A stretch of DNA of 64,000 nucleotides from NCBI GenBank assembly GCA_964394085.1, contig CAYMWF010000020.1, forward strand, positions 11,615 to 75,614, read 5' to 3'. The notes under the pieces were generated by a model. The model made no database searches, was not told where the DNA came from, and saw only the letters and a program-made list of their open reading frames with translations. This document shows positions 1 to 64,000 of the stretch, one piece after another; positions within the stretch are counted from its first letter, which is position 1; every line of letters begins with the position of its first letter. The stretch comes from an uncultured Gemmatimonadota bacterium (GTDB taxonomy: Bacteria; GCA-2686955; CAYMWF01). The translations under genes were made by a program, and so were the position numbers.

Positions 1-4
1 CCTG

Positions 5-1246
5 GTGCCGGTTCTCCGGGCGATCCGCCGGCTGTCGCTTATCGGCGGAAGCGATCCCGAAGCTCCCGACCCGCTGGCAGAGATCATCGAAATCCTGAAA
101 AATGATCCGGAAGGGAACCGAGCGATACGCAGGCTGATGACGGACAACCGGACCGGCCAGTTCACCTCCATGATCAAGGGGCTCCTCCGGCACCATGCCA
201 TAGCTCCGGGACGAATCCCTGTCCACAAGCGGATCCGGATACCGGTCGAGGTTCCCGGACGGGAGAAAAAGCGGACGAAAGGCCGGAAGAAAAAGATTTC
301 GGTGGGAGTTGCCGGAGAAGGTTACGAAAACGACAGGCTCCTCGAAGCCTATAACGATCTGCCGGGCTGCATCGCCGAACGGATCGAGGATCTCCGTTCC
401 GGGGAGGTTCCCGCCGTCGATATCCTCGAAGCAGCGGATGGCGGGGATGCCGGCGCGGAGCGGCTGGCTGAGCTGCTCGACAAAGGAATCGCCGTTTCAG
501 CGCCGTGCGGCGCGATAACCTCCCGGGACGAGTTCGTTGCCCTCGCCGGGGCCTCGAAGCGGGGCGGCGCTCCGTTCCGCCTGCGTTATCCTTACCTTTA
601 CTACCCTCCTGTCCGGATGGTGCGGGCTCTACTGGACGGCGGCGAGATCGGCGAAATCGCGACTATAAGGATACGGGCGACAATCGGCGGCTCGGGAGGC
701 CGTCATGAACCGGTCCCGCCCGATGAGGCGGATTACCTGCGGCATCCGGCATTCGATCATTTCCCGCTGCTCGCGTCGCTGGGCGGGCCGCCGGCCGAGG
801 TGGGCGCGTATCTTCACGCGATGGACGGAGCGCTCGGCGGCCAGGGGCTCGTCAGCTGCCGGTTCGAGGCCGATGGGCGCTACGGCATCCTGGAGTGCTC
901 GTATGCTCCCGGGATGCGGTTCGCCTCGACGGCTTTCCCGTACGACCTGGAAGCGGAGGTTTCGGGAACGGACGGAATCGTCCGGCTCAGGCGCGGGATG
1001 GCGAGACGCTCGCTCGAAGCTCCGATCCACGTGCGGACGGGCAGGCTGGCTTACTCGATCGGGGTGGAATCAGGTCTGGCGGACGAGTGGGAGCAGGTAT
1101 ACCGGAACGCGGCGGCGGAGATGGTCGAAACTTTATCCGGAAAAGCCGTCGGGCTCCTGTCGCAGCGGGAACTTTCAGCAGCTTTCGCCGCAAGGGAAGC
1201 CGCAAACAAAGCGGCTGAGTTGCGAAAACGGGTCGCAATGGGATGA
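5..1246 (+). CDS. Gfo/Idh/MocA-like oxidoreductase (possibly inositol dehydrogenase IolG-like); 5' end uncertain, frame open to window edge
   Basis: Frame is open from the window edge. A Rossmann-like stretch KKKISVGVAGEGY is followed by a Gfo/Idh/MocA-like C-terminal region (YYPPVRMVRALLDGGEIGEIATIRI). The stop overlaps the next start (ATGA). Confidence 0.4.
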   Translation: MPVLRAIRRLSLIGGSDPEAPDPLAEIIEILKNDPEGNRAIRRLMTDNRTGQFTSMIKGLLRHHAIAPGRIPVHKRIRIPVEVPGREKKRTKGRKKKISVGVAGEGYENDRLLEAYNDLPGCIAERIEDLRSGEVPAVDILEAADGGDAGAERLAELLDKGIAVSAPCGAITSRDEFVALAGASKRGGAPFRLRYPYLYYPPVRMVRALLDGGEIGEIATIRIRATIGGSGGRHEPVPPDEADYLRHPAFDHFPLLASLGGPPAEVGAYLHAMDGALGGQGLVSCRFEADGRYGILECSYAPGMRFASTAFPYDLEAEVSGTDGIVRLRRGMARRSLEAPIHVRTGRLAYSIGVESGLADEWEQVYRNAAAEMVETLSGKAVGLLSQRELSAAFAAREAANKAAELRKRVAMG

Positions 1247-3261
1247 ACGACGCTTCCCTCGACGAAAAAAGCACATGGAGCAGGGGATTTATCACGAGGT
1301 TATCCATGATTGATCAGAATATATACGACACACGCCGGGCACGGGAGCGCAGAGCCGCGGCCGTCGCCGAAGCGGGAGGTATAGAAGCCGCTATCGCCGG
1401 GGGCGTTCTCGACCGGTTCATCGACACCACCCTTTCCGAGGCGCTTCTGCTCGGGTTGATCAAGCAGGATGTTCGCAGGTTCGTGGGCGTGTTCGGCCAC
1501 GGTTCCACCGAGATCGGCGAAGTGCTGAGACTCTACGAGGAGGCCGGGCTCGTGAAGATGTATGCGGTCCGGAACGAGATCGAAGCGTCCCACGCGGCGA
1601 CCGCCCTCCGCAGGGTGACCGGTGAAAAAGCGGCGGTGATCACATCCATAGGCCCAGGCGCCATGCAGGCCGCGGCGGCATCCCTCACCCCGGCGAGCGG
1701 CGGCACCGGCGTCTGGTACCTGCTCGGCGACGAGACGAGCGAGGACGAAGGGCCGAACATGCAGCAGATCCCGAAGCACAGGCAGCAGCTATACCTGGAG
1801 GTCTGCTCTGCCTTGGGAGAGGCATACACCCTCCATACCCCCGGCGCCCTCGCCACCGCCCTCCGGCGGGGCGGCACCGTGGTGGACCACCCGCACGCCG
1901 GCGGGCCCTTCTTCCTGCTCCTGCCGATGAACGTCCAGCCTGCGCCGATGAAACGATTCAACCTGGACGAGCTTCCCGGCGGCAGCCCGCCCCGCCTCGG
2001 CGCGGCCCAGGGTGAAGACGGCCGATATGAGCTTGCAGCGGAAGCGCTTCTGAACGCTGAGCGCGTGGTCGTCCGGGTGGGCGGCGGCGGCGCGGATGCC
2101 GGTGTCGAGCTGGTGGAGCTTCTGGGCCTGGTCGACGGCGTCGCCATCCTCAGCCCGGTCGCCAATGGGACGGTTCCGGGCGGCAACAGGCGGAACATGG
2201 GAGTCGCCGGCAGCAAGGGCTCTATCTGCGGCAACTACGCCATGGAAAACGCCGATACGCTGCTGGCCGTGGGGACGAGGTTCGTCTGTCAGTCCGACTG
2301 CTCCCGCACGGGCTTCCTGAATGCGAAGCAGGTGGTAAACATCAACACCTGCTACCACGACGCCGTCCACTACGGCAGAACCATCGCTCTCGTGGGCGAC
2401 GCCGCCCCCACCCTGCGTCGCCTGATCGAAGCGATCGAAATCCGGCTCGAAGCGGGCGGCGGAATCATCGCGGAGGCCGGAACCCCGCCGGCTGCGGCGC
2501 CGGCTGCAGAAGCCGGGGATGATTCGCCCTGGCTCACGGCCTGTTCGGCGAAAAGGCGCGAGTGGGAAGCATTCAAAGAGGAGCGGTACGCCAACCCGAT
2601 TCTGTTCGACGCGGTCTGGGGAAAAAGGGTGCTCACCCAGCCCGCGGCGATAAAGGCGGCCGTCGACTGGGCGCGTCAAGAACGCGTCACAACTTTTTTC
2701 GACGCGGGCGACGTGCAGGCGAACGGGCTCCAGATAGTAGAGGATGAGCGGCCGGGGCTCAATGTAACCGACACCGGCGCGAGCTACATGGGATTCGCGG
2801 CATCGGCCCTGCTCGCTTCGGCGATGGCGGAAGAGCGCTTCTACGGTCTGGCTCTCTGCGGCGACGGTTCCTTTCTGATGAACCCGCAGATTCTGGCGGA
2901 CGGGGTCGCCCACGGCGTCAGCGGATGCATCCTGCTGATGGATAACAGGAGGATGGGCGCCATATCCTCCCTCCAGGAAGCCCAGTACGGCGCTGTTTAT
3001 GCAACCGGCGACGGGGTCGCGATCGATTTTGTCGCCATGGCCCGGTCGGTGGTGGGCGTCGCCGCTTTCGACGGCGGAAACTCCGTCGAATCACTTATCG
3101 CGACACTTGACAAAGCACGGGCTCATAAGGGGCTTTCGCTGATCCATCTCCCGGTCTATTTCGGGCCGGACCCGCTGGGCGGACTCGGCGCCTGGGGCAG
3201 GTGGAACGTGGGCAGCTGGACGGCTGACACCCAGGCTCTCAGGCACGAAACGGGGCTGTAA
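1243..3261 (+). CDS. Thiamine-pyrophosphate-dependent enzyme, IolD-like (3D-(3,5/4)-trihydroxycyclohexane-1,2-dione acylhydrolase family)
   Basis: N-terminal TPP domain with the IolD-typical FGHG motif (VGVFGHGSTEIG ... SIGPGAMQA). C-terminal TPP-binding motif GDGSFLMNPQ...LLMDNRRMG. Size 672 aa. Confidence 0.65.
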   Translation: MNDASLDEKSTWSRGFITRLSMIDQNIYDTRRARERRAAAVAEAGGIEAAIAGGVLDRFIDTTLSEALLLGLIKQDVRRFVGVFGHGSTEIGEVLRLYEEAGLVKMYAVRNEIEASHAATALRRVTGEKAAVITSIGPGAMQAAAASLTPASGGTGVWYLLGDETSEDEGPNMQQIPKHRQQLYLEVCSALGEAYTLHTPGALATALRRGGTVVDHPHAGGPFFLLLPMNVQPAPMKRFNLDELPGGSPPRLGAAQGEDGRYELAAEALLNAERVVVRVGGGGADAGVELVELLGLVDGVAILSPVANGTVPGGNRRNMGVAGSKGSICGNYAMENADTLLAVGTRFVCQSDCSRTGFLNAKQVVNINTCYHDAVHYGRTIALVGDAAPTLRRLIEAIEIRLEAGGGIIAEAGTPPAAAPAAEAGDDSPWLTACSAKRREWEAFKEERYANPILFDAVWGKRVLTQPAAIKAAVDWARQERVTTFFDAGDVQANGLQIVEDERPGLNVTDTGASYMGFAASALLASAMAEERFYGLALCGDGSFLMNPQILADGVAHGVSGCILLMDNRRMGAISSLQEAQYGAVYATGDGVAIDFVAMARSVVGVAAFDGGNSVESLIATLDKARAHKGLSLIHLPVYFGPDPLGGLGAWGRWNVGSWTADTQALRHETGL

Positions 3262-3265
3262 GGCA

Positions 3266-3410
3266 GCACAGGTGCGTCGAGCCGAGAGCACAGAGGACGG
3301 GGCCGCAGCCGGCAAAGGCGCGCAGAGCCGAGAGCACAGAGGACGGGGCCGCAGCCGGCACAGGTGCGTCGAGCCGCGAGCACAGAGGACGGGGCCGCAG
3401 CCGGCAAAGC
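3266..3410. repeat. Intergenic tandem repeat, 3 copies of a ~46-48-bp unit (core gagccgagagcacagaggacggggccgcagccggca)
   Basis: Direct inspection of the sequence between the IolD-like stop (3261) and the ALDH start (3481). The core contains a short GCCG..CGGC inverted repeat. Confidence 0.75.
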
Positions 3411-3480
3411 AGCATCGAGCAGCAGGCGCGAAGGCCGGAGCCGCACGTGACGATCAAGGTTAAATCCCGGGGAGTGAAGC

Positions 3481-4917
3481 ATGACCATCAGGAATGAAAT
3501 GTATATCAACGGCCGATGGACTCCCGCCTCCAGTGGTGAACGGCGGGATATCATCAACCCGGCGATCCTGGAGCCGATCGACTCGGCCCCGGTTGCCACT
3601 GGAGACGACCTCTACACTGCGCTTGCAGCCGCCGAAACGGGCTGGAAGACCTGGCGTGAGGTCGACGCCTGGTCGAGAAGCGCCGCCCTGCGGCGGATCG
3701 CCGCCCTGGTGCGCGAGCGGGCGGATCTGTCAGCCGAAGCCATCACCGGTGAAATGGGAAAACCGCTCCGGGAGGCGAAGGCGGAGATCCTGGCCGCCGC
3801 CGACCAGTTCGACTGGTACGCCGATGAAGCCCGGCGCATCTACGGCAGGACGGTCGAGGGCCGCGGCTCCGGCAGACGCTTCGTCGTTTTCAGGCAGCCG
3901 GTCGGCCCGGTGGCGGCATTCAGCCCGTGGAACTTCCCCGCCCTCCTGGCCGCGCGGAAGATCGCACCAGCCCTGGCCGCCGGATGCTCGATCATCGTAA
4001 AACCTGATCTGGAAGCCCCCCGTTCGGTCTTCGCCCTGGCCGAAGCCTGCCGCGACGCAGGCATACCTCCCGGTGTCGTCAACGTCGTGACGGGCGATCC
4101 CCCCATGATCAGCCGTATCCTCATCGGATCCGACATAATCCGGAAAGTGACCTTCACCGGTTCGGTGCCTGTGGGCGCCGAGATCATGAAATTATGCTCC
4201 GGCGGTATCAAGCCCGTGACGCTGGAACTCGGCGGCCACTCGCCCGTGCTCGTATTCGACGACGCCGACATCGAAAAAGCCGCCGAAACGTGCGCCCTGG
4301 GCAAATATCGCAACATGGGCCAGGTCTGCATCGCGGCAAGCCGGTTTCTGGTGCAGGAGGCCTCGGCCGAACGATTCACGAAAACGTTCGTCGAGGTCGT
4401 CAAAACGCTGAAGATAGGCGACGGGCGCGATCCGGACACCGACGTGGGACCGCTGGCCAATGAAAAGCGCCTGCTGGCCACGGAAGAATTCCTGAAAGAC
4501 GCGACAGGCAAGGGTGCCCGGATCAGGCACGGCGGCCGCCGTCCGCCCGGGCTCGAAACGGGATATTACTTCGAACCGACCGTCCTGACGAATGTAGACG
4601 CATCGATGAACCTGATGCGGGACGAACCCTTCTGCCCCATAGCGCCCATCACCACCTTCACCGACCTCGGGGACGGCCTGGAGAGGGCGAACGAGACCGA
4701 GTTCGGCCTGGCGGGATACGTTTTCACCACCAGTACCAAAACGGCTTTCCTGGCATCCGAGGGGCTGGAAACAGGGATGGTCGGCGTGAACCACCTGGTC
4801 ATCGCCACTCCCGAAATGCCCTTCGGCGGGGTCAAGAAGTCGGGATTCGGCAGGGAAGGCGGCAGCGAGGGCATCGATCCCTACACCGTGACGCGGTACA
4901 TGGATATAATGCTGTAG
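3481..4917 (+). CDS. NAD(P)-dependent aldehyde dehydrogenase family protein
   Basis: ALDH catalytic region FTGSVPVGAEIMK...LELGGHSPVLVF (Glu active-site motif ELGGxSP) and the conserved Cys region GQVCIAASR. Size 478 aa. Confidence 0.9.
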   Translation: MTIRNEMYINGRWTPASSGERRDIINPAILEPIDSAPVATGDDLYTALAAAETGWKTWREVDAWSRSAALRRIAALVRERADLSAEAITGEMGKPLREAKAEILAAADQFDWYADEARRIYGRTVEGRGSGRRFVVFRQPVGPVAAFSPWNFPALLAARKIAPALAAGCSIIVKPDLEAPRSVFALAEACRDAGIPPGVVNVVTGDPPMISRILIGSDIIRKVTFTGSVPVGAEIMKLCSGGIKPVTLELGGHSPVLVFDDADIEKAAETCALGKYRNMGQVCIAASRFLVQEASAERFTKTFVEVVKTLKIGDGRDPDTDVGPLANEKRLLATEEFLKDATGKGARIRHGGRRPPGLETGYYFEPTVLTNVDASMNLMRDEPFCPIAPITTFTDLGDGLERANETEFGLAGYVFTTSTKTAFLASEGLETGMVGVNHLVIATPEMPFGGVKKSGFGREGGSEGIDPYTVTRYMDIML

Positions 4918-5023
4918 CCCGGATTCGTCGGGCATATCTGAAGCCGGATACGAACCGAAAACCGTTCTGATAAGTGTTCGAGTCCTGGGCGAGCCGCCCC
5001 TCGTTCAACTCGGAGATTTCGCT

Positions 5024-5056
5024 GTTCAAATATTGAACTTTCTCCACGTGGAGAAA
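5024..5056. promoter_or_regulatory. Composite palindromic element: GTTCAAATATTGAAC followed by the perfect 18-bp palindrome TTTCTCCACGTGGAGAAA
   Basis: Perfect self-complementary 18-mer at 5039-5056. A nearly identical 33-bp composite recurs at 34236-34267. The site is intergenic, downstream of ALDH and upstream of a beta-helix gene. Confidence 0.6.
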
Positions 5057-5598
5057 ATCCTAAAAATAAAACAAGGCTCGCACCTTCAATACTTACAACA
5101 AGTTCCGCGTACTACAAAACCGCCGACCGCTCTCGACTGCGATCCGGAGTGACTCCTGATAATACCAAAAATTGAACATTGCAACTAAAGCAACCGGTAA
5201 GACTGACGCAGAATACAACCCATTACTCCACAGCCGGGCGCAGACGAGAGGTGTAAACACACACCGTTTCGCGGCAGCAAAACGCCGACCTCGATTCCCT
5301 CTCCTGACCCCGACGAACGAGCCGGTTTTCACCTCCCAGCCACGGGCGAATCACCTCCACCATGAACACGTGTTCCAGATTCATGCGTTCCAGGTTCACC
5401 ACTGCGTTAACCTTGATTTTATCGTGTGAACCCACACTTGAGCCCTACCAATCGGTGCTTTCGGTGGCCCCAGACTTCGCCCTGTCGATCGATTCAGTCC
5501 GCTTACAGGAATTCACCGATTGAACTTGTTTCTTCAGGAACTCACCGCTGGTTAACCACTAATATTTGCTCTCCAGAATCATACCGGCTATACTGTAA

Positions 5599-8500
5599 AT
5601 GCAATCAGTAACGAAAATCACGAAAAGGAACGGACAAATGAAACAGGCGATTGTTATTCTCTTTCTACTGACCCTTACGGCGGAAAGCTCCCACGCGGCG
5701 ACCATTCGCGTCCCCTCCGAACAGCCGACCATCCAGGCGGGAATCGACGCGTCCGTAGACGGCGACACGGTGCTCGTGGCCGACGGTACTTACTCCGGTA
5801 CTGGCAACAGAGAAATCGACTACCTTGGCAAAACTGTAACCGTCACGTCAGAGAACGGGGCCGATTATTCGATTATCGACTGTGAAAAGAACGGCAGGGG
5901 ATTCAATTTCGTCAGCGGTGAGGATTCCTTCTCAAAGCTGGAAGGATTCACAATCACGAACGGATGCCCTCCCGATCACGGCGGCGGGATCTATCTTTAC
6001 GAATCCTCGCCGGATATAGCCGATTGCATCATATCCGGAAATATCGGTTCAGGTTATTCCGGCAGCGGCGGCGGGATATACTGCCGGTCATCTTCACCAG
6101 ATATTTCTCATTGCCGAATAATCGATAATATTGCACTCGGAGCGATCAGTGACGGCGGCGGGATCAAATGTTACGATTCATCTTCCCCGGCGATTGCATA
6201 CTGCATTATTTCCGGAAATACCGTCGGCGATGACGGCGGCGGGATTTCCTCCGGTTTCTCATCACCGGAACTTTTCAATTGTAACATTACCGGGAATATC
6301 TCTGACAATCGCGGCGGTGGGATCTATCTGTATAAATCCCCATCAGATATCACGGGATGCATTATTTCGGAGAATACGTCTTCGAATCAGGGCGGTGGGA
6401 TATATATCGAGAATTCTTCCCCATCGATGACTGATTGTTTTGTACAATTAAATTCCTCGAATAACGAAGGAGGGGGGATCTTCTGCAACTGGTTCTCCTG
6501 CTTGACTCTCACGAACAATTTAATAACAGATAATTCAACGAGGGTCGGCGGCGGAGTTTATTGCGAGGACTCATCCTTGTATTTTACCAATTGCACTTTA
6601 TCCAGAAATTCTGCTTCAAACGGCGGCGGAATATATTGCCTGGAGTCCAACCTGACCATCGTAAATTCCATACTCTGGGACGATGCACACGAAGAGTTGA
6701 TCGTTGACTCCGGAACTCCTTTGATAACTTATTCCACCATCCAGGGCGGCTGGGAGGGTGAAGGCAATATCGATGAGGATCCCATGTTCACAGCACCACA
6801 GGAGGGCGACTTTCACTTGCTGCCAGACTCTCCAAGCATCGATTCGGGAGACCCTTTTTCAAGACTGGATCTAGATAGCACCATCAATGATATGGGCTGT
6901 TACGGAGGGATGGGTGATCTGCCTGAGGGGGTTATCGGAGGATCGGTATCCGGTAAGCTGTCCAAATCTGGATCCCCTTATATTATTTCGGAGAACCTGG
7001 TGATTGAATCCGACAGTACTCTCATTGTGGAAAAGGGTGTAGAGCTTCTTCTGCACAACCATGGTGGCATCACCGTGTATGGGGAATTGCTCGCGGAAGG
7101 AGCCCCCGATGATTCGATAACCATAAAAAGATATCGGGACTGGGACATTGGCGCAGGGATTCGTTTCGACGGAGGAAGTGGAACACTTGTCTATTGCACG
7201 ATCAAGCACTGTCGCAACAGATTCGCGGGTGCGATCTATTGTCGCAGGGCTTCGCCAACTGTGTCGGATTGCTTCATATCAGAGAATACGGCTGACAGGT
7301 ACGGTGGAGGGCTCTATTGCTTCGATTCTTCCGATCCGTCAATTCGAAACTGCCGTATCACAGGAAATACAAGTGCTTTCGGCGGCGGGATCTATCTTTA
7401 CGAATCCTCGCCGGATATAGCCGATTGCATCATATCCGGAAATATCGCTACCATGAATGGAGGCGGGATCTATTGCTACAAAGGCGACTCCCCGGTCATC
7501 TCGCACTGCGAAATATCAGGGAATCAGACTTCCGACTCCGACGGAGACGGCGGAGGAATCTACTGCTATCGCTCCTCCCCGACCTTTATGAACTGCATCA
7601 TTACCGGGAATAAAACCAGGGGATTTTACGACTGCGATGGCGGCGGAATCTATTGCGATGACTCCTGCCCGGAATTATCAGGCTGCACAATTTCGGAAAA
7701 CACCGCTGGAGAAGGAGGAGGAATATATTGCAAAAACGACTCCTCACCGGTTATCACCGAGTGCGTGATTATCGGGAATCTGGTCGTTGATGATGGAGGT
7801 GGGCTCTTTTGTATAGAGTCCTCCCCGATTATCACGAGCTGCGATATAATCGGGAACATCACTACAAGCTGGGCAAGCGGCGGCGGTGGAATCTATTGCG
7901 GAAATTCCTCTCCGTATATAACGGGCTGCAGTATAACCGGAAATTCAGCCGAGGACTACGGCGGTGGGTTCTATTGTAACTATTATTCATCACCATTCAT
8001 AGTCGACTGCACAATAGATGGGAATTCGGCCGGTGACTTCGGCGGCGGACTCCGATGCTACGACTCTTCCTCCCCGACCATTATAAATTGCAGTTTAAGC
8101 GGGAATACAGCCGGTTATCACGGTGGAGGGCTTTATATCTATGGTTCATCGCCGATAATCACCAACTGCATATTCTGGGGAGATTCACCTGAAGAAATAT
8201 ATGTTTATTCGGGAAACCCGGTCGTCGCTTTTTCAGACATCCAAGACGGCTGGCCAGGAGAAGGCAATCTCGATACCGATCCTTTCTTCGTAAAGAGGGA
8301 ATGGGGAGACTACAGAATATGCTGGGATTCGCCCTGTATAGACTCCGGTCATCCCGATTCTCTCGATCCCGACGGAACGAGAATTGATATGGGCGCTCAT
8401 TACTTCGATCAGGCCAAAGAGCTACTCGTCTATCTTTCACCCGAAACCTGCGAAATCGCTCCAGGCATCCATGGTTCGGTCTGCTATACCGTTTGCAATT

Positions 8501-8766
8501 CCAAGCCTTTTGAAATCAGTTTCGGCACCGCCGCAGTCATACGCCTTCCAGACGGTTCTCCCTGGGCAGGCAACCCGCTGGAGGAAGCGACTTACGCCTC
8601 GATCGCGCCATCCAGCAATATCAGTTGCGAATTCATTTATCAGGTGCCACCCGGATGGCTCTCCGGAACCTACTCCTTCGCGACCGGCGTCGGATCCGGC
8701 AGCCGGATCTTCGATCTCGACCACTTCGAATTTACCGTTGTCAAAGGTAGCGGGGACACCGAATAA
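5599..8766 (+). CDS. Secreted right-handed parallel beta-helix repeat protein (two beta-helix modules, paralog family member 1); a better start is probably MKQAIV at 5638
   Basis: Signal peptide then AATIRVPSEQPTIQAGIDASVDGDTVLVADGTYSG. Dozens of GGGIYC-type beta-helix rungs. Module 1 ends IDMGCYGG, module 2 ends IDMGAHYF. The C-terminal ~120 aa are homologous to the C-terminus of the 13461..15266 product. An exact internal 67-bp direct repeat lies at 5980-6046 and 7381-7447. Confidence 0.8.
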   Translation: MQSVTKITKRNGQMKQAIVILFLLTLTAESSHAATIRVPSEQPTIQAGIDASVDGDTVLVADGTYSGTGNREIDYLGKTVTVTSENGADYSIIDCEKNGRGFNFVSGEDSFSKLEGFTITNGCPPDHGGGIYLYESSPDIADCIISGNIGSGYSGSGGGIYCRSSSPDISHCRIIDNIALGAISDGGGIKCYDSSSPAIAYCIISGNTVGDDGGGISSGFSSPELFNCNITGNISDNRGGGIYLYKSPSDITGCIISENTSSNQGGGIYIENSSPSMTDCFVQLNSSNNEGGGIFCNWFSCLTLTNNLITDNSTRVGGGVYCEDSSLYFTNCTLSRNSASNGGGIYCLESNLTIVNSILWDDAHEELIVDSGTPLITYSTIQGGWEGEGNIDEDPMFTAPQEGDFHLLPDSPSIDSGDPFSRLDLDSTINDMGCYGGMGDLPEGVIGGSVSGKLSKSGSPYIISENLVIESDSTLIVEKGVELLLHNHGGITVYGELLAEGAPDDSITIKRYRDWDIGAGIRFDGGSGTLVYCTIKHCRNRFAGAIYCRRASPTVSDCFISENTADRYGGGLYCFDSSDPSIRNCRITGNTSAFGGGIYLYESSPDIADCIISGNIATMNGGGIYCYKGDSPVISHCEISGNQTSDSDGDGGGIYCYRSSPTFMNCIITGNKTRGFYDCDGGGIYCDDSCPELSGCTISENTAGEGGGIYCKNDSSPVITECVIIGNLVVDDGGGLFCIESSPIITSCDIIGNITTSWASGGGGIYCGNSSPYITGCSITGNSAEDYGGGFYCNYYSSPFIVDCTIDGNSAGDFGGGLRCYDSSSPTIINCSLSGNTAGYHGGGLYIYGSSPIITNCIFWGDSPEEIYVYSGNPVVAFSDIQDGWPGEGNLDTDPFFVKREWGDYRICWDSPCIDSGHPDSLDPDGTRIDMGAHYFDQAKELLVYLSPETCEIAPGIHGSVCYTVCNSKPFEISFGTAAVIRLPDGSPWAGNPLEEATYASIAPSSNISCEFIYQVPPGWLSGTYSFATGVGSGSRIFDLDHFEFTVVKGSGDTE

Positions 8767-8785
8767 CCTTGTTGCCTGAATCCAC

Positions 8786-8812
8786 GAGATTTTTCCTTAC
8801 GTGAAGACAGAC
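8786..8812. promoter_or_regulatory. Degenerate ACGTG-core motif (TTTTCCTTACGTGAAGACAG) immediately downstream of beta-helix gene
   Basis: Variant of the recurring motif. A similar half-site TTTTCCTCACGTCAGATCG follows the paralog at 15291-15310. Confidence 0.35.
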
Positions 8813-8986
8813 TCTTCCGATGGTGGGGATCCGGCACGGTTCCCGGTCAGATAGCCGAGAAGGCTGCTTCCCCGGGTTCGCCCGATCCCGGTAACCGGCT
8901 GCCGGATCATGTCGCACCGTTAAATCCCGATTGGAGATATCCAAGAGAAGATTCGGGTCTCTCGCGGCGGCATCCGGCCGGATCCC

Positions 8987-9433
8987 GTGTATATAACCTA
9001 TTTTTTGACAAATAACGACGGACCGGATACATTTCTTTACATGGATGCGAGAACTTTCAGGATAATAAACAGGCTTTTATGGGATTACACCATATCGCCG
9101 GAGGATGTTTACGAAGTTATCCAGGGAAGGAAAGCTTCCTGCGCGCATTGGGATTTCGATACTATATTCCTCAGAATGCTGGAAAGACTCGGCTGGTACG
9201 ACTTGCTGCACGTTCCGGGAGCAGATAAGATCAAATCGAGCTTGACACCTGAAATCATCGAAAAAATTTACCTGCCGGAGCGCCGAAAACATTATGAGCG
9301 GTTACGAAAAATATTACACGGAGAGTCTGTATCCTTTACAAAATGGGGTCCTGAGTTCAGTAAAAAAATCCGGAACTCCCTTTTTTCTAACAGGTGGTAC
9401 AGCACCGGACCGCTCACGGACGATATCCTGTAA
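8987..9433 (+). CDS. Hypothetical protein (low-GC ORF)
   Basis: 148-aa ORF with noticeably lower GC than the flanks. No recognisable motif. Confidence 0.3.
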   Translation: MYITYFLTNNDGPDTFLYMDARTFRIINRLLWDYTISPEDVYEVIQGRKASCAHWDFDTIFLRMLERLGWYDLLHVPGADKIKSSLTPEIIEKIYLPERRKHYERLRKILHGESVSFTKWGPEFSKKIRNSLFSNRWYSTGPLTDDIL

Positions 9434-9476
9434 GGGTTGAAGAACTCCTGTTTTTCGCCGCAATGACGGCCCTCCG

Positions 9477-10304
9477 GTGTTTCAGCGGACGAGATTGCTC
9501 GATCGACACACGGCTTCGAAGAGAACGCCCATCCCAAACCGAACACTTCTCTCGGGGATAAGATTGTTCGATCGCCCGTTACAGCCGGACCCACCCGATT
9601 TGGAATTGAAGCTGACACTGCCGTCGATCGAGACGCTGGCCCGGATGTGCGCCGCCCAGGCGGGGTATCCTTCGCCGGAAAGGGTGGACTCCGCGATCAT
9701 GGATGAGATTGTTTCCGCCGCCGAATCAGTGGCCGGGACGGTCCGTCCAAGCCACGTGGTGCGCTCGACCGGGGTTGTGCGGGTCGAGGATGGATGTATC
9801 CGCTGCGAGAATCTGGTGGTGGAAAGCATCAACTGGTCGCGGCTGGCGGCTGAACTGGAGGGAGAAATCCGCCTGTGGGCCTTCGCGGTCACCCTGGGGA
9901 GCGCCCTCGACGAGCTGATATCGGAACAGGGCGATGACAAACTGCTGTCAGCCTACCTTCTGGACGCCTGCGGCGCGGCCCTGGCCGTGCACCTGGAAGA
10001 GAGCGTTGCGGAACAGGTGGCGGAACGGGCTGCTTCGCTGGGGCTCGCGTCGACCCGCCATTTTTCACCCGGATACTGCGACTGGGAGATAAGCCGGGGG
10101 CAGGCGGAGCTTCTCAGGTTCCTGGAGCCGGGCAGGGCGGGGATATCCGTAGCCGCCACGGGGCTCATGACCCCGCTCAAGTCGGTCACCGCCGTGGTCC
10201 TGGCCGCTCGATCCGTACCCGGCCGCTCCCCCTGTCCACGCTGTTCGATCAAATGCGACCATCGACGTGAACCGTTCGAAGGGGAAAAAATATGGAAGAG
10301 TTGA
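9477..10304 (+). CDS. Methionine synthase (MetH) activation/AdoMet-binding domain-like protein (corrinoid reductive reactivation component); true start may be internal
   Basis: C-terminal region RHFSPGYCDWEISRGQAELLRFL...GLMTPLKSVTAVV resembles the MetH activation domain (RPAPGYPACPDHTEK...MWPGASVSG). It overlaps the downstream corrinoid protein gene by 13 nt. Confidence 0.5.
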   Translation: MFQRTRLLDRHTASKRTPIPNRTLLSGIRLFDRPLQPDPPDLELKLTLPSIETLARMCAAQAGYPSPERVDSAIMDEIVSAAESVAGTVRPSHVVRSTGVVRVEDGCIRCENLVVESINWSRLAAELEGEIRLWAFAVTLGSALDELISEQGDDKLLSAYLLDACGAALAVHLEESVAEQVAERAASLGLASTRHFSPGYCDWEISRGQAELLRFLEPGRAGISVAATGLMTPLKSVTAVVLAARSVPGRSPCPRCSIKCDHRREPFEGEKIWKS

Positions 10305-10918
10305 AGAAACTGATCAGGGATGGACAGGCCGACGGCACCGCGGAACGGGTGCGGACGCTGCTCGACGGGGGAGCCGAACCCGACGTTCTGCTCAAGCAGG
10401 CCATGATCCCGGCCATGGACGAGGTCGGCACCCTGTTCCAGGAGGGCGAGTATTTCATGCCCGAGATGCTCATCGCGGCCCGGGCCATGCAGCGGGGGCT
10501 GGACATAATCAAGCCTCTTCTGGTCGGAACGGCGGCGTCATCCGCCGGAACGGTGCTGCTCGGTACCGTGGCCGGCGACCTCCACGACATCGGGAAGAAC
10601 CTGGTGGGCATGTCCCTCGAAGGAGCGGGTTTCACCGTGGTGGACCTCGGCGCCGACGTGGCTCCGGCGGTATTCGCGGATGCGGTCAGGGAGCATAATC
10701 CCGCCGTCGTAGGTCTTTCCGCCCTCCTCACCACGACCCTCCCGGCAATGGAACAAACCATAAAAGCCATCAGGGACGGCGAGGGCGGCGGGCAGGTGCG
10801 GATCATGGTCGGGGGAGCGCCCCTGACCGAGGAAATGGCGCTGCGCATGGGGGCGGATTTTTACGGCGCCGACTCTGTGGCCGGCCGGGAATTCGCCAGA
10901 GCGACGGTGGGCGTATGA
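10292..10918 (+). CDS. Corrinoid (cobalamin B12-binding) protein, MtaC/MtbC-like
   Basis: B12-binding DxHxxG motif (GDLHDIGKNLV) plus an N-terminal helical B12-binding cap. Size 208 aa. Confidence 0.85.
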   Translation: MEELKKLIRDGQADGTAERVRTLLDGGAEPDVLLKQAMIPAMDEVGTLFQEGEYFMPEMLIAARAMQRGLDIIKPLLVGTAASSAGTVLLGTVAGDLHDIGKNLVGMSLEGAGFTVVDLGADVAPAVFADAVREHNPAVVGLSALLTTTLPAMEQTIKAIRDGEGGGQVRIMVGGAPLTEEMALRMGADFYGADSVAGREFARATVGV

Positions 10919-11102
10919 ACCGTGGAGCGGCAGTCTGCGGCCGGCCGTTTGTGAGACGGTCGGCACCCGAGTCCCGACACCGCGCCTGCAGGTTTACATA
11001 ATAAATCGCGCATGAAGCTGACGACCGCTTCGCGTTCGCAGCTTATCCGCGAAAGGGTTTCCAAGCGCGAATGACGGGCTGGATCACGATATCGGAGCAT
11101 AG

Positions 11103-12287
11103 ATGATGAAAAAAGAACAGATGAGCCCGAAGGAAAGAGTTCATGCCACGGCGCGGGGGCTGCCCGTTGACCGTGTGCCCGTCTTCTACTGGTTCAACGC
11201 CCACATGGGCGCACGGCTCATAAGCCGCTACAGACAATCCGGCAGCCCGGCGGTGAACGCCTTCGCACGGTTCGTATGGAACCGGTTCGAAAAGGGCGGG
11301 GAGCACGAAGCCCGGGAACTCTGGCGTTTTATGCCGCTCTTCTTCGACGTGCATTCCTACAATTTCGCCAACGCATACAGCCTGGAACTGGGCGCCGACC
11401 AGGTGTATACCGCCTTTGCCACGCCCTGGAAATACGCCAGATTCTACCTGGCCGACGGCCATATCCGGGCCCGCGACATGTACGGCGTGGTGCGAGGCCT
11501 GGGGGGCGGAATCTACCCGGACATGCTCGAACCGGTCATCAACAACGTGGAGGACCTCGTCTCCTACCGGCCGCCCGACCCGGACAGGGACGACCTCTAC
11601 GAGGTCTTCCGTCGTTACAGGAAAAAGTATCCCGAGGCGTCCATCCTTGCCGAGGTCTGGGGTCCGCAGGATTTCACCTCGACGTCGATGTTCGGCATGG
11701 AGCGGTTCATGCTCATGCTTTACGACCATCCGGAGGAGGTGAAAGCATTCTTGAGGCGCTGGACCGATTTCAACATCGCCGTCGCCGTCAACTCGGTCAA
11801 GGCGGGCGCGGATACCGTTTTCATCCTGGACGACTACGGATACGATAACCGCCCGCTCATCAGCATGAAGATGTGGCGGGAATTCATCAAGCCCGAACTC
11901 AAACGTATCGTGGATGCCACCCACGAGGCCGGCGCCCTGGCGGTGCTCCATTCCTGCGGCTTCCAGATGCCGTTCCTGGAGCACTATGTCGAGCTCGAAA
12001 TCGACATGCTCCAGGCCTTCCAGCCGAAAGCGGGCAACGACTTCGCAAAAGCCTTCGCCGAATACGGGGATAAGATCACCTTCATCACCGGCATCGACAT
12101 CCAGCAGGGGGAGTTCATGACCCCGGCCGAATTCCGCGCCGACATCCTCAAAAGCTACGAAATCGGCGGAAAGAAAGGGCGTCACATTCTCGGAACCAGC
12201 CACGAAATCCAGTACACCATGCCCCTCGAAAACATGGCGAGCATGTTCGACACCGTCGCCGAAATCCAAGCGGGCCGCCACGACTGA
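11103..12287 (+). CDS. Uroporphyrinogen decarboxylase (URO-D) family methyltransferase, MtaA/CmuA-like methylcobamide methyltransferase
   Basis: URO-D family architecture, about 390 aa. It follows the corrinoid protein. The long antisense ORF 11043..12293 is treated as a GC artefact. Confidence 0.75.
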   Translation: MMKKEQMSPKERVHATARGLPVDRVPVFYWFNAHMGARLISRYRQSGSPAVNAFARFVWNRFEKGGEHEARELWRFMPLFFDVHSYNFANAYSLELGADQVYTAFATPWKYARFYLADGHIRARDMYGVVRGLGGGIYPDMLEPVINNVEDLVSYRPPDPDRDDLYEVFRRYRKKYPEASILAEVWGPQDFTSTSMFGMERFMLMLYDHPEEVKAFLRRWTDFNIAVAVNSVKAGADTVFILDDYGYDNRPLISMKMWREFIKPELKRIVDATHEAGALAVLHSCGFQMPFLEHYVELEIDMLQAFQPKAGNDFAKAFAEYGDKITFITGIDIQQGEFMTPAEFRADILKSYEIGGKKGRHILGTSHEIQYTMPLENMASMFDTVAEIQAGRHD

Positions 12288-12432
12288 AACCACGGAAGCG
12301 CAAACTCTACCTCCACCGGCGAAACCGTGGACCCGGATCCAGAACCGGATCCAGAACCAGATCCGGAACCATCCGGTTTAAACAGCTCCCGGTTCTAGAA
12401 CGGTTGAATCGCTGCCAGGCTACCATTTGATT

Positions 12433-13221
12433 TCACGGCATCCACAGAGGTTGGCAGATGGTGTATAGCGCCAGCATCAGGAGAAGCACGTAGCTGATGA
12501 GGCGCAGTTTCGGTTTGGGGATTTTGCGTCCCAGGCGGAGTCCGGGGATGACGCCCAGCAGCATTATGGGGCTGACGCACAACCCGATCCCCGCCGCATG
12601 AACCGCGTCCATGCCGAATTTCCGGAACAGGAAAAACTGCGAAACCGGCGTCAACGCGGTGAAATAGGCCCAGATCATGGCGCGGCTTCGCTCGTTGGAC
12701 CATGTGTGAGCCATCACCCACATGACCACGGGCGGCCCGCCCATCCCCGAGACGCCGCAGATGAATCCGCTCAGGGGAAACACCCCGGCCATCCAGCCCC
12801 AGTGCAGTTTATCCCGCGGTCGAACCCTGCCGAACCACTGGATGACCACCGCCCCGAGAACGATGCAGCCGAAGATCTGACGTATCCTCTCCTCGCTGAT
12901 GTGCAGGATGATCAGTTCCAGCACCCGGACGCCGATCGGGACCGCAGCCCCGGCCAGGCAAATCGTGAGAAAAACCAGCCGCCACCGGATTTCGCGGCGC
13001 AGCGAATAGAGCCCGATCAGGGTCTGAACGCCGCTGCAGACCGAAATCGCCGCGATCGCCTCGTAAGGCTCCATTCCGAGCAGGATGAGGATCGGGATTG
13101 CGAAAATGCCGAATCCGAAACCGGCGGCGCTCTGCAGCCCACCGCCGAAGATGACGACGACTCCGACAATCACTATCCACTGAACATCCACGAGAAGCCC
13201 CCGGCAACCAATCCCGTTCAC
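12433..13221 (-). CDS. TauE/SafE (DUF81) family sulfite/anion exporter-like membrane protein
   Basis: Polytopic membrane protein with duplicated 4-TM halves and Gly-rich motifs (FGGGLQSAAGFGFGIF; GVSGMGGPP). Confidence 0.7.
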   Translation of the reverse strand: MNGIGCRGLLVDVQWIVIVGVVVIFGGGLQSAAGFGFGIFAIPILILLGMEPYEAIAAISVCSGVQTLIGLYSLRREIRWRLVFLTICLAGAAVPIGVRVLELIILHISEERIRQIFGCIVLGAVVIQWFGRVRPRDKLHWGWMAGVFPLSGFICGVSGMGGPPVVMWVMAHTWSNERSRAMIWAYFTALTPVSQFFLFRKFGMDAVHAAGIGLCVSPIMLLGVIPGLRLGRKIPKPKLRLISYVLLLMLALYTICQPLWMP

Positions 13222-13334
13222 GTTTCAGGGTTATCACCCCGGGATTCGACGATTCTACTTGTTTCAACCTCCATCCGAAAGGAACTTTCCCTGCGTTCGC
13301 GAGACGAAACAACTTTTTGCCGGGAATTTGACTT

Positions 13335-13352
13335 TTCCCCGCGTGGAGAAAA
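13335..13352. promoter_or_regulatory. Degenerate copy of TTTCTCCACGTGGAGAAA motif (TTTTCCCCGCGTGGAGAAAAT)
   Basis: About 110 bp upstream of the beta-helix gene at 13461. Confidence 0.45.
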
Positions 13353-13460
13353 TCCCGAGCCGGGCCTGCAATCCTGCCGAAGCTGATCGAAGTGGATGGC
13401 CGACCGTGTGCGTGTTAGACTTATTCGTAATTACTGAAAATACGGACAAGGGGAAGCGGA

Positions 13461-15266
13461 GTGGCACGCAACATCACCAGTATCCTATCGATGACCTGCC
13501 TTTTATTTCTTCTTTTCATTTCAGAGGCGCTTGCCGCAACTATCCGTGTGCCTTCCGAGCAGCCGACGATCCAGGCGGGCATCGACGCCTCCGTGGATGG
13601 AGACACGGTGCTCGTCGCAGGCGGCACATACACGGGCGCCGGAAATAAAAATCTCGACTACTGCGGCAAAGCTGTTACCGTTTTGTCGGAAAACGGACCG
13701 GCCGGTACAATCCTAGACTGCGAAAACGACGGCAGGGGGTTTTATTTCGGCAATGGTGAAGATTCTTCATCCAGGCTGGAGGGATTCACTATCCGCAACG
13801 GGAACGTGGACGACGACGGAGGCGCGATCCTGTGTTACGACTCTTCTCCGGCCGTCGCGGATTGTATCATCTCCTCGAATACGGCCTCCGGCTGGTATTC
13901 CGCCGGGGGCGGAGTATATTGTTTCTCCTCACCGTCCGCTGTTTTTACAGGCTGCACCATAACGGGGAATTCGGCTGAGTATAAGGGAGGCGGGATCTGC
14001 TGCCAGGCCTGGTCCTTTCCGATCATTACCGATTGCACGATCTCGGGAAATTCAGCCGGTGATTACGGAGGCGGCATCCAGTGCGACGACTCCTCCCCGG
14101 AAGTGACGAACTGCATCATCATCGACAATACCGGCAGTCGCAGCGGAGGAGGGATCTATTGCTGGAATTCCTCACCGGCCTTCTCGGGTTGTTCGATTTC
14201 GGGGAATGCGGCGGATGCTCAACAGGGTGACGGCGGGGGCGTGTATTGCGGAGGCGGCTCCTCCCCTGCCGTCTCGCACTGCACGATTTCGGAGAATACG
14301 GCTCTATCCGACGGCGGAGGGGTCTACTGCACCGGTTCTTCCCCGATCATCGGGAACACCACCATATCCGGGAATGAAGCCGGCTTTTACGGCGGCGGGG
14401 TCTACGGCTCCGACACGGATCTCGAGATAACCGGCAGCGTAATCAGAGGCAATTCGGCCGAGGAGGGCGGCGGGATCCACTGCCGCTGGTATTCCCGTCC
14501 GACCATGACGAACGTCGTTATCGCCGGTAATGCGGCCGGCATCGGCGGCGGGGTCTACAGCGTGGACTCCGATCCGGTATTGACGAACTGCACGGTAACA
14601 GGAAACACATCCGCTCTGAACGGGGGCGGTTTCTTCTGCGACGATTCCTCCTATCCGGTCATGATAAGCTGCATATTCTGGAACGATTCACCCGAAGAGA
14701 TACATGTTCGCGCGGGAAAACCGAGCGTCATATTTTCGGACGTCCAGGGGGGATGGTCCGGTCCCGGCAATATCGACGCCGACCCCTTTTTCGTTATGGA
14801 AGAGTGGGGGGATCAGCGGCTTTGCTGGGGATCTCCCTGCATCGACACGGGGAAATCCGGTTCGGTCGATCCGGACGGAACGAGAATCGACATGGGCGCA
14901 AACTATTTCGACCAGTCCAGGGAGCTCATCGTCTATCTCTCGCCCGAAACCGATGAAATCGCATCCGGCGATTCCGGCTCCGTCCGTTACACCGTATGCA
15001 ACTCGAAGCTTTACGAAATCAGCTTCGGCGCCGCTGCGGCCATCCGGCAACCGAGCGGCGCTCCCTGGCCCGGCAACCCGCTTGAGGAACCGCTTTTCAT
15101 GTCGATAGCGCCATCCGGCAACGAAACCCGCGATTTCGCGTACCTGGTGCCGCCCGGCTGGGTCCCCGGAACCTACTCCTTCGCCGCGGGAGTCGGTTAC
15201 GGCGGACGGATCTACGACCTCGACCACTTCGAATTCACAGTGGTCGACAATGATGGCGGCGAATAA
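13461..15266 (+). CDS. Secreted right-handed parallel beta-helix repeat protein (paralog 2) with conserved C-terminal ~120-aa domain
   Basis: GTG start. Signal peptide then AATIRVPSEQPTIQAGIDASVDGDTVLVAGGTYTG, beta-helix rungs, IDMGANYF, then a C-terminal domain homologous to the end of the 5599..8766 product (...GTYSFAAGVGYGGRIYDLDHFEFTVV). Confidence 0.8.
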   Translation: MARNITSILSMTCLLFLLFISEALAATIRVPSEQPTIQAGIDASVDGDTVLVAGGTYTGAGNKNLDYCGKAVTVLSENGPAGTILDCENDGRGFYFGNGEDSSSRLEGFTIRNGNVDDDGGAILCYDSSPAVADCIISSNTASGWYSAGGGVYCFSSPSAVFTGCTITGNSAEYKGGGICCQAWSFPIITDCTISGNSAGDYGGGIQCDDSSPEVTNCIIIDNTGSRSGGGIYCWNSSPAFSGCSISGNAADAQQGDGGGVYCGGGSSPAVSHCTISENTALSDGGGVYCTGSSPIIGNTTISGNEAGFYGGGVYGSDTDLEITGSVIRGNSAEEGGGIHCRWYSRPTMTNVVIAGNAAGIGGGVYSVDSDPVLTNCTVTGNTSALNGGGFFCDDSSYPVMISCIFWNDSPEEIHVRAGKPSVIFSDVQGGWSGPGNIDADPFFVMEEWGDQRLCWGSPCIDTGKSGSVDPDGTRIDMGANYFDQSRELIVYLSPETDEIASGDSGSVRYTVCNSKLYEISFGAAAAIRQPSGAPWPGNPLEEPLFMSIAPSGNETRDFAYLVPPGWVPGTYSFAAGVGYGGRIYDLDHFEFTVVDNDGGE

Positions 15267-15533
15267 TCCTGTCCGTTGGAGTCCATGGAAATTTTCCTCA
15301 CGTCAGATCGGGTCAAAAGTCATCCAGTCGGCAGGAATCGTTCAGAATCCCATGGATACGAACCTTTGGGCAGGTGGGGAAGGGAGCGCCTTCCCGCCCT
15401 GAGGAGCACGCTGCGTCATCCGGGCAGAAAGGCGCTCCCTCCTCATTTCCCCGGTGACGAAACCTGGAAGAAGGCAACTGAAACTCGTATCCTCTTTTTG
15501 ACCCAGTCTGACGTGAAGAATCCGGGGGCGATC

Positions 15534-16841
15534 TCAAGGTTCGGGCAGGCTGAGGAGGAAGCGCCACGCCGGTTCGATCTTTATTTTTCCCGCGTCAACC
15601 GTTATCTCGTCCTCCTGGTTCCGCGTCACGATCGTGCCCGACTTCAGGCCCTGTTCGGCCATTGCTTCACTCAAAGCGGAAACCTCCCGTTTCCTGGTTT
15701 TCGGTTCGGCGATCGATTCGCAAACCTGAACAAGCACGGGAGAACGGGCCTGCATTTGCACTAAAAAATCAACCTCCCGGCCGCTCTTCGTCTTGTAATA
15801 AAAAATACCCGGTGTGACGCGTCTGAACGCCGTGAACACGAGGTTCTCCAGCAAATGGCCGGAGTTCACAAGAATACCCGATGCAATCGAAGTGACAAGG
15901 GCATGGTCGATGCAATAGCACTTTTTCGGGTTTGTTCTGCTGCGGGCGAGTGACGAATCGAATATCCTAACGGTAAATAAAAAATAGGCGTCTTCGAACC
16001 ATACGAGGTAATCCGACACAGCTGACTTCGGGGCTTTATGCCCCAGGGATTTAAGATAACCGGTCAGACTGTTGACCGAGTAGAGCGAGGCGATATTGTC
16101 GATAAGCCGGTGCGCCAGGTCCTTTACCGCTCTCGGGTGTGAAATATCATGCCGCTCGACCAGATCCCTGAACAGTATCGCCTGAAAATATTCCTGGTGG
16201 ATTTTGATTCGCAAGTGCCGATCGAGGCCGGCGACTTCCGGAAACCCGCCGGTTTCCCAGTATTCTTCGAACGCCTTCTGCACGAACAACCGTTTCCTGG
16301 TCGACAGCCGGCCTGCAGCATCAATCTTCTTGAAGTCCAGGAACTCCCTGAATGAAAAAGGAAACATTTCCCAGGACAATGCCCTCCCCCGCATCTGCGT
16401 GGCTATTTCCCTCGAAAGCATCCGGGCCGATGAACCGGTTATGTGCACGACACATTTTTCGGTTCGCATCACCCGGTCCACGAAAGGCTCCCATCCGTCG
16501 ACCGCCTGGATTTCGTCAAAAAAATAATACACCGTCTCCGCGTTCTTCTTTTCAGGATATATAGAATAGTAGGCTTCGGTGATCGCTCCTAAACCCTCCT
16601 TCCGAAGGTTATGAAGACGATCGTCAAAAAAATTCAGATAAAGGATGTTTTCTCGAGGAACGCCGTCGTCGAGCAGTCGTTTGATCACCTGGAACAGGCT
16701 GGTGGTTTTCCCGCTGCGGCGCACACCGATACAGACTGCGGCTTTTCCGCGAACCGCCCTGATTTTCAAGCGCCTGGGAACACCTGTCTCGAGTTCGAGC
16801 TCCTGATAATCCAGTATGATCGACTTCATTGCTTCAATCAT
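15534..16841 (-). CDS. AAA+ ATPase, DUF4143 family (COG1373-type predicted ATPase)
   Basis: Walker A GVRRSGKTT, Walker B YYFFDEIQ, and a DUF4143-like C-terminal region. Lower GC than the neighbours. Confidence 0.85.
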   Translation of the reverse strand: MIEAMKSIILDYQELELETGVPRRLKIRAVRGKAAVCIGVRRSGKTTSLFQVIKRLLDDGVPRENILYLNFFDDRLHNLRKEGLGAITEAYYSIYPEKKNAETVYYFFDEIQAVDGWEPFVDRVMRTEKCVVHITGSSARMLSREIATQMRGRALSWEMFPFSFREFLDFKKIDAAGRLSTRKRLFVQKAFEEYWETGGFPEVAGLDRHLRIKIHQEYFQAILFRDLVERHDISHPRAVKDLAHRLIDNIASLYSVNSLTGYLKSLGHKAPKSAVSDYLVWFEDAYFLFTVRIFDSSLARSRTNPKKCYCIDHALVTSIASGILVNSGHLLENLVFTAFRRVTPGIFYYKTKSGREVDFLVQMQARSPVLVQVCESIAEPKTRKREVSALSEAMAEQGLKSGTIVTRNQEDEITVDAGKIKIEPAWRFLLSLPEP

Positions 16842-16980
16842 GTAACGCTCTCCCGGCTGCAGATATTGCCAGTCAGAATACTTATTGGTAATTTATATTA
16901 CCACTTTAAACAATCGCCGTCAAGCGTTATTACCAGATCAAGAGTATCAACAATGCCGGGAAAGCTGTTGTCGTTCTGTC

Positions 16981-17100
16981 GGCAGGCTGAGGAGGAAGCG
17001 CCGCGCCGGTTCGATCTTTATTTTCCCCGCGTCAACCGTTATCTCGTCCTCCTGGTTCCGCGTCACGATCGGCCCGAATCAGGCCTTGCCCGGCCATTGC
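16981..17100 (-). pseudogene. Decayed 3' fragment of a second DUF4143 ATPase gene (tandem paralog remnant)
   Basis: The 120-bp segment is about 95% identical to 15545-15666, which encodes the last 41 aa of the intact ATPase (AMAEQGLKSGTIVTRNQEDEITVDAGKIKIEPAWRFLLSLPEP). The remnant carries a 2-nt deletion causing a frameshift. Weaker similarity continues to about 17160. Confidence 0.6.
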
Positions 17101-17237
17101 TGCTTAATCCGGTGGGATCGATCACCTGATCCGGTTTTCGGTTCTGTGATCGATATGGCGTTCAGCCGGATCCCCCATACCGGATACGGAGCCCCGGGAA
17201 GCGCTTCCGGGATCGCTGATCCGGTCCATCCATACGG

Positions 17238-19304
17238 CTATCCCGCAGAGACGCCGTCACAGCGGGAAAGGTACGCCCTGGCGGTGACGTCGTCCCGGCA
17301 CCTGGCGAGGCAGTCGCGGAACAGCGTTGCCGCGCGGTTCCGGTCGCCGTCATGGAAGAGCGCTACAGCCTCCTGGAACGAATCCCTGGTATCCAGCTTA
17401 CTCTCCTTGAGACCGGGGGGATCGGCATCGAAGACTTCGTAGATGCTTACCGGCTCGACCCGCCCCCGCACCCGGACCCAGTCGATTAACCTCATGGAGA
17501 AGGTCTCCAGCCGGTTCAGGCGATGGTGGGTCATACCGCTGATCAGGATCGATGAACCGTGGTTCTTGTTCATCCCTTCGATACGGGAGGCGAGGTTCAC
17601 GGCATCGCTGATGACCGTCCCCTCCATCCGGTCGCGCCCCCCGACAATGCCGAGCATCATCGGCCCGGTATGGATACCGATGCCGATGCGGATTCCGCCG
17701 TGCGCATCACCAAACTCCCGGTTGAACCCGTCGAGCTCCGCCTGCATCGCCACCGCGGCCGCCACCGCCCGGTCCGGATCTCCCTCGAAGAGCGCCATCA
17801 CTCCGTCGCCGAGGAACTTCACGATGAAACCGCCGTGACGCGTCACCACCGGTTCCATGGTGCGGTGGTACGCGTTGATGAAGCGAAAATTCCGTTCCGG
17901 GCTCATCCGCTCGGAGAGTGTGGTGAAGGACCTGATGTCCGAAAACAGAATGGACATCTCCTTGCGAATACAGTCGCCGAGTTCTATCGAAAGGATGTCC
18001 CTCTTCTCGAGGCTCTCGAGGAATTCCCGCGGGACGAAGCGGCGAAAGGTTTCACTCAGCGCGGCAACCTTACGCGACTCGTCGAGCTCCCGCCGAAGCG
18101 CTTCCTCCCGCTCCTTCTTGAAGATATTGAACCGATCGCCGAGGGCGAGAGAGAGGAGCGTGACCTCGATCACCGAGCCTATTCTGTACGCATTCTCCGT
18201 GATGATGTTGATGGGCAGGATGCCGAAGAGAGTGAGTACGAGCACGCCCATGCCCGCGAGGTACCAGAGCCAGGCGACGAGGAAGTAGCGTGCCGGGCGG
18301 TATCCCCTCCTCCAGCATACCGCGCCCGCCGTGAGGAGCGTCACGGGGATGACGAATCCTTCGAGCGAGAGGCAGCGGTTCACCACCTGGGACTGCACCA
18401 GGAAAGGCGCCGCCATGGTAGCGAGCGCGCAGGCCGTCAACACCAGGAAAACCACGTTGAACCCGGGTGCGTTTCGCTTGATATCCAGGTAGCGCCTTGT
18501 GAACTGTATCACGAAAACCATGCCGAAGCTGCCGAAGAAGATCGGGCTCGCCTGCTTCCAGCCGGGCGAGTCCGGCCAGAGGAGTTCGTATGCGATTCCG
18601 TCGAAGGAGGAGAGGAAGAGAATGTTCCCGATGATGTAGAGCACGTAGTAGAGATAGGTCGAGTCGCGGACGGCGGTGAGGATGAGCAGGTTGTAAAGGG
18701 CGATCACGGCCAGGGCGCCGTAGAGCAGGCCGCGCACCAGGCGGTCGAGCCGATCGTGCCGTGCGAAGGACGCCGGGTTCCATATCTTCACGGGAAGGCG
18801 CATGGTGCCGTTGCTCGCGAAGCGCAGGTACACGTCGATCGAATCACCCGCAGCGAGCGTTACCGGGAAAAGCGGGTGGCGGTGACGCACTTCCCTTTCG
18901 GTGAGCGGAATCTTGTCTCCGGACTCGAAAGTCGCCTCCAGTGTGCCGTCCGGGCGGAGGAAGTAAGCCGTCACCCAGTCCATGTTCGGATGCGGATGCT
19001 CGAGGATCCATTCCGCGGGACGGGACAAGCCGTTCTTGAGCCGGAACCTCATCCAGAAGACCGAATCGGAGAACCCGAAGCTCGGGACGGCACGGCCGCT
19101 GCCCGAGAAATGGCCCGTAAGGACCGGCGATACCACCTCCAGGATGCTGAACCTCCCCGCCGCATCCTCGAGGATTTCGCTCCCGCCGCCGATGGGAAAC
19201 GACTCCATGCCTTCTTCGAGGAGAGTCAGGGGAACGGCGAGCGCCGTGCCGGAGAGAAGCATTATCGCCAGCAGCAGTGCGAGGTATCCCGTTCGGCATC
19301 CCAT
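17238..19304 (-). CDS. 7TM receptor (7TMR-DISM) linked class III adenylate/guanylate cyclase
   Basis: Signal peptide, a periplasmic 7TMR-DISM-like domain, 7 TM helices, and a C-terminal cyclase domain (FSDIRSFTTLSE ... FLGDGVMALF ... GIHTGPMMLGIVG). Confidence 0.85.
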   Translation of the reverse strand: MGCRTGYLALLLAIMLLSGTALAVPLTLLEEGMESFPIGGGSEILEDAAGRFSILEVVSPVLTGHFSGSGRAVPSFGFSDSVFWMRFRLKNGLSRPAEWILEHPHPNMDWVTAYFLRPDGTLEATFESGDKIPLTEREVRHRHPLFPVTLAAGDSIDVYLRFASNGTMRLPVKIWNPASFARHDRLDRLVRGLLYGALAVIALYNLLILTAVRDSTYLYYVLYIIGNILFLSSFDGIAYELLWPDSPGWKQASPIFFGSFGMVFVIQFTRRYLDIKRNAPGFNVVFLVLTACALATMAAPFLVQSQVVNRCLSLEGFVIPVTLLTAGAVCWRRGYRPARYFLVAWLWYLAGMGVLVLTLFGILPINIITENAYRIGSVIEVTLLSLALGDRFNIFKKEREEALRRELDESRKVAALSETFRRFVPREFLESLEKRDILSIELGDCIRKEMSILFSDIRSFTTLSERMSPERNFRFINAYHRTMEPVVTRHGGFIVKFLGDGVMALFEGDPDRAVAAAVAMQAELDGFNREFGDAHGGIRIGIGIHTGPMMLGIVGGRDRMEGTVISDAVNLASRIEGMNKNHGSSILISGMTHHRLNRLETFSMRLIDWVRVRGRVEPVSIYEVFDADPPGLKESKLDTRDSFQEAVALFHDGDRNRAATLFRDCLARCRDDVTARAYLSRCDGVSAG

Positions 19305-19363
19305 GGGTCTGTTCCCTTCCCGGTCCCGGGGCGGGCGTAACCGGGCCGCCCGCGCCGTCCGTG

Positions 19364-20911
19364 CTACTTCATGAATCCGTATCGCTTCAATTTCTTGATG
19401 AGCCCCTGCCTGCTGAGGCCGAGCGCGGCCGCCGTGCGCGTCCGGTTGCCGCCGTGGTCGCGGAGTGCTTCCCGGATGAGTCTTTTTTCAAGCGCTTCCA
19501 CCCTCTCTTTCAAGCCATCCTCGTCCGGCAGCGGCGCGCCGCCCGCCGCGGAACGCCCGACCTCGCGGATTGCCTCCGAGAGATCACCCGCCCCGATCAC
19601 CCGCCGCCGGGTCAGAACCACGATCCGCTTGATCTCGTTTTCGAGCTCACGGACGTTACCGGGCCACCGGTAGCGCTTCAGGCAATGAAGCGCGTCGGGT
19701 GCGAACCGCTTCGGCTCGCGGTTCATTTCGCGGCAGTACCGGGCGAGAAAGTAAGCCGCGAGCATGGGAATGTCGTCCGGAATCTCCGTGAGGGAGGGCA
19801 CTGTAAGGTGAATCACCTTCAGGCGGTAGTAGAGATCCTCCCTGAACGCTCCTTCGGCGATCTCGCGTTCGAGGTTCTTGTTCGTGGCGGCGAGGACCCG
19901 CACGTCCACCAGAACCGACCCGCGTCCGCCGACACGTTCTATCACCCCTTCCTGGAGCGCTCGCAGTATCTTCGCCTGGGCGGTAAGGCTCAGGTCGCCT
20001 ATCTCATCGAGGAAAAGGGTGCCGGTGTCGGCTTCCTGGAACTTGCCGGGGCGCCGCTCCACCCCGGTGGCGACCCCCTTTTCGATGCCGAACAGCTCGC
20101 TCTCGAGGAGCGTATCGGGAAGGGCCGCGCAGTTCAGGGCCACCAGAGGATTACCCGCCCGCGGGGAGCCGTAGTGGATGGCGCGGGCGCACAGCTCCTT
20201 TCCCGTGCCGCTCTCGCCGGTGATGAGGACGTTCACGGAGCTGTCGCTGATCTGGTCGATGAGATCCCGCATGTGGCGAAGTTTCTCGCTGTTCCCGATG
20301 ATGTGTTTTGTCGAGAACCGCTCCTCGACCTCCCGGAGGAGCTGCAAATTCTGTACCTGGAGTCGATCCCGGTGCCACCGGAGCTCCTGGATATGCTGCG
20401 CCGTCTCGAAGGCGACCGCGGCCTGGGACGCGAGCGCCTTGAGGAGTTCCTCGTCGTCCGCGTCGAAAGGGCCGGCGTGCTTGTTCAGCACCTCGAAGGC
20501 GCCGATTATCTCGCCCCCGTGGTTCCGCATGGGCACGGCGAGCAGGCGCTCGGTCGTGTAGCCCATCACGGCGTCGATATCTCCGTAGAACCGCTCGTCC
20601 GACCGGGCGTCGGCCACATTTATCACTTCACCCGTCCTGATCACCGCGCCGGCGATCCCCTTGTCCGCGTCGAACCGGATCGGCTCGATGCCGATCGCCA
20701 CCTGGGACCAGAGCTCGTTCGCGTCCCGGTCGAGAAGGAAGATACTCGCCCGGTCAGCTTCCATGAGCGTCGCCGCCTCCCGCGCCACCAGGTCGAGCAG
20801 GGCGGCGAGGTCGTGCTCGGAGCTCATCATCTGGCATATACCGAGGAGCGACTGGAGCTTCTCGGACGTCTTGGACATGTCGTGCGTATCGCGGCCGTCA
20901 CGGTCGTTCAT
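19364..20911 (-). CDS. Sigma-54-dependent transcriptional activator with N-terminal GAF domain (Fis family)
   Basis: GAF domain, AAA+ sigma-54 interaction domain (GESGTGKE, GAFREDLYYRL) and a C-terminal Fis HTH. Confidence 0.9.
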   Translation of the reverse strand: MNDRDGRDTHDMSKTSEKLQSLLGICQMMSSEHDLAALLDLVAREAATLMEADRASIFLLDRDANELWSQVAIGIEPIRFDADKGIAGAVIRTGEVINVADARSDERFYGDIDAVMGYTTERLLAVPMRNHGGEIIGAFEVLNKHAGPFDADDEELLKALASQAAVAFETAQHIQELRWHRDRLQVQNLQLLREVEERFSTKHIIGNSEKLRHMRDLIDQISDSSVNVLITGESGTGKELCARAIHYGSPRAGNPLVALNCAALPDTLLESELFGIEKGVATGVERRPGKFQEADTGTLFLDEIGDLSLTAQAKILRALQEGVIERVGGRGSVLVDVRVLAATNKNLEREIAEGAFREDLYYRLKVIHLTVPSLTEIPDDIPMLAAYFLARYCREMNREPKRFAPDALHCLKRYRWPGNVRELENEIKRIVVLTRRRVIGAGDLSEAIREVGRSAAGGAPLPDEDGLKERVEALEKRLIREALRDHGGNRTRTAAALGLSRQGLIKKLKRYGFMK

Positions 20912-21030
20912 GCTACCAACTTTCCAAAGCCCGGATCGCCTCCCGCCGCTCCCTGTTCCGCCGTTCCGGGGTCGTTGCCGTTTTACTGATTCGAAATCTT
21001 ATTCTTTTTATAGCACATCGCCCGCCGCAT

Positions 21031-21069
21031 GTCAACAACGTTGACGGAACGGCCGGATCGGTGTCAACG
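21031..21069. promoter_or_regulatory. GTCAAC/GTTGAC hexamer cluster including the palindrome GTCAACAACGTTGAC, in a divergent promoter region
   Basis: The hexamer occurs four times between the sigma-54 activator start (20911, minus) and the beta-helix gene (21313, plus). Confidence 0.35.
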
Positions 21070-21312
21070 ATGGATACATCGCCGCTATCCCGAATGTTCA
21101 CGGCGCTTTCGAGTCCGCGGCCCCCACAGGGCGTCAACCAAGTTTACACCAATCGACCTGACGCTCCTTCGCCGGGACCGGTGCACGATCGGGAACCGCA
21201 TTTTTAATTCATTCCAATGCAACAAGTTACAAGCTTTCTCGTCATCTTTCTTTCTGCCTGAAACTCCGGTACAGCCCGTGCAATTACACCAGGACAGGCA
21301 AGGAGGAAAACG

Positions 21313-22824
21313 ATGAGAAACAGAACGGAAAAACGAGGCGAAGAAGGAAGGATACAGAAAGGGCGCCGGCGTTTCGAGCCGGGGGCAGGAACCAAAGCAG
21401 TGCGCTGCGCCGCAGCGGTATTCGCACTTTTCACACTCGTGTCGAGCGCGTCGGCCGCTTACACGATATCGTTCGATGAACAGTGGACACCAACCGGTTC
21501 TCCGTACGAATTCACCGAGCATGTCGTAGTCGAGGAAGGCGCGACGCTGACGATTACCCCTGGCACGGTCGTCCGCTTCGGCCGCTCCAATCCCGACCGG
21601 CGCGGCGAAACACCCGGCTGCCGGCTCATGGTGCGGGGCACTCTCGTGGCGGCGGGATCGCCGGGCGCGCCGGTTATTTTCGAAGGGCTGGACGGCGAGA
21701 CGGACGATTGGGGCGGTATCCTGTTCACCGACACCTCCGGGGATGCACGCTTCGACGGGAAGGGTCGGTACCTGGGCGGTTCGGTCATTGCGTATGCCGC
21801 CATCAGGCACGCCGGAAACTCGGCCGTCTTCGCTGAACACGCGTCACCCTACCTCCACGAGGTTCTGTTCGAAGGGAACGAGGCCCTTTACGACAAGGGC
21901 GAGGAGATCGTAGTGGATCCGAGCCAGCTGCCGGACGAGCGGATCATGGGCGGCGCGGTATACTTCTACCGGCCCGACAGCCCGGTCGGCGTGGTGCGGT
22001 GCTCGTTTTCGGGCAACGCCTCCGCCCACGTGGGCGGCGCCCTCGCCCTGGTCGAGAGCTACGGACTGCCCGCTTACGTGGTCGGCTGCAGCTTCAACGG
22101 GAACGCTACCGGCGCCAAGGGAGGCGGCGCGGTGCGGCTCCTCGGAGCATCGCCGCGGTTCATCGACTGCATATTCGACGTGAACGATGCCGAACGGGGC
22201 GGCGCGATCCACGCCTCCTACGACGCGAACTTGACCCTCTCCGGCTGCACCTTCACGGCGAACCGGGCGGCCCGCATGGGCGGCGCCCTCTTCATCGCGC
22301 ACGAGTCGCACGCGGCGGTTACGGACTGCACATTCGAAGACAACGAGGTGGATGCCGGGTCCGACATGGGCGGCGGCGCCATCAGCATCCACTCTAACGG
22401 ATCCGCGGAGCTCGAAGCATGCTCCTTCACCGGGAACATCGCCCCCGAGGCGGGCGCCCTGCTCCTCACCCACAAGAAGATGCTCGATTCCTTTCCCGTG
22501 CGCGCGGCGTGCTGCAGCTTCTCCGGAAACATCGCCCTCACCGAGGGAGCGCCCCACGCCATCGAGGCGATTGACTGGAACCACATCGAGATCGAGGAGT
22601 GCACCTTTGCGAACGCCGCGGGGAGCGGTATCGAGGTGCTCGTCGGCGTCGGCGTCTTCGAGGAACGCACCGACCACGCCGCCGACTTCAGCGGCAACTA
22701 CTGGGAGTTCGGATCCTCGGAAGACCTGGTCGCCACGGTCTCCTGGGAGCAAGGCCTCGACGAACCCGAGATAATCACAGGTGACAACCTCGGCGAACCC
22801 GCCGCCTGCGCGGCCGGAGTTTGA
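21313..22824 (+). CDS. Secreted right-handed parallel beta-helix repeat protein (paralog 3, different N-terminal cap)
   Basis: Signal peptide AVFALFTLVSSASA, then PYEFTEHVVVEEGATLTITPGTVVRF and repeated GGA-containing rungs. The start codon is uncertain. Confidence 0.65.
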   Translation: MRNRTEKRGEEGRIQKGRRRFEPGAGTKAVRCAAAVFALFTLVSSASAAYTISFDEQWTPTGSPYEFTEHVVVEEGATLTITPGTVVRFGRSNPDRRGETPGCRLMVRGTLVAAGSPGAPVIFEGLDGETDDWGGILFTDTSGDARFDGKGRYLGGSVIAYAAIRHAGNSAVFAEHASPYLHEVLFEGNEALYDKGEEIVVDPSQLPDERIMGGAVYFYRPDSPVGVVRCSFSGNASAHVGGALALVESYGLPAYVVGCSFNGNATGAKGGGAVRLLGASPRFIDCIFDVNDAERGGAIHASYDANLTLSGCTFTANRAARMGGALFIAHESHAAVTDCTFEDNEVDAGSDMGGGAISIHSNGSAELEACSFTGNIAPEAGALLLTHKKMLDSFPVRAACCSFSGNIALTEGAPHAIEAIDWNHIEIEECTFANAAGSGIEVLVGVGVFEERTDHAADFSGNYWEFGSSEDLVATVSWEQGLDEPEIITGDNLGEPAACAAGV

Positions 22825-22863
22825 AAAGTGACCCGGAATAATCCACCCAGACGGAATCCGCTG

Positions 22864-23016
22864 AGATTTTCTTCACGCGAAGAATCGGCTTCAGAGACGC
22901 CCGGAAATCCGGGGCCGCCGGAACCGGGAAATCGAACCCGGATTTTCTCCACGTGGGGAAGCGGCGGCGGAGACGGCGGGAAATCTGAGTCGGGATTTTC
23001 TTCATGTGAAGAATCA
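22864..23016. repeat. Three spaced copies of the TTCTYCA-CGTG-GAAGAA palindromic motif (22867-22885, 22945-22962, 22997-23015)
   Basis: Direct reading. They lie between two beta-helix genes. The ORF 22828..23121 covering them is judged spurious. Confidence 0.6.
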
Positions 23017-23150
23017 AGTGAGGAATCAAATGAACCGATTCCGGGAATCCGTATCGGAACCGAAAAGTCAGCTTGTTTCAAGTTTGCCTGTCGCACAACT
23101 CGCTGCTATACTTTCAAGTGAATCAAGGAAACCCCTGACAAGGAGCCGCA

Positions 23151-24503
23151 ATGTCTCCTAAAAACACTCAGCCTGTTGCCGCGATCTGTTTCACACTTAT
23201 TCTTTCATCATCAATGTTGTTCGCCGCAACCATCCGCTTACCCTCGGAGGAACCGACCATTCAAGCCGGTATCGACGCCTCGGTAGATGGTGACACGGTG
23301 CTCGTGGCCGACGGAATGTACACCGGCTACGGAAACAAGAACCTCGAATACGGGGGCAAGGCGATAACCGTTGTTTCAGAGAACGGACCTGAATACACCG
23401 TCATCGACTGCGAAAACAGTGGCAGGGGATTTTACTTCAGCAATTATGAAGGCCAAAACTCCAGGTTGGGTGGATTCACAATCCGAAACGGCCGGGTCGA
23501 TGGCGACGGCGGTGGAATCTATTGCTACGCCGCTTCCCCAACCATGACGGACTGCACCATAACCAACTGTAGTACTCAAGGTTTATATGTGAAAGAGGGT
23601 GGTGGGATTTCCTGCAAATCCTGGTCCTCCCCCACCATCGTGAACTGCGCAATATCCCAGAATTACGCCAACTGGGCCGGCGGCGGGATTTCTTGCCGTA
23701 GCGAATCCTCCCCCACCATTGTGAACTGCCCGATCACAGGGAACGTGGGCGCAGCTGGCGGCGGCGGGATCTCTTGCAATAGTGAATCCTCCCCCACCAT
23801 CACAAACTGTACGATTTCTGGGAATAGGGCTGAGTCCCTTGGCGGCGGGATCGATTGCCTTAACAGATCCTCCCCCACCATCTTGAACTGCATCATAACC
23901 GGGAATGTGGCCGATTTCTATGGCCACGCATTAGGCGGCGGAATCCATTGCAGCTCCTCAACGACCATCTTGAACTGCATCATAACCGGGAATGTGGTCG
24001 ATGAATGGGGCGGCGGAATCTACTGCAGCTCCTCAACGACCATCTTGAACTGCATCATAGCCGGGAATATGGCCGATGAAGGGGGCGGCGGTATCTATTG
24101 CAGCTCCTCAACGACCATCTTGAACTGCACCATAACAGGGAATGTTGTCGGCTCCCCTTTCCGTGGTGGAGGAATATATGGCTCCCCCACGGTTAAGAAT
24201 TGCATTCTCTGGGATGATTCTCCCGACGAAATCTATGGATCTCCTACCATCATCTATTCTGATATTCAGGGAGGTTGGCCCGGAGAAGGTAATATTGATG
24301 ATGATCCAATTTTCACACTCAAATCCTGGTTCGGATTCGATTATGGCCTGCGGACCGATTCACCATGCATCGACGCCGGCGATCCCGCCATTGAAGACGA
24401 GATATATGACTGGCATCCATTCTGCCCGGATTGGTATGTCAACGGAGTCCGTTCCGACATGGGAGCGTACGGCGGGCCGGGGAATATCGACTGGTTAAGG
24501 TAA
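23151..24503 (+). CDS. Secreted right-handed parallel beta-helix repeat protein (paralog 4)
   Basis: Signal peptide then AATIRLPSEEPTIQAGIDASVDGDTVLVADGMYTGYGNKNLEY. Rungs of the GGGISC/GGGIYC type. C-terminal VRSDMGAYGGPGNIDW. Confidence 0.8.
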   Translation: MSPKNTQPVAAICFTLILSSSMLFAATIRLPSEEPTIQAGIDASVDGDTVLVADGMYTGYGNKNLEYGGKAITVVSENGPEYTVIDCENSGRGFYFSNYEGQNSRLGGFTIRNGRVDGDGGGIYCYAASPTMTDCTITNCSTQGLYVKEGGGISCKSWSSPTIVNCAISQNYANWAGGGISCRSESSPTIVNCPITGNVGAAGGGGISCNSESSPTITNCTISGNRAESLGGGIDCLNRSSPTILNCIITGNVADFYGHALGGGIHCSSSTTILNCIITGNVVDEWGGGIYCSSSTTILNCIIAGNMADEGGGGIYCSSSTTILNCTITGNVVGSPFRGGGIYGSPTVKNCILWDDSPDEIYGSPTIIYSDIQGGWPGEGNIDDDPIFTLKSWFGFDYGLRTDSPCIDAGDPAIEDEIYDWHPFCPDWYVNGVRSDMGAYGGPGNIDWLR

Positions 24504-24576
24504 TCGGAGGTCGCGGTGGATTGGATGGTTCAACATTGGGACACTACTGATGAAAAGTTAAAAAAGGAGGTGCGCT

Positions 24577-26589
24577 GTGTTTAATGGGAGATATTCTAAC
24601 AGAAGAGGCAAAGGGAATAGAGGCGGCACATCCGGATTCTCAATTTATAATCTTATCAGAGGATGTTTTTTGTATCTCTTCACTTCGTTATTCATCATAG
24701 AGCTCATAACCTGCACGGTTGCATATTCTTCGGTTCTCCCATATGAGATAGATGAAGAATATTGGGGAAAAATCACTGTTAATCCCTCATCTTGCCATGC
24801 TGGAGAAGAAGGAAAAACGTGGACGATAACATATACTGCAGGTCCAAGGGGCTTTTGGAATTGGAACCAGCTTAAAGTGGCAATTTGGAAGGCAGGGCTG
24901 GAGGGCTTTCTAAGCGAGAACTTTCCATACTTCTCCCCTCCACAAATGTCCGATCCATATGGGAGGGGATATGTTACTTTATCCTCTAATGCAGTGGGTT
25001 GGATAGAAAACGAGAATCAGTGCGGTAACATATTTGTTCAACCGATTGAGAATCTGTTTGAAGGGGATTCGCTGACTATCATATATGGTGATACCTCAGC
25101 AGGGGGTGAAGGAGCCTATGCTCCTTTTGCCGCGTATGAAGATTGCATGACATTTGAGATAATAAATAATAAAGAAAAAATGGCTCTGTCTTGTCACACA
25201 GAAGTCCTCCCTCAGGATGGTTCAATTCTGGAACCAAGTGCTCCAACAACAGTGAAAAAGAGTGATACCTTTGAACTCAAGGTTATTGTGTTCGATAAAT
25301 ATTTCAATGTTGACCCCTCATATGTGGTTCAACCTGATGATTGGAACTTGAATTCGGATATAGATTTTAGTTATAAATTAGTTTCCTCCTCAGGTGGATG
25401 TTACATCTTCGAAGTTACGATAGAAGAGACCGGCGTTTGCTGTATCGAGGTTTCTGATGGGATTCTTCTTGGGACCAGCAATCCAATACATGTCTCTAAC
25501 GAAGACGGTTATGTAATATACTGGGGGGATATCCATGGCCACACAACTATGAGTGACGGCCTTCTTCACCCTTCCAGCTATCTCATGTATGCACGAGACT
25601 TTTGTGATCTGGATTTCGCTGCGATCACAGATCACGATAAACTGTTAACAGGATGCGGGTGGGACACGGTTCGGTCAAATATAGAAAGCTATAATGATCC
25701 AGGAAACTTTGTGACCTTTCTTGGATACGAATGGACCTCAAACGTCTGGAATCATAAGATAGTATGGTATAAGGATAAATACGATGAAGTTACTGTTTTC
25801 ACCAGCAGATCGTCAGAATACCCCTGGAGAGAAGCTTTCGATCCGGCAGAGCTGGAAGATTGCTTAGAGGAACTTAACAATTTCAATGGGGCGCAAGCAG
25901 TTGTTGCTTCTCACCACGTGAACCATGGAAATGCTCCGGATTGGGGAATTGATATCAGTGATTCCCTTCAGCGTCTCGTTGAAATATATTCTATTCTTGG
26001 TAGTTCTGAAGCAACGGCGGATTCAACCTGGAGAATGTATGGAAGGGGAAGCTATGATGTGCAATGGGGATTGGGAGTTCCTTATATGGTTGGGATATAT
26101 GGCAGCGGTGATACTCATGGTGGTCATCCAGGAAAAGGATATGGTATTCAAAAAAGAGAAGATGCAGCCACTTCAAAAAATCCGGCCGGTCTTGTCGCAG
26201 CTATTGTGAACTCAGATGAAGGTCTCACCCGGGAGAGTCTATGGGATGCATTGTGGAACAGAAGGATTTACGCCACAAGCGGAGAGAGGATTCTGGTGGA
26301 TTTCCGAATTGATGGAAAACTGCCTGGAGAAACAGTGAGAACATCGGAACTTCCCGTAATAGAAATGAATGTCGCCGCGCGGCAGGATCTCGAATGCATA
26401 GAACTCATAAGAAATGGAACAGTAATTTTTTATGAACAACCGCCTGGAAGGGCATTCTCAACGAGTTTTGTGGATGAGACATTTTTTCGCCCCTCCTACT
26501 ATTATTTGCGTGCGACACAGAAGTCAACGGTTGAAAACGAGGGAATCGAGAAAGCCTGGACAAGTCCTATATGGGTGGAACCTCAGTGA
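24577..26589 (+). CDS. DUF3604-like protein with PHP-type metal-dependent phosphoesterase motifs, N-terminal TM helix; low-GC gene
   Basis: YWGDIHGHTTMSDG ... AAITDHD (HxH...D PHP-like). Size about 670 aa. GC is clearly lower than the flanks from 24.5 to 26.9 kb. Confidence 0.55.
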   Translation: MFNGRYSNRRGKGNRGGTSGFSIYNLIRGCFLYLFTSLFIIELITCTVAYSSVLPYEIDEEYWGKITVNPSSCHAGEEGKTWTITYTAGPRGFWNWNQLKVAIWKAGLEGFLSENFPYFSPPQMSDPYGRGYVTLSSNAVGWIENENQCGNIFVQPIENLFEGDSLTIIYGDTSAGGEGAYAPFAAYEDCMTFEIINNKEKMALSCHTEVLPQDGSILEPSAPTTVKKSDTFELKVIVFDKYFNVDPSYVVQPDDWNLNSDIDFSYKLVSSSGGCYIFEVTIEETGVCCIEVSDGILLGTSNPIHVSNEDGYVIYWGDIHGHTTMSDGLLHPSSYLMYARDFCDLDFAAITDHDKLLTGCGWDTVRSNIESYNDPGNFVTFLGYEWTSNVWNHKIVWYKDKYDEVTVFTSRSSEYPWREAFDPAELEDCLEELNNFNGAQAVVASHHVNHGNAPDWGIDISDSLQRLVEIYSILGSSEATADSTWRMYGRGSYDVQWGLGVPYMVGIYGSGDTHGGHPGKGYGIQKREDAATSKNPAGLVAAIVNSDEGLTRESLWDALWNRRIYATSGERILVDFRIDGKLPGETVRTSELPVIEMNVAARQDLECIELIRNGTVIFYEQPPGRAFSTSFVDETFFRPSYYYLRATQKSTVENEGIEKAWTSPIWVEPQ

Positions 26590-26959
26590 GCAATATTGTG
26601 ATTTACCCAGGTCGCGTCATTTTTCTGGTATGTAAATACTCCTTTAATTTTCGTGCTTGAATTCTTTCTTTGACAGAATCTTCATTCCCTTCAATTTCAT
26701 TTGACCGGGAGTATCATTCATATATCTGCACTACTGTCCCATTGTTAGTCAAACAATTTCAACTGTTTACATAATGCATCCTCTTCAGAGGTGTAATCTG
26801 TAGGAGTATCCCCATCCATCAAAAGATTCGGCTTATTTAACCCGTCAGCATCCCAAGAATATTCCCACCGGTTTCCCAATGATATTCCTATCAGTTTCCC
26901 AGGGATGCCCTCATCAGCACCTCGGAACCCGGCCCGGCAGGAGATCGAGTTCGAAACCG

Positions 26960-28750
26960 TCAGCGTCTCAGGATGCGCCCCGGAAGAGGGTCAGGTTCGA
27001 AGCCGTCCGGGTCGAGGAGCTTCTTCCCGTTGATGAACACGTATTCGATCCCTTCGGGGTGGTGACGGGGATCCTGAAACGTGGTCCGGGTTCGGATACG
27101 ATCCGGGTTGAAGACCACGAGATCCGCGAAGCATCCGTGGTCGATGCGGCCGCGGTTCCGGAGGCCGGCCTGTTCGGCGGGGAGGAGCGTCATCTTCCTC
27201 ACCGCTTCTTCGAGGCTGATGGCGCGGCGCCGTGTCACGAACTCCTCTATGTAGCCGGGATAGCAGTCGTAAAAGAGGTGGGACGGCCGGCCGAAACCGA
27301 GGAGAATCGTGTCGGTGACTATGGAGGCGCCGGGGTCGAGCAGCGGAGCGTTGATCAGATCGAGGGCGAGCTTGTCGTCGGGGTCGGACATCCCTCCGAA
27401 TACGAGGACCCGCCCCTCCTCCTCGAGCAGCAGATCGCAGGCTGCGTCGAGCGGGTCGGAGGCGCGTTCGCAGGCCAGGGCCGTGAGGGAAGCGCCTTCG
27501 TATTTACTGTTGCGGTCGCTCGCCACGGACATGATGCGGAGAGCGTCCCAGCCGAGCATCCTGACGAGGTTGAGAGACCAGTCGTCTCCGTGGTGGGGCC
27601 AGCGCGCCCTCCTGCCGCTGAAACTCCGTCGCAGCCGCTCCCTCACCCGCGGATCGGACAGGCGGCGGAGCACCTTCGCTGAACCGCCCTCGAGCAGCCA
27701 CGGCGGAAAGAAGGCGAGAAGGTGGGTGAAGCCGGTGGTGGTCGGCAAAACGTCGGCGCCTGCAGCGACCCTGCCCTTCTCCCGAAGCCGTTCGAGCCTC
27801 GAGAGAACCCTCCGCAGCGGAAGATCTATCGGGAGCCTGGTTCCGGTGCTCCGCCTCCATGCGGAAAGCGCCGCCGTAAGAGGCTTCGAGAGGAACGCCG
27901 CTCTCCCGAGGTCGGGCACCCAGAGGAGATGGGAGAGCTGAACGCGGACGCCGGTCCGTTCCGCGATCCCAATCGCCTCGTCCGCCGCCCTTCCCACCCC
28001 GTCGGTATAGCTTCGGAGGTGGAGGGCAAGGTATCCTCCCGCCCGGGCGACCGCTGCGGCGAGTTCCTCGATCTCATCGGTGGACGCCTGCAGCCCCGGA
28101 AAGTATTGAAGACCGCACGACATCCCGAACGCCCCCTGCTCGAGGCAGGTTTCGAGGTTCGAGCGCATCTTCCGCCGCGCATCCGCGCCGGGCGTCCCGG
28201 TGGAAAGACCCATGGCGTCGATCCTGAGGAGGGCGTGGGGCGCGAGCAGGGCGGCGTTGAGGAGGGTGCCCCGGCCCTCGAGAAAGGAGCAGAAGGAGTC
28301 GAAATCGTCCCATCCCGCGATATCCTCCTCCTCCCGTGAAGTGAAGGTGCGGATATACTCCGAAATGAGGTCTGCGTTCGGTCCTCCGGACGGCGCCATC
28401 GACATGCCGCAGTTTCCGCCAACGAAAGTGGTGATGCCCTGGCGCACGAGCGGCTCCAGGATACGGACGTGATCGGGATCGTAGATGCTCATTTCCGCGT
28501 GGGAATGGATATCGATGAAACCGGGGCAGGCGCAGCTCCCGTTCATATCGATTACCGAAACAGAGTCCGAGCCGTCGCTTCCAGCAGGCCCGGAGCTTGC
28601 CGGTCGATCGCCGGTCGCGGCCCGGCCGAACCGGGTTCCGGCACCGTTCAGCACGAAACGATCCCCCGCGATTCCGATGTCTCCGAGCCGGCTTTTACCG
28701 CCGGTGCCGTCGATAATCCGGCAGTTTTTCAGGAGGTAATCGAGTTTCAT
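26960..28750 (-). CDS. N-acyl-D-amino-acid deacylase (D-aminoacylase), amidohydrolase superfamily
   Basis: N-terminal KNCRIIDGTGG...IGIAGDRF and metal-binding PGFIDIHSHAE. The layout matches D-aminoacylases. Confidence 0.85.
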   Translation of the reverse strand: MKLDYLLKNCRIIDGTGGKSRLGDIGIAGDRFVLNGAGTRFGRAATGDRPASSGPAGSDGSDSVSVIDMNGSCACPGFIDIHSHAEMSIYDPDHVRILEPLVRQGITTFVGGNCGMSMAPSGGPNADLISEYIRTFTSREEEDIAGWDDFDSFCSFLEGRGTLLNAALLAPHALLRIDAMGLSTGTPGADARRKMRSNLETCLEQGAFGMSCGLQYFPGLQASTDEIEELAAAVARAGGYLALHLRSYTDGVGRAADEAIGIAERTGVRVQLSHLLWVPDLGRAAFLSKPLTAALSAWRRSTGTRLPIDLPLRRVLSRLERLREKGRVAAGADVLPTTTGFTHLLAFFPPWLLEGGSAKVLRRLSDPRVRERLRRSFSGRRARWPHHGDDWSLNLVRMLGWDALRIMSVASDRNSKYEGASLTALACERASDPLDAACDLLLEEEGRVLVFGGMSDPDDKLALDLINAPLLDPGASIVTDTILLGFGRPSHLFYDCYPGYIEEFVTRRRAISLEEAVRKMTLLPAEQAGLRNRGRIDHGCFADLVVFNPDRIRTRTTFQDPRHHPEGIEYVFINGKKLLDPDGFEPDPLPGRILRR

Positions 28751-29190
28751 GCGGAATCTCCTTCCGCCATTCGCTGCCCGATTCGGGCCACCAGTTCGAG
28801 GAACCGCTCCCTGTCGGTGTCTTCGATCAACGCCAGAAGCCCGGCGGACACGTCCAGGAAGAGTTTTTTATACCGCGCCAGGACTTCCTCGCCCTTCGGA
28901 GCCAGCCGAACCTCCACCGCTCTCCTGTCGTTCGGTGCGGGAAGCCGTTCGAGCATCCCGTCGCGCACCATCCGGTCAGCCACCCAGCTGACCGTGCTGA
29001 GGGGCAGCTCCAGGGTTCCGGCGAGCTCGCCGATGCGGCGCGCGCCGAGCCTGTCGAGCCGGATGAGAATAGCCAGCTCCTTGGGATTCACGTCGAGCTG
29101 CGTATCCCGGTAAAGCTCGAGCCTGTTGTAGACGGCTTCGATCACCCCGGCAAGCAGCTCCGGACCCTGTCGCGCCTCTGTTTCATGCAT
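28747..29190 (-). CDS. MarR family transcriptional regulator
   Basis: Winged-HTH MarR core (LAILIRLDRLGARRIGELAGTLELPLSTVSWVADRMVRDGMLER). Start taken at MHETEAR. The stop overlaps the downstream D-aminoacylase start. Confidence 0.85.
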   Translation of the reverse strand: MHETEARQGPELLAGVIEAVYNRLELYRDTQLDVNPKELAILIRLDRLGARRIGELAGTLELPLSTVSWVADRMVRDGMLERLPAPNDRRAVEVRLAPKGEEVLARYKKLFLDVSAGLLALIEDTDRERFLELVARIGQRMAEGDSA

Positions 29191-29313
29191 CCCAATCCTC
29201 CAATCATTGGATATTATAATTATTATATTATCCAATCTTTGGAATAAATCAAGAGAAAATAACAATTTCTTGCGTTTCGAGCCGCAGCGCAAAGCGCCTA
29301 TTCAAAGACAACT

Positions 29314-29331
29314 TTTCTTCACGTGGAGAAA
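29314..29331. promoter_or_regulatory. TTTCTTCACGTGGAGAAA (one mismatch to the perfect palindrome)
   Basis: Between the 3' end of the minus-strand beta-helix gene (29493) and the MarR start (29190). Confidence 0.5.
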
Positions 29332-29492
29332 GCCCGGCGTCCGGCAAAAAGTAGCAACCTCAACACCCGCACAGGGTCTGGTAGATCCGCCCAGCAACTG
29401 AAAAATCAGGTCACCTCAACACCCGCACAGGGTCAGTAGACCCGCCCGTCATCCGAAAAAATCGTTCCATGGGATCCGAGTTCTTTGAAATT

Positions 29493-30863
29493 CTAACGAG
29501 GCATTTTCCGGCAGTCGATCCCCTGCCGGAATTCGTATGCGCCCATGTCGATGACGCATCCCCCTCCCCCGGGGGCATCGAAGTCGGGGTTGCCCGCGTC
29601 TATGCATGGAGAATCCTGGGACAGCCGGTAATCGCCGTTATCCGGATCGATAAAAAGAGGATTCTCGTCGATATTCCCATCGAGCCAGTTGATGGTGACA
29701 TTTCCGTGGGTGACGATTCCCGCATCTCCGAACTGAATATCTGAGTAGGAAACTGTAAGCGAGCTGTAAACGTTGTAGATGGAGAAGTAGATCTCCTCGG
29801 GCAGTCCATTCCAGAATATGGTGTTCTCCAGGCGGGGGTGAGAGTCGTAACAGTACATGGCGCTGCCCCAGAATCCCGCGGTATTTCCGCTCGCCGTCAC
29901 GTTGACGAGGGTGGGGTTCGAGCGGTTCCCGCAGGAGATCGCGCCGGCCGAGGTGTAGGCGGTGTTATCCAGGATCGCGACGTTCACGAGCTCCGGGCTG
30001 CAGTCTTCGACGAAATCGAAGCCGCCGCCGTAGTCAGCGGCATTCCCGCGTACCATCACGTTGTAAAAGGAGGGATTGGAGTAGAATTTGCAGAAAACTC
30101 CTCCACCGTGGACGCTGGCCTCGTTACCGGAAATGTCCACATTCGTGAGGACCGCGTTCGAGCCGTACCAGCAGCTGAGCCCGCCTCCCGAGCCGCTGCT
30201 GTTCCCGGTCATCGTCACATTCTCGAGGATGGGGCTCGACGCATTGCAGCCGATGGCGCCGCCCGAGCCGGAAGCCGCGTTCCCGGAAAACTCTACATTC
30301 GTTATCGTCGGATCGGAGTCGTCGCAGTACATCCCGCCGCCGCTTCCGTAAATGGACCGGTTGCTGCTGATAAGCGTGTTCCCGAGGCTCGGGTTGGAAT
30401 ATAATGAACAGTAAATTCCGCCTCCCACGGTAGCCTCGTTCCCCTTGATGAACAGGTATTCCAGGCTGGGGTCGGAGCCCGCGCAGACAATCCCCCCGCC
30501 GAAAAAAGCATTGCCTCCGTTGGCAACGGTCAATCCCTTGAGAACCGCGTCGGGACCTTCCCCGTTCTCGAAGGTCGCCACGGTTCCGCTGCTGTCGCCG
30601 TCGATCACCGTTCGGGGAATGTAATAAGGATCTCCCGTGGTCAGGAATAACGATCCGACCGTTATGTCCTTTCCGTTGAAGTTGATATTCTCGACGTAAG
30701 TATCGGGCTGAACAAGAACCGTATCACCGGTCGCCGCGGCATCAATCCCGGCTTGAATCGTCGGCTGGTCCGCAGGAACGTGAATCGCAGCCGCGAAAAC
30801 GCCGCTTGCGGCTGCAAGCGCGGCTGTTAAAACCAGGCAGTTTCTAAAGTAAGTCATCGGCAC
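29493..30863 (-). CDS. Secreted right-handed parallel beta-helix repeat protein (paralog 5)
   Basis: Signal peptide then AAIHVPADQPTIQAGIDAAATGDTVLVQPDTYVENINF, beta-helix rungs, C-terminal IDMGAYEFRQG. Confidence 0.8.
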   Translation of the reverse strand: MPMTYFRNCLVLTAALAAASGVFAAAIHVPADQPTIQAGIDAAATGDTVLVQPDTYVENINFNGKDITVGSLFLTTGDPYYIPRTVIDGDSSGTVATFENGEGPDAVLKGLTVANGGNAFFGGGIVCAGSDPSLEYLFIKGNEATVGGGIYCSLYSNPSLGNTLISSNRSIYGSGGGMYCDDSDPTITNVEFSGNAASGSGGAIGCNASSPILENVTMTGNSSGSGGGLSCWYGSNAVLTNVDISGNEASVHGGGVFCKFYSNPSFYNVMVRGNAADYGGGFDFVEDCSPELVNVAILDNTAYTSAGAISCGNRSNPTLVNVTASGNTAGFWGSAMYCYDSHPRLENTIFWNGLPEEIYFSIYNVYSSLTVSYSDIQFGDAGIVTHGNVTINWLDGNIDENPLFIDPDNGDYRLSQDSPCIDAGNPDFDAPGGGGCVIDMGAYEFRQGIDCRKMPR

Positions 30864-31014
30864 CCCCCCGAGGAAAGCTCAATGAACGGCTTTTATATCC
30901 AATACTCCTCATCTACCGAATGGTTCAGGAAAACTTCCCCGGTGCGTATTGCACCGGAGAAGTCTCACGGGGACAAGGCCATGTCGGCCTGCGATGGCAC
31001 CGGGCCGGAAGGAA

Positions 31015-34000
31015 TCAGTTGATGGCGGTAGTGATCAGGTTCGACGTGTTGTTTCTTTCGATGGTCTGAATATAAATCGGACCAACCGGAGCGCCGCCGG
31101 GAATGAACCTCGTGAGCGATACATCGCCGTCACCGTCGGCTACGGCGGAGCCGGCGTTTTGCGGGTTCGCCAGGTCCAGGGTGGCATCCAGCCCGGCGAT
31201 ATAGGTGCTTCCCGCTCCTGTCAGGCTGTACGCGAAATAGACCGTTCCGAACGGAGCGGCGCCGTGAGCCGTGAAGGTGACGTTCGTCCCGCGGACGAGG
31301 GTTCCGGGTTCGTCGAAAACCATGAGCTTGTCGGTGTCGGTCCTGGCCGCCCATGTTCTCCAGGTGGCGTCCCCCAGCGTGTATTCGGTGTGACTCCAGA
31401 CTACGCCGGGATCGGCGATATCCTCATCGTTGCCGCTGTAATCGCCCCAGCGGGATTGAGAGGTCGGCCCGTCGCTCTCCTTGAGGCGGACGGAGGCGCG
31501 GAAAGCGCCTGCCGCATCGTAGAATTTCCGCCCGGCCCTGGCGATGTAAGGATAATCGCCGGAGGATGACCTGTTGCACGTGATCACGGCATCGTCGTCC
31601 TCGGTGACCGTGATATCGGGGAACCAGTTGTGCTCACCGGTTCCGTAGTCCAGGGTTCCGCTCTGCACGAGGGTCGGAGAGCCGCTGACCGGCCAGTTGT
31701 TCATCTTTATCTCGTACCAGCGCACCCGGGCCGTGTTGTTCTCGCCGATGGTGTGGGTCAGCCACAGCGAACCGTTTCGATAGACTCCATGCTTGATCCG
31801 GTCGTCGACCGTGTCGACCCTGTTCGACGAACCGTACTGTGTCGCATCCGGCGGGTAGGTGAAGTATGGCACGGTGATGTTGGTGTTGCTGATGGTGGGC
31901 GTGCCGGTGGCGTTCCTGACCGCATAGAGCCGGAGCTTCGTCGAGGATGTCCACGAAGTGGCGAAATACTGCGCCGGCGGATCGGCGTCATACGTCTTAA
32001 CCGCACCGAGGGAAAGCAGGCTGGAGGATGTCTTGATGTACTTCAGCGTCACCGGGTCGCCGCTCAGCATCGGGTCCTTCTCGAAGATGTGGATGACGTT
32101 GCCGCCCGGCCAGCCAAAGTAGTCGGCGGTTACGTAGTATGCGTCCGTGCCGATGCCGAGGTTCTCGAAATCGATGTAATCGCCGATGTTATCCGTCTGA
32201 AAATAGTATTTATGCCATCCGTCGGTGGGATCGCTGGTCTTGGACACGGCTACATTCAGGCCGTCCTGGGAGTATCCCTGGTGGTCGGCTGTTGCCACGA
32301 CGTAACGTCCGGCATGATTGTCATAAGCCGCCACCGGATCGAACAGGAACGTGCCTCCACTCTGCCCGGAAAAGAAGTCTTCCAGGAGTTCGCTGGAGAT
32401 GAGCGTGCCCGACTTCGTATGAACCCTGATATCCATGTTGACTACGGAAACGAGGTAGTCCGGTCCCACCGCTATGTCAGGATCGGGAGGGGTCCAGGCC
32501 GTAGTCTGGAAGGCCATGAACCCGAAGTCGGGCCCGGCACCCTTGCCGTCGAACACAGCCTTTTCCGGCACCCAGTCGGGATTGAAATCGGGCGGGGTTC
32601 TCACGTCCTCGGATGTAATGTCCGATGCCGCGGCGACCCGCTCCATGGCCGGCGGTTCGGGAACCTGGAGGGACGCGGGAGCCATCAAGGTCAGGCCGGA
32701 GGCGCTTTTATCGCCGTCGATACAGCCGTTCCAGGCGAAAACGAGCTGGTCCAGCCCGCTCCAGACCGTATGGGTCGCGTTCGACGCCACCGGAAGCGCC
32801 TGTTTCCCTTCGTCGTAACGGTTGACCCTGAACTCGTTTCCGAGCCTGTTGCCTTCCGCGTCATACATCTGCGCGTATATGGAAGAAGGTGCCTGGGGCC
32901 GCTTGTGACGCACGGCGGCGTCTTTTTCACCGTAGAGATTGTAGGATACAACGAAACGCCCGTCGGCCGCGGCGGCTATGGAAACCCCGCTTTTCCATCC
33001 GTCCCGTCTATCCGAAACCAGGAAAATGCCGCCGGCCGGCGAACCGTCCGGGTTGAATTTCCGCGATACGACGTCGTAGCCGCCCGTATCGCTCGACCGC
33101 ATCCAGGCCAGCAGGATGTTTCCGTTCCCGTCGACTGTTACGGACGGTTCTATGTTTTCCCGTCCGTCACCGGGATCGCTCAGTACAGCAGCCCCCGGAG
33201 CCGGGTTCCCTGAATCTACGAATCCGGCCATTATCGATTCGGGTTTTCCCTCGTCGGTGGTGTGAGCCCATGCCACGAGGAACCTGTCGCCGGGCAGGCC
33301 GGTGACCGCGGGGAGACGGTTTCGGCCGCCCGTGTCCGGACCGCTGAGTTCCAGTTCACCGGTGGCCGGGGATCCGTCGGCATTGAATACCCGCGCCCTG
33401 ACGCCCGTCCCTCCGCCGTTATCAGAGGCGGACCATGCAACCAAAACCCGGCCGTTTTCGTTCGAAGCGATGCCTGGCGTGATCTGTTCGCCGTCGGTAA
33501 CGACGTTTACGAGGATTTCATCACCAAGCGGACCGAATTCCCCGTCGACTTCACCGAACCTCCTCACGAAGATACCGCTTCTGCTGCCGTCCTGCCCCGG
33601 CGACTGCCAGGCGACCCATGCCACGTTATCGGCGTCGAAAGCGACTGCCGGTTCGTTCTGCGGGCCGGGCAGGAACTGGTTGACATGCAGCTCCGTTCCC
33701 AGGGGTCTGCCGAGCGGATCGAAACGTTGAGCGAATACGCCGTAGGTACCGGCTTCCTGGCGCCTGCTCGCCCAGACCGCGAGCACGTTGCCCTCCCCGT
33801 CAACATCGACGGCGGACCTGTTCTGCCTGTTCGAGGTAAAAGTGTTGGCGCGAACTTCCACCTGACGATACCCGGATAATGGATGTCCATCCGCAAAAGC
33901 AAGTTTTCCGGCCGATTGTTCTGAAACCGGGATTTCTGCGAGCAGGAAACCCAGTGTCAGAGCAAAGGCGACATAACCGCATGACACCAGCAGCGCTGCC

Positions 34001-34086
34001 GGTGAGAACCCCATCTTTTTATTCATCTTTTTTCCTTTGTTTGACCCGGAAAACATTCGGGTCGTTAGAGGGAAGTGTTCGATCAC
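31015..34086 (-). CDS. Large secreted/membrane-anchored hypothetical protein with N-terminal tandem ~50-aa LVAW-type repeats (likely start at MNKKMG, 34026)
   Basis: N-terminal hydrophobic segment. At least six repeats contain ..VAW..xxDG...G.F..RF.. .G.P.G.E..VN. The C-terminal 500 aa carry no recognised motif. The antisense ORF 31630..33213 is judged spurious. Confidence 0.5.
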   Translation of the reverse strand: MIEHFPLTTRMFSGSNKGKKMNKKMGFSPAALLVSCGYVAFALTLGFLLAEIPVSEQSAGKLAFADGHPLSGYRQVEVRANTFTSNRQNRSAVDVDGEGNVLAVWASRRQEAGTYGVFAQRFDPLGRPLGTELHVNQFLPGPQNEPAVAFDADNVAWVAWQSPGQDGSRSGIFVRRFGEVDGEFGPLGDEILVNVVTDGEQITPGIASNENGRVLVAWSASDNGGGTGVRARVFNADGSPATGELELSGPDTGGRNRLPAVTGLPGDRFLVAWAHTTDEGKPESIMAGFVDSGNPAPGAAVLSDPGDGRENIEPSVTVDGNGNILLAWMRSSDTGGYDVVSRKFNPDGSPAGGIFLVSDRRDGWKSGVSIAAAADGRFVVSYNLYGEKDAAVRHKRPQAPSSIYAQMYDAEGNRLGNEFRVNRYDEGKQALPVASNATHTVWSGLDQLVFAWNGCIDGDKSASGLTLMAPASLQVPEPPAMERVAAASDITSEDVRTPPDFNPDWVPEKAVFDGKGAGPDFGFMAFQTTAWTPPDPDIAVGPDYLVSVVNMDIRVHTKSGTLISSELLEDFFSGQSGGTFLFDPVAAYDNHAGRYVVATADHQGYSQDGLNVAVSKTSDPTDGWHKYYFQTDNIGDYIDFENLGIGTDAYYVTADYFGWPGGNVIHIFEKDPMLSGDPVTLKYIKTSSSLLSLGAVKTYDADPPAQYFATSWTSSTKLRLYAVRNATGTPTISNTNITVPYFTYPPDATQYGSSNRVDTVDDRIKHGVYRNGSLWLTHTIGENNTARVRWYEIKMNNWPVSGSPTLVQSGTLDYGTGEHNWFPDITVTEDDDAVITCNRSSSGDYPYIARAGRKFYDAAGAFRASVRLKESDGPTSQSRWGDYSGNDEDIADPGVVWSHTEYTLGDATWRTWAARTDTDKLMVFDEPGTLVRGTNVTFTAHGAAPFGTVYFAYSLTGAGSTYIAGLDATLDLANPQNAGSAVADGDGDVSLTRFIPGGAPVGPIYIQTIERNNTSNLITTAIN

Positions 34087-34235
34087 CCGGCTGAATGTTA
34101 CAGCCGTTTCGAGGTCAATGATTAAATTCTAACCGGCTGGATCCGCTGACGCAAATTCAATTGCCATTATTTCGACGCTAACTGCCGGCGCCAGGGGCCC
34201 GTCGGGCACGGAAGGCGCCGACGCCGTTTCCAACT

Positions 34236-34267
34236 GTTCAAAAATTGAACTTTCTCCACGTGGAGAA
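34236..34267. promoter_or_regulatory. Composite palindromic element GTTCAAAAATTGAAC + TTTCTCCACGTGGAGAA (second copy of the 5024-5056 element)
   Basis: About 32 bp, near-identical to 5024-5056. It lies in a divergent intergenic region. Confidence 0.6.
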
Positions 34268-34517
34268 TTTTTCGGCCAGGTGATTCCGATTCTCATGGTG
34301 ACTTTTCGGCAAGATAGTCAGGCTTACCGTGGCAAATTTTTCGGCTGGATAGTTCCGCTTCTCGTGTTGAATCTTTCGGCCAGGTGATTCCGCTTCTCGC
34401 GGTGCATCTTTAGGCCAGGTAATACCCCTTGATCCATCCCGTTGCGAGGTCCGTCGATTCAAAAAATATTTCGCCGATTGTATATTTTCCTGCAAGCCGA
34501 TACTCTCGACCCTGAAC

Positions 34518-35417
34518 ATGGCACGCGGGAGCCGGATTATGGCGAAAATATGTCTCATCCACTGGAAAGATACGGAGATCGGGGAAAGGGCGGTTCGCCT
34601 GGAGCACGCCGGGCACGAGGTCATGCCCCATTCGGATACGGGCGGTATCGCGGCGCTTCGGGCTCTCCGGGACGAGCCGCCCGACGCCTTCGTCATCGAT
34701 CTCGGCAGGCTCCCTTCCCACGGGCGCGATGTCGCCGTGTGGCTGAGGCGGCAGAAGCCGACCCGCCACGTGCCGCTCGTCTTCATCGAGGGCGATCCGG
34801 CCAAAACGGATCGTTTGCGGAAGCTCCTGCCCGACGCGGCGTATACTGACTGGGCCGGGATTGGGAAAACTCTCGAGGATGCGATTGCGAATCCCCCGTC
34901 GAATCCGGTGACGCCCGGCACGATGGACAGCTATGCTTCCACTCCCCTCCCGAAAAAACTGGGCATCCGGGCGGGTGCCTGCGTTAAACTCATCAATGCG
35001 CCCCAGGGGTTCGAGGAATCGCTCGGGGAGCTGCCGGAAGGTGCTTCTTTCACCAGGGAGGAGGAACCGGGTGGAACCTCGCTCGCCGGGGCTGAGGAGC
35101 CGGGAGGGACTTGGCTCGCCGGGGATAAGGAACCGGATGGAGCCTCACTCACAGGGAAAGACGAGTCCCGCCCCGATTTGATTCTGTGGTTCGTCGCTTC
35201 CCGGCGGGAGCTCGAACGGAATATCGTCGCCGTCGGCGCCGGATCGGGTAAGGGCGGCGTCTGGATTGCCTGGCCGAAGAAGGCGTCAGGGGTCCCTTCA
35301 GATTTGACACAGCAGGTCGTCCGTGAAACAGGGCTCGCGTCAGGCCTGGTGGACTACAAGATCTGCTCGGTGGATGAAACCTGGTCCGCCCTGCGATTCG
35401 CCAGGCGGAAGCGATAA
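34518..35417 (+). CDS. Hypothetical protein: receiver-like N-terminal domain, central 3x 10-aa tandem repeat, conserved C-terminal domain
   Basis: CheY-like pattern (DAFVIDLGRLPSHGRDVAVWLRR...VPLVFIEGD). A 30-bp x3 in-frame repeat encodes EEPGGTSLAG/EEPGGTWLAG/KEPDGASLTG (about 35062-35158). Confidence 0.4.
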   Translation: MARGSRIMAKICLIHWKDTEIGERAVRLEHAGHEVMPHSDTGGIAALRALRDEPPDAFVIDLGRLPSHGRDVAVWLRRQKPTRHVPLVFIEGDPAKTDRLRKLLPDAAYTDWAGIGKTLEDAIANPPSNPVTPGTMDSYASTPLPKKLGIRAGACVKLINAPQGFEESLGELPEGASFTREEEPGGTSLAGAEEPGGTWLAGDKEPDGASLTGKDESRPDLILWFVASRRELERNIVAVGAGSGKGGVWIAWPKKASGVPSDLTQQVVRETGLASGLVDYKICSVDETWSALRFARRKR

Positions 35418-35505
35418 ACGCCTGCGATTCGCCAGGCGGAAGCGATAACCTTCCTGAACGCCAACGGAACACGGCGACGGCGGCCGCAGACCGGAGGAAA
35501 GTCTC

Positions 35506-36228
35506 ATGACGGATAAATTCGATTTCGAACGTTACTGGCTGGCAAAACTCGCCGCCGCCATAGACGCTGCTGCAGGCGAGGAGGTGCGAAAGCATGTTCT
35601 GGCGGGGAGCGATATCCTGTCGGACGATTCCCCTCGTAAGGACGTACTCGCATGGACAAGGGAAGCCATGACGCGGCTCGAGGAGTCCGTTGACGCAGAA
35701 TCATGCCGCGTCATAATGGCCGGATGCGCATGCGAGTACCCGGTCGAACAGCTCGTTTCCGTCCGTTCTGTATACGAAGAAACGGGCGATATCGCCGACG
35801 CCCACCGCAGGCTGCAGGATCTTTTCGAGGAATTTCTGCGCGGCCCGGCGGGTCTGGATGACGAATTGATAAAAACAATCCTCGACCGGGGCTGGGGCCT
35901 TGCCGGCGAACTCCGGGGCGATACCGTGATCGTCACGAAGATTCCGAAAAGCGGCAACCTTCGCGAGTATTTCGAAACGGACAATCCGGAACGCCGGCGC
36001 GCACTGTACTGTCATTGCCCCCGGATCCGGGCGGTGCTCGAAGAAGGGGGAAAGATGTCCCCGGTATACTGCTACTGCGGGGCCGGTTTCTACAAGAGGA
36101 TATGGGAGGAGATCATCCGGGAGCCGGTCGAGATCGAGCTCCTCGAGTCGGTGCTGGACGGCGGCGAAGTATGCCGCGTGGCCGTGCGGCTCCCGCCCCG
36201 CCGCTCCACCGGTAGTCCGCGGAAATGA
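35506..36228 (+). CDS. Hypothetical Cys-rich protein (motifs CACEYP, YCHCPRIR, YCYCGAGFYK)
   Basis: ORF with protein-like composition. No family assigned. Confidence 0.4.
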   Translation: MTDKFDFERYWLAKLAAAIDAAAGEEVRKHVLAGSDILSDDSPRKDVLAWTREAMTRLEESVDAESCRVIMAGCACEYPVEQLVSVRSVYEETGDIADAHRRLQDLFEEFLRGPAGLDDELIKTILDRGWGLAGELRGDTVIVTKIPKSGNLREYFETDNPERRRALYCHCPRIRAVLEEGGKMSPVYCYCGAGFYKRIWEEIIREPVEIELLESVLDGGEVCRVAVRLPPRRSTGSPRK

Positions 36229-36257
36229 AACGCGGCTGACGAAAAAGGATCGAAGGA

Positions 36258-36887
36258 ATGGATACTGAGCGCCTTTCAGATGAGGAATTCGAATTCCGGC
36301 CGGTCACTGCCGACCGCCGGGACGATTTTGAAAACCTGTTCATGAACGGGCATCCCTTTCCGGGATGCTGGTGCATGTACTGGCGCATAAAACGAAAGGA
36401 CTTCGACCGGCAGTATGGAAAAACGAACCGCGACGCCATGCGAAAGATTATCGAGGCGGGTGAGATACCGGGTATCCTGGCATACCGCGACGGTGAGCCG
36501 GTCGCATGGTGCTCTGTAGCGCCGCGGGAGGTTTTCCCCGTCCTGGATCGCTCGAGGAATCTCAGGCGGGTGGATGAAACACCGGTCTGGTCCATAACCT
36601 GCTTTTTCGTGGCCGGGCCGTTCCGCGGGCGGGGAATGTCGGCCATCCTCATCCGCGCCGCGGTCTCATACGCCGCCTCGCAGGGCGCTGTTACGGTCGA
36701 GGCGTATCCCCTCATTCCCGAAAAGAGCCGAAGCCCCCAGTACAGCGCGTTCATGGGATTCTACGAGACGTTCAGGGAATGCGGATTCGCGGAAGTCGCG
36801 CGCCGATCGCCCATGCGCCCCATCGTGCGCTTAGTTAGCGAATCACCTGTGCTGCCTCAGTCGGAATTGGAATTTCCCTCGAGATGA
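36258..36887 (+). CDS. GNAT family N-acetyltransferase
   Basis: Acetyl-CoA binding motif A (ITCFFVAGPFRGRGMSAILIRAAVSYA). Confidence 0.8.
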   Translation: MDTERLSDEEFEFRPVTADRRDDFENLFMNGHPFPGCWCMYWRIKRKDFDRQYGKTNRDAMRKIIEAGEIPGILAYRDGEPVAWCSVAPREVFPVLDRSRNLRRVDETPVWSITCFFVAGPFRGRGMSAILIRAAVSYAASQGAVTVEAYPLIPEKSRSPQYSAFMGFYETFRECGFAEVARRSPMRPIVRLVSESPVLPQSELEFPSR

Positions 36888-36910
36888 GTGGGTCATAACT
36901 CAAGGGGAAC

Positions 36911-37201
36911 ATGGTAAAAAAGTTACGACGGAAGAACAGCCCAGAGGAGAAAGTTTCGATTTTACGGAAGCATCTTCCGGGAGGAGTGCCGGTATCGGAT
37001 CTGTGTGATGAACATGGCCCTCATCAGAATGTGTTTTATCGATGGCAGAAGGCGTTTTTCGAACGCGGAGCCATGGGCTTTGATCACCGCACCCGAACAG
37101 AACATCGAAGGAGGAACGATCCCTTGTATGTACCGGGCGCTACGAGCACCGTGTCTCCATCCACGGCCGTTTCGACGGCGGGACGTATCGCGTTGAAATA
37201 A
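36911..37201 (+). mobile_element. IS3-family transposase OrfA-like fragment (HTH_Tnp_1), truncated
   Basis: NSPEEKVSILRKHLPGGVPVSDLCDEHGPHQNVFYRWQKAFFERGAMGF matches the IS3/IS911 OrfA pattern (SPEFK..AV.....G.SV.ELCRE.GIS..TFYRW.K....G..G). No OrfB or inverted repeats are seen, so it is likely a remnant. Confidence 0.55.
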
Positions 37202-37275
37202 TCTGTGTTTTCATTCCAACGAAACCCGCCCGCAAGGACGCCGTCCAGCGGAATTCCGCGGCGCGCCGCCGGGTT

Positions 37276-38919
37276 TCACTTTGTATTCGAGAGTATGACT
37301 CCCCTGTTTACGATGCGGAACCGGTCGCTCTTCGATTCATCCCCCTGGAGGGCAGAGCCCCCAAGGCTGTCGGTAAAGATGTGAGCCACCGAGTCAGGAA
37401 TGATGAATCCGGGTCGCACAGACACCAGGCCGCAATATTCCCGGGCTCCCATGTCGGGGTTTTCACCGCAATAATACTCATCCAGTCCTGCTATCTTGAT
37501 GCCGGCGTCGATGCAGGGGGAATCTCCGGGCAGCAAAAAGGCCTTGTCAACATCGGTGAGCGGATCTTCGAATATCGAGCCTGCCCCGGGAATGTACACA
37601 TCGCCATCGGCATTGTTCCAGTAGCAGTTGTGGTGGTGCGGCGTTCCGAAGCCGTACGTCAACGCCCGGCCGGAGCGTGTTTCGAGAAATATGTTGTTTA
37701 TTACACCCCCCTCGGTTCTCAAGTGAGTCACGGAACCGCCATAGACTTCACCGTATATACCAGGATATGCGCCATTGCCGAAAAAGGTATTGTTGTAGAT
37801 CCCGGCAAATGCGTCATCTCCGAAACACTCGATGCCACCGCCGGAGCCGGAATACCAGTAGGTTCCCGCACGATTGAAAAGAAAGAGGTTCCCGTATATG
37901 AGGCTGCTGCACTCCTTCGATACCTTGATCGCGCCCCCGTTCTCGGCCTCGTTGCGAATGAACAGGTTGTTCCTGATCTCCGGTGAACCGTCCCTGATCT
38001 TCAGCGCCCCGCCGCAACTGCCGCTTTCTCCCGCTTCAACATGGGGCGCTGTATTGTTCGAGAACTCGTTATTGCATACGAGAAGCCCGTCGCAGTTTGA
38101 GAGGTGGAGTGCCCCGCCTTCTCCGCCGTCGTACTCTCCCCATTCCCTTTCGCCGAATGCAACGTTTCCCGTGAAACGGCAACCAGAGATTATGCCCCTG
38201 ACATTACTGATTGATCCCCCTCCCCCTCTCTGTGCTTCATTATTACTGATTATGCAATCACGCATCACAAGATCTGAACGGTATATATTCAGCCCACCAC
38301 CAGAACTATGATTGTTAATCGAACCGATGACGTTGTTTACGATTCTACAGTCGAGTATCTTCAAAGAAGACTCATTTGCATATATACCGCCTCCCAGTAG
38401 ATAATCATGCAAATATTCGGTTCCTCCCCCATTCCGCAAAGTCAGCCCTTCAAGTATGCTCGTAGTATCTTCGCCAGACAGAAACGTTACTACGCTGCCA
38501 ACCCCTCCTCCGTCAATTACAGTTTCCTCGGCTCCAGCTACACCCTTCACCACTATCGCCTTGCCGAGAAAATCGAGATGCTCGTAGTACGTGCCTGGAT
38601 ATACCAGCACGGTGTCCCCGTCCGAAGCGTGCTCGATGCACCACTGGATGGCCGGGTTGCCCGGCTTCGAATGCCAGATGCCGTCCGGGAGACCGGTAGA
38701 ATTTGAACAATCGTTGTTCTCATTGGGGATGGAGCCGGCGAAAGCGCATGCAGGCAGGAAAACCGTGAAAAAAATTCGGAGAAGCATACTTTTAAGCCGT
38801 TTCTTCCCTTGAAGACGAATAGGTGCTACTGTTTTAAAGACGTACTTATCCATTGTTTCCTCTCCAACATTATAACCGGAATTCCACCTGCATACCTCCG
38901 TGTATTCACACCTGCTCAA
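37276..38919 (-). CDS. Secreted right-handed parallel beta-helix repeat protein (paralog 6, divergent)
   Basis: Signal peptide MLLRIFFTVFLPACAFA, then NPAIQWCIEHASDGDTVLVYPGTYYEHLDFLGKAIVVKG, GGG-rung repeats, C-terminal PDMGAREY. Confidence 0.75.
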   Translation of the reverse strand: MSRCEYTEVCRWNSGYNVGEETMDKYVFKTVAPIRLQGKKRLKSMLLRIFFTVFLPACAFAGSIPNENNDCSNSTGLPDGIWHSKPGNPAIQWCIEHASDGDTVLVYPGTYYEHLDFLGKAIVVKGVAGAEETVIDGGGVGSVVTFLSGEDTTSILEGLTLRNGGGTEYLHDYLLGGGIYANESSLKILDCRIVNNVIGSINNHSSGGGLNIYRSDLVMRDCIISNNEAQRGGGGSISNVRGIISGCRFTGNVAFGEREWGEYDGGEGGALHLSNCDGLLVCNNEFSNNTAPHVEAGESGSCGGALKIRDGSPEIRNNLFIRNEAENGGAIKVSKECSSLIYGNLFLFNRAGTYWYSGSGGGIECFGDDAFAGIYNNTFFGNGAYPGIYGEVYGGSVTHLRTEGGVINNIFLETRSGRALTYGFGTPHHHNCYWNNADGDVYIPGAGSIFEDPLTDVDKAFLLPGDSPCIDAGIKIAGLDEYYCGENPDMGAREYCGLVSVRPGFIIPDSVAHIFTDSLGGSALQGDESKSDRFRIVNRGVILSNTK

Positions 38920-38932
38920 TTTGCAGGTTTAG

Positions 38933-41182
38933 CTAAGGACAGGCCCCCTCATCGAATCCATGAATGTATACGGCGGAGCAGTCGCCTCCGCCTTCATAGC
39001 AGGGCACTCTTTCCGGAATCGAGAAACCGGACACGGTCCCGTTCCAGGCGCTTCCCGATATATACCTCTCGAAAGCACCGTTTCGCATCCTTACAGCATC
39101 GGTCATCTCCAAGTATGGTTGTGGTTCGCCGTCCGGCACAGCCACCATGCAGGGGCTCAGAATGCCCCAGTTTTCCGTCTGTTTACGTGAATCAGATCTT
39201 TTTTTCTTCTCGCCATTATCATATTGGTGGTCGTAATATCCGTGATAGATATTCCCCAGAACCAGGTTGTAATCCGTGCCACCCAGTGTCACTGGGTCCA
39301 GGAGTATAGACGTTGCGATATCATAGTCGTTACCCCGGCCCAGGTGTTCAACGCCATTATCAGGATCGACCCAGGAATCGCTGAGACCTGATTCTGTATA
39401 ATGGTAATTGTTAGGGTTGAGACAATTGTTTTCTCCCTGGGACACCCCATGAGGGAAAGGAGCGTAACATACCTTTAACTTACCCGGTATCTGTTGTCCC
39501 TCTACTATGGGGCATTTAATAGTATCTCCCGGAACAACGAAGATATTGTAATCCATCAAGTTTTCCCAGTCGGCGTGGGATGTGAACTCTCCGTTCAATA
39601 CCGGCATGACCCTGCCTGAATTAGTAAAGACAAAATCCAGGCAGTCTTTATAATAGCCGAACTCGTCCTTGTACGAATGGTAAGTGTCATTGCCGGGAAT
39701 CTCCTCGGGTATTTTCGAATAGAACTGGCCTGTTATCGCATCGAAATCTTCGCCGGTAAACTCGTGGCCCCGTGCGTTGGCTATGCTTAACAGGATTGCT
39801 TTGCTGTCATCTATTCGCATAGCCTCCCAGTTGATATTCTCGCTGAATATCAGGTGGTTCTCATCGAAAAACCTGATGGCGTCGATCGCCGTCGAATGGT
39901 ACTCGTCCGATATCGCCACCTTGAATACCTCGGCGTCATCATCGGTGAGAACGTAACCGAGATCGGAATCCCAGTCACCCGTCAACCAGTCTCTCAATTC
40001 GTTCTCGTCACAGCCTTCAACAGGAGGGCAGTCATCCGGCGGATAACGGGTGATGTCTATGATGTCCTCCGGTACATTCGAATCGATGGTTTCGAGAAAA
40101 ACTTCTTCGCCGGTCGGCTCATTGCAATCGATAATGCAGAAATAGTCGATTCTGAAGCCCTCCTCGGTCTGATCATCATAGTATTCATCATTCCATGCTG
40201 CTACGGCATCATCATAATTACCTTCTTTTGCCACGTAGTGAACTTTCATGAGTTCCGCGAACTTATGCCGGGCCGGCGGCACCTTGGGGTCTTTGGAATC
40301 ATCATAATTACGACCGAGAAGCACTCGTATCCAGGGTCTGCGCTCGCCTATCCAGCACGGCGTGTCTTTCAGCTCCCATCCCCAGGGCACGTCGAACCCC
40401 AGGTTATAGCAGATAAGCGCACGTTCGTTGCACAGCCCGTTCGGGTTGTGACATTTCCAGAAACCGGGAACCTCGAGACTGTCGTTCGCAGCGTTGATTT
40501 CCGCATAGTCCAGGTCCTCATTATCACTGTAGTACCATCGTCCATGGTTTTCCGGATCTCCATCCGAAATGAAAAGGAACGCCCTGAAATACGCATCCCG
40601 CTCGAACTCATCGGAAAATACGTCGGGCACCATGCACAGGGAGATCTCAATCTTCAGAGGTTGAGAAAAGTACAAGTACGCTGTGTAAGGGAAAAATGGG
40701 TGAGGGTAATCATCCGGATAGTCATCATGATAATCAGGAAGCTCGTAGTTAACTACCTTATGTAGAAGCGTTGACGATCCGGCGTTGTAATACCTGTATC
40801 CGGTTGTAACCTGATCGTCGCAAAGTCTGGTATCGTAGTCATAATTTCCTTTGGCACTTTTGTTGAACCAGAGCGACTCTCCATAACCATCGAAACTGGA
40901 CCTTGAGCCTATGGTGTTGATGTTGTGAGAGAAGAGAAATTTTATCTGCGCTTCGGTCCAGGCGGTTTTACTGGCGACATAGGGAAATTCATCACCCTGA
41001 TAATAGCCGCACCAGGGGTGGCCTTCTGGCGGTGATTCATCACAACCGTCACGGAACATTCCACCGTTCACCAGGTCGCAGCCGAATATCATGAAGTCGT
41101 CGCCCGCGTCATCACCGTATTCAGGGATATCCGGGACCTTCAATATGAACCTTTTCAAGTCAGGATCCGACGGATAGATCAA
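38933..41182 (-). CDS. Large acidic Asp/Glu/Tyr/Trp-rich hypothetical secreted protein. The annotated start is TTG. The likely true start is ATG 41345, currently out of frame because of the (TCAC)8 tract.
   Basis: Low-GC 749-aa ORF. The frame is open upstream to 41347 with no start codon. ATG 41345 with a GGAGG RBS sits in the -1 frame; one fewer repeat unit would give an in-frame N-terminus MVRFFLTHS...VTVSFILLSGIICYPSVSHGE with signal-peptide character. Confidence 0.5.
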   Translation of the reverse strand: MIYPSDPDLKRFILKVPDIPEYGDDAGDDFMIFGCDLVNGGMFRDGCDESPPEGHPWCGYYQGDEFPYVASKTAWTEAQIKFLFSHNINTIGSRSSFDGYGESLWFNKSAKGNYDYDTRLCDDQVTTGYRYYNAGSSTLLHKVVNYELPDYHDDYPDDYPHPFFPYTAYLYFSQPLKIEISLCMVPDVFSDEFERDAYFRAFLFISDGDPENHGRWYYSDNEDLDYAEINAANDSLEVPGFWKCHNPNGLCNERALICYNLGFDVPWGWELKDTPCWIGERRPWIRVLLGRNYDDSKDPKVPPARHKFAELMKVHYVAKEGNYDDAVAAWNDEYYDDQTEEGFRIDYFCIIDCNEPTGEEVFLETIDSNVPEDIIDITRYPPDDCPPVEGCDENELRDWLTGDWDSDLGYVLTDDDAEVFKVAISDEYHSTAIDAIRFFDENHLIFSENINWEAMRIDDSKAILLSIANARGHEFTGEDFDAITGQFYSKIPEEIPGNDTYHSYKDEFGYYKDCLDFVFTNSGRVMPVLNGEFTSHADWENLMDYNIFVVPGDTIKCPIVEGQQIPGKLKVCYAPFPHGVSQGENNCLNPNNYHYTESGLSDSWVDPDNGVEHLGRGNDYDIATSILLDPVTLGGTDYNLVLGNIYHGYYDHQYDNGEKKKRSDSRKQTENWGILSPCMVAVPDGEPQPYLEMTDAVRMRNGAFERYISGSAWNGTVSGFSIPERVPCYEGGGDCSAVYIHGFDEGACP

Positions 41183-41297
41183 TGGATCGACGATTTCGGC
41201 GATACGGAACCATTCGGTAGGGTCACCGGTTTCTCCGTGGGAAACCGATGGGTAACAAATGATACCCGAAAGAAGTATAAAACTAACGGTTACCGAG

Positions 41298-41329
41298 GTG
41301 AGTGAGTGAGTGAGTGAGTGAGTGAGTGA
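41298..41329 (-). repeat. Tetranucleotide SSR (TCAC)8 on the coding strand, (GTGA)8 on plus
   Basis: Eight perfect units counted directly, 15 nt downstream of ATG 41345. Confidence 0.9.
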
Positions 41330-41830
41330 GGAAGAAACGTACCATACTTAACCTCCTTCCGACCGGCGCGTCAGAACGACCGGCCATCCTGATAAAATAA
41401 AAAGTAACCGGGATCATGCGGTAAGGCCAATGATGTTTTACCGGGTACGATCGTTTCATAACAACGACCTGAGTTTGACCTCCGTCGAAATCCGGGGGGA
41501 AGCTCAAACTTGTTCTCAAATAGTTGTAATTCCAAAACTCGCTTCCCCGCGCTTTTATCGCTTTTTTAAGGTCAAGGAAGCATGCGAGCTTCGCACATTA
41601 CATTACGTAATATAAAGAGGGCAGAAATCGGGATATCCGGGATGAAATTTTCAGTTTTTGTTATTTTTCTCGTAACATGGTGCTGTGCCGAGAGTTATAA
41701 TATTGTCTCTCCCAAGAACGATGAAACAGGCATTCTCAAGTATTCGCCTAAACAGCCGAACTGTGTGGAAATTCGGCTTTTTTCCCTGATCGCTTGACAA
41801 GATCGAGAGCTTAGGCTATTTTGACGAATC

Positions 41831-42514
41831 ATGAATCAGTTCGGTCAAAAAAGCGAACAGGATTTCCTTGCGGTAATCGGGGATCTCCGGCGTTCCCGGG
41901 AGGATCGTGAGCGCTTGCGCACCCAGACGCTCCTGGAGCGGGCCCTGAAAGAAGTGAACGCGACTTTCGCAGGCAACCTGTCTTCCCGGTTCATCATTAC
42001 ACTGGGTGACGAATTCCAGGGGCTTCTTCGAATGCCCTCGGGGATCTTCGATGTGATCAGGGAAATCGACCGGATTCTGGAGGGGCTGCCCCTTCGATAC
42101 GGTCTGGGGTGGGGGGCCCTGTCCACAGACCTGCGCGAGCAGGCCCTGGGCATGGACGGACCATGCTTCCACCGGGCGCGCGAGGCGATGGGTATCGCCA
42201 AACAAAAAGGCGAGTCCGTGGTAGTGGCGGGGTTCGGGCGTGAACAGGACGAGGCCATCAATCGAGTCCTGTTTTTGATGAACAGCGTGAAGAGTCGGTG
42301 GAAGCCCGCCCAGGCCGAGACCGTACGCCTCATGAGGACGGGCAGGATGCAGAAGGAGGTGGCCCGGCTGAGGGGAGTGTCGACCTCCGTGGTCAGCGAG
42401 ACCCTGAAGGCGGCGCAATACAGGAAACTGCACGGGGCCGAATCGGCCGTGAAAATCCTGATGGAGCTCTTTGCTGATCCGGCGAAACTTCAGAAAGTGG
42501 GAGAAACGGGATGA
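41831..42514 (+). CDS. SatD-family-like protein (partner of DUF3307)
   Basis: N-terminal AVIGDLRRSRE... pattern and an immediately downstream DUF3307-like membrane protein with a 4-nt overlap. A possible leaderless promoter is TTGACA(41796)-17-TATTTT. Confidence 0.45.
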   Translation: MNQFGQKSEQDFLAVIGDLRRSREDRERLRTQTLLERALKEVNATFAGNLSSRFIITLGDEFQGLLRMPSGIFDVIREIDRILEGLPLRYGLGWGALSTDLREQALGMDGPCFHRAREAMGIAKQKGESVVVAGFGREQDEAINRVLFLMNSVKSRWKPAQAETVRLMRTGRMQKEVARLRGVSTSVVSETLKAAQYRKLHGAESAVKILMELFADPAKLQKVGETG

Positions 42515-43281
42515 ACCTCCTCCTCAGCGTGGAGCCCATGGTTTTACGCTTCTTTCTCCTGCTCCTGGCGGGACACGTGCTCTCGGATTTCCTTTTCCAG
42601 ACCTCGGGCATTGCGAATAACAAGGGAAGCAGGTTCTCTGCGCTGCTCCTGCACGGAATGTGGACCTTCGCGGTTCATGCCGTGTTGCTGTTTCCCTTCT
42701 GGAACCGGCAGGCCCTCCTCTGGCTGCCGGCACTGGCTTTATCGCATATCGTCATCGATCGACTCAAGGCCGGTCTGCGCGGAGATGCGGAAAAAGCCTT
42801 CACGGGTTTCTTCGTGGACCAGGGCATTCACCTTGTGACACTGATCGCGCTGACCTGGATCGTGTCGGACACGGGGCATATGAGAAGACCTTCGATTGCG
42901 GCGGAGAACCTCGATGCTCTCGTCGGGATCATGGTCGTGGCGGCCGGTTTCGTTTTCAACGGAAAGGGGGGCACGGCGGTGGTCAGGCTGCTCCTGAATC
43001 GTTTCCCGACCATCAGCGATCCCCTGCGGAAAGATTCCGGCAGCACCTGCGCCATGGGCAGAACGATCGGAAACCTGGAGCGTTACATTCTCTTCGTCCT
43101 TGTCCTGCTCGGGCACTGGGGAGCCATCGGGTTCGTGATCGGCGCAAAGTCGATCGCCAGGTTCAAGGAGCTGGATGAGAAAGGCTTCGCGGATTACTAC
43201 CTTATCGGAACCCTCACCAGCGTCCTGGTCGCCCTGATCAGCGGGCTTTCGGTGAGCGCCCTGCTGGGGCTCCTCGACTGA
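42511..43281 (+). CDS. DUF3307-like integral membrane protein
   Basis: GHVLSDFLFQ motif near the N-terminus of a polytopic membrane protein. Confidence 0.5.
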   Translation: MNLLLSVEPMVLRFFLLLLAGHVLSDFLFQTSGIANNKGSRFSALLLHGMWTFAVHAVLLFPFWNRQALLWLPALALSHIVIDRLKAGLRGDAEKAFTGFFVDQGIHLVTLIALTWIVSDTGHMRRPSIAAENLDALVGIMVVAAGFVFNGKGGTAVVRLLLNRFPTISDPLRKDSGSTCAMGRTIGNLERYILFVLVLLGHWGAIGFVIGAKSIARFKELDEKGFADYYLIGTLTSVLVALISGLSVSALLGLLD

Positions 43282-43434
43282 AATACATCAGTCATATATT
43301 CGGTGACAGCGTATGTGATCCTGCCCTTCCGGGGGAGTATCGAGAATGTGTGCTACCTGAATTACCCGCAAATCCGGGGGGAGTAGGATCGGATCTTCCC
43401 CGGTCGGAATCCGCAGATTCCCGCCCGGACGAGA

Positions 43435-44592
43435 CTACCTGAGAGCCAGGGCGTACAGAACGCCGTCCGTGGTTCCGTTGTAGAGCACGCCCCCCGAGAT
43501 CGCCGGAGATGCGAATACCCCGGATCCGGTGTTGAAAACCTGTCTGAAGCGCCCGTCCGAAGGGTCGAGGATGTATAAACCGCCGCTCAGGTCATGGGCC
43601 ACGACCATATCGGATGATGCCGCCGCAGAGGCGAAAAACGCGTAATCCGCAGGCCGGATAGACCAGGCGACCCGGCCGTGCGCCGTATCGATGCCGTAGA
43701 TCCTTCCGCTGAACGCCGGCGCCACAAGGATGCCGTCCGCCAGGGCGGGCGTCCCCATCAGCATGTCGTTCTCATCGAGCTCGAGCTCCCAGACGAATGA
43801 ACCGTCGGAAGCGTCCAGCGCTACGAGCTTGTTATCGAAAGAACCGTCGCCGCGCACGCCGTTGTCCGAGACGCCGAGGAGGACGGCGCCCCCCGCGCAG
43901 ACGGGAGCCGTCTCGATGAATCTTCCCTCCGGGTAGCTCCACTGCCATGCGACCTCGCCTGTGGATGGAATGAAGGCGTAAACCTCGTAGTAGTTCGATG
44001 CGGCGATGATCCTTCCTCCCTCGGGCGTCTTCACGTAAGAGGGCGGCGCCGCGATGTATCCGGCTGTTTTGACCGACCAGAGAAGGGATCCGCTGAATGC
44101 GTCCAGTGCGTAGAGCCGCTTGTCCATACCGCCGATAAAGACCGCGCCGCCCATCACGAGAGGCGAGCTCTGCACCCAGGACGAGGTCTCGAAACGCCAC
44201 AGTTCGGTGCCGTCCCGGGCGTCGACCGCGTAGATTCTCCGATCCATCGCACCCGTGTAAACGATTCCTTCAGACACCGCGGGTGCGCTTTCGATCCATG
44301 CCCCGGTTCCGAACAGCCAGAGAAGCGAGCCGTCCGCGGCGTCCAGGGCGTGCAGGTTGCCGTCGTTCGCGCCGAAGTACACGACTCCGTCGGCCACCAC
44401 CGGCGAAGAGAGGATCATGCCGCCCGTTTCATAGGTCCAGAGCAGGTCGGCTGCCGCGCGGACATCTTCAGGCGAGTGGCCGCAGCGGCTTCCTCCGTGC
44501 ATGAATGACGGCCAGTCTTCAGCCGGCGAAACCGCCGCCGCGAGTGCGCTGAACAGAATTGAGATACAGAAATATGTTCGAGCGTTGTGCAT
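43435..44592 (-). CDS. PQQ-like beta-propeller repeat protein (BamB-like fold), secreted
   Basis: Signal peptide. Repeated motifs: ADGVVYFGANDGNLHALDAADGSLLW, EGIVYTGAMDRRIYAVDARDGTELW and similar. Confidence 0.8.
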   Translation of the reverse strand: MHNARTYFCISILFSALAAAVSPAEDWPSFMHGGSRCGHSPEDVRAAADLLWTYETGGMILSSPVVADGVVYFGANDGNLHALDAADGSLLWLFGTGAWIESAPAVSEGIVYTGAMDRRIYAVDARDGTELWRFETSSWVQSSPLVMGGAVFIGGMDKRLYALDAFSGSLLWSVKTAGYIAAPPSYVKTPEGGRIIAASNYYEVYAFIPSTGEVAWQWSYPEGRFIETAPVCAGGAVLLGVSDNGVRGDGSFDNKLVALDASDGSFVWELELDENDMLMGTPALADGILVAPAFSGRIYGIDTAHGRVAWSIRPADYAFFASAAASSDMVVAHDLSGGLYILDPSDGRFRQVFNTGSGVFASPAISGGVLYNGTTDGVLYALALR

Positions 44593-44616
44593 GACCCCCG
44601 CACCCTTTCCGCAAGG

Positions 44617-45579
44617 TTAATTCGCATCGAAAAAGTTGAGCACCCGGTTGCGGATGATCACGGAAAAAATGGCTATCGAGATGTGGGTGGCGATATACCA
44701 GTATATTTCTTTCGGCTCCTCGGCGGCCTCGAAAAGCTCCTGTCCGGTAGGGACCTGTAAATCGAAGAGCGCATTATGCATCTGGAGCGGCCGCGGCGAA
44801 AGCAGGTGAATGGTGTAGAGCGGATCCACGAGCTCCCAGTAGCGGCTCATCGACTCGCAGTGCCCCGCGAAAGCCCGGCGCTGCCGCTGCATCTCCGGCG
44901 ACGTGCTGGAGTTGACGAGGGTGCACCAGTCGCCGCCGCCGAGGATGAGAGCCGCGGCCCGTATCCGGTCCTCCACCGCGGCGACGACGCCGCCGCCGAT
45001 GGCTCCCATGCTCAGGCCGATCAGGTGGATCTCGCTGCAGTCGATGTCGTCCCTCGTTTCAAGGTAGTCGACGGCCCGCCGGTAATCGATCACGCCTGAA
45101 GCACCGGCCCACCGGGTCTCGACCGGCCCCGCAGACCCCAGCCTCTTCCCCGGCCTGGAACGCGCGCCGTGATACATGGAGTCGATGCCGAAGATCGCAT
45201 ATTTTACGTCTCTGTCGAAATATCCCATAATGTAAAGACAGAACGGATCGAGCTCTTCCCTGCTTCCGCCTAAAGAATGGACGTACAGAATGACCGGCAC
45301 CTGCTCCCCGGGTTCGAGAGGCACGGGCAGGTAGAGGTGGCCCTTCACCGGGTCGCCCGTCACGGAGTCGAAGGTCACTTCCCATATTTCCCGGTTCATT
45401 CCGGGTTCGAGCAGCTCTTCCGACGGGTTGAGCGGAACACTTCTGTCATAATCGTAAAAGGCGAGGATCTGCTCATCCGAGTAGAGGGCGGCTGTTGAAA
45501 GGGCCGGGACGAGAAGCCCGGCGAGGATCAGCCCGGCGGGAAGCAACGGAAACGGGAGCGGAATCCGGCGCAAGAACAT
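44617..45579 (-). CDS. Secreted alpha/beta hydrolase (dienelactone hydrolase/esterase-like)
   Basis: Signal peptide. GxSxG nucleophile elbow (GLSMGA) and an HSLGGS region. Confidence 0.6.
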   Translation of the reverse strand: MFLRRIPLPFPLLPAGLILAGLLVPALSTAALYSDEQILAFYDYDRSVPLNPSEELLEPGMNREIWEVTFDSVTGDPVKGHLYLPVPLEPGEQVPVILYVHSLGGSREELDPFCLYIMGYFDRDVKYAIFGIDSMYHGARSRPGKRLGSAGPVETRWAGASGVIDYRRAVDYLETRDDIDCSEIHLIGLSMGAIGGGVVAAVEDRIRAAALILGGGDWCTLVNSSTSPEMQRQRRAFAGHCESMSRYWELVDPLYTIHLLSPRPLQMHNALFDLQVPTGQELFEAAEEPKEIYWYIATHISIAIFSVIIRNRVLNFFDAN

Positions 45580-45650
45580 GCGAAGCTCCTATTCAAGTGA
45601 TTCCTGGTGAAAGCAGGCAGCTATTCTCCCGGCAGCACCGCTGTAAAACG

Positions 45651-46949
45651 TTATTCCAGCGGAGTCGATTCGAGCAGGTCGTAGAAGTTGTACCATTGAC
45701 CCTGACAATATGTAGCCGGAACGTCCCCCTCGGCGTACACTACGTGGAACCGGCCCGAGTTGGGGCAGCAGATGGTCTGCCACAGCACCGGATATTCATA
45801 GCCCTCAAAAAACTCGAAGAAGAACCCGATCTCCCTGTAGAGAAGGTTCACCACGTAGCGGAGAATGTCGGCGCTCATCCATCCCGTAGAGGTGAAGGGC
45901 GCCGCGTCGAGGCTCAGACCCAGATAGAAAAGGTAGTAGGGGAACCATTCCGAGTCCGGATCCATGAGGCACCCGTAAGGATCCCGCTGGGTCGCCGCGG
46001 TGACCGGATCGAGGAAGTGATTCGTCCGCCTGACTACGTCGACCATCTTGAAATGGGGTAAGATATCTTCGACGGGATCGTCCCAGGTTCCGTAATAGAA
46101 TTCACTGGCGGTCATCTCCACCGCGCAAGCCGCCGGCATCTTGCCGTCGCCGACCACGAAATTCCATCCCTGGGTGCGGTCAAAGCTCATGAGCAGGATG
46201 GCGTCCTCGATGGTGTCGGCCTCTTCGAGGGTGCGGCTCACCCTGAAGCCTACCGGCAGGCCGACGTTGGTTTCGTCGCTGCTGCTCGATACGTTCGGAC
46301 CGCTGATAGTGATGCCGACCTCGCTCATGCCGCCCAGGCTGCCGATCTGGCCGGAAAAACCTGGTGTGATCCAGGCGTGGTAGTCGTCCGGATCGCGAAC
46401 GATGATGAGGGGAAAATCCTGAGCGCGGATTTCATGCCCGATAGTGAGGGAATAATCGAGACTGCGGGTCTGCAGGAGACCGCCCTGCTCCAGCCAGGCG
46501 GTGGCGCGGCCCCAGCACGCGATGCTGCTGCAATGAACCCTGCCGGGCACTGCATGGGCCCGCCAGAGATCGTCGAGGTCGACGCCGGAGCTCTCGGACA
46601 GGCCCTCCATCTCATCCTTGTACCTGTCCGGGACGAAAGGCCAGAGCATATCGACTAATTCATCCAGCTCTTCAATGGTCAAACCGTTGTCTTCGATGGC
46701 GAAATCGTAGACGAACGCATTTATCATCCACTCCACCTCCTCGCCCATCAGCTCGCCGTGCTGGACACCCATCTCCGCATGGGTGCCGGAGAGGTGCAGC
46801 ACCCGGTACTTGCCGTTCTGTTCGAGCCAGCCCTTTCCGTCGGAGGAGATGCCGAGCACCTCGCCCCATGAACAAGGGCAGATTAGAAGAATAACCAGGA
46901 TGAAGAGCGGGGGAGCGAGGATGGAGCGGCGGAGCGGATTCAACTTCAC
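45651..46949 (-). CDS. Secreted hypothetical protein, possibly Ntn-hydrolase (peptidase C45/acyltransferase-like)
   Basis: Signal peptide. A candidate autoprocessing site ...RVHCSSIACWG resembles the G|C(S/T) Ntn nucleophile. Weak evidence. Confidence 0.3.
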   Translation of the reverse strand: MKLNPLRRSILAPPLFILVILLICPCSWGEVLGISSDGKGWLEQNGKYRVLHLSGTHAEMGVQHGELMGEEVEWMINAFVYDFAIEDNGLTIEELDELVDMLWPFVPDRYKDEMEGLSESSGVDLDDLWRAHAVPGRVHCSSIACWGRATAWLEQGGLLQTRSLDYSLTIGHEIRAQDFPLIIVRDPDDYHAWITPGFSGQIGSLGGMSEVGITISGPNVSSSSDETNVGLPVGFRVSRTLEEADTIEDAILLMSFDRTQGWNFVVGDGKMPAACAVEMTASEFYYGTWDDPVEDILPHFKMVDVVRRTNHFLDPVTAATQRDPYGCLMDPDSEWFPYYLFYLGLSLDAAPFTSTGWMSADILRYVVNLLYREIGFFFEFFEGYEYPVLWQTICCPNSGRFHVVYAEGDVPATYCQGQWYNFYDLLESTPLE

Positions 46950-47053
46950 GGCGGACCTCCTTGCGCGGGTGGGATTCGTCGACCGAAATCAACTATGTCG
47001 TATTCAGTATAGCCGCTTTTATCCGATTATCAAAACAAAACTATTGAGCAGTT

Positions 47054-47200
47054 GCGTTAATATTTGAGAGCGATCGCCGGATGGCGGATAATTTTTGAAA
47101 TACTATTCAGCGGCCGCGTTAGTATTCTGAAACGTTGTTCATCGATCGCGTTAGTATTCTGAAATGTTGTCCGGCGATCGCCTTAACATTCCGGAATAAT
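47054..47200. repeat. Three copies (two tandem) of a ~34-bp direct repeat GCGTTAGTATTCTGAAAYGTTGT...CGATCGC in promoter region
   Basis: Read directly. Located upstream of the minus-strand gene starting at 46949. Confidence 0.6.
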
Positions 47201-47243
47201 CGTTCAGATTTTTTTTCTTCGCCCTGGAGGGGCTTTTTCAATC

Positions 47244-49844
47244 CTAGAGGGGCTGTTTCTGGATTTTAAACGGCCTCTTCCACTCGCTGAGCTCCAGGAA
47301 GGTTACACCGTTCACCCGAAGCGGGATTTCGAGGTCGAGATGCCCGTAGGGCGCCAGGCGGTTCGCCGGGGGCGCGTCTTCGACCAGGTCGTCCGTCTCC
47401 TGGAGCTGAACCACGTCTTCGGGGTCGTAGACCGGTTTCACGGGCAGGGCCTGGTAGGCGTGGTACGGGCTCGAGTGGTCGCGGTCGACGCGCCACCGCC
47501 GGACGGTGACGGCCGACCAGGGGATCCGGTCGAGGGAAAGCTGAACGGTGAATTCCGTCTCCTCGGATGATTCGGTATCGTACTTGTCGTGACTGTAGAG
47601 GAGGATTCCGTGGCGCTCGGGAGCAACGCTCCTGAAACCGCCGAAGCGGATCCCTTCGATCGATTGCGGCTGGAGAGCATCGAGGTTCCGGTTCATGTGG
47701 GCGAGCAGCTCGATGAAGTTGAAGATGCCCTTCCTGATCGTAACGATGCGGTCCTCCTCCCCGTCTCCGTTGTCGTCGACCCTGATGAGGCCGGTCACCG
47801 AACTCAGTCCCTGGCCGTTGTAGTCGAAGGGCCAGACCGTGAGCACGGCCTCGTGACGGGCATACCTCGGATCCGCCTCGGCCTCGATTATCATCCTGCC
47901 GATCCAGTCGGCGCACCAGGTGGGGAAGTATCCGTTCCCCTCGTAGATCCGGCCCGAAGCGGGATCCGGACGGGGAATCCAGTCCGGAGTGCACTCGAAG
48001 GAGGTTACGTTCAGGGAATCGTAATAATCGGGATCGATTGCGAGGGCCTTGTCGCGCAGCCAGGTCATGTCCTCCACGGCCTCGGAGGCGTGGCGGTACT
48101 CGTGCATCGAAACGAAGTCGAGGGGCGATCCTTTACCGCTGTATTCGCCGCAGAGCCGGGCGACTCTTTCGGACAGCTTGTCGTCGAACTCGGGGTTCGC
48201 GCAGACGAAGTTCTGTTCGGCGATGCCGCCGCCCGGCTTGTTCACCGCGCCCGAGCAGTGGTAGTAGGCGTCCTGGGTCCAGGTCCGTCCGCCCAGCCAG
48301 GCGGCCTCGATGCCTCCGACCTGCACCCGCTCCGCATCCAGCCCCCGATCCTCGAAGGCCGTGAGAAAAGCGTTAACGGAATAATCGTAGAACTCGTAGA
48401 ATTCGTTCTTCGTGCCTGACCAGAAGTGCCCGATGAAGTTGTTCTCGTTGCCGACGGAGTAATAAAAATCGGTGACGGGTTCGCCGTAGCGGTCGATGAG
48501 GTGGAAGGTCAGCTCCCTGACGAAATCGTGCCACTGGAGGTAATTTTTCGGCGGCGAGATGCTTCCGTGGCCGCCGATGCTTCCCGGAACCGGTTCCCGG
48601 GCGAGGTCGAGGGGCACGTAGGAGAGGTTGACCTGGAGGCGCCTGCCGTGCTGCCCGTGGACGATGTCCCACTCGTCGTCGATCCTGGTCCAGTAATAGA
48701 CCTGCGTGCCGATCGGATCGAACTTTCTCAGGTAGCAGAGAGGGAGCGTGAAATTGTCCGGGGTTTCGGGGATGTCCGGGGGATGTGAGCCCGGATAGTC
48801 GAGAATCCAGCTCGAGGGCGGGTTCTCGAGTTTCGTTACGGCGGCGATCTTCAGCGAATCGTCGACCGCGACGATGGTTGCGGTTTCGAACTTCTCCCTG
48901 TCGGCGACGGTGATTACGTCGCCCGGGAAATAATCTCCCGAGAGGGGCCTGTCCGGTGGGATGCCGTAGAGAGGCCCCTCCTCGAGATCCGTAACCTGCA
49001 GCAGGGTCTGATCGCCGTCGTTGCCGATCCAGATGATCTGGCGCGTCTCGATCTCGCGCACCGGGTTCGGATTGCCGTCGAAGACGCCGTTGTGCCAGTA
49101 GTCGCTCGTGAGGGGCCAGTCCCGCTGCAGCGACCAGGCATCCGGGTTGATGGCGTTGACCGAATCCATCAAAACGTAGGAGTCGAGCTGGTCGAAGAGC
49201 CGGCTCGTGTCGAAATCCGGCTTGAGAAGACCGCTGAAGAACCAGCCCTCCCAGTGGACCGTCGGGCCGCCGAGGTCGACGTCCCACGACACCGCCGGAT
49301 TCTCGATAACCGGCCGGGTGGTGAACGACCAGGAATCGAGCGACGGGTTTATGGGAACGCCGTCCCGGGTCTCCGCGTAGACTTCGACGGTGTAGGTTCT
49401 CGCGGGATCGAGGGTTCTGTCCGAGGCGACGTAGACGGCGTCTCCGTTGAAGTCTCCGCTGTCGATCCCTTCGATAATCTCTCCCTCGAATCCCGGGGCG
49501 AAGACGCCGCCCGGCAGCAGGACGGGAACCGGCCCGCCTCCCGCGGGGATAAGGACGGCGGTGGTTTGATCCGTGGCGATCTTACCCTCTTCTCCATTGG
49601 AATCGGGCACGATTACCTCGAAGTATACACTGGTCCGGGTTGTTACGTCCGCCCGGTTCTTGTAAGGCCGCGGGACGGGGTTCAACTGGTTGGCGAAGTT
49701 CAACCTCGGCGCATCGCTTGCCAGGGAGGAACCCGCGAGGACCAGGGCAAGAAGGAGTATCGCCGCTGCCGTCGTGTCCCTGCCGAAAAAATTCCGAGTC
49801 TTACACCCGGGAGTATTGCAGAAATCAAAACCGCTCTTTTTCAT
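47244..49844 (-). CDS. Secreted hypothetical protein, putative GH-A clan glycoside hydrolase-like
   Basis: Signal peptide. A GH-A-like acid/base motif YYSVGNENNF followed by DFVSMHEY (H.Y). Otherwise unassigned. Many antisense ORFs here are judged spurious. Confidence 0.35.
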   Translation of the reverse strand: MKKSGFDFCNTPGCKTRNFFGRDTTAAAILLLALVLAGSSLASDAPRLNFANQLNPVPRPYKNRADVTTRTSVYFEVIVPDSNGEEGKIATDQTTAVLIPAGGGPVPVLLPGGVFAPGFEGEIIEGIDSGDFNGDAVYVASDRTLDPARTYTVEVYAETRDGVPINPSLDSWSFTTRPVIENPAVSWDVDLGGPTVHWEGWFFSGLLKPDFDTSRLFDQLDSYVLMDSVNAINPDAWSLQRDWPLTSDYWHNGVFDGNPNPVREIETRQIIWIGNDGDQTLLQVTDLEEGPLYGIPPDRPLSGDYFPGDVITVADREKFETATIVAVDDSLKIAAVTKLENPPSSWILDYPGSHPPDIPETPDNFTLPLCYLRKFDPIGTQVYYWTRIDDEWDIVHGQHGRRLQVNLSYVPLDLAREPVPGSIGGHGSISPPKNYLQWHDFVRELTFHLIDRYGEPVTDFYYSVGNENNFIGHFWSGTKNEFYEFYDYSVNAFLTAFEDRGLDAERVQVGGIEAAWLGGRTWTQDAYYHCSGAVNKPGGGIAEQNFVCANPEFDDKLSERVARLCGEYSGKGSPLDFVSMHEYRHASEAVEDMTWLRDKALAIDPDYYDSLNVTSFECTPDWIPRPDPASGRIYEGNGYFPTWCADWIGRMIIEAEADPRYARHEAVLTVWPFDYNGQGLSSVTGLIRVDDNGDGEEDRIVTIRKGIFNFIELLAHMNRNLDALQPQSIEGIRFGGFRSVAPERHGILLYSHDKYDTESSEETEFTVQLSLDRIPWSAVTVRRWRVDRDHSSPYHAYQALPVKPVYDPEDVVQLQETDDLVEDAPPANRLAPYGHLDLEIPLRVNGVTFLELSEWKRPFKIQKQPL

Positions 49845-49942
49845 TTCGTTCCATCCTCGATGAGAATAAATGCGGGGCCGGTCAGCGAGCGATAAACGCC
49901 GCTTTCAATGACATTGATATTATAACATCCGCAGGACCATAA

Positions 49943-50115
49943 TTCTCCTTGTGGAGAAAATGGGCGGACGGAGAAGCCGCCCGCGGCAGAGTAAAAAGCC
50001 CAGCCTGGTTTACATAATATTTCTTCACACGGAGAAAATGGGCGGACGGAGAAGCCGCCCGCGGCAAAGTAAAAAGCCCAGCCTGGTTTACATAATATTT
50101 CTTCACACGGAGAAA
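49943..50115. repeat. About 2.5 tandem copies of a ~71-bp unit, each carrying a degenerate TTTCTYCAC-GGAGAAAA motif
   Basis: Unit ...atatttcttcacacggagaaaatgggcggacggagaagccgcccgcggcaRagtaaaaagcccagcctggtttacataat. Divergent region between the 49844 (minus) and 50309 (plus) genes. Confidence 0.8.
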
Positions 50116-50308
50116 ATTCTCAGTATGAGCCGCGACCCTGTGGCGAGAGAAAAATACAGGCATCAACTTCGCCCCGTCCGCGTCAGAAAAGCTGAACATC
50201 GTTGAATTCGGCTGGTGCCTTTTGCCCTTTGCACTGCAGAGGGAAAATGGATTATACTTGATAAAGGGCTGACATACTTGATAACCGGCCAACGACTGGG
50301 AGTCATCC

Positions 50309-52402
50309 ATGGTATTTGAAACTTTACGATTGTCAACCGGATTCACCGTGGCCGCCTTTCTCCGTCTTTCGTCTGCTGCCGCCGTTTCCGCCTTCACCGT
50401 CGCACTCGTTTTCGTCGTCGCACTCGCCTTCGCCGCCGCGCCAGCGGCGCACGCCTACGAGCTCAGCATGGTCGGATACTCCAAGGGCGCGGCGAGCCTG
50501 GAAATCGAAACCGGCGACGGCCTCGTTTACGTGGGCGCCGGCTCCACCATGAAGGTGTTCGAGTCCGGGGCGGAGCCGCCCCTCGTTCAACTCGGCGATT
50601 TCCGGGTCCATTCCCTTATTCATGACCTCAAACTCGCGGACGGCGTGCTGTTCGTCGCCGCCAACAACGACGGCGTGTGGGCTCTCGACGTTACCGATCC
50701 GGGCGCCGTACGCTCCCTCGCCCATGTCGTCCCCGTCGATGAAGAAGCCGCATACGATATCACCGTGGTGAACGACACCCTTTACGTGGCCAACCACTCC
50801 AACGTCACGGTATACCGTTTCGAGGGCGACGCCTTGACCCGCATCGGCGCTTTCGGATGGGTCGAAGGCACCGATTACGTGACCGGGTGCGACGTGCGCG
50901 GGTCGACCTGCGCCGTCACGGTTTCCACCAGGTCTTCGGGCGGTGTGGGCTCCCGTAACGGGGTATTCTTCTACGACAGGTTCACCGGCGAAGAAGCGAT
51001 GCCGTTCTACCACCAGGAGGGCGGTTTCCCGGAGGATGTCCTGTTCCCTGAGGATAGCGGCGACGCCATCTTCGTGCTCGGCGGCGGAAACATCCTGATG
51101 ATGCAGGGGTACTTTTACATACTCGACCTGCGCGGCGGCGCGCCGGTCAAGAGCCAGGAATTCCTCGTGCAGGGAGTCTTCCCCGGTTTCGACATGGTTT
51201 CGGTGTTCAACGCGGCCTCCCGGAACGACACCCTGTTCGTCACCACCACCGGCGGCTGGGATTTCGGTGAGGAGGCGGCCGGCGTCTGGGTCTTCGACTG
51301 CACCGATCCCTTCGACGTTTCGCAGATCGCCTGGGTGCCCCAGGGGCTCCTCTACTTCGACACGGCCCTCGACGGCAATCTCCTCCATGTTGCATCGGAA
51401 TGGTACGGCGTCGTCACCGTCGACATCACCGATCTCGACGCCACCGAGATCCTCGGCAACACGGTTACGGGCGGCTGGAACGTGGCCACCGCAGTGAACG
51501 GCGACTGGGTTGTGAACGCCCTCGAGGGATACGGCTTCGAAATCCTCGATATCAGCGATCCCGCAGCCCCGGAAGTGCTCACGCATGATGACAATCCCGG
51601 GTTCTGCAACTCCATCGCTTTCTCCGAGGATCGTTCGCTGGTATTCGGCGGATACCTCTCCACCGGGGGATTCCGGATTTTCGACGTCACCGGCGTCGGA
51701 GGCGGCGGCGATCCCGTGCTCCTGTCGAACCTCCAAAACATCACCGCTGCGAAGCGTATCGCGCCGGTCGGCGACCGCGTCTACGTTGCGCGACCCATCA
51801 ACGGAGTCACGCGGATCGACATTTCGGACCCGTCGAATCCGAGGGTATGCTGCACCGGCTCTATATTCCTCGGCGACCACCAGGATATCGTCGCTCACGG
51901 CGATTCGGTTATTGCGGCGTGCGGCGGCAGGATACAGGCTTTCCTCTTCACCGACGACGCCGCGACTCAGGCGGGTAATATCATCCCGCCGTGGTTCTGG
52001 TTCACGAGCTGCGATGCCGTGGCCTGGAGGGACGGCAACATCTGGGTTCCCTGGCAGAACAAGGGTGTATACCGGTATGAAGCAAGGTTCGAAGGAGGTG
52101 AATTCGTCTTCACCGAGGCGGCGTCCCGCATCGAATCGGGCGACTACGGATACATCACCGTCGACGAAAAATACGTCTACGTCCTCCGAAAAACCGAGGG
52201 GCGGATGCTGGTTCTCGACCGTGAAACCCTCGAACAGGTTGCCGGCTTCACCGCGAGCGGCGGATACCGCGACCTGCCCTTCTACGGCGTCACCGACGTG
52301 AAGGAGCAGGACGGCTTCGTCTTCGTCACCGACTATTTCAGCCAGTTGAATATCGTGCGGAAACCGGGCGGACGCCACATCCTCCCGTGGAAGGCGCGAT
52401 AG
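50309..52402 (+). CDS. Secreted LVIVD-type beta-propeller repeat protein (hypothetical)
   Basis: Hydrophobic N-terminus. Repeated ..DG.LYVA/..D..V.D motifs (GDGLVYVGAG; DGVLFVAANNDGVWALDVTDP; DTLYVANHSNVTVYRF). The antisense ORF 50333..52378 is judged spurious. Confidence 0.55.
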   Translation: MVFETLRLSTGFTVAAFLRLSSAAAVSAFTVALVFVVALAFAAAPAAHAYELSMVGYSKGAASLEIETGDGLVYVGAGSTMKVFESGAEPPLVQLGDFRVHSLIHDLKLADGVLFVAANNDGVWALDVTDPGAVRSLAHVVPVDEEAAYDITVVNDTLYVANHSNVTVYRFEGDALTRIGAFGWVEGTDYVTGCDVRGSTCAVTVSTRSSGGVGSRNGVFFYDRFTGEEAMPFYHQEGGFPEDVLFPEDSGDAIFVLGGGNILMMQGYFYILDLRGGAPVKSQEFLVQGVFPGFDMVSVFNAASRNDTLFVTTTGGWDFGEEAAGVWVFDCTDPFDVSQIAWVPQGLLYFDTALDGNLLHVASEWYGVVTVDITDLDATEILGNTVTGGWNVATAVNGDWVVNALEGYGFEILDISDPAAPEVLTHDDNPGFCNSIAFSEDRSLVFGGYLSTGGFRIFDVTGVGGGGDPVLLSNLQNITAAKRIAPVGDRVYVARPINGVTRIDISDPSNPRVCCTGSIFLGDHQDIVAHGDSVIAACGGRIQAFLFTDDAATQAGNIIPPWFWFTSCDAVAWRDGNIWVPWQNKGVYRYEARFEGGEFVFTEAASRIESGDYGYITVDEKYVYVLRKTEGRMLVLDRETLEQVAGFTASGGYRDLPFYGVTDVKEQDGFVFVTDYFSQLNIVRKPGGRHILPWKAR

Positions 52403-52863
52403 CGGCGGGCATGAGCGCCGACCCTTCCGCGGGCGGCACGCCGCAGACGATGACTCCGCTCCGGAAGGCGATGGAGCAGCCAGGATGAACCCGATGGCTC
52501 CGGGAGCGGTATTCCCCGGGCGGTGGAGACTTCCGCGTGTGCAGGAGCAGCCAGGATGAACCCGATGGCTCCGGGAGCGACACGGACGACGATGGAGCTT
52601 CCACGGAAGGCGGCACTGGCGGGCCGCGGATCCTCCCCCGCGAACGGAACGGCGGCGTTCCCCTTTTCATACCCGCCGGAGCGCTTCTTGACAACCGGCT
52701 GCCGGCGTGTGAATATCCCGCTTATCATACAGCTTACGTGGGTGCGGTGATTGCTCTTATCGATTACTGCGGCTGTAGGGAGGGGGTAAGAAAAATCCCC
52801 GCACGGCGGCTGACTATCCTGCGGTGCTGAACCTCCACCGGCAAACGGCCGGCACATATCTCC

Positions 52864-53553
52864 ATGGCTCGAACGAAAATCATATACTGTTCCGGACCGC
52901 TCTTCTCTCCCGAAGAAATCGCGGCCATGACAAGAATCGGCGCGGTGCTCGAGGAGGCCGGTTACGATACTTTCGTTCCCCACCGCGACGGAATCGAACG
53001 ATTCGTGATGCAGCTCACCAGGACGCCGGGGCCGAATATACCCGGCGCCGCTCCGATCAGCAGAAAGATCGGCCGCATCATTTTCGCCCTCGACGTGTAC
53101 CAGGTGGTCGAACGCTGCGATGCACTCGTATACAACATGAACGGCCGCGTCCCCGATGAGGGCGGCGCGGTGGAGACGGCCATCGCATTCGCGGTTGGAA
53201 AACCTCTGCTGATCTACAAACAGGACGCCCGTTCCACTTTCAACGGTCACGATAACGCCATGCTCATCGGGCTCACTCATAACTATTCAACCGTCGGCGA
53301 TGTCGACAAGCTGCCCGGGGAGCTCGAAAAGGTGATGGAGATGGCCGGGGAAAGCGGGACGCATAAGATGAACGGGGAGGGCGGCACGCATCCTTCCGGT
53401 GAGCGGAAGCTCCCTCCCCGTTTGCGCAGGGAGCTGGTCCTGGGACGCCGCGTCTGGCGCTTCCTCGAAAAAGCGCCCAAACCGAAATCCCACAGGGATG
53501 CGGCTCAATTGCTCGATGAGCTGGCAAAACTCAGAGGCGATGAGATCGGCTGA
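52864..53553 (+). CDS. Nucleoside 2-deoxyribosyltransferase-like protein
   Basis: N-terminal IIYCSGPLFSPEE and ..DALVYNMNG...GGAVETAIAFAVGKPLL pattern, typical of the deoxyribosyltransferase/Rcl fold. A possible promoter is TTGACA(52688)-17-GAATAT. Confidence 0.45.
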   Translation: MARTKIIYCSGPLFSPEEIAAMTRIGAVLEEAGYDTFVPHRDGIERFVMQLTRTPGPNIPGAAPISRKIGRIIFALDVYQVVERCDALVYNMNGRVPDEGGAVETAIAFAVGKPLLIYKQDARSTFNGHDNAMLIGLTHNYSTVGDVDKLPGELEKVMEMAGESGTHKMNGEGGTHPSGERKLPPRLRRELVLGRRVWRFLEKAPKPKSHRDAAQLLDELAKLRGDEIG

Positions 53554-53625
53554 CAGAACCGGCCGAACCACCATAATATCACGCATGCACCTTCAGAACC
53601 GGGTGCAGCCGGAGACAGTTTTCCC

Positions 53626-54573
53626 ATGTCAAACCAAGCAGATACCGAAGTTCTCATCGTAGGAAGCTTCGTACAGGATCTCTCCTTCCGCAGCGTCGCC
53701 TTTCCCAGACCGGGGGAAACGGTCGTAGGCACATTTTCTACCGGCCCGGGAGGCAAAGGCTCCAACCAGGCCGTTGCGGCCGCCCGATCCGGGGCGAGGA
53801 CCGCCTTCGTGGGCGCAGTCGGCCGGGATGCGTTCGGGGAGGAGGTCCGCCGCTTCTATGCCGCCGAAGGAATCGACGGGAGGTTCGCCACCAAACCGGA
53901 TGCGGCCACCGGTGCGGCGGGCATCCTGGTCGATGACGAAGGAGAGAACGAGATCGTCGTGGCCCTCGGCGCCAACCTGGAGCTCTCGACCGGCGACGTG
54001 CCCTGGGATCTCGTGAATGCCGCCCGCATCGTCGTCTGTCAGCATGAAATCGATCTGGCGACCAACGCCCGGGTGCTTGTACACGCCCGCGAACACGGGC
54101 GGACCACGGTGCTGAACCCCGCTCCGATGCGGCCCGATTTCGATGCCGACGTTCTAAGTTACGTGGATATACTTGTTCCCAACGAGATGGAGTTTGCGGC
54201 CCTCGCCGGACTCGATCCCGAAACCGTGGTAAACATGCCGGCAGTCGAACTGGAAGCTCAGGCCCGTTCCCTGGGAGTTCCGACCGTCATCATCACGCTA
54301 GGTGTGCGAGGCTGCCTCGTTTCGACGCCCGGACGCCATGCACTGCTGCCCGCCCATACCGGGATCGAAGTCGTCGATACGACCGGGGCCGGAGACGCCT
54401 TCGTCGGCGGATTCGCAGCGGGATATGTCCGGCTCGACGGCGACCTCTTCGGCGCGGCCGCCTGGGGAAACGCCGCTGCGGCCCTGTGCGTGGGACGTCC
54501 CGGAACCGCACCGGCGATGCCCCTCGAAAACGAGGTGGCGGAGCTCCTTGAATCCTCCACCGGTCCCGAGTAA
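53626..54573 (+). CDS. rbsK: Ribokinase (PfkB family)
   Basis: N-terminal VVGSFVQDL...GGKGSNQAVAAAR. C-terminal DTTGAGDAFVGGFAAG (PfkB signature 2). Confidence 0.85.
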   Translation: MSNQADTEVLIVGSFVQDLSFRSVAFPRPGETVVGTFSTGPGGKGSNQAVAAARSGARTAFVGAVGRDAFGEEVRRFYAAEGIDGRFATKPDAATGAAGILVDDEGENEIVVALGANLELSTGDVPWDLVNAARIVVCQHEIDLATNARVLVHAREHGRTTVLNPAPMRPDFDADVLSYVDILVPNEMEFAALAGLDPETVVNMPAVELEAQARSLGVPTVIITLGVRGCLVSTPGRHALLPAHTGIEVVDTTGAGDAFVGGFAAGYVRLDGDLFGAAAWGNAAAALCVGRPGTAPAMPLENEVAELLESSTGPE

Positions 54574-54825
54574 CAGCACGCCTGACGGCAAGAGCGGAAT
54601 AGAACCCCCACTGGCAAAGAGGAGCAGAACGCCCTCCGGCACGGAGCAGCAAATCGTCCACCGGGACGAGAGAACAAAACACCTCCTGCCACTTGCGAGT
54701 GGCGAAAAACCGCTTCTATCACAACGGAAAACCAAGCTGCTGAATGACCTTTCACTTGAGATTCCACCGGGGCTCCTGTTAAATGAAAAGAGACTTCTCA
54801 AAAGCGGGCGAATCCGGATTTCAAC

Positions 54826-55092
54826 TTTTGTCACGTGACAAAAATCGTCGTCGATTGGGGGGGCGTTCGGAGAAACCGGCACCGAGAGTTGCGCGGCGAG
54901 AATCGGCACCGGGCGACGGACAGCGAAAATCGACTCCAAGCACCGGGCAGCGGAAATCGGCACCGGGCGGCGGGCAGCGGGCGGCGAAAATCGGCACCGG
55001 GCGGCGGGCAGCTGAAACCGGATTCTCCACGTGGAGAAACGCCCAATTGTAGTCATTGAAGACCTGGCCGCAACTTTTGTCACGTGACAAAA
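54826..55092. promoter_or_regulatory. Array of CACGTG-core perfect palindromes upstream of hypF, plus flanking direct repeats
   Basis: TTTTGTCACGTGACAAAA at 54826-54843 and 55075-55092; TTCTCCACGTGGAGAA at 55023-55038. The region also holds about 60-bp direct repeats (54820-54880 versus 55068-55130) and 3-4 copies of aaatcggcaccgggcggcgggcagc. Confidence 0.6.
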
Positions 55093-55183
55093 ATCGATAC
55101 CGACTTAGGGGGCCGTCCGGAGACATCGACACCAATGTTGCCCCCCAATTTATTCATCTTCGCGAAAGAGTGGTTCAAGCGGA

Positions 55184-57775
55184 ATGTCTCCATCGTTTAA
55201 CAATGGAAAAACCGGCAATATCCTCGACACCTCAGTTAAGAAGCTGAAGCAGCGTGGCCAGGGGATCGTCGCGGTCAGAATCAGGATCGAGGGTATTGTT
55301 CAAGGAGTGGGTTTCAGACCGTTTGTTCACAGGCTCGCCCGCAAGCACGGCATTTCCGGGTCCGTATCGAATACAACGAGCGGGGTGACCATTGAAGCTG
55401 AAGGGGAAAAGATCGACATTTCGAGCTTTTATGCTGACCTGGAGAAACTGGCGCCCCCGGCAGCGCAGGTCCAGGGCAGAAAAATAGAGCATAAGGAGCT
55501 TCAGGGCTTCTCCGGGTTCAGGGTGCATGAAAGCGTTCACGAGACTGGAAGTTCCATCCTCATGCCTCCTGATCTCGGCACCTGCCGTAACTGCCTCGAC
55601 GAGTTTTCTAATCCTGAGGACCGGAGATACCTTTATCCGTTTATCAACTGCACGGATTGCGGTCCCCGTTTTTCGATCATCGAGACCCTGCCCTACGATC
55701 GTCCTTCGACGACAATGAAACACTTCGATATGTGCCCGGAATGCTTACGGGAATACAGCGAAATCTCGGACCGTCGCTATCACGCTCAGCCGAACGCCTG
55801 TTTCGACTGCGGTCCCGCCCTCGAGCTCCTCCCCGGGAAAACGGCCCCGTCTTCAGACGTTGAAGCGCTCAGCGGAAAAACTTTCCCGCTTTCAGACGAA
55901 GAAGCCCTCGAATTCGCACTGAAGCGCCTGGCTGAAGGTGCAATCATCGCAGTCAAGGGACTTGGCGGATTTCACCTGGCGTGCGACGCTTCGAACGAGA
56001 CGGCGGTGGAAACTCTGAAAGGCAGGAAAAGGAGAGAAAAAGATAAACCACTGGCCGTAATGACGCCATCATTGGAGATTGCAAGGGAGTATTGTGAAAT
56101 CAGCCCCGAAGAAGAAAACCTGCTGGTCAGCCCTCAAAGACCGATCGTCCTGCTCGAGAAGAAGCAGAGCTGCTCCTTATCCCTGAATATAAGCCCCGGG
56201 AACCGGTACCTCGGGGTCATGCTCCCCTACACTCCTCTTCACTACCTTCTTTTCTGCGGTCGACCCGAAACAGCGGATCCGAAAGGGAGGGAGGACGAGA
56301 CAATCAACCTGAACAGGCGGGGCAACGAGACCGCCGATATGAGACGCCGGACGGTTGAAATTTCGGCCGGCGGGCCGGAATCCATGTCCGGGTCAACGGG
56401 TAAAAGACCTCTCTTCCAGGCGCTCGTTATGACAAGCGCCAACACGAGCGACGAACCGATTGTCAAAGACAATGGTGAAGCAATGGAAAGGCTGTCCTCC
56501 ATTGCCGACTGTATTCTGTGTCACGACCGGGACATTCACAGGCGAACCGATGATTCCGTAATCGGGATTATAAACGATAAGACCGGGTTTATCCGTCGTT
56601 CGAGAGGATATGTTCCGTATCCGATCGTGCTGGACCGTGAAACATCGGCGGTGCTCGCCTGCGGAGCGGAGCTCAAAAATACCTTCTGCCTCACGAAAAA
56701 GAACGCGGCCTTCCTCGGCCAGCATATCGGCGACCTGAAAAACCTCGAAACATACGAGCACTTCCGCGAAAGCCTGGAGCGGTTCATGTCCGACTTCCGG
56801 ATAGAACCCGAATACGTCGCCTGCGATCTTCACCCCGATTACATCAGCACCCGCTTCGCCCGCGATTTCGTATCGAAACGCCTGAACGGCGATGAAGACA
56901 GGCTGTTCGCCGTCCAGCATCATCATGCCCACGTGGCGAGCTGCATGGCGGAAAACGGGTTGAACGAAACGGTGATCGGAGCAGCCTTCGACGGAACGGG
57001 TTTCGGAAGCGACGGCACGATCTGGGGCGGAGAATTCCTCATCGCCGATCTGCGTGATTTCAAGAGGGTCGGACATCTGGAAAAGGTACCCCTTCCCGGC
57101 GGAGACTCCGCGGTCATGGAACCGTGGAGAATGGCTGTTTCGTATCTGTTGCACACTTTCGGCGAGGGGCTGGAAATCGGTGATTTTCCGTTTGCCGTGA
57201 ACATCGCTGCAGATAAACTGGAGATTCTTTCCCGGATGATCGGGAAAAACATCAATACCGGCAGAACTTCCAGCATGGGCAGGTTGTTCGATGCCGTATC
57301 CGCGATGGTCCTGTCCAGAAACCTGGTGACTTACGAAGGCCAGGCCGCGGCGGAGCTCGAGCATCTCGCCGACGGACATCTGACATCGAGATATGAATAC
57401 GCTTCCACCGAACGGGACGGGGTGATTATCATCGATAACCGGCCTGTGATTCGCGGCCTGGTAAAAGACATCGAACGGAGAGTCAGCCCTTCGATCATGT
57501 CCGCTAAATTCCACAACACGGTGGTAAGATATTCCGCGGACACATGCCTTGTACTGTCGGAAAGAACGGGCATCAAAAAAATAGTCCTGTCGGGCGGGTG
57601 TTTCCAGAACCGGTATCTTACCGAAAACCTGATTTCCCTTCTCGAAAAGTCCGGTCTCGAGTGTTATTACCATACCAGGGTGCCTTGCAACGACGGCGGC
57701 ATCGCTCTCGGTCAGGCGCTTTCAGCGAATGAGAGGAGCAAGCATGTGCGTGGGGATTCCGGCGAGGGTTATTGA
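55184..57775 (+). CDS. hypF: [NiFe]-hydrogenase maturation carbamoyltransferase HypF
   Basis: Acylphosphatase domain (VQGVGFRPFVHRLA), two CxxC Zn-finger pairs (CRNC...CTDCGPRF; CPEC...CFDCGP), YrdC and Kae1-like domains. Size 863 aa. Confidence 0.95.
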   Translation: MSPSFNNGKTGNILDTSVKKLKQRGQGIVAVRIRIEGIVQGVGFRPFVHRLARKHGISGSVSNTTSGVTIEAEGEKIDISSFYADLEKLAPPAAQVQGRKIEHKELQGFSGFRVHESVHETGSSILMPPDLGTCRNCLDEFSNPEDRRYLYPFINCTDCGPRFSIIETLPYDRPSTTMKHFDMCPECLREYSEISDRRYHAQPNACFDCGPALELLPGKTAPSSDVEALSGKTFPLSDEEALEFALKRLAEGAIIAVKGLGGFHLACDASNETAVETLKGRKRREKDKPLAVMTPSLEIAREYCEISPEEENLLVSPQRPIVLLEKKQSCSLSLNISPGNRYLGVMLPYTPLHYLLFCGRPETADPKGREDETINLNRRGNETADMRRRTVEISAGGPESMSGSTGKRPLFQALVMTSANTSDEPIVKDNGEAMERLSSIADCILCHDRDIHRRTDDSVIGIINDKTGFIRRSRGYVPYPIVLDRETSAVLACGAELKNTFCLTKKNAAFLGQHIGDLKNLETYEHFRESLERFMSDFRIEPEYVACDLHPDYISTRFARDFVSKRLNGDEDRLFAVQHHHAHVASCMAENGLNETVIGAAFDGTGFGSDGTIWGGEFLIADLRDFKRVGHLEKVPLPGGDSAVMEPWRMAVSYLLHTFGEGLEIGDFPFAVNIAADKLEILSRMIGKNINTGRTSSMGRLFDAVSAMVLSRNLVTYEGQAAAELEHLADGHLTSRYEYASTERDGVIIIDNRPVIRGLVKDIERRVSPSIMSAKFHNTVVRYSADTCLVLSERTGIKKIVLSGGCFQNRYLTENLISLLEKSGLECYYHTRVPCNDGGIALGQALSANERSKHVRGDSGEGY

Positions 57776-57977
57776 GGTTTTTCCGGAGACGGACACCGCG
57801 GACGTGGAAATCGGCGGTATAGTGCGGAGAGCCGGCATCCACCTGGTCGACAGTGTGAAACCGGGTCAATACGTGATTCTGCATGCAGGTTTCGCAATCC
57901 AGGTCCTCGATGAGGAAGCGGCGAAGGAAACCCTCGAGCTGCTGGCGCAGATCGCTGATCCATCCGAGGATCACTGA
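57744..57977 (+). CDS. hypC: Hydrogenase maturation factor HypC
   Basis: Starts MCVGIPARVIEV, the canonical MC(L/V)(G/A)IP N-terminus. About 77 aa. Overlaps the hypF 3' end. Confidence 0.9.
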   Translation: MCVGIPARVIEVFPETDTADVEIGGIVRRAGIHLVDSVKPGQYVILHAGFAIQVLDEEAAKETLELLAQIADPSEDH

Positions 57978-58052
57978 AATACCCGGTGGGTAAGGGATCC
58001 CGGAGAATATGGTGACTCGGAGGAGCATATAGATCCGAAGCGGCACAGAGAC

Positions 58053-58274
58053 CCGAGGATCACGGAGCCCACGAGGATCACGGAACCCGCGAGGATCACG
58101 GAACCCACGAGGATCACGGAACCCGCGAGGATCACGGGGATCACGGAGCCCACGTGGATTACGGAGCCCACGGGGATCGCGGAACCCACGGGGATCATGG
58201 AACCCACGAGGATCGCGGAACCCACGGGGATCATGGAACCCACGAGGATCACGGAACCCACGAGGATCACGGGG
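58053..58274. repeat. About 12 copies of an 18-bp tandem repeat (consensus cgaggatcacggaaccca) between hypC and hypD
   Basis: Units counted directly. One plus-strand frame is open across the array and encodes a His-rich (HEDHGT)n peptide. Confidence 0.9.
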
Positions 58275-58327
58275 CCTTCTCGAGGAGCAAGGAGTTTCTC
58301 AACGCTCGGATTCAGGTAAAACCTTGA
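58154..58327 (+). CDS. Candidate small His-rich protein (57 aa from in-frame GTG; MDYGAHGDRGTHGDHGTHEDRGTHGDHGTHEDHGTHEDHGAFSRSKEFLNARIQVKP), Hpn-like putative Ni-binding peptide; start uncertain
   Basis: Only open plus-strand frame through the repeat array, open from 58016. The first in-frame start is GTG 58154, preceded by GGAG. The stop TGA 58325-58327 overlaps the hypD TTG start 58324. Speculative. Confidence 0.3.
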   Translation: MDYGAHGDRGTHGDHGTHEDRGTHGDHGTHEDHGTHEDHGAFSRSKEFLNARIQVKP

Positions 58328-59418
58328 AATATATAGATGAGTTCAGAAACAAGGCATTGTGCGGCAGGATGCTCTCGGATATCGAGCGGGCCATTCGCCG
58401 GAAAACCGTGTTCATGGAAGTGTGCGGCACCCACACCGTTTCAATCTTCCGGAGCGGTATCCGGAATCTCCTGCCCGATGAGCTGACCCTTCTTTCCGGC
58501 CCCGGATGTCCCGTCTGCGTCACATCCCAGGAGGAGCTTGACCGGGCCATAGCGTTATCCCGGCGGGACGGAACCATCATCGCAACGTACGGCGATATGC
58601 TCCGCGTTCCCGGTTCCGGGTCCAGCCTGGAAAAGGAGAGGGCGGCGGGAAGAGATATCAGGATCGTCTACTCAACTCTTGACGCACTCGGAATCGCCGA
58701 AAAGAACAGCCCGAAAGACGTGGTTTTTCTGGGCGCCGGCTTTGAGACTACCGCCCCCGCCTCCGCTGTCGCCGTGCTCGAAGCAGAGAATAAAAAGCTG
58801 CACAATTTCTCTCTGCTGTCGTGTCACAAGCTGATTCCCCCGGCGATGAAAGCGCTTCTCGAAAGCGGTGAAACCGCGATAGACGGATTCCTGTGCCCGG
58901 GCCACGTAAGCACCATACTCGGTTCGACCGACTACGAATTCATCGCCGGCGACTTCAAGACTCCCTGCGTCATAGCCGGGTTCGAGCCGCTCGACATACT
59001 CGAAAGCCTGTTGATGCTGACCCGGCAGGTCACCTCGGAGCGGGCTGCAGTAGAGATACAGTATAAAAGAAGCGTCAAGCCTGAAGGAAACCCGAAGGCC
59101 AGGGAGCTTTTATACCGGGTTTTCAACCGGGCGGATTCAAAGTGGCGGGGCCTGGGCCCGATCCCTTCGAGCGGATTGAAACTGAAAGAAGAATTCGCCC
59201 CCTTCGATGCGAGCCTGAAATTCGATACCGGAAAAATGGAAAGTTACGACCCTCCCGGTTGTATCTGCGGGGATATCCTGCGAGGCGTCAAGCTCCCGTT
59301 CGATTGCCCGCTATTCGGAAAGAGATGCACCCCGGACGAGCCGATCGGACCCTGCATGGTCTCTTCGGAGGGCACATGCGGCGCTTACTTCAAATACGGG
59401 AAGAGGGAACAGCTATGA
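58324..59418 (+). CDS. hypD: Hydrogenase maturation factor HypD
   Basis: CGTH...GPGCPVC and C-terminal CPVC/CxxH-type motifs. TTG start. Size 364 aa. Confidence 0.95.
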   Translation: MKYIDEFRNKALCGRMLSDIERAIRRKTVFMEVCGTHTVSIFRSGIRNLLPDELTLLSGPGCPVCVTSQEELDRAIALSRRDGTIIATYGDMLRVPGSGSSLEKERAAGRDIRIVYSTLDALGIAEKNSPKDVVFLGAGFETTAPASAVAVLEAENKKLHNFSLLSCHKLIPPAMKALLESGETAIDGFLCPGHVSTILGSTDYEFIAGDFKTPCVIAGFEPLDILESLLMLTRQVTSERAAVEIQYKRSVKPEGNPKARELLYRVFNRADSKWRGLGPIPSSGLKLKEEFAPFDASLKFDTGKMESYDPPGCICGDILRGVKLPFDCPLFGKRCTPDEPIGPCMVSSEGTCGAYFKYGKREQL

Positions 59419-60431
59419 ACTTGGACAGGGTCACGCTTTCGCACGGCGGCGGCGGCAGGCTCATGCACGAGCTGATCGAAAAAATGTTCGTTTCGAAATT
59501 CAGCAACCCCGCGCTGGATGAAATGAACGACAGCGCCGTAATCGAACCGGATCCGGGTTCGGCCCGCCTGGCTTTCACCATCGATTCCTTTGTCGTCGAT
59601 CCATACTTCTTCCCAGGGGGGGACATCGGGAAGCTCGCCGTGTGCGGGACGGTCAACGACCTGGCGGTCCAGGGAGCGAAACCGCTCTTCCTGGCAGCGT
59701 CTTTTATCCTCGAAGAGGGCTTCCCGGGAGAGGACCTCGAAAGGATCGTCGCGTCGATGGCTGAGACCGCCGAAGCCGCGGGAGTCGAAATCGTGACCGG
59801 CGACACGAAAGTCGTAGAAAGGGGCTCCTGCGACAAGCTGTTTCTGACAACCGCCGGAATCGGAACCGTCCGGCGGAAGACGGAACTCACCGGACGCAGC
59901 ATCGAACCCGGGGATAAAATCATCCTGAACGGCTTCATCGGCGATCACGGAATCGCCGTGCTGTCTTCGAGGGAAGGCTTGAAGTTCAGCACCGGCCTGG
60001 TCAGCGACTGCGCCCCGCTCGGCCGCCTCGTCGGGGATATGCTGGCGGAGTCTCCGAAGATAAAATGGATGAGAGATCCCACCCGGGGAGGCGTCGCGGC
60101 GACCCTCAACGAAGCCGTCTCCGGAAGAGATTTCGGAATTAAAATCGAGAAAAAGAAAATCCCCGTTCGCCGGGAGGTTCGGGGGGCATGCGAAATGCTG
60201 GGTTTCGACCCTCTGTACATCGCCAACGAGGGCAAAATTGCAGCCATCGTCTCCGAAGACGCAGCTCCGGCGGTTCTCGGAGCGATGCGCAGGAACGAAG
60301 ACGGCGCGGATTCCGTAATCATCGGAGAAGTCGTTTCGGAACCGGCCGGAATGGTTATCCTCGAAACGGAAATCGGAGGTTCCGCGATTCTCGATATGCC
60401 GCGGGGAGAGCTTCTACCCAGGATCTGCTGA
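59415..60431 (+). CDS. hypE: Hydrogenase maturation factor HypE
   Basis: Start MNLDRVTLSHGGGG (ATG 59415 overlapping the hypD stop as ATGA). AIR-synthase-like fold. C-terminal PRIC. Confidence 0.95.
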   Translation: MNLDRVTLSHGGGGRLMHELIEKMFVSKFSNPALDEMNDSAVIEPDPGSARLAFTIDSFVVDPYFFPGGDIGKLAVCGTVNDLAVQGAKPLFLAASFILEEGFPGEDLERIVASMAETAEAAGVEIVTGDTKVVERGSCDKLFLTTAGIGTVRRKTELTGRSIEPGDKIILNGFIGDHGIAVLSSREGLKFSTGLVSDCAPLGRLVGDMLAESPKIKWMRDPTRGGVAATLNEAVSGRDFGIKIEKKKIPVRREVRGACEMLGFDPLYIANEGKIAAIVSEDAAPAVLGAMRRNEDGADSVIIGEVVSEPAGMVILETEIGGSAILDMPRGELLPRIC

Positions 60432-60444
60432 TCAGGAGTCGAAC

Positions 60445-61131
60445 ATGTGTGACCATTGCGGATGCGGCCGGCAGGCAAGGGAAATCGAAATAGCCCGTGA
60501 CGTCATGGAGCGGAACAACTCCCTGGCGGAAATCAACCGCGGTTATTTCGAATCGAAGAATATTCTGGCAATGAACTTCGTGAGCTCGCCGGGCTCCGGA
60601 AAAACCAGCCTCATCGAACGGATGATAAAAGATACGGGAGGCGAACTGGCCTATTCGGTTATAGAAGGCGATCAGCGGACGAAACGGGATGCCCGCCGGA
60701 TCGAGGCCGCGGGAGCTCCGGTAATCCAGATCAATACCGGTGAAGGCTGCCATCTCAACGCGGACATGGTCATGGATGCGGTGAAAAAACTCGAAATCGC
60801 GGATAATTCCATCCTGATCATAGAGAATGTAGGCAACCTGGTCTGCCCTGCAATGTTCGATCTGGGCGAATCTTTGCGGGTGATTCTGTTCAGCGTAACC
60901 GAAGGGGACGACAAACCTCTCAAATACCCGACAATGTTTTATTCTTCGAATATATGCATAATCAACAAAATCGATTTGCTGCCCTATGTCGATTTCGACA
61001 TGAAAAAAGCCCGTGAATACGCGCTCAGCATCAACCACCACCTTGATTTTTTCGAAGTCTCCGCAAAAACGGGCGCCGGAATGGCCGGTTGGTACGACTG
61101 GCTGAAAGCCCGACGAAAACAATCTGAATAA
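60445..61131 (+). CDS. hypB: Hydrogenase nickel incorporation GTPase HypB
   Basis: N-terminal MCDHCGC metal-binding motif, P-loop SSPGSGKTS, and NVGNLVCPA. Confidence 0.9.
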   Translation: MCDHCGCGRQAREIEIARDVMERNNSLAEINRGYFESKNILAMNFVSSPGSGKTSLIERMIKDTGGELAYSVIEGDQRTKRDARRIEAAGAPVIQINTGEGCHLNADMVMDAVKKLEIADNSILIIENVGNLVCPAMFDLGESLRVILFSVTEGDDKPLKYPTMFYSSNICIINKIDLLPYVDFDMKKAREYALSINHHLDFFEVSAKTGAGMAGWYDWLKARRKQSE

Positions 61132-61685
61132 TTCCCAATCAGGTCGGGAAATTGAACCAATGGATGCCGGCGCGTTCCAGTTGATGAGGGAGCGTCTTTC
61201 TGCCCGCCGGACGATAGCGGAGTCATCCGGGGAAGGGTTCCGGTGGCGGGTTTATAGGAACACGTGTTCCATTCGAATCTTCCAACTTGATTGAATACGC
61301 CACCTGGAAACAGGGGGAAGGGAAAGGGCGACACTTCCCGAGTGGAGGAACAGAAGCGCTGATGTTTGAGCTGCGGCAGGGTGGGTGCTGCGAGCACGTG
61401 CGAGCAGCGGGAGGTGGAAGCAGTGAGTTTCAGCGCTTCCCGGAGCGAGGGTTAGCAGAGCCGGATGACGCAGCGTGCTCCGCCGGGCGGGAAGACGCTC
61501 CCTCATCAACTCCGCGGTGACGGCGGGAATGATTATCCTGTCCGCCCTGTACGGGGTAGATTCTCAACGGCGATTTCAGCAGAACACCTGCAACGCAGGA
61601 TGCTTACCAATGGCAATAGTTGACAGCTGCACCCCGAATCGGTGACCATGTCCGGTATGTCCAGGGATTTGATGAGGATTACTGA

Positions 61686-62207
61686 ATGAGAAACAAACTA
61701 TCATTATATATACGCATAACCATAGCACTATCATTTCTTGGTATCGCAGCCTGCACGGACAGCTCCGCCGCTTCAGGGGCTTCTGAAGATATCTGCATGG
61801 GCTGCCATGAGCGGATCAGGAAGTCGGACTGGAATAACAGCGCGCACAAACTCGCCGCCATCGGCTGCTTGGATTGCCACATTGAGATAGACGAGGTCGA
61901 CACCGAAACCGGCCACACGGTCGGTCTCGAACCGCCATCATGCGATATGTGTCATGAAGAAGGAATATCCATCGAATACGAAACCGGTGCGCGCGGTGAC
62001 GGCGAAACTGAAATTCAGGCATGCACGGTATGTCACGACCCTCACAAGGAGCCCCCCGGCAGCCGATGGAACCATGAATATATCAGCGGTATCACCAGGA
62101 TACCGTTTGTTGACCGTCTCGGCTCGCTGATGTTATTGGGTTCAATCGGTTTCGTCGCCGTGCACGGCTGCATAAGACTCATGACGAGAAGGAAGAAATC
62201 GCGATGA
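61686..62207 (+). CDS. Tetrahaem cytochrome c with C-terminal membrane anchor
   Basis: Four CxxCH motifs (CMGCH, CLDCH, CDMCH, CTVCH), an N-terminal signal/lipobox-like AAC and a C-terminal hydrophobic helix. Confidence 0.8.
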   Translation: MRNKLSLYIRITIALSFLGIAACTDSSAASGASEDICMGCHERIRKSDWNNSAHKLAAIGCLDCHIEIDEVDTETGHTVGLEPPSCDMCHEEGISIEYETGARGDGETEIQACTVCHDPHKEPPGSRWNHEYISGITRIPFVDRLGSLMLLGSIGFVAVHGCIRLMTRRKKSR

Positions 62208-62836
62208 ACAGAGAAAAAGAAGGATTTCTATATCTTCATCCGGTTACCGAACGTATCTGGCATCTCATACACGCGGCCGTCGTCCTGCTGCTGATTCTTT
62301 CCGGAACCCAGATCCACTGGCCGGACGGTATAAAGATATTTTCTTCTTTCAAGCAGGCGGTAAGTATCCATAATACCATCGGCTTGATCGCGGTCGCCGA
62401 TTTTCTGCTCTGGTTCTGGTATAACCTGCTCTCGAAAAGGATCACCCACTACCTGTTCGTTCCTGGAGATCTCCGGCACGGCGTCCCGGCCCAGGCTCGA
62501 TATTACACCGTCGGAATTTTCAAAGGCGAAACGAAACCTTTTCGACCGGCGCCGGAAAACAGATTCAATCCTTTGCAGAAACTGACGTATTTTGTGGTGA
62601 TGTTCGTGCTCGTGCCCCTTCTTCTGGCATCCGGTATCCTGTTCATGTATCCAATGGCGTTTTCAGGACTTATGGAACTTTTCGGAGGCCTGAAAGTCGT
62701 GGCCGGCTTCCACATCCTGCTGGCGTTCACACTCGTCAGCTTCCTTATCATCCACCTGTATCTCGCAACTATCGGAGCTGCTGTTCTCGATCAGTACAAA
62801 TCGATAATTACCGGCTGGGCGGTCGACGAAGGTTGA
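62204..62836 (+). CDS. Cytochrome b subunit (hydrogenase/formate dehydrogenase HyaC/PhsC-like dihaem membrane subunit)
   Basis: Four TM helices with conserved His (WHLIHAAVV; GFHILLAFTLVSFLIIHLY). Start overlaps the upstream cytochrome c stop. Confidence 0.7.
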   Translation: MNREKEGFLYLHPVTERIWHLIHAAVVLLLILSGTQIHWPDGIKIFSSFKQAVSIHNTIGLIAVADFLLWFWYNLLSKRITHYLFVPGDLRHGVPAQARYYTVGIFKGETKPFRPAPENRFNPLQKLTYFVVMFVLVPLLLASGILFMYPMAFSGLMELFGGLKVVAGFHILLAFTLVSFLIIHLYLATIGAAVLDQYKSIITGWAVDEG

Positions 62837-62890
62837 TTTTCTTGTCGAGGAAGGCTCTCTGCCCCCGACTGTGAGTTGTCCGGCCGGGAA

Positions 62891-63481
62891 TCAACCTTCC
62901 GGAATGGGGTGGGCTATTTTCTGGAGGGCTTCTTCGTAGTTGAACCCTTTGAAATGGGCATTCCCTTCCGCTTTATGGCAGATCGTGCAGGTTTCTTCGG
63001 TGATTTCAGTCAAACCGGCGGCGACCGACTTGGCATGATCTTTCATGACGGCCGGCTTCCAGTATCCGCTCCCGGGGCCGTGGCATGCTTCGCAGGTTAC
63101 GCCGTCATCTTTGACGAAGCCTTTCTGAAATCTTGCCGCGTCGAGGCCGTAGCCGGTGGTGTGGCACTTGAGGCATTCGGGCGCTTCGGTTGGATCGGCG
63201 GTCAAGCCGGCTTCTTCAGCGGCTTTCTTCGCCTGATCGGTTTTCAGCGTCTCGAAAGCGCGGAAGTGGCCTGATTCCATCCACTTTTCCTTCTGCATCC
63301 CCCGTTTTTCGCCCTTATGGCACATAACGCATTTCTTTTGTCCTGCATACAGATATTCATCGGCTGCGGCCGCGGGACAAACAAAGGCCGCCGCAAGTAG
63401 TCCGAGCAGGGCGAAAGTAATTGGAAGTATCCTGGATATACTGTTTCTCGACCTCATTGGTCCCTCCCTGGAATCAGGCAA
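62891..63481 (-). CDS. Periplasmic tetrahaem cytochrome c
   Basis: Four CxxCH motifs (CVMCH, CLKCH, CEACH, CTICH). Signal peptide after MRSRNSISRILPITFALLGLLAAA; the likely start is 63457. Confidence 0.8.
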   Translation of the reverse strand: MPDSREGPMRSRNSISRILPITFALLGLLAAAFVCPAAAADEYLYAGQKKCVMCHKGEKRGMQKEKWMESGHFRAFETLKTDQAKKAAEEAGLTADPTEAPECLKCHTTGYGLDAARFQKGFVKDDGVTCEACHGPGSGYWKPAVMKDHAKSVAAGLTEITEETCTICHKAEGNAHFKGFNYEEALQKIAHPIPEG

Positions 63482-64000
63482 CGGCGGGCAGAAGCTCGAG
63501 CACGGTCTTCAGGTTTCCCGGGCATGCATACAGACACCAGTGCCCGACCGGAAAGAAACCGTGAGGAGTGTCGATGATTTCGAATCCCGGCGCTTTCCGG
63601 CTTCCCGGAGGAGTAATCACATCCCCCGTGGTGCCTACCGAGATCAACCGGATATTTTCAGGTGACGGCGCGGCCTTGATCTCCCGGATGATGTCGCTTC
63701 CCGGCCTCGTCTGGGTCAGGCCTTTGATCAAACTGAGAGGCGGCAGGTAGCTCACGATGGCCGTTCTGCTGCCGTTCAGAGGCCCGCCCAGGGAGATCAT
63801 AGTATCTATTTTACCCGCACCGCCGCCGCATGCGACGTAATAGTACCCGATAAGGCCCCCGAGGCTGATACCGACGAGCGACGCCCTCTCCGCTCCAGTC
63901 CTCTCGAGAGCCCGATCCACGACCCGGTCGACCCTTTCCGCGGATTTCCTGATATCGCCTGTGTTCATTAAGTCCTGAGGAACCGTATAGACGCGGTATC
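63474..64000 (-). CDS. Alpha/beta hydrolase (lipase/esterase-like), 5'-partial (continues beyond window)
   Basis: GxSxG motif GISLGG. The frame is open to the window end upstream of M63968. Confidence 0.5.
   Translation of the reverse strand, partial: YRVYTVPQDLMNTGDIRKSAERVDRVVDRALERTGAERASLVGISLGGLIGYYYVACGGGAGKIDTMISLGGPLNGSRTAIVSYLPPLSLIKGLTQTRPGSDIIREIKAAPSPENIRLISVGTTGDVITPPGSRKAPGFEIIDTPHGFFPVGHWCLYACPGNLKTVLELLPAVA

Follow-up and report, generated by a model that had tools for sequence, protein, structure and literature searches.

The window analysed here is a 64,000-nt stretch of DNA from an uncultured Gemmatimonadota bacterium, in which short palindromes with a CACGTG core recur between genes. 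The genes flanking these sites are functionally unrelated: aldehyde dehydrogenase, TauE, MarR, GH39/LVIVD, PfkB/hypF, PhzF and CoA-transferase/methylmalonyl-CoA mutase. From their sequence, we read the palindromes as a lineage-specific, multi-copy family of intergenic sites of 16-18 bp. The features in the window are as follows, with a strand given for the tandem repeats:

5024..5038, left box B palindrome GTTCAAATATTGAAC, joined to the following class I site in a 33-nt composite
5039..5056, class I perfect 18-mer TTTCTCCACGTGGAGAAA, 123 nt past the aldehyde dehydrogenase stop and 552 nt ahead of the beta-helix gene at 5599
5364..5375, class III palindrome GAACACGTGTTC, intergenic, family membership uncertain
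8793..8808, weak half-site-like copy TTCCTTACGTGAAGAC, 27 nt past a beta-helix stop, doubtful member
13335..13350, class I TTCCCCGCGTGGAGAA, 2 mismatches, divergent region between TauE (-) and a beta-helix gene (+)
15293..15308, weak half-site-like copy TTTCCTCACGTCAGAT, 27 nt past a beta-helix stop in a convergent region, doubtful member
22869..23013, three-copy class I array (22869 TTCTTCACGCGAAGAA, 22945 TTCTCCACGTGGGGAA, 22998 TTCTTCATGTGAAGAA) between two beta-helix genes
29315..29330, class I TTCTTCACGTGGAGAA, 1 mismatch, 134 nt upstream of a MarR-family gene (-)
34236..34267, composite of left box B (GTTCAAAAATTGAAC) and a perfect class I 16-mer, divergent intergenic region
34254..34430, + strand, about 5 degenerate tandem units with a period of ~35 nt, the palindrome kept in the first unit only
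49939..50114, + strand, 78-nt tandem repeat with class I at 49943 (TTCTCCTTGTGGAGAA), and at 50021 and 50099 (TTCTTCACACGGAGAA)
54826..54843, class II perfect 18-mer TTTTGTCACGTGACAAAA, 350 nt upstream of hypF
55023..55038, class I perfect 16-mer, 154 nt upstream of hypF
55075..55092, class II perfect 18-mer, 101 nt upstream of hypF
61258..61269, class III palindrome GAACACGTGTTC (14-bp palindrome GGAACACGTGTTCC), intergenic, between hypB and a cytochrome gene

Class I, TTCTCCACGTGGAGAA, has 11 sites in the window at up to 3 mismatches, where shuffles lead one to expect 0.30, and none of 100 shuffles reached that number. Three copies are exact (5040-5055, 34252-34267 and 55023-55038), and the others start at 13335, 22869, 22945, 22998, 29315, 49943, 50021 and 50099. 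Class II, TTTTGTCACGTGACAAAA, adds two exact copies (54826-54843 and 55075-55092; 0.01 expected), so the dispersed palindromes first picked out by a sequence-only reading of this DNA are real. That reading also placed them between genes, and all 13 strong sites of the two classes are indeed intergenic, spread over 7 intergenic regions; with intergenic DNA making up 13.5% of the window, the chance of this by region is 0.135^7, or ~8e-7. A window scan with the loose pattern TTCNNCNNNNGNNGAA returned the 11 class I sites and only 3 coding matches, no excess over the chance level of 2.1, and the motif idea survives this check. Among 8-mers, TTCTCCAC and CACGTGGA rank with the most intergenic-enriched once tandem-repeat words are left out. 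Two further stretches from the same population hold 5 more sites, giving 18 over ~93 kb at a density of ~1 per 5 kb; seven of the 18 contain a perfect 16-mer, and three of these seven are perfect 18-mers.

Conservation within class I is position-specific. Across the 11 copies, positions 1, 2, 3, 6, 11, 14, 15 and 16 are invariant and 15/15 substitutions fall at the other eight; the central 4 nt are altered in 6 copies (ACGC, ATGT, TTGT, ACAC, GCGT), and every degenerate copy keeps one intact 8-nt half-site. The sites lie mostly 100-350 nt upstream of a start codon, at about -35 to about -550 relative to the predicted core promoter. Sites occur in 4/8 divergent intergenic regions versus 1/10 convergent ones (Fisher p ~0.09, from gene maps and Pfam strands), and in 3/5 divergent promoter regions within the window. 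The half-site-like copies noted earlier after two beta-helix genes are located as described, 27 nt past the stops, but at 8793 and 15293 they fall outside the limit of 3 mismatches. Their 3' flanks are paralogous, as are the 3' parts of both genes, and because the offset after the stops is the same 27 nt, the two copies may reflect shared descent rather than independent sites.

The sites have been amplified by tandem duplication and by the copying of modules. The previously described composite of class I with GTTCAA-N3-TTGAAC is confirmed, its copies at 5022-5055 and 34234-34267 being 97% identical. Tandem arrays have periods of 35, 53-76 and 78 nt; in the array at 22869..23013 the copies are spaced by 76 and 53 nt, and two of them carry a symmetric 5/12 change. 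A local duplication links 54826 and 55075..55092: about 70 nt around the latter repeat the surroundings of the former. The tandem copies reported at 49943-50109 belong to a genuine 78-nt repeat (49939-50094), but the third copy sits at 50099-50114, not 50091-50109, and non-repeat sequence follows it. Units 1 and 2 each contain a GC-rich hairpin (stems 49964-49984 and 50042-50062), units 2 and 3 contain left box A, GGTTTACATAATA, which also stands alone at 10991, and the copy at 49943 overlies the -35 region of the extended -10 promoter predicted for the GH39 gene (-). The array 49939..50114 has the same sequence in all 4 metagenome assemblies that run across it; a contig from a fifth breaks within the array. 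The 4 show no copy-number or presence/absence variation in the arrays. Beyond the arrays, ~32-nt modules with common derived mutations recur at unlinked loci in both orientations: the module GGTTTACATAATAYTTCTTCACACGGAGAAA lies at 50007 and 50085 of the window, at L210:16589, and at L210:14146 on the opposite strand, and the ACAC variant with its 13-nt left box has been copied to three loci, also in both orientations. No MITE-like ends were found around the sites, which are not embedded in a longer element with terminal repeats; the motif idea stands on this count too. Several other short repeat families share these intergenic regions, and metagenome contigs break at site-bearing regions.

Both 16-mers share the format of ParB centromeres (parS). 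Centromeres of the Bsr family, found on Burkholderiales secondary replicons, are palindromic and 16 bp long, T-rich at the 5' end, with a central CG inside a 6-bp core (PMC5450999). Two of them, parS-G4 (ATCTCCACGTGGAGAT) and parS-c3 (GTTGTCACGTGACAAC), are perfect palindromes of this form whose core reads CACGTG; over the inner 14 nt, parS-G4 has the same sequence as class I and parS-c3 the same as class II (PMC5450999). Where the sequence-only reading knew of no characterised regulator, both 16-mers turn out to be in-vitro ligands of characterised ParB proteins (PMC5450999 S1 file). Burkholderia ParB-G4 significantly bound probe S125, which has exactly the class I sequence TTCTCCACGTGGAGAA (42 vs 63 for wild-type ATCTCCACGTGGAGAT), and ParB-c3 bound probe S59, which has exactly the class II sequence TTTGTCACGTGACAAA, as strongly as the wild-type site (24 vs 22) (PMC5450999). 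Probe S95 is the counterpart of the natural arm variant TTCTTC...GAAGAA and holds the only other internal symmetric change tolerated by ParB-G4; substitutions tolerated at 1/16 and 5/12 match the natural variation here, whereas symmetric centre changes were not tolerated (PMC5450999). Two of the three intergenic CACGTG-palindrome classes match the few known parS variants, with an estimated p of ~7e-4 given 256 possible inner 14-mers. Clusters of the exact class I 16-mer immediately precede parA-parB in two Burkholderia replicons (4 copies at 47-257 in L077, 2 copies in L086). A divergent promoter region of Streptomyces that has no ParB close by conserves the same 16-mer as well, and therefore other protein families can use it.

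A regulon coupling the beta-helix family to hydrogenase maturation, as proposed earlier, finds no support. Besides the unrelated neighbours and a density of ~1 site per 5 kb on two contigs, beta-helix loci of other lineages (661 kb) gave 3 matches at 3 mismatches against 3.1 by chance (window shuffles), the closest hypF relatives (54-57% identity) lack the motif, and the supposed clustering around beta-helix genes is statistically indistinguishable from the general intergenic density. Three beta-helix genes on an 8.7-kb contig of the same sample series (L213; same organism not established) carry 0 sites.

Our leading account, put forward tentatively from sequence comparison, is that the palindromes are amplified sites to which ParB/KorB-like dimers, the products of genes elsewhere in the genome, would bind with high affinity. 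Dimeric helix-turn-helix proteins of this type would bind or load at the sites, class I fitting ParB-G4 in specificity and class II fitting ParB-c3; local tandem duplication and copying of ~32-nt modules have multiplied the sites, which could act as dispersed docking or loading sites that organise DNA or modulate nearby promoters. Such a dispersed role is suggested because there is ~1 intergenic site per 5 kb, usually 100-350 nt from a start and far from parAB. We infer neither a plasmid-type centromere nor a dedicated beta-helix/hyp regulon, and docking sites copied around the genome seem more likely than a switch for these genes. Perfect 16-mers in 7/18 sites are what one usually sees in parS and seldom in ordinary operators, the arrays resemble plasmid centromere arrays, and the eight invariant positions, weak hairpins, strictly intergenic placement, overlap with a predicted -35 region and Burkholderia parA-parB clusters all fit. 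Against the ParB reading, Pfam and sequence scans found no ParA/ParB gene or DnaA-box cluster in ~95 kb, 6/11 class I centres carry changes of the region that ParB-G4 does not tolerate altered symmetrically, and sites of two specificities alternate within 270 bp. The density exceeds any described parS set, the ACAC variant with its left box at three loci points to a spreading mechanism independent of binding, the Streptomyces site has no ParB, and no relative near enough for footprinting was found.

A rival is an origin as REP/BIME-like mosaic repeats, in which recombination or an enzyme specific to the element spreads palindromes and accessory motifs through intergenic DNA; they would serve no dedicated function in regulation, and their likeness to parS would be coincidence. 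We consider this rather unlikely. In enterobacteria and pseudomonads, REP/BIME elements are high-copy, strictly intergenic palindromic units that form mosaics with short motifs and tandem clusters in both orientations, and the dense, lineage-specific family described here has all of these properties; its GGTTTACATAATAYTTCTTCACACGGAGAAA modules with shared derived mutations, the duplicated 33-nt composite, the solitary left box A, and the co-resident repeat families and contig breaks lend the REP-like alternative raised earlier partial support. REPs, however, are imperfect GC-rich palindromes of ~35 nt with stable hairpins, mostly at gene 3' ends and associated with RAYT transposases, whereas the present sites are perfect, loop-less 16-18-mers with far weaker hairpins (-5 to -8 kcal/mol), mostly on the promoter side and with no 3'-end preference. 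No RAYT or other Y1 transposase was seen in the sequence covered, a minor part of the genome, the arrays do not vary among the 4 spanning assemblies, and the match of two classes to parS would be left to chance. Unlikely, too, is that the sites serve as operators for abundant transcription factors other than ParB, whether one or several, such as a global regulator recognising TTCnnC-N4-GnnGAA half-sites. Upstream intergenic placement, presence in divergent promoter regions, the copy at a predicted -35 region, invariant outer arms around a variable centre, like HTH dimer sites with an uncontacted spacer, and the Streptomyces site agree with it. Such operators would not explain the exact identity to ParB ligands or the flanks and derived mutations copied between loci; the neighbours share no function, perfect 16-18-mers are too many for an ordinary regulon, and the distance to the core promoter varies. 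Nor are there sigma-54 promoters that would make these enhancer-binding-protein sites (14 matches vs 18.7 expected, none near a site). This explanation is essentially the earlier proposal without its specific regulon.

A true centromere, an origin-proximal or secondary-replicon parS cluster serving ParABS segregation, is improbable. The identity to Bsr centromeres and the centromere-like arrays speak for it, as does a count of 18 sites in ~93 kb, within a few-fold of large parS clusters such as the 22-24 sites of Myxococcus (PMC3899335, PMC3778016); yet ~95 kb contain no parAB, replication gene, origin, DnaA-box cluster or canonical parS, the sites are strictly intergenic with degenerate cores in many copies, and two incompatible specificities share the same DNA. 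Most improbable of all is an RNA stem-loop acting in transcripts as terminator, attenuator or 5' stabiliser. Arm changes are compensatory or wobble-compatible around a variable 4-nt centre, as in a stem with its loop, and on the minus strand of the 78-nt units a GC-rich hairpin followed by a T-rich arm scores as terminator-like. But stems of 6-7 bp fold weakly, 3/6 tested being no better than ~12% of shuffles, the palindromes have no T-run, terminator or Rfam match, sites are present in divergent regions and point either way with respect to genes, and eight positions are invariant in base identity, beyond what pairing demands. The original preference for a dimeric operator over a terminator is upheld by the loop-less form of the palindromes, their confinement to intergenic DNA, the eight invariant positions and the weak hairpins.

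Under the ParB/KorB reading, the role of the sites would resemble that of RK2 KorB operators, Noc sites and Pseudomonas half-parS sites. KorB operators of RK2 are dispersed among promoter regions at variable distance from the promoters that they control. The KorB operators (OB) and bisS of ICEclc are short palindromes bound by ParB-fold, CTP-dependent clamps (KorB and BisD), and KorB slides from distal OB sites and represses over long range (PMC11790492, PMC12409273). The sequences differ from those here, OB being TTTAGCGGCTAAA and bisS a 23-bp palindrome, and the plasmid RK2 and the ICE ICEclc encode their own regulator, whereas no such gene or mobile-element backbone was seen in this DNA. 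Bsr parS copies are tandem or clustered, as here, and the Burkholderia replicons have a handful of identical sites adjoining parAB and replication genes; here a non-Burkholderiales bacterium has 18 or more sites, belonging to two specificities, scattered among ordinary metabolic genes across at least 93 kb, with no parAB nearby, many degenerate centres and flanking modules copied between loci. The ParB of Pseudomonas aeruginosa also binds away from the centromere, at hundreds of scattered motifs related to parS (PMC5961200, PMC10419367), and a high site number is therefore compatible with ParB. Those motifs are 7-nt half-sites found genome-wide with no reported intergenic bias (PMC5961200, PMC10419367), whereas the sites in the present lineage are full palindromes and strictly intergenic.

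The dispersed palindromes described in the sequence-only reading are real and well beyond chance. The class I palindrome TTCTCCACGTGGAGAA has exact copies at 5040, 34252 and 55023 of the window and, at up to three mismatches, 11 matches versus 0.30 expected from shuffles; class II, TTTTGTCACGTGACAAAA, has exact copies at 54826 and 55075. On a gene map built from ORFs, GC3 and Pfam, with an intergenic share of 13.5%, all 13 window sites of the two classes are intergenic and fall in seven intergenic regions. A looser class I pattern, TTCNNCNNNNGNNGAA, recovers the same 11 sites together with three coding matches in the window, against 2.1 expected by chance, and therefore reveals no hidden coding population; the equal frequency in coding DNA that the earlier reading had named as speaking against the motif is not seen. 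An unbiased k-mer comparison, with tandem-repeat words set aside, places TTCTCCAC and CACGTGGA among the top intergenic-enriched 8-mers. The proposed 33-nt composite is 97% identical between 5022-5055 and 34234-34267, and the 78-nt tandem repeat is borne out at 49939-50094; a third tandem copy exists as claimed, at the corrected position 50099-50114. The supposed half-sites at 8793 and 15293 turn out to be weak copies, each 27 nt past the stop codon of one of two genes with paralogous 3' parts; given the equal offset and the paralogy, the two may share descent.

Across its 11 copies, class I is invariant at positions 1, 2, 3, 6, 11, 14, 15 and 16, and the 15 substitutions are confined to positions 4, 5, 7-10, 12 and 13. 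The copies at 22869 and 22998 carry a symmetric arm change (TTCTTC...GAAGAA), and the central four bases are found as ACGT, ACGC, ATGT, TTGT, ACAC or GCGT. The CACGTG core is altered in six of the 11 class I copies and intact in all five class II copies, which come from the window, from the stretch to its right (L002) and from another contig of the same population (L210). Three arm positions separate class II from class I, with every change fully compensated on the opposite arm. A possible third class is represented by two further palindromes.

5364-5375 and 61258-61269: possible class III palindrome GAACACGTGTTC, intergenic, arms unlike those of classes I and II
61257: 14-bp palindrome GGAACACGTGTTCC, extending the class III copy at 61258-61269

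Comparison with partition systems contradicts the earlier statement that this operator has no known regulator. The chromosomal parS consensus is TGTTNCACGTGNAACA, and the centromeres of Burkholderiales secondary replicons are palindromes of 16 bp, T-rich at the 5' end and with a central CG inside a 6-bp core (PMC5450999), a format that the perfect copies of both classes fit. The parS-G4 and parS-c3 sites, ATCTCCACGTGGAGAT and GTTGTCACGTGACAAC (supplementary table, PMC5450999), share their inner 14 bases with class I and class II, respectively. The class I 16-mer is identical to probe S125, TTCTCCACGTGGAGAA, which showed significant binding by the Burkholderia protein ParB-G4 (42 versus 63 for wild type), and the class II 16-mer is identical to probe S59, TTTGTCACGTGACAAA, bound by ParB-c3 equally to the wild-type site (24 versus 22; both from PMC5450999). 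Probe S95, ATCTTCACGTGAAGAT, holds the only other internal symmetric change that ParB-G4 accepted (PMC5450999), and this is the arm variant of the window copies at 22869 and 22998. The window 16-mers thus match, by sequence identity only, sequences bound by characterised ParB proteins; for a match of two out of three intergenic classes to known parS, the estimated p is ~7e-4, with 256 inner 14-mers possible around CACGTG and some four parS variants known. In a scan of genome contigs, the class I 16-mer clusters, among the matches listed, directly upstream of parA-parB in at least two Burkholderia replicons.

L077, 47-257: cluster of class I 16-mers upstream of parA-parB, also with RepA
L086, 2475 and 3339: cluster of class I 16-mers upstream of parA-parB

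By their context, both clusters are plasmid centromeres; megablast with the Burkholderia parS cluster as query found no match in PLSDB. The 16-mer matches listed from genome contigs are otherwise mostly scattered over all phyla, many of them coding, and viral contigs hold only single matches to either 16-mer, consistent with chance.

The source organism is present in the metagenomes JGI 3300009008, 3300009128, 3300013118 and 3300013119 and ENA ERZ23498658, and all contigs recovered from these are 99.7-100% identical to the window. L002 adds two class II sites in one divergent intergenic region. L210, a 49-kb contig from the same samples (GC 0.597) that was reached by way of paralog P0125, adds three sites within 20.6 kb, of which two are class I-like and one is class II. 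Faint T9SS-type C-terminal domain matches on L210 make the organism a probable member of the FCB group. The combined counts of window, L002 and L210 therefore come to 18 sites across ~93 kb on two contigs, or ~1 per 5 kb. Beta-helix loci of other lineages (661 kb), collected by a metagenome scan with a beta-helix N-terminal alignment and all distant (at most 50% identity), contain motif matches at chance level only. The motif was found neither at the nearest hypF relatives (L206-L209, 54-57% identity, too distant for site comparison) nor on contigs of co-occurring organisms, and contigs reached via paralogs P0198, P0269 and P0128, which belong to other organisms (GC 0.44-0.48), also lack it. 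The palindromes are thus a lineage-specific family, which is not tied to beta-helix proteins or to hyp genes generally.

The earlier reading had judged a site for a dimeric protein likelier than a hairpin, which stands, and had proposed a regulon coupling the beta-helix family to hydrogenase maturation, which does not. The genes flanking the sites encode, among others, an aldehyde dehydrogenase, TauE, a MarR regulator, GH39, an LVIVD-repeat protein, PfkB, HypF, PhzF and a CoA-transferase/methylmalonyl-CoA mutase, and lack functional coherence. Three beta-helix genes on L213, a contig from the same sample series whose organism is possibly different, have no adjacent site, and the window beta-helix gene at 37276-38919 has none close by; the reported clustering at beta-helix genes is inseparable from the general intergenic site density. 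Predicted sigma-70-type promoters (TTGnnn-17-TATACT) adjoin genes, and the palindromes lie at inconsistent distances upstream of them, from ~35 to ~550 nt. The class I copy at 49943-49958 exactly covers the -35 region of one predicted promoter.

49919-49958, minus strand: predicted extended -10 promoter TGTTATAAT of the GH39 gene

The flanks AACTTT ... AAAATC were considered as a sigma-70, ECF or MerR-type core promoter and rejected on inspection for want of a consistent -10 element. The sigma-54 pattern TGGCAC-N5-TTGCW has 14 matches in the window versus 18.7 expected, none of them in site-bearing regions, and a role as sigma-54 enhancer (UAS) was rejected since no -24/-12 promoter lies near the sites despite an enhancer-binding protein being encoded at 19364-20911. 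This protein (GAF-AAA-HTH_8) follows a 7TMR-DISM adenylate/guanylate cyclase in a pair at 17238-20911 on the minus strand, divergent from the beta-helix gene at 21313; no sigma-54 promoter was identified in the window. An AT-rich palindrome, TTGGATATTATAATTATTATATTATCCAA, at 29208-29236 resembles the PerR/Fur box TTATAATnATTATAA and lies directly upstream of the MarR-family gene at 28747-29188 (minus strand).

The palindromes also behave as repeats. A 31-32-nt block, GGTTTACATAATAYTTCTTCACACGGAGAAA, occurs twice in the window (50007 and 50085) and twice on L210 (16589 and, inverted, 14146); the derived core ACAC and the arm asymmetry are common to all copies, whose similarity stops at the block edges. 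A second module, GTTCAAAWATTGAAC plus palindrome, is present at two unlinked loci. Tandem arrays have periods of ~35, 53-76 and 78 nt, and of the units in the 35-nt array the first alone retains a palindrome. The blocks shared by unlinked loci therefore indicate that ~32-nt units were copied between loci irrespective of neighbouring genes, in a manner resembling REP/BIME mosaics. The mosaic partners are left boxes A and B, two short motifs fused to the left of class I palindromes, together with a GC-rich hairpin and 27-nt repeats. Left box A, the 13-mer GGTTTACATAATA, is also solitary at 10991-11003, directly upstream of a possible ATG preceding a URO-D-family gene, and may be a -10-like promoter module by itself.

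A true centromere cluster is very unlikely. ParA, ParB_N and HTH_ParB are absent from the window proteins (the curated ORF list minus a few short ones), and the Pfam matches of genes predicted on L210 and the L002 extension include no ParA or ParB; unannotated ORFs, searched for a local ParB at relaxed Pfam and NCBIfam thresholds, yielded none. No replication gene, DnaA-box cluster or canonical parS lies within ~95 kb, and an origin-of-replication location was rejected on the latter two grounds. Whereas the cognate parA-parB adjoins the Burkholderia sites, none was found near those of the window, L002 and L210, and whereas the centromeres of secondary replicons are few near-identical copies near the origin, here sites are spread over ~93 kb, strictly intergenic and denser than the parS sets on record (Myxococcus has 22-24 parS near parAB; PMC3899335, PMC3778016). 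Two specificities are moreover interleaved inside 270 bp upstream of hypF, and in six class I copies the centre carries changes that, when symmetric, ParB-G4 rejects (PMC5450999). Operators of a global regulator outside the ParB family are unlikely: a transcription-factor regulon sits poorly with the unrelated neighbours and the variable promoter distance. Such use of the sequence does have a parallel, in that the class I 16-mer and its flanks are conserved without a nearby ParB in a divergent promoter region at nine or more Streptomyces loci, between a 291-aa gene and an NhaA-thioredoxin fusion gene.

L015 (3694), L025, L026, L028, L054, L094, L100, L111 and L112: Streptomyces loci with the class I 16-mer, among the matches listed

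The Streptomyces 16-mer is probably another regulator's operator, and its conservation without ParB nearby means that other proteins can use the class I sequence.

REP/BIME-like repeats without a dedicated binder are somewhat unlikely, although modules copied in both orientations as mosaics with other motifs, high copy number, a strictly intergenic location and the density of the sites all recall them. REP elements are imperfect GC-rich palindromes with stable hairpins, a preference for 3' ends and convergent regions, and a cognate RAYT (Y1) transposase. The palindromes here, in contrast, fold weakly as single strands, into stems of 6-7 bp at -4.9 to -8.4 kcal/mol, and three of the six examined are no more stable than ~12% of shuffles. 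On gene maps and Pfam strands, sites occupy 4/8 divergent, 6/28 tandem and only 1/10 convergent intergenic regions, at odds with a 3'-end preference; no RAYT transposase was seen in ~95 kb, and the 78-nt array is invariant in all four assemblies that span it. Larger MITEs, in which the earlier reading had allowed that the sites might be embedded, were rejected: by MITE criteria (more than ~50 nt, terminal inverted repeats, target-site duplications) there are no terminal repeats, shared flanks or duplications, and similarity between copies ends within ~32 nt. The same folding energies, and an Rfam search without a match, render RNA hairpins highly improbable. An intrinsic terminator or stable hairpin was likewise rejected on folding energies, the stem being AT-rich and followed by no T-run; a terminator-like score was obtained only for a separate GC-rich hairpin inside the 78-nt units.

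The reading that we tentatively favour, with less than even confidence, is that the palindromes are a lineage-specific set of amplified sites bound by ParB/KorB-type dimers, and that they would serve for dispersed docking or loading and not as a classical centromere. Such dimers, encoded outside the sampled DNA, would dock or load at the dispersed palindromes. In a bolder and quite unlikely version, parS-type sites of two or three specificities, carried on ~32-nt copy-and-paste modules, number in the dozens to hundreds over the chromosome, and ParB-fold CTP clamps act as genome-wide promoter-proximal regulators or organisers; this would be a KorB-like system at the scale of a chromosome, with operators that multiply in the manner of mobile repeats. 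If ParB-type proteins do bind, parS-like sites of more than one specificity are numerous and dispersed on this chromosome, strictly in intergenic DNA, which would carry the recently recognised regulatory roles of ParB-fold clamps (KorB, BisD, VirB, Noc) beyond plasmids and ICEs to an entire chromosome and also show a route by which such sites multiply. If the sites are instead REP-like, they constitute an ordinary new repeat family of an uncultured lineage, and their chance identity to centromeres is chiefly a caution for motif-based parS prediction.

The intergenic DNA of the source organism has unusually many short repeats, and the window includes several besides the palindromes.

54873-55013: 27-nt repeat units GAAAATCGGCACCGGGCGGCGGGCAGC, between the palindromes upstream of hypF
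3261-3444: 46-nt tandem repeat, intergenic
47093-47188: 32-nt tandem repeat, intergenic
41298-41329: (GTGA)8 microsatellite, intergenic

In L206, the closest hypF relative, an intergenic N run (6428-6527) lies directly upstream of hypF, and in L207 another (5770-5869) lies ~1 kb upstream; these runs suggest hard-to-assemble repeats, and their flanks hold GGAAATC words resembling those of the window. In a Eubacteriales MAG (L071:130 and 2282; also L103 and L109), the 16-mer lies at the centre of inverted repeats 60 nt or more in length, which in L071 flank a 2.1-kb segment that could be invertible or transposable. The AAA_14/DUF4143 ATPase gene at 15534-16841 (minus strand) is 77-85% identical to proteins source-labelled Deltaproteobacteria, Thermodesulfobacteriota and Eisenbacteria. 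This suggests that the gene moves horizontally, and it was for this reason discarded as a lineage marker; its 3' end has a 91-nt, 98% identical copy 1.4 kb off (15544-15634 and 16981-17071). The window hyp operon is without hypA, which is present in the relatives L206, L208 and L209. Between hypC and hypD, at 58012-58300 on the plus strand, an unannotated His-rich ORF encodes (EDHGTH)n hexapeptides from an 18-nt tandem repeat, and metagenome contigs differ by indels in this repeat region.

What the first reader, a model, noticed from the sequence alone, without database searches (positions are those of the whole stretch)
5599..38919. Six paralogous secreted beta-helix proteins in 34 kb, five with a near-identical mature N-terminus, two sharing a distinct C-terminal domain, and evidence of ongoing intragenic recombination
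Genes 5599..8766, 13461..15266, 23151..24503, 29493..30863(-) and, more divergent, 37276..38919(-) each begin, right after a signal peptide, with A-[AT]-I-[RH]-[VL]-P-[SA]-[ED]-[QE]-P-T-I-Q-A-G-I-D-A-[SA]-x-[DT]-G-D-T-V-L-V followed by GGGIYC-type rungs. They end with an IDMGAYE/IDMGA(H/N)YF motif reminiscent of choice-of-anchor domains. 21313..22824 is a sixth beta-helix with a different cap. The first two also share a C-terminal extension of about 120 aa (...NPLEE..(Y/F).SIAPS.N....(F/Y)...VPPGW..GTYSFA.GVG.G.RI(F/Y)DLDHFEFTVV) that might be a sorting or export domain. Gene 5599..8766 is a fusion of two modules and carries an exact 67-bp internal direct repeat (5980-6046 = 7381-7447), implying recent gene conversion or duplication. 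Such dense, diversifying paralog families of secreted adhesin- or enzyme-like proteins, flanked by a shared palindromic motif, suggest a co-regulated, fast-evolving cell-surface repertoire.
Basis: partly seen in the sequence, partly recalled or inferred. Interest (0 to 1): 0.55.

Follow-up and report, generated by a model that had tools for sequence, protein, structure and literature searches.

The report
Cluster of old secreted beta-helix paralogs
Six genes in 34 kb of an uncultured bacterium encode exported, Pmp-type beta-helix proteins of unknown function from a very large, widespread family; they are old, conserved copies, not a fast-evolving surface repertoire.

Summary
Six ORFs encode signal-peptide-bearing right-handed parallel beta-helix proteins with GGG[IV]xC...SSPxIxNC.IxGN rungs. 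Four share a near-identical mature N-terminus, and two share a ~120-aa C-terminal domain (CTD). Gene 1 is a two-module protein with an exact internal repeat, 68 bp rather than 67.

The family is very large (over 6,400 hits) and occurs in many phyla. Multi-gene arrays, the two-module layout, both cap motifs and the CTD all recur in unrelated genomes.

The paralogs are old. Synonymous sites are saturated and dN/dS is 0.09-0.27. Proteins from other organisms are as close as the paralogs are to each other. Four independent assemblies are 99.98-100% identical.

The CTD is predicted to be a CARDB-like Ig sandwich. It has no Pfam model, matches 1,536 cluster representatives, and sometimes sits internally or in tandem. 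It is therefore unlikely to be a sorting signal. No T9SS, PEP-CTERM, LPXTG or autotransporter module was found, and choice-of-anchor Q scores stay below threshold.

Recent DNA exchange is limited to one 68-bp conversion tract and tandem rungs in gene 3.

The palindrome TTCTCCACGTGGAGAA is strongly enriched and always intergenic, but it is not specific to these genes. Function is unknown. A binding or adhesive envelope role is the best guess.

The parts
5599..8766 (+). g1: 1055-aa ORF (probable start ATG 5638, giving 1042 aa). Layout: signal peptide, beta-helix A, linker, beta-helix B, linker, Ig-like CTD.
   Evidence: Beta_helix 191 bits, Chlam_PMP 93 bits. AF2 model: pLDDT 84.2, helices at 22-370 and 440-870, CTD at 930-1034 (1042-aa numbering). 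Other gene callers give 1042 aa.
5638..5697 (+). g1 signal peptide (MKQAIVILFLLTLTAESSHA | ATIRVP)
   Evidence: Hydrophobic h-region and AxA-type site by my own heuristic. No dedicated signal-peptide predictor was available.
5698..6933 (+). g1 module A: type-1 N-cap (ATIRVPSEQPTIQAGIDASVDGDTVLV), 9 GGGx rungs, and a C-cap ending NDMGCYGG
6934..8403 (+). g1 module B: type-2 cap (SGSPYIISENLVIESDSTLIVEKGVELLL...), 11 rungs, and a C-cap ending IDMGAHYF
   Evidence: The cap is homologous to the N-terminus of g6: blastp E 3e-23 overall and 5e-7 for the cap alone. It is also 55-62% identical to the internal caps of P0012, P0005 and P0003.
8404..8763 (+). g1 C-terminal domain (CTD), a CARDB-like beta-sandwich
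   Evidence: 69% identical to the g2 CTD. All-beta with pLDDT about 80. Family profile search.
5979..6046 (+). Exact 68-bp repeat, copy 1. It covers one rung of module A (GGGIYLYESSPDIADCIISGNI).
   Evidence: (D2); flanks about 30% identical.
7380..7447 (+). Exact 68-bp repeat, copy 2 (a rung of module B)
   Evidence: Both copies are present in assemblies L040-L042.
13461..15266 (+). g2: 601 aa (alternative start gives 591 aa). Layout: signal peptide, type-1 N-cap, 11 rungs, C-cap, linker, CTD.
   Evidence: AF2 model: pLDDT 85.6, helix 26-455, CTD 490-595.
14907..15263 (+). g2 CTD
   Evidence: Foldseek matches over about 116-119 columns to the CARDB domain 3idu (TMt 0.72-0.75, rmsd 2.7), RbmA and MG domains. 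No Pfam or NCBIfam hit.
21313..22824 (+). g6: 503 aa with signal peptide, type-2 cap and FxxN/GGA-type rungs. It lacks the DSPCIDAG...DMGA C-cap.
   Evidence: Chlam_PMP 54 bits, Beta_helix 52.5 bits; 9 FxxN motifs.
23151..24503 (+). g3: 450 aa with signal peptide, type-1 N-cap, 9 rungs and C-cap; no CTD
23934..24158 (+). Three tandem 75-bp rungs in g3, 92% and 83% identical to the reference copy. Another assembly's contig ends inside this array.
   Evidence: (D5). The 54,834-bp contig behind L040 ends at about window 23957 (coordinates). Truncated cluster members are listed.
29493..30863 (-). g4: 456 aa with signal peptide, a type-1 N-cap variant (AAAIHVPADQPTIQAGIDAAATGDTVLV), 7+ rungs, and a C-cap ending IDMGAYEF
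   Evidence: family HMM E 5e-101. Best sub-threshold choice_anch_Q hit is 21.9 bits.
37276..38919 (-). g5: up to 547 aa (probable start ATG 38853). Divergent member with irregular rungs and a 55-aa C-terminal tail.
   Evidence: Beta_helix 37 bits; E 4.8e-48.
37117..37190 (-). Short relic of a type-1 N-cap (AIRPAVETAVDGDTVLVAPGTY), with no start codon or signal peptide and followed by a stop
   Evidence: DNA match of 70 nt at 76% (I1); translation; tblastn E 8e-4. Weak evidence.
5040..5055 (.). Palindrome TTCTCCACGTGGAGAA, 544 bp upstream of the g1 ORF start. It is part of a 34-nt element that recurs at 34234-34267.
   Evidence: (D10)
13335..13350 (.). Palindrome variant TTCCCCGCGTGGAGAA, in the divergent region between TauE(-) and g2(+)
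22869..23013 (.). Three palindrome variants (22869, 22945, 22998) between the g6 stop and the g3 start. They lie upstream of a sigma-70-like site at 23084-23112.
29315..29330 (.). Palindrome variant 23 bp upstream of the MarR-family gene 28747-29292(-) and 163 bp downstream of the g4 stop

Best explanation
**What it is.** The region holds six old paralogs, plus one short relic, of a very large and widespread family of Sec-exported right-handed parallel beta-helix proteins. Their rungs are Pmp-type: GGG[IV]xC, then SSPxIxNC, then xIxGNxA, repeating every 25-31 residues.

**Steps shown by the evidence here.**
- Each protein has an N-terminal signal peptide with an AxA-type signal-peptidase-I site.
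- This is followed by a capping strand and helix: either type 1 (IxVPxxxPTIQAGIDA..DGDTVLV) or type 2 (SGSPYxxxExxxV...).
- A solenoid of 7-20 very regular rungs follows.
- In five of the six, a conserved C-cap comes next (W.DSPEEI...SDIQGGW.GEGNID.DP.F...DYRL...SPCIDAG...DMGA).
- In g1 and g2 there is then a flexible linker and a CARDB-like Ig sandwich.
- g1 strings two such helices together.
- The paralogs are ancient and under purifying selection.
- The only recent DNA-level events are a 68-bp conversion tract inside g1 and tandem rung duplication in g3. This is the ordinary behaviour of internally repetitive genes.

**Steps that are inferred.**
- The mature proteins are acidic (pI 4.1-4.7) and Cys-rich.
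- They carry no membrane or cell-wall anchor, no autotransporter barrel and no recognisable catalytic module.
- The rungs are regular, which argues against an enzyme-like cleft, though loop geometry was not inspected.
- They therefore most likely act outside the cytoplasm as non-catalytic binding or adhesive scaffolds. The Ig-like CTD would serve as an accessory binding or spacer module. Likely targets are glycans or other polymers.
- Whether they stay in the periplasm or are released, for example by a type II system as for RbtA, is unknown.
For: **Family identity**
- Pfam Beta_helix, Chlam_PMP and NosD score above gathering.
- NCBIfam para_beta_helix and POMP_repeat score above cut-off.
- AF2 models have pLDDT 85.6 and 84.2, with three-strand rungs throughout.
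- The only solved structure found by sequence profile is the RbtA beta-helix, 9cdu, E 5e-7.

**Family size and spread**
- 6,454 of 8,000 scored candidates were significant.
- Relatives occur in Phycisphaerae, Cloacimonadota, Zixibacteria, KSB1, Marinimicrobia, Gemmatimonadota, Bacteroidota and Ignavibacteria.
- Arrays of 3-7 members are common elsewhere: L013, L017, L009, L029 and L036-39.

**Age and constraint**
- dS is 0.95 to over 2, or undefined. dN/dS is 0.09-0.27.
- 29 of 30 N-cap residues are identical between g1 and g2, while 16 of 30 third positions differ.
- CTD identity to g2 is 70.5% for P0088, 69.6% for P0104 and 69.2% for g1. The best N-cap matches of g4 are foreign, at 69%.
- GC3 ranges from 0.55 to 0.81 among the six.
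- Independent assemblies are 99.98-100% identical.

**Export and lack of an anchor**
- No T9SS, PEP-CTERM, LPXTG or autotransporter hits.

**CTD**
- Foldseek matches CARDB 3idu with TMt 0.72-0.75.
- 1,536 cluster representatives match. Most are C-terminal to Pmp-type helices, some are internal or in tandem arrays, and Pfam calls those arrays NPCBM_assoc, MG2 or CARDB.

**Published context**
- Pmp-type rungs are structural, and similar repeats were noted in Phycisphaerae (PMC10715098).
Against: - No functional evidence of any kind exists for this family, so the binding or adhesin role is inference from architecture.
- The closest solved beta-helix folds by Foldseek include enzymes: AlgE4/AlgE6 epimerases and phage tailspike depolymerases. 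The matches are weak, with TM 0.26-0.31.
- The neighbourhood encodes glycoside-hydrolase-like proteins: GH39-like in the window and GH88 just upstream in L040.
- AF2 is known to over-predict confident beta-solenoids for repeats (bioRxiv 10.1101/2024.10.30.621056). Here the HMM hits and the RbtA crystal structure back the fold.
- Signal peptides were judged by eye and hydropathy only.
- The model coordinates could not be inspected for clefts or conserved surface patches.
Confidence: 0.6

Rival explanations
1. They are secreted polysaccharide-active enzymes (lyase, hydrolase or epimerase of the pectate-lyase-like superfamily). The CTD would act as a carbohydrate-binding or spacer module. The cluster would be part of a polymer-degradation repertoire.
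For: - The best beta-helix fold matches are AlgE4/AlgE6 epimerases and tailspike depolymerases.
- Neighbouring genes encode a GH39-like protein, a DUF3604 protein, an amidohydrolase and PQQ/LVIVD beta-propellers. GH88 lies upstream.
- CARDB/NEW3-type Ig domains commonly accompany glycosidases.
Against: - No pectate-lyase, glycoside-hydrolase or polysaccharide-lyase family reached E 0.01 in Pfam or NCBIfam.
- Fold matches are weak: TM 0.26-0.31 at 12-13% identity.
- The rungs are short and uniform, with a 25-31-aa period, which argues against the long loops that build catalytic clefts in known beta-helix enzymes. Loops were not inspected directly.
- The most conserved positions are structural: the Gly, Asn and Cys ladders and the caps.
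Confidence: 0.25
2. It proposes a co-regulated, rapidly diversifying cell-surface repertoire. Variation would come from recombination among paralogs, as in antigenic or phase-variable adhesin families.
For: - There is a 68-bp exact conversion tract in g1.
- g3 has tandem rung duplication, and an assembly breaks inside it.
- A possible relic of a lost copy exists.
- Similar short exact tracts occur in relatives. Examples are a 95-bp tract between two CTDs in L038 and tracts in L009, L015 and L003.
- An enriched palindrome lies upstream of g1, g2 and g3.
Against: - dS is saturated and dN/dS is 0.09-0.27.
- Foreign proteins are as close as the paralogs.
- Four assemblies from different samples are virtually identical, with one SNP in g1 and none in g2.
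- No invertible promoter, homopolymer tract or silent-cassette arrangement was seen.
- The palindrome also precedes hypF, MarR and other genes.
- No surface anchor was found.
Confidence: 0.07
3. They are NosD-like periplasmic maturation or metallochaperone proteins that bind copper, sulfur or another metal on the beta-helix.
For: - Pfam NosD scores above its gathering score for g1 (94.9 bits) and g2 (45.3 bits).
- The proteins are very rich in cysteine, with 11-48 Cys each.
Against: - TIGR04247 NosD_copper_fam scores at most 67 bits against a cut-off of 300.
- No nosZ, nosF, nosY or nosL genes are nearby.
- The Pfam NosD model largely captures generic PbH1 rungs.
- Six copies and two-module forms do not fit a dedicated chaperone.
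Confidence: 0.04
4. The repeats and the two-module gene are artefacts of short-read metagenome assembly, caused by chimeric joins across repetitive rungs.
For: - The genes are internally repetitive.
- One assembly ends inside the g3 tandem rungs.
Against: - Contigs from three other samples, in two source collections (ENA and JGI), reproduce window 1-18766 with at most 3 mismatches, including both 68-bp copies.
- Two-module proteins of about 1,000 aa with the same internal cap exist in unrelated assemblies.
- The reading frame is intact through 1,055 codons.
Confidence: 0.03

Closest known systems
Chlamydial polymorphic membrane proteins (Pmps; Pfam Chlam_PMP PF02415 repeat region)
   Same: Both have a regular right-handed beta-helix whose rungs are built from a buried GG[AG][ILV] motif paired with an xxxN motif. 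Both form multi-paralog families. PF02415 scores above threshold in g1, g2, g3 and g6. Similar repeats outside Chlamydia, including in Phycisphaerae, have been noted (PMC10715098).
   Different: There is no autotransporter beta-barrel and no Pmp middle region. FxxN is mostly replaced by [ILV]x[GS]N, and GGA by GGG followed by Cys. These proteins also have distinct N- and C-caps and an Ig-like CTD. They come from a free-living uncultured bacterium.
Acinetobacter baumannii Rhombotarget A (RbtA; PDB 9CDU/9CDV)
   Same: It is the only solved structure detected by sequence profile: E 5e-7, covering rungs 191-353 of the profile. It is a signal-peptide-bearing protein of about 600 aa, with an N-terminal beta-helix domain followed by a C-terminal region. 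It is described as a cell-surface protein, and no function is given in the passages read (PMC12643943).
   Different: The similarity is low and limited to the rungs. From my own knowledge, RbtA carries a GlyGly-CTERM/rhombosortase signal. The window proteins end in acidic, non-hydrophobic tails.
Choice-of-anchor Q domain proteins (NCBIfam NF041518)
   Same: The C-cap motif DYRL..DSPCIDAG...(I/M)DMGAYE aligns to the 58-position model in g1 module A, g2, g3 and g4.
   Different: All scores fall below the curated cut-off: 13.6-21.9 bits against 25. No alternative C-terminal sorting signal follows the domain.
CARDB / NEW3 / MG2 Ig-like domains (E-set type)
   Same: The predicted CTD fold superposes on the CARDB domain 3idu (TMt 0.72-0.75, rmsd 2.7 A). 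The CTD profile also hits tandem Ig arrays that Pfam calls NPCBM_assoc, MG2 or CARDB.
   Different: The CTD itself matches no Pfam or NCBIfam model, even at E 10. It forms its own sequence family, found mostly at the extreme C-terminus of Pmp-type beta-helices.
NosD and the pectate-lyase-like beta-helix enzymes (AlgE4/AlgE6, phage tailspikes)
   Same: They share the general right-handed three-faced beta-helix with PbH1-type rungs. The Pfam NosD model hits g1 and g2, and there are weak Foldseek matches.
   Different: The NosD subfamily model is far below cut-off and there is no nos gene context. No catalytic family models are hit, and fold similarity is low (TM about 0.3).

Membership tests
Right-handed parallel beta-helix repeat proteins (Pfam PF13229 Beta_helix / TIGR03804 para_beta_helix) | HMM score above the curated threshold | tested here: met
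   PF13229 scores 191 (g1), 111.5 (g3), 37 (g5) and 52.5 (g6) bits against 25.9. TIGR03804 scores 60.8 (g1), 58 (g2) and 27.6 (g3) bits against 19.45. g4 is placed only by the family HMM, E 5e-101.
Right-handed parallel beta-helix repeat proteins (Pfam PF13229 Beta_helix / TIGR03804 para_beta_helix) | Three-stranded rungs stacked into a solenoid | tested here: met
   AF2 models of g2 and g1 have pLDDT above 90 over the helices, with a repeating three-strand pattern. This is a prediction, not an experimental structure.
Chlamydia-type Pmp repeat (PF02415 / TIGR01376) | Repeat HMM above threshold | tested here: met
   PF02415 scores 93.2 (g1), 59.9 (g2), 41.2 (g3) and 54.4 (g6) bits against 20.6. 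There is no hit in g4 or g5.
Chlamydial Pmp autotransporter family | Paired canonical FxxN and GGA(I/L/V) tetrapeptides | tested here: inconclusive
   There are 6-20 GG[GA][ILVMF] motifs per protein. FxxN counts are 0-2 in g1-g4, 5 in g5 and 9 in g6. The partner motif is usually [ILV]x[GS]N.
Chlamydial Pmp autotransporter family | C-terminal autotransporter beta-barrel and Pmp middle domain | tested here: not met
   No such Pfam family was hit at E 0.01 in any of the six. The C-termini are a cap, an Ig-like domain or a short tail.
Choice-of-anchor Q domain proteins (NF041518) | Domain score of at least 25 bits | tested here: not met
   The best score is 21.9 bits (g4 C-cap). The others score 13.6-15.1 bits, and g1 module B, g5 and the CTD give no hit.
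Type IX secretion cargo (Por_Secre_tail CTD) | C-terminal T9SS sorting domain recognised by TIGR04183 or PF18962 | tested here: not met
   There is no hit in the whole proteins at E 0.01 or in the isolated CTD at E 10. The CTD family also occurs internally and in tandem.
Type IX secretion cargo (Por_Secre_tail CTD) | Genome encodes T9SS components | not testable with these tools
   Only the 64-kb window, plus about 4.4 kb of upstream flank in L040-L042, is available for this genome. Its taxonomy could not be resolved.
NosD (TIGR04247) | Subfamily score of at least 300 bits and nosZ/nosFY neighbours | tested here: not met
   The maximum score is 67 bits. No nos genes are in the window.
CARDB domain (PF07705) | Sequence match to the Pfam model | tested here: not met
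   The CTDs of g1 and g2 give no Pfam hit at E 10.
CARDB domain (PF07705) | Ig-like beta-sandwich fold superposable on a solved CARDB domain | tested here: met
   Foldseek against 3idu_A/B gives TMt 0.72-0.75 and rmsd 2.7 A over 116 columns. This rests on a predicted model with pLDDT about 80-85.
RbtA-like GlyGly-CTERM/rhombosortase substrates | C-terminal GlyGly-CTERM transmembrane sorting signal | tested here: not met
   The last 40 residues have a maximum 12-residue hydropathy of 0.89 or less, and the tails are acidic (...VVDNDGGE...KGSGDTE). No matching NCBIfam model was hit.

The most novel reading that the evidence does not exclude
The 16-bp palindrome TTCTCCACGTGGAGAA could be the operator of a lineage-specific regulator. 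A candidate is the MarR-family protein at 28747-29292(-), whose own start lies 23 bp from a copy. That regulator would co-control a set of exported proteins, including g1, g2 and g3. The palindrome is 11-fold present against 0.3 expected, always intergenic, often in arrays, and also seen once in the nearest relative. Separately, the uncatalogued CARDB-like CTD (1,536 cluster representatives, no Pfam model) could be a new retention or binding module specific to Pmp-type beta-helices. Together these would define a regulated extracellular beta-helix regulon in an uncultured lineage.
Probability: 0.12. Interest if true: 0.4.

Novelty: new member of a known kind. Interest (0 to 1): 0.22.

Why it matters
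This family is one of the largest groups of exported proteins without a known function in uncultured sediment and anoxic-habitat bacteria. It occurs in Phycisphaerae, Zixibacteria, Cloacimonadota, KSB1 and others, and it often forms multi-gene arrays. This window adds a clean, reproducibly assembled example with a clear anatomy: two cap types, a C-cap, an Ig-like CTD and a two-module form. It also shows that such clusters can be old and conserved rather than hypervariable. It gives no new mechanism. The modest value lies in three things: a defined CTD family that lacks a Pfam model, a candidate operator motif, and good targets (g2, g3) for expression and glycan-binding or enzyme assays.

Tried and rejected
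**Taxonomy of the source genome: not resolved**
- Exact-sequence cluster look-up gave no names.
- The best foreign HypF homologs are unnamed at 54-57% identity. Named ones, at 46-49%, are scattered over several phyla.
- The genome-contig scan found no near-identical genome; the best hit was 51%.
- A paper search for the sample and run identifiers found nothing.

**Fold libraries**
- The viral library gave only generic beta-helix and tailspike matches.

**Sub-domain profile scans**
- Pfam scans of the N-cap, C-cap and CTD at E 10 gave nothing.
- The matching NCBIfam scan of the C-caps and the CTD gave only sub-threshold choice_anch_Q hits.

**RNA and literature**
- Rfam (gathering threshold) and tRNA scans of the window found nothing.

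**Readings considered and rejected**
- T9SS CTD or another sorting signal.
- NosD.
- A true choice-of-anchor Q member.
- A recent fusion.
- An assembly chimera.
- Phage tailspike. There are no phage genes around, and the genes sit among metabolic and regulatory genes.

**Palindrome as a terminator**
- This is unlikely. Three of the seven loci are divergent promoter regions, and most copies are not followed by a T-run.

Full report

The six ORFs exist as described, and their translations are given. The mature N-termini are:
- g1 (5599-8766) and g2 (13461-15266): AATIRVPSEQPTIQAGIDASVDGDTVLV
- g3 (23151-24503): AATIRLPSEEPTIQAGIDASVDGDTVLV
- g4 (29493-30863, minus strand): AAAIHVPADQPTIQAGIDAAATGDTVLV
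- g5 (37276-38919, minus strand): only P.IQ..I..ASDGDTVLV is kept

All but g6 end their helix with a ...DSPCIDAG...DMGA motif.

g1 and g2 share a 120-aa C-terminal extension at 69% identity.

The exact repeat in g1 is 68 bp (5979-6046 = 7380-7447). Its edges are sharp, with flanks about 30% identical.

A family HMM finds exactly these six ORFs in the 64-kb window. A 24-residue N-cap relic also lies just downstream of g5 at about 37117-37190(-). The evidence for the relic is weak.

**2. What the proteins are.**

Pfam places them in Beta_helix (PF13229), Chlam_PMP (PF02415) and NosD (PF05048). NCBIfam places them in para_beta_helix and POMP_repeat.

The rungs repeat every 25-31 residues with the motif GGG[IV]xC..SSPxIxNCxIxGNxA. 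There are 6-20 rungs per protein and 11-48 cysteines.

The AlphaFold2 models give this layout:
- g2: pLDDT 85.6, beta-helix at 26-455, a disordered linker, and an all-beta domain at 490-595.
- g1: pLDDT 84.2, helix A, a low-confidence linker, helix B, another linker, and the all-beta domain.

All six have an N-terminal hydrophobic segment followed by an AxA-like site. None has a hydrophobic C-terminus. Mature pI is 4.1-4.7.

The 'different cap' of g6 is homologous to the cap that opens the second module of g1. The family therefore uses two cap types.

**3. The C-terminal domain.**

The CTD has no Pfam or NCBIfam match, even at E 10.

In the Foldseek search of the g2 model, the matches of about 116-119 columns are Ig-like sandwiches. 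They include the CARDB domain 3idu (TMt 0.72-0.75, rmsd 2.7 A), RbmA, and macroglobulin (MG) domains of alpha-2-macroglobulin and complement C3.

A profile of 11 CTDs was searched against 1.84 billion cluster representatives. It found 1,536 proteins at E <= 1e-3 and 380 at E <= 1e-10. Most carry the domain at the extreme C-terminus of 350-1000-aa Pmp-type beta-helix proteins. Some carry it internally, and some have arrays of 5-11 copies. Pfam labels those arrays NPCBM_assoc, MG2 or CARDB.

This is the behaviour of a modular Ig-like accessory domain, not of a sorting signal. No T9SS, PEP-CTERM, LPXTG, GlyGly-CTERM or autotransporter model is hit.

**4. How common is this?** Very common.

The g2 search returned 6,454 significant proteins among the 8,000 candidates scored. 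Where they are named, the name is 'right-handed parallel beta-helix repeat-containing protein'.

Related loci come from Phycisphaerae, Cloacimonadota, Zixibacteria, KSB1, Marinimicrobia, Gemmatimonadota, Bacteroidota and Ignavibacteria.

Arrays are common:
- Seven members in 19 kb and seven in 13.5 kb in two Zixibacteria.
- Three to four in the nearest relative from the same sample series.

Two-module proteins with the same internal cap exist elsewhere at 55-62% identity.

**5. Are the paralogs fast-evolving?** No.

- Nei-Gojobori estimates give saturated synonymous divergence (dS 0.95 to over 2, or undefined). dN/dS is 0.09-0.27 in the N-cap, C-cap, rungs and CTD.
- g1 and g2 differ at 1 of 30 N-cap residues but at 16 of 30 third positions. 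The near-identity is therefore protein-level constraint, not recent DNA exchange.
- Foreign proteins are as close as the paralogs. For the CTD of g2, identity is 70.5% to P0088, 69.6% to P0104 and 69.2% to g1. The N-cap of g4 is closest to foreign proteins at 69%, and below 50% to its neighbours.
- GC3 varies from 0.55 to 0.81 among the six, against 0.75-0.82 for neighbouring housekeeping-type genes. This hints at different histories.
- Contigs assembled independently from other samples match window 1-18766 at 99.98-100%. There is one SNP in g1 and none in g2.

**6. What recent DNA-level change exists?**

- The 68-bp tract copies almost exactly one rung (GGGIYLYESSPDIADCIISGNI) between module A and module B of g1.
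- g3 has three tandem 75-bp rungs, 83-92% identical to the reference copy. One other assembly ends inside this array, and truncated versions of g3 populate its protein cluster. The rung number there is the least certain part of the sequence.
- Comparable short exact tracts occur in relatives. One is a 95-bp identity between the CTD-coding ends of two paralogs in L038. Others are in L009, L015 and L003.

Sporadic short-tract conversion and rung duplication are therefore a family trait. They have not produced measurable diversification here.

**7. The palindrome.**

TTCTCCACGTGGAGAA has 11 matches at up to 3 mismatches, against 0.3 expected, and all are intergenic. The sites are:

| Position | Context |
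|---|---|
| 5040 | upstream of g1 |
| 13335 | upstream of g2, divergent with a TauE gene |
| 22869, 22945, 22998 | upstream of g3, three copies |
| 29315 | 23 bp upstream of a MarR-family gene |
| 34252 | divergent region of a 1023-aa exported protein, followed by degenerate 35-bp repeats |
| 49943, 50021, 50099 | between a GH39-like and an LVIVD-repeat gene, 78-bp tandem units |
| 55023 | upstream of hypF |

Among about 640 kb of fetched loci, the motif occurs only in this genome and once, with one mismatch, in the nearest relative. It is plausibly a lineage-specific operator, but it is not specific to the beta-helix genes. Co-regulation remains untested.

**8. Function and mechanism.**

Shown by the evidence:
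- Export signal, beta-helix architecture, caps and an Ig-like CTD.
- Absence of anchors and of catalytic family matches.

Inferred:
- An extracytoplasmic binding or adhesive scaffold role. The Pmp-type motifs would be the buried structural core, as argued for chlamydial Pmps (PMC10715098).

The nearest solved relative by sequence is the beta-helix domain of A. baumannii RbtA. It is described as a cell-surface protein, and no function is given in the passages read (PMC12643943).

The main rival is a polysaccharide-active enzyme. It is supported only by weak fold similarity to AlgE4/AlgE6 and tailspikes and by glycoside-hydrolase-like neighbours.

**9. Verdict.**

This is a real and well-described cluster, but an ordinary one for this family. 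It is a new member of a known kind. The claims of rapid diversification, a sorting domain and a recent fusion are not supported. The claims of paralogy, secretion, a two-module structure and a recent short conversion tract are supported.

The source taxonomy stayed unresolved.

Noticed in passing
window 49953-50117, 34265-34430, 5022-5055 and 34234-34267: The palindrome sits inside larger repeated elements. One is a 78-bp tandem unit (2.1 copies, 98% matches) that carries a copy plus a GC hairpin. Another is a degenerate 35-bp array (4.8 copies) right after the 34252 copy. A third is a 34-nt composite element (CTGTTCAAAWATTGAACTTTCTCCACGTGGAGAA) that is 97% identical at two loci 29 kb apart.
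   Followed up: partly
window 54824-54845 and 55073-55094: A second perfect 22-nt palindrome, ACTTTTGTCACGTGACAAAAAT, occurs twice 249 bp apart. The two copies bracket the 55023 copy of the first palindrome, upstream of hypF (55184-57775). Both palindromes share a CACGTG core.
   Followed up: no
window 15544-15634 / 16981-17071 and 16980-17153(-): A 91-bp direct repeat (98% identical) flanks the AAA_14/DUF4143 ATPase gene (15534-16841, minus strand). The upstream copy is the end of a 58-codon relic of a second AAA_14 gene (64% aa identity). This suggests a partial duplication or a displaced copy.
   Followed up: partly
window ~58054-58272 (+ frame): An 18-bp tandem repeat (12.7 copies) encodes a His/Asp-rich hexapeptide array, (E/G)DHG(T/A)H, in the + frame just downstream of hypF. 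It resembles histidine-rich nickel-binding stretches. It is unclear whether it is a gene. The longest ORF there is on the opposite strand.
   Followed up: no
window 24577-26589 and 38933-41182(-): Two large genes adjacent to beta-helix paralogs have atypically low GC. One is a DUF3604 protein directly after g3 (GC3 0.39). The other is a 749-aa very acidic, Tyr/Asp-rich ORF with no Pfam hit and no signal peptide, directly upstream of g5. Both may be horizontally acquired together with g3 and g5 (GC3 0.62 and 0.59).
   Followed up: no
L038 12827-12921 = 18030-18124 (relative from the same sample series): A 95-bp exact identity lies between the CTD-coding ends of two paralogs (1038 aa and 600 aa). 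They belong to a three-gene tandem beta-helix operon whose genes overlap by 4 bp. It is a second example of short-tract conversion in this family.
   Followed up: partly
window 31015-34086(-): A 1023-aa protein with an N-terminal membrane or signal segment and no Pfam match. It is divergently transcribed from a region holding the palindrome and the 35-bp repeat array.
   Followed up: no
window 3266-3445 and 35390-35448: A 46-bp tandem repeat (3.4 copies, 88% matches) lies between the TPP-enzyme and aldehyde dehydrogenase genes. A perfect 28-bp duplication (31-bp period) lies at the 3' end of ORF 34518-35417.
   Followed up: no

Follow-up and report, generated by a model that had tools for sequence, protein, structure and literature searches.

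Background

In the opa genes of Neisseria, CTCTT pentamers form a pyrimidine-rich, frame-shifting coding repeat in the leader region; the number of units sets translation ON or OFF, and the residues encoded by the repeat leave with the leader (PMC3745409). The opa family also has homologues with tracts below the cut-off for phase variation (PMC5953494). The lic1, hgp, mod and other loci of Haemophilus influenzae carry a tetranucleotide tract in the 5' coding region with three phases, one of them ON, and their tract lengths vary from strain to strain (PMC2651432; PMC11868660). A third group is formed by the surface genes of Campylobacter and Neisseria with poly-G/C runs. Where are such loci found? 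SSR contingency loci have been documented almost entirely in host-adapted pathogens and commensals; database bias is one suggested explanation, and examples from ocean and soil have been anticipated (PMC11868660). A tract is counted as phase-variable from five units upwards for tetranucleotides, from three for units of 5-9 nt and, as in PhasomeIt, from nine bases for poly-G, and groups of phase-variable genes typically include homologues in which the tract is absent, mutated or below these cut-offs (PMC5953494).

The locus described here lies in a stretch of 64,000 nucleotides from an uncultured bacterium, called the window below. Like the opa genes it has a pyrimidine-rich repeat in a leader that is predicted to be cleaved off, and like the H. 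influenzae loci it has a 5' coding tetranucleotide tract whose length differs between related alleles. There are also clear differences. Opa is an outer-membrane beta-barrel adhesin of an obligate human pathogen, encoded by a multi-copy gene family with a 5-nt unit, whereas here the product models as a soluble protein with a GH-A-like fold, the host is an uncultured, probably marine anaerobe, the unit has 4 nt and a single locus per contig is seen. H. influenzae is host-adapted and has a genome-wide phasome with measured switching rates, in contrast to the single locus per contig here. As for poly-G, the subfamilies of L089/L091 and L090 use G8-G12 inside the ORF, but this is a device of relatives and not of the window gene, and it encodes a Gly-rich boundary between the h- and c-regions. 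No homology to the Opa outer-membrane proteins was found, since the protein has no Pfam match and its predicted fold is a GH-A TIM barrel. The window locus is an analogue of the Opa-type leader repeat, not a member of that group; it works like the opa, H. influenzae and poly-G systems and is homologous to none of them.

Architecture of the proposed switch region

On the minus strand of the window the order of elements is GGAAGGAGGTTAAGT-ATG-GTACGTTTCTTCC-(TCAC)8-CTCGGTAACCGTTAG. The Shine-Dalgarno (SD) motif GGAGG (41356-41352), read directly from the DNA, lies 6 nt 5' of the start and is kept in four of the four TCAC-type alleles. It is followed by the start codon ATG 41345-41343, which together with the basic n-region MVRFF and one extra base spans 41330..41345; the same leader occurs in L002, L004 and L085/L086. 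Next comes the proposed switch, the (TCAC)8 slippage tract (41298..41329), which encodes (LTHS)n and is in frame if n = 1 mod 3. In the large frame the hydrophobic core and cleavage region of the signal peptide, SVTVSFILLSGIICYPSVSHG|E, occupies 41234..41296 by Kyte-Doolittle analysis, and the mature secreted protein of about 766 aa plus stop occupies 38933..41233. On the other side of the ribosome-binding site, an untranslated 5' leader (41357..41394) is conserved with the relatives L002 and L004 at about 80%. Tandem Repeats Finder gave the tract 8.2 copies with 100% matches and reported it as the sole tetranucleotide array in the 64-kb window.

How does the number of units determine the product? 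In a scripted re-translation with n from 3 to 14, the eight units as sequenced give MVRFFLTHSLTHSLTHLGNR*, a 20-aa peptide ending at the TAG in 41283..41285 (minus strand). With n of 4, 7, 10 or 13 an ORF of 798-810 aa is obtained (802 aa at n = 7, 806 aa at n = 10), and all remaining values give at most 28 aa. The large frame is open 5' as far as the TAA at 41350-41348, and it has no ATG, GTG or TTG between that TAA and TTG 41182. An earlier note on this DNA had proposed a phase-variation switch here on the basis of the positions of GGAGG, ATG 41345 and the perfect (TCAC)8, an early stop after the repeat, a large ORF open to TAA 41350 yet startless before TTG 41182, and fusion of the two at 7 or 10 units. 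On re-reading the minus strand every one of these coordinates was correct, and the frame arithmetic on which the proposal hinged was reproduced by recomputation, including the long read-through ORF that it expected on removal of one unit. A change in unit count thus toggles between full-length and truncated product, which defines translational phase variation by an SSR, and the tract is a perfect repeat above the cut-off, located 5' in the ORF, with a unit length not divisible by 3.

Start of the gene and signal peptide

Is ATG 41345 the true start? The evidence comes from the N-terminus, the alignment with a homologue, the conserved 5' block and the strength of the SD. The repaired N-terminus reads MVRFF-(LTHS)n-LTSVTVSFILLSGIICYPSVSHG|ETGDP. 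In a heuristic check its core VSFILLSGIIC reaches a Kyte-Doolittle 11-residue maximum of 2.60, one basic residue (R3) and zero acidic residues stand ahead of the core, and the predicted cleavage site S-H-G|E has small residues at -3 and -1, as in Sec-type signal peptides. By the same heuristic, every repaired N-terminus in the family looks like a signal peptide. The 35%-identical homologue, whose own hydrophobic leader ends ANA|E, aligns from the predicted cleavage point on (EDDWFELKYIVDP vs ETGDPTEWFRIAEIVDP). At the DNA level, three relatives conserve, at about 80% identity, a block that starts about 50 nt 5' of the ATG and runs as far as the first repeat unit; the DNA 5' of this block is unconserved. 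An SD-like motif was found in 11 of the 20 window genes checked, and since about half of the genes use SD, GGAGG-N6-ATG is a strong start. In addition, the (TCAC)6 allele of L085/L086 keeps one continuous frame from this MVRFF leader through to the signal peptide. On these grounds ATG 41345 is the gene start, which the (TCAC)8 state separates from its ORF. The tract sits between MVRFF and the hydrophobic core, the position of an Opa-type leader repeat. The signal peptide that the earlier note predicted for the repaired N-terminus is recovered by this heuristic, basic n-region, core and small residues at the cut alike, and with it the whole architecture of a slipped-strand switch: SD, ATG, short basic leader, frame-shifting SSR, signal-peptide core and mature protein.

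A second ATG lies at 41385-41387 (minus strand), 42 nt 5' of ATG 41345 and in the same frame (MAGRSDAPVGRRLSM-VRFF...). It has no SD at the proper distance; in the window, L002 and L004 no stop codon interrupts the frame from one ATG to the other. Because both ATGs lie 5' of the repeat, the phase logic is unaffected by the choice between them. A promoter scan of the minus strand 5' of the switch gene found no site above background. The gene is divergent from a SatD + DUF3307 (SatC-like) gene pair (41831-43281), and the only sigma-70-like promoter matches fall in the 475 nt that separate the gene from this pair, on the plus strand.

The family and its repeat tracts

A word-indexed search of 5.8 billion proteins returned four relatives, and a full HMM scan of 1.84 billion representative proteins gave a family of 23 hits; P0011 and P0012 were the only additions from a word-indexed search with the 16-sequence family alignment. 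The family alignment found no relatives in the GTDB species genomes or the JGI metagenome collection, and by exact scan the conserved leader is absent from JGI contigs. The DNA of all reachable members was collected, and the phase of each locus was computed from the SD-proximal ATG.

In the window and in L003 the tract is (TCAC)8, the phase is OFF and the body is intact. L003 comes from the same strain (1 mismatch in 21.8 kb) and is the only other assembly of it. L004 (77% identity) has (TCAC)3 and is OFF. L002 (80%) has at least 14.5 TCAC units, and its phase is not readable because of a 100-N scaffold gap inside the tract, in which the scaffold broke. L085/L086, from two samples, have (TCAC)6 and are ON, with a 3' flank unlike that of the window. 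The counts among related alleles (77-81% protein identity) are therefore 3, 6, 8 and at least 14.5. The earlier note had suggested counting units across related strains and assemblies; the counts differ between these related alleles, and the two assemblies of the window's strain both have 8 units.

More distant members carry other tracts. L001 (35%) has (GCTCTCA)5 plus a 6/7 unit (x5.9) and is OFF from its GGAGG-N6-ATG; two other starts, a TTG located 11 nt past the SD and an ATG lacking an SD, share the frame of its ORF. L087 (about 25%) has (CTTC)5 after ATG AGA ACG AAA (MRTK) and is OFF. L091/L092 have G8 and are ON; L089, which has 73% DNA identity to L091, has G9 and is OFF at 2.9x coverage; and L090 has G12 at a position that differs from that of the L089/L091 run, OFF at 3.9x coverage. 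L088 has no SSR and is interrupted by an in-frame TGA in the leader. Altogether, at least five lineages carry such a repeat, and five different frame-shifting tracts occur in the signal-peptide-coding region in divergent branches of the family. Units of 4 and 7 nt are placed between the n- and h-regions, where they encode Leu, Ser, Thr, His, Ala, Pro and Phe; the poly-G runs sit at the boundary of the h- and c-regions and encode Gly. Both placements are tolerated, as the leader is cleaved off. The tracts of the window, L002, L085, L087, L001, L089 and L090 are above the cut-offs, and those of L004 (3 units) and L091 (G8, below G9) are under them. Such sub-cut-off homologues beside long-tract members are the same pattern as described for phase-variable gene groups in PMC5953494.

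Gene calls within the heptanucleotide cluster also differ. Among its members, which share at least 90% identity, some have calls of 794/800 aa and two have calls of 746 aa; the longer calls begin 5' of the heptamer repeat and the shorter from a TTG past the signal peptide. Judging from these protein start positions, a different heptamer phase would produce exactly this difference: a TGA lies just 5' of the repeat in the third phase, so 746-aa calls are what that phase is expected to give.

Could tracts of this kind arise by chance? Not a single tetranucleotide tract of at least 4 units occurs in 237 kb from 80 unrelated loci of diverse uncultured bacteria, and the same 237 kb contain one heptanucleotide tract of at least 5 units. 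Likewise, the window and ten non-redundant family contigs (164 kb) have no 4-nt tracts of at least 4 units or 7-nt tracts of at least 3 units besides the 5' ones. A chance origin of the tract is excluded in practice, given that tetranucleotide tracts of at least 4 units are lacking both in this background and elsewhere in the 164 kb.

In L088 (4887-5003), GGAGG-N5-ATG in the ORF frame is followed by a TGA after a T7 run (…HPFF*RYALFSHFLFLAF…). The T7 run was rejected because T6 and T8 also give stops, the lesion being the in-frame TGA itself; this could be a nonsense mutation, read-through or a mis-assembly, and three more cluster members are called identically. Differences of start calls among L093-L098 were rejected as length variation, since the six assemblies are identical there.

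The gene product

The protein of the switch gene has no Pfam family at E <=0.01 and no PDB sequence match better than E 0.1. A structure prediction with a 4-sequence alignment gave a pLDDT of 27.6, and diverse members from the profile search were needed. With the 16-sequence alignment, AlphaFold gave a pTM of 0.75 and a mean pLDDT of 64 with a confident alternating beta/alpha core. The top 17 PDB matches in Foldseek are all GH50 enzymes (Aga50D exo-beta-agarase, AgWH50C, PfGH50B and BpGH50), with E down to 3e-7 and 7-18% identity. The protein thus models as a clan GH-A TIM-barrel glycosidase with a predicted (beta/alpha)8 barrel, GH50 being nearest. At the sequence level membership of GH50 or clan GH-A was not found, and the protein differs from the GH50 beta-agarases and clan GH-A in having no Pfam or PDB sequence match and no conserved candidate Glu. 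E486 (FSENINW) and E570 (LNGEFT) are located at strand ends, in the positions that the acid/base and the nucleophile occupy in GH-A enzymes; since neither is invariant in the 16-sequence family alignment, the Glu pair is a candidate and catalysis is only putative.

The cassette and its neighbourhood

The switch gene has a partner. A second gene on the minus strand (37276..38853) encodes a 525-aa right-handed beta-helix protein (Pfam Beta_helix, E 3e-9) with its own SD (GGAGAGG) and a predicted signal peptide. Wherever a locus extends far enough, the family gene is followed on its 3' side by a beta-helix gene or an unannotated ORF. On the plus strand an IS3-type transposase OrfA remnant of only 96 aa (36911..37201; Pfam HTH_Tnp_1, E 2e-9) flanks the cassette. 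The remnant is where the earlier note had it, and the composition it gave for the gene was right as well: the region has a GC content of 0.49-0.50 vs 0.58 for the window, and the protein is acidic and rich in Tyr (D 10.6%, E 7.1%, Y 6.5%, W 2.2%).

In the four loci tested, cassette GC was always lower than that of the flanks, by 1-9 points (7-9 on the left, 1-9 on the right). The cassettes in the window (37276-41356), L001, L002 and L088 have a GC content of 0.50-0.54 vs 0.55-0.62 for the flanks. The neighbourhood of the cassette differs in every genome; near the cassette of L002 there is an IS200-type Y1_Tnp gene, as there is the IS3 OrfA remnant in the window. Low GC, shifting neighbourhoods and adjacent IS genes suggest horizontal mobility. 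No relatives were found in plasmid or phage collections, and an origin from such a mobile element has no support.

Several further observations concern the surroundings of other members. The degraded copy in L093-L098 still adjoins a 999-aa beta-helix gene, and a neighbour gene there has a T9SS Por_Secre_tail domain, a hint that the host belongs to the FCB group. In L091 a gene for a PMP/beta-helix surface protein contains, in its 3' part, a G9 run (1327-1335) that is in frame; this run was rejected as a second switch, because G8 or G10 would truncate only the last ~75 residues. After the stop of that gene there is a perfect (CCTCTCCC)4 tract (1567-1598). The L091 contig is unusually rich in homopolymers of at least 8 bases, and the organism may have more slippage-prone loci. 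In L089 a G8 run (3386-3393) is found inside the gene 3' of the family member, the position of the cassette partner.

Organism and habitat

Among the other products of the window are many beta-helix/PMP-repeat proteins, a GH39 enzyme, a sigma-54 activator, a 7TMR-DISM cyclase and HypF, HypD and HypE. Among 185,579 GTDB species representatives the best match of HypD is 67% identical and belongs to a MAG from a sediment metagenome; there is no close reference genome. The contigs come from assemblies named SUTE22-1_SAMN102318xx/319xx. As SAMN10231904, in the same accession range, is an oxygen-deficient marine water-column sample (PMC12220078), the samples probably came from an oxygen-deficient marine water column, judging by the accession of that neighbouring BioSample.

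The window has other repeats. An 18-nt unit (CGAGGATCACGGAACCCA) is repeated about 12.7 times at 58054-58272, just 5' of HypD; one of its frames reads as the His-rich hexapeptide D-H-G-T-H-E, and the repeat may encode the His-rich, metal-binding part of a nickel-insertion protein for hydrogenase, for example HypB. A 78-nt unit occurs in 2.1 copies with 98% identity at 49953-50117, between the GH39 gene (47244-49844, minus strand) and an LVIVD-repeat gene (from 50309, plus strand). A purine-rich tandem repeat of 46 nt (or 92 nt), with about 3.4 copies at 84-88% identity, is found at 3266-3445 between TPP-enzyme and aldehyde dehydrogenase genes.

Switch or pseudogene

There is a further question to consider: is the window copy a switch in its OFF phase or simply a dead gene? 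On the second account, slippage killed the gene; the repeat would be a mutational hot spot with no adaptive role, the window allele a recent one-unit gain and its decay already under way. Decay is certainly seen in the family. The in-phase copies L085/L086 have at least 3 frameshifts in the body, and in L091/L092, also in phase, homology is lost past about aa 520. The six identical assemblies L093-L098 hold a copy of which the N-terminal ~160 aa are missing and pieces of 197 and 342/346 aa remain. Such damage indicates that gene loss is common in the family, which makes a pseudogene a real rival for the window copy. In its favour are also the in-frame TGA in the leader of L088, the 8 units in both assemblies of the same strain, and the fact that, among the loci obtained, both in-phase alleles belong to damaged genes and an intact body was never seen in phase. 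Against it, at least six copies (the window gene, L002, L001, L087, L089 and L090) are free of further lesions along 2.2-2.4 kb, and the bodies of the out-of-phase copies are intact at 720-800 codons. The dN/dS ratios (Nei-Gojobori) are 0.23 for the window vs L002, 0.23 for the window vs L004 and 0.22 for L002 vs L004, with dS of about 0.5; these values show purifying selection on the gene body, which has no stops over 2.3 kb and stays functional despite the OFF state. The cassette partner gene is intact as well. Five SSR types arising independently at one functional position, and the absence of such tracts elsewhere, are hard to explain without selection. We therefore regard the pseudogene account as unlikely, though it is the strongest of the rivals.

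Further points weigh against the switch: L004 is OFF with 3 units only, under the mutability cut-off, and the OFF poly-G alleles of L089 and L090 come from contigs of 3-4x coverage. The strongest support for the switch is comparative. Different SSRs are found at the same functional position in divergent members; the TCAC tract is dynamic between conserved flanks, with counts of 3, 6, 8 and at least 14.5; and G8 stands against G9 in genes with 73% DNA identity. For these reasons the comparative data support, at the level of the family, the reading of these loci as probable switches.

Might the units have been miscounted, the true tract having 7 or 10 units and the gene being ON? Short-read assemblers do mishandle tandem repeats, and the scaffold of L002 broke in its tract. 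But the 32-nt tract is well inside read and k-mer length, the two assemblies agree on 8 units with identical flanks, and the clustered proteins of the strain from ENA, JGI and NCBI are every one called from 3' of the repeat, so that a miscount is very improbable. Wherever the strain has been assembled, its population consensus is OFF. Least probable of all is a further rival, in which the present allele already yields the protein, whether through programmed ribosomal frameshifting on the repeat or through initiation at the internal TTG 41182, and the repeat has no bearing on expression. Gene callers do give a 741-/749-aa product from TTG 41182 or a nearby start, but this TTG has no SD, its product would miss the signal peptide and 17 conserved mature residues kept by homologues, no known frameshift-stimulating signal is present, and Rfam finds nothing in the window. 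A tRNA scan of the window was also empty.

Discussion

Weighing these readings, we consider it likely that the locus is a genuine, selected contingency switch of translational SSR phase variation, presently OFF. In the proposed mechanism, slipped-strand mispairing during replication would add or remove 4-nt TCAC units. With n = 1 mod 3 (7 or 10 units) the ribosome would read into the signal peptide and the mature protein of about 766 aa, which would be exported; with any other n, translation would end within 5 codons past the tract. There would then be three translational phases, one of them ON, and the sequenced n = 8 would be an OFF state one unit from ON. The residues encoded by the repeat would sit in the cleaved leader, so that the length of the tract would be free to vary while the mature protein is unchanged. 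This scheme presumes a useful slippage rate in the host, reversion of OFF cells and selection on switching. Why should such a gene be gated? One possible reason is that the cassette encodes a costly or exposed pair of secreted carbohydrate-active enzymes.

The finding also bears on annotation. Gene callers misannotate the genes of this family as N-terminally truncated, signal-less proteins, and metagenome surveys of secretomes and CAZymes will consequently miss them.

The slippage mechanism is known. New are the host, the class of gene involved and the way in which different repeats have spread convergently through a single family. The window locus is credible as a contingency locus sequenced in its OFF state, and both its organism and its gene class are unusual. 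Going by the model, the gated gene codes for a secreted glycosidase-like enzyme; it is neither an adhesin gene nor one for LPS or restriction-modification. Both this class, secreted GH-like enzymes, and this setting, an uncultured and probably pelagic anaerobe, are hardly covered in the phase-variation literature (PMC11868660). The convergent gain of different repeats is comparative evidence for selection that is obtained free of culture. A broader proposal, which we put forward tentatively and at somewhat less than even odds, is that a family of secreted carbohydrate-active cassettes in uncultured bacteria of marine anoxic waters has repeatedly evolved slippage switches in the signal peptide. 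If it is true, it would mean contingency-locus bet-hedging outside host-microbe conflict, for example if a costly 'public-good' exoenzyme, or a surface enzyme exposed to phages or grazers on marine particles, is controlled stochastically.
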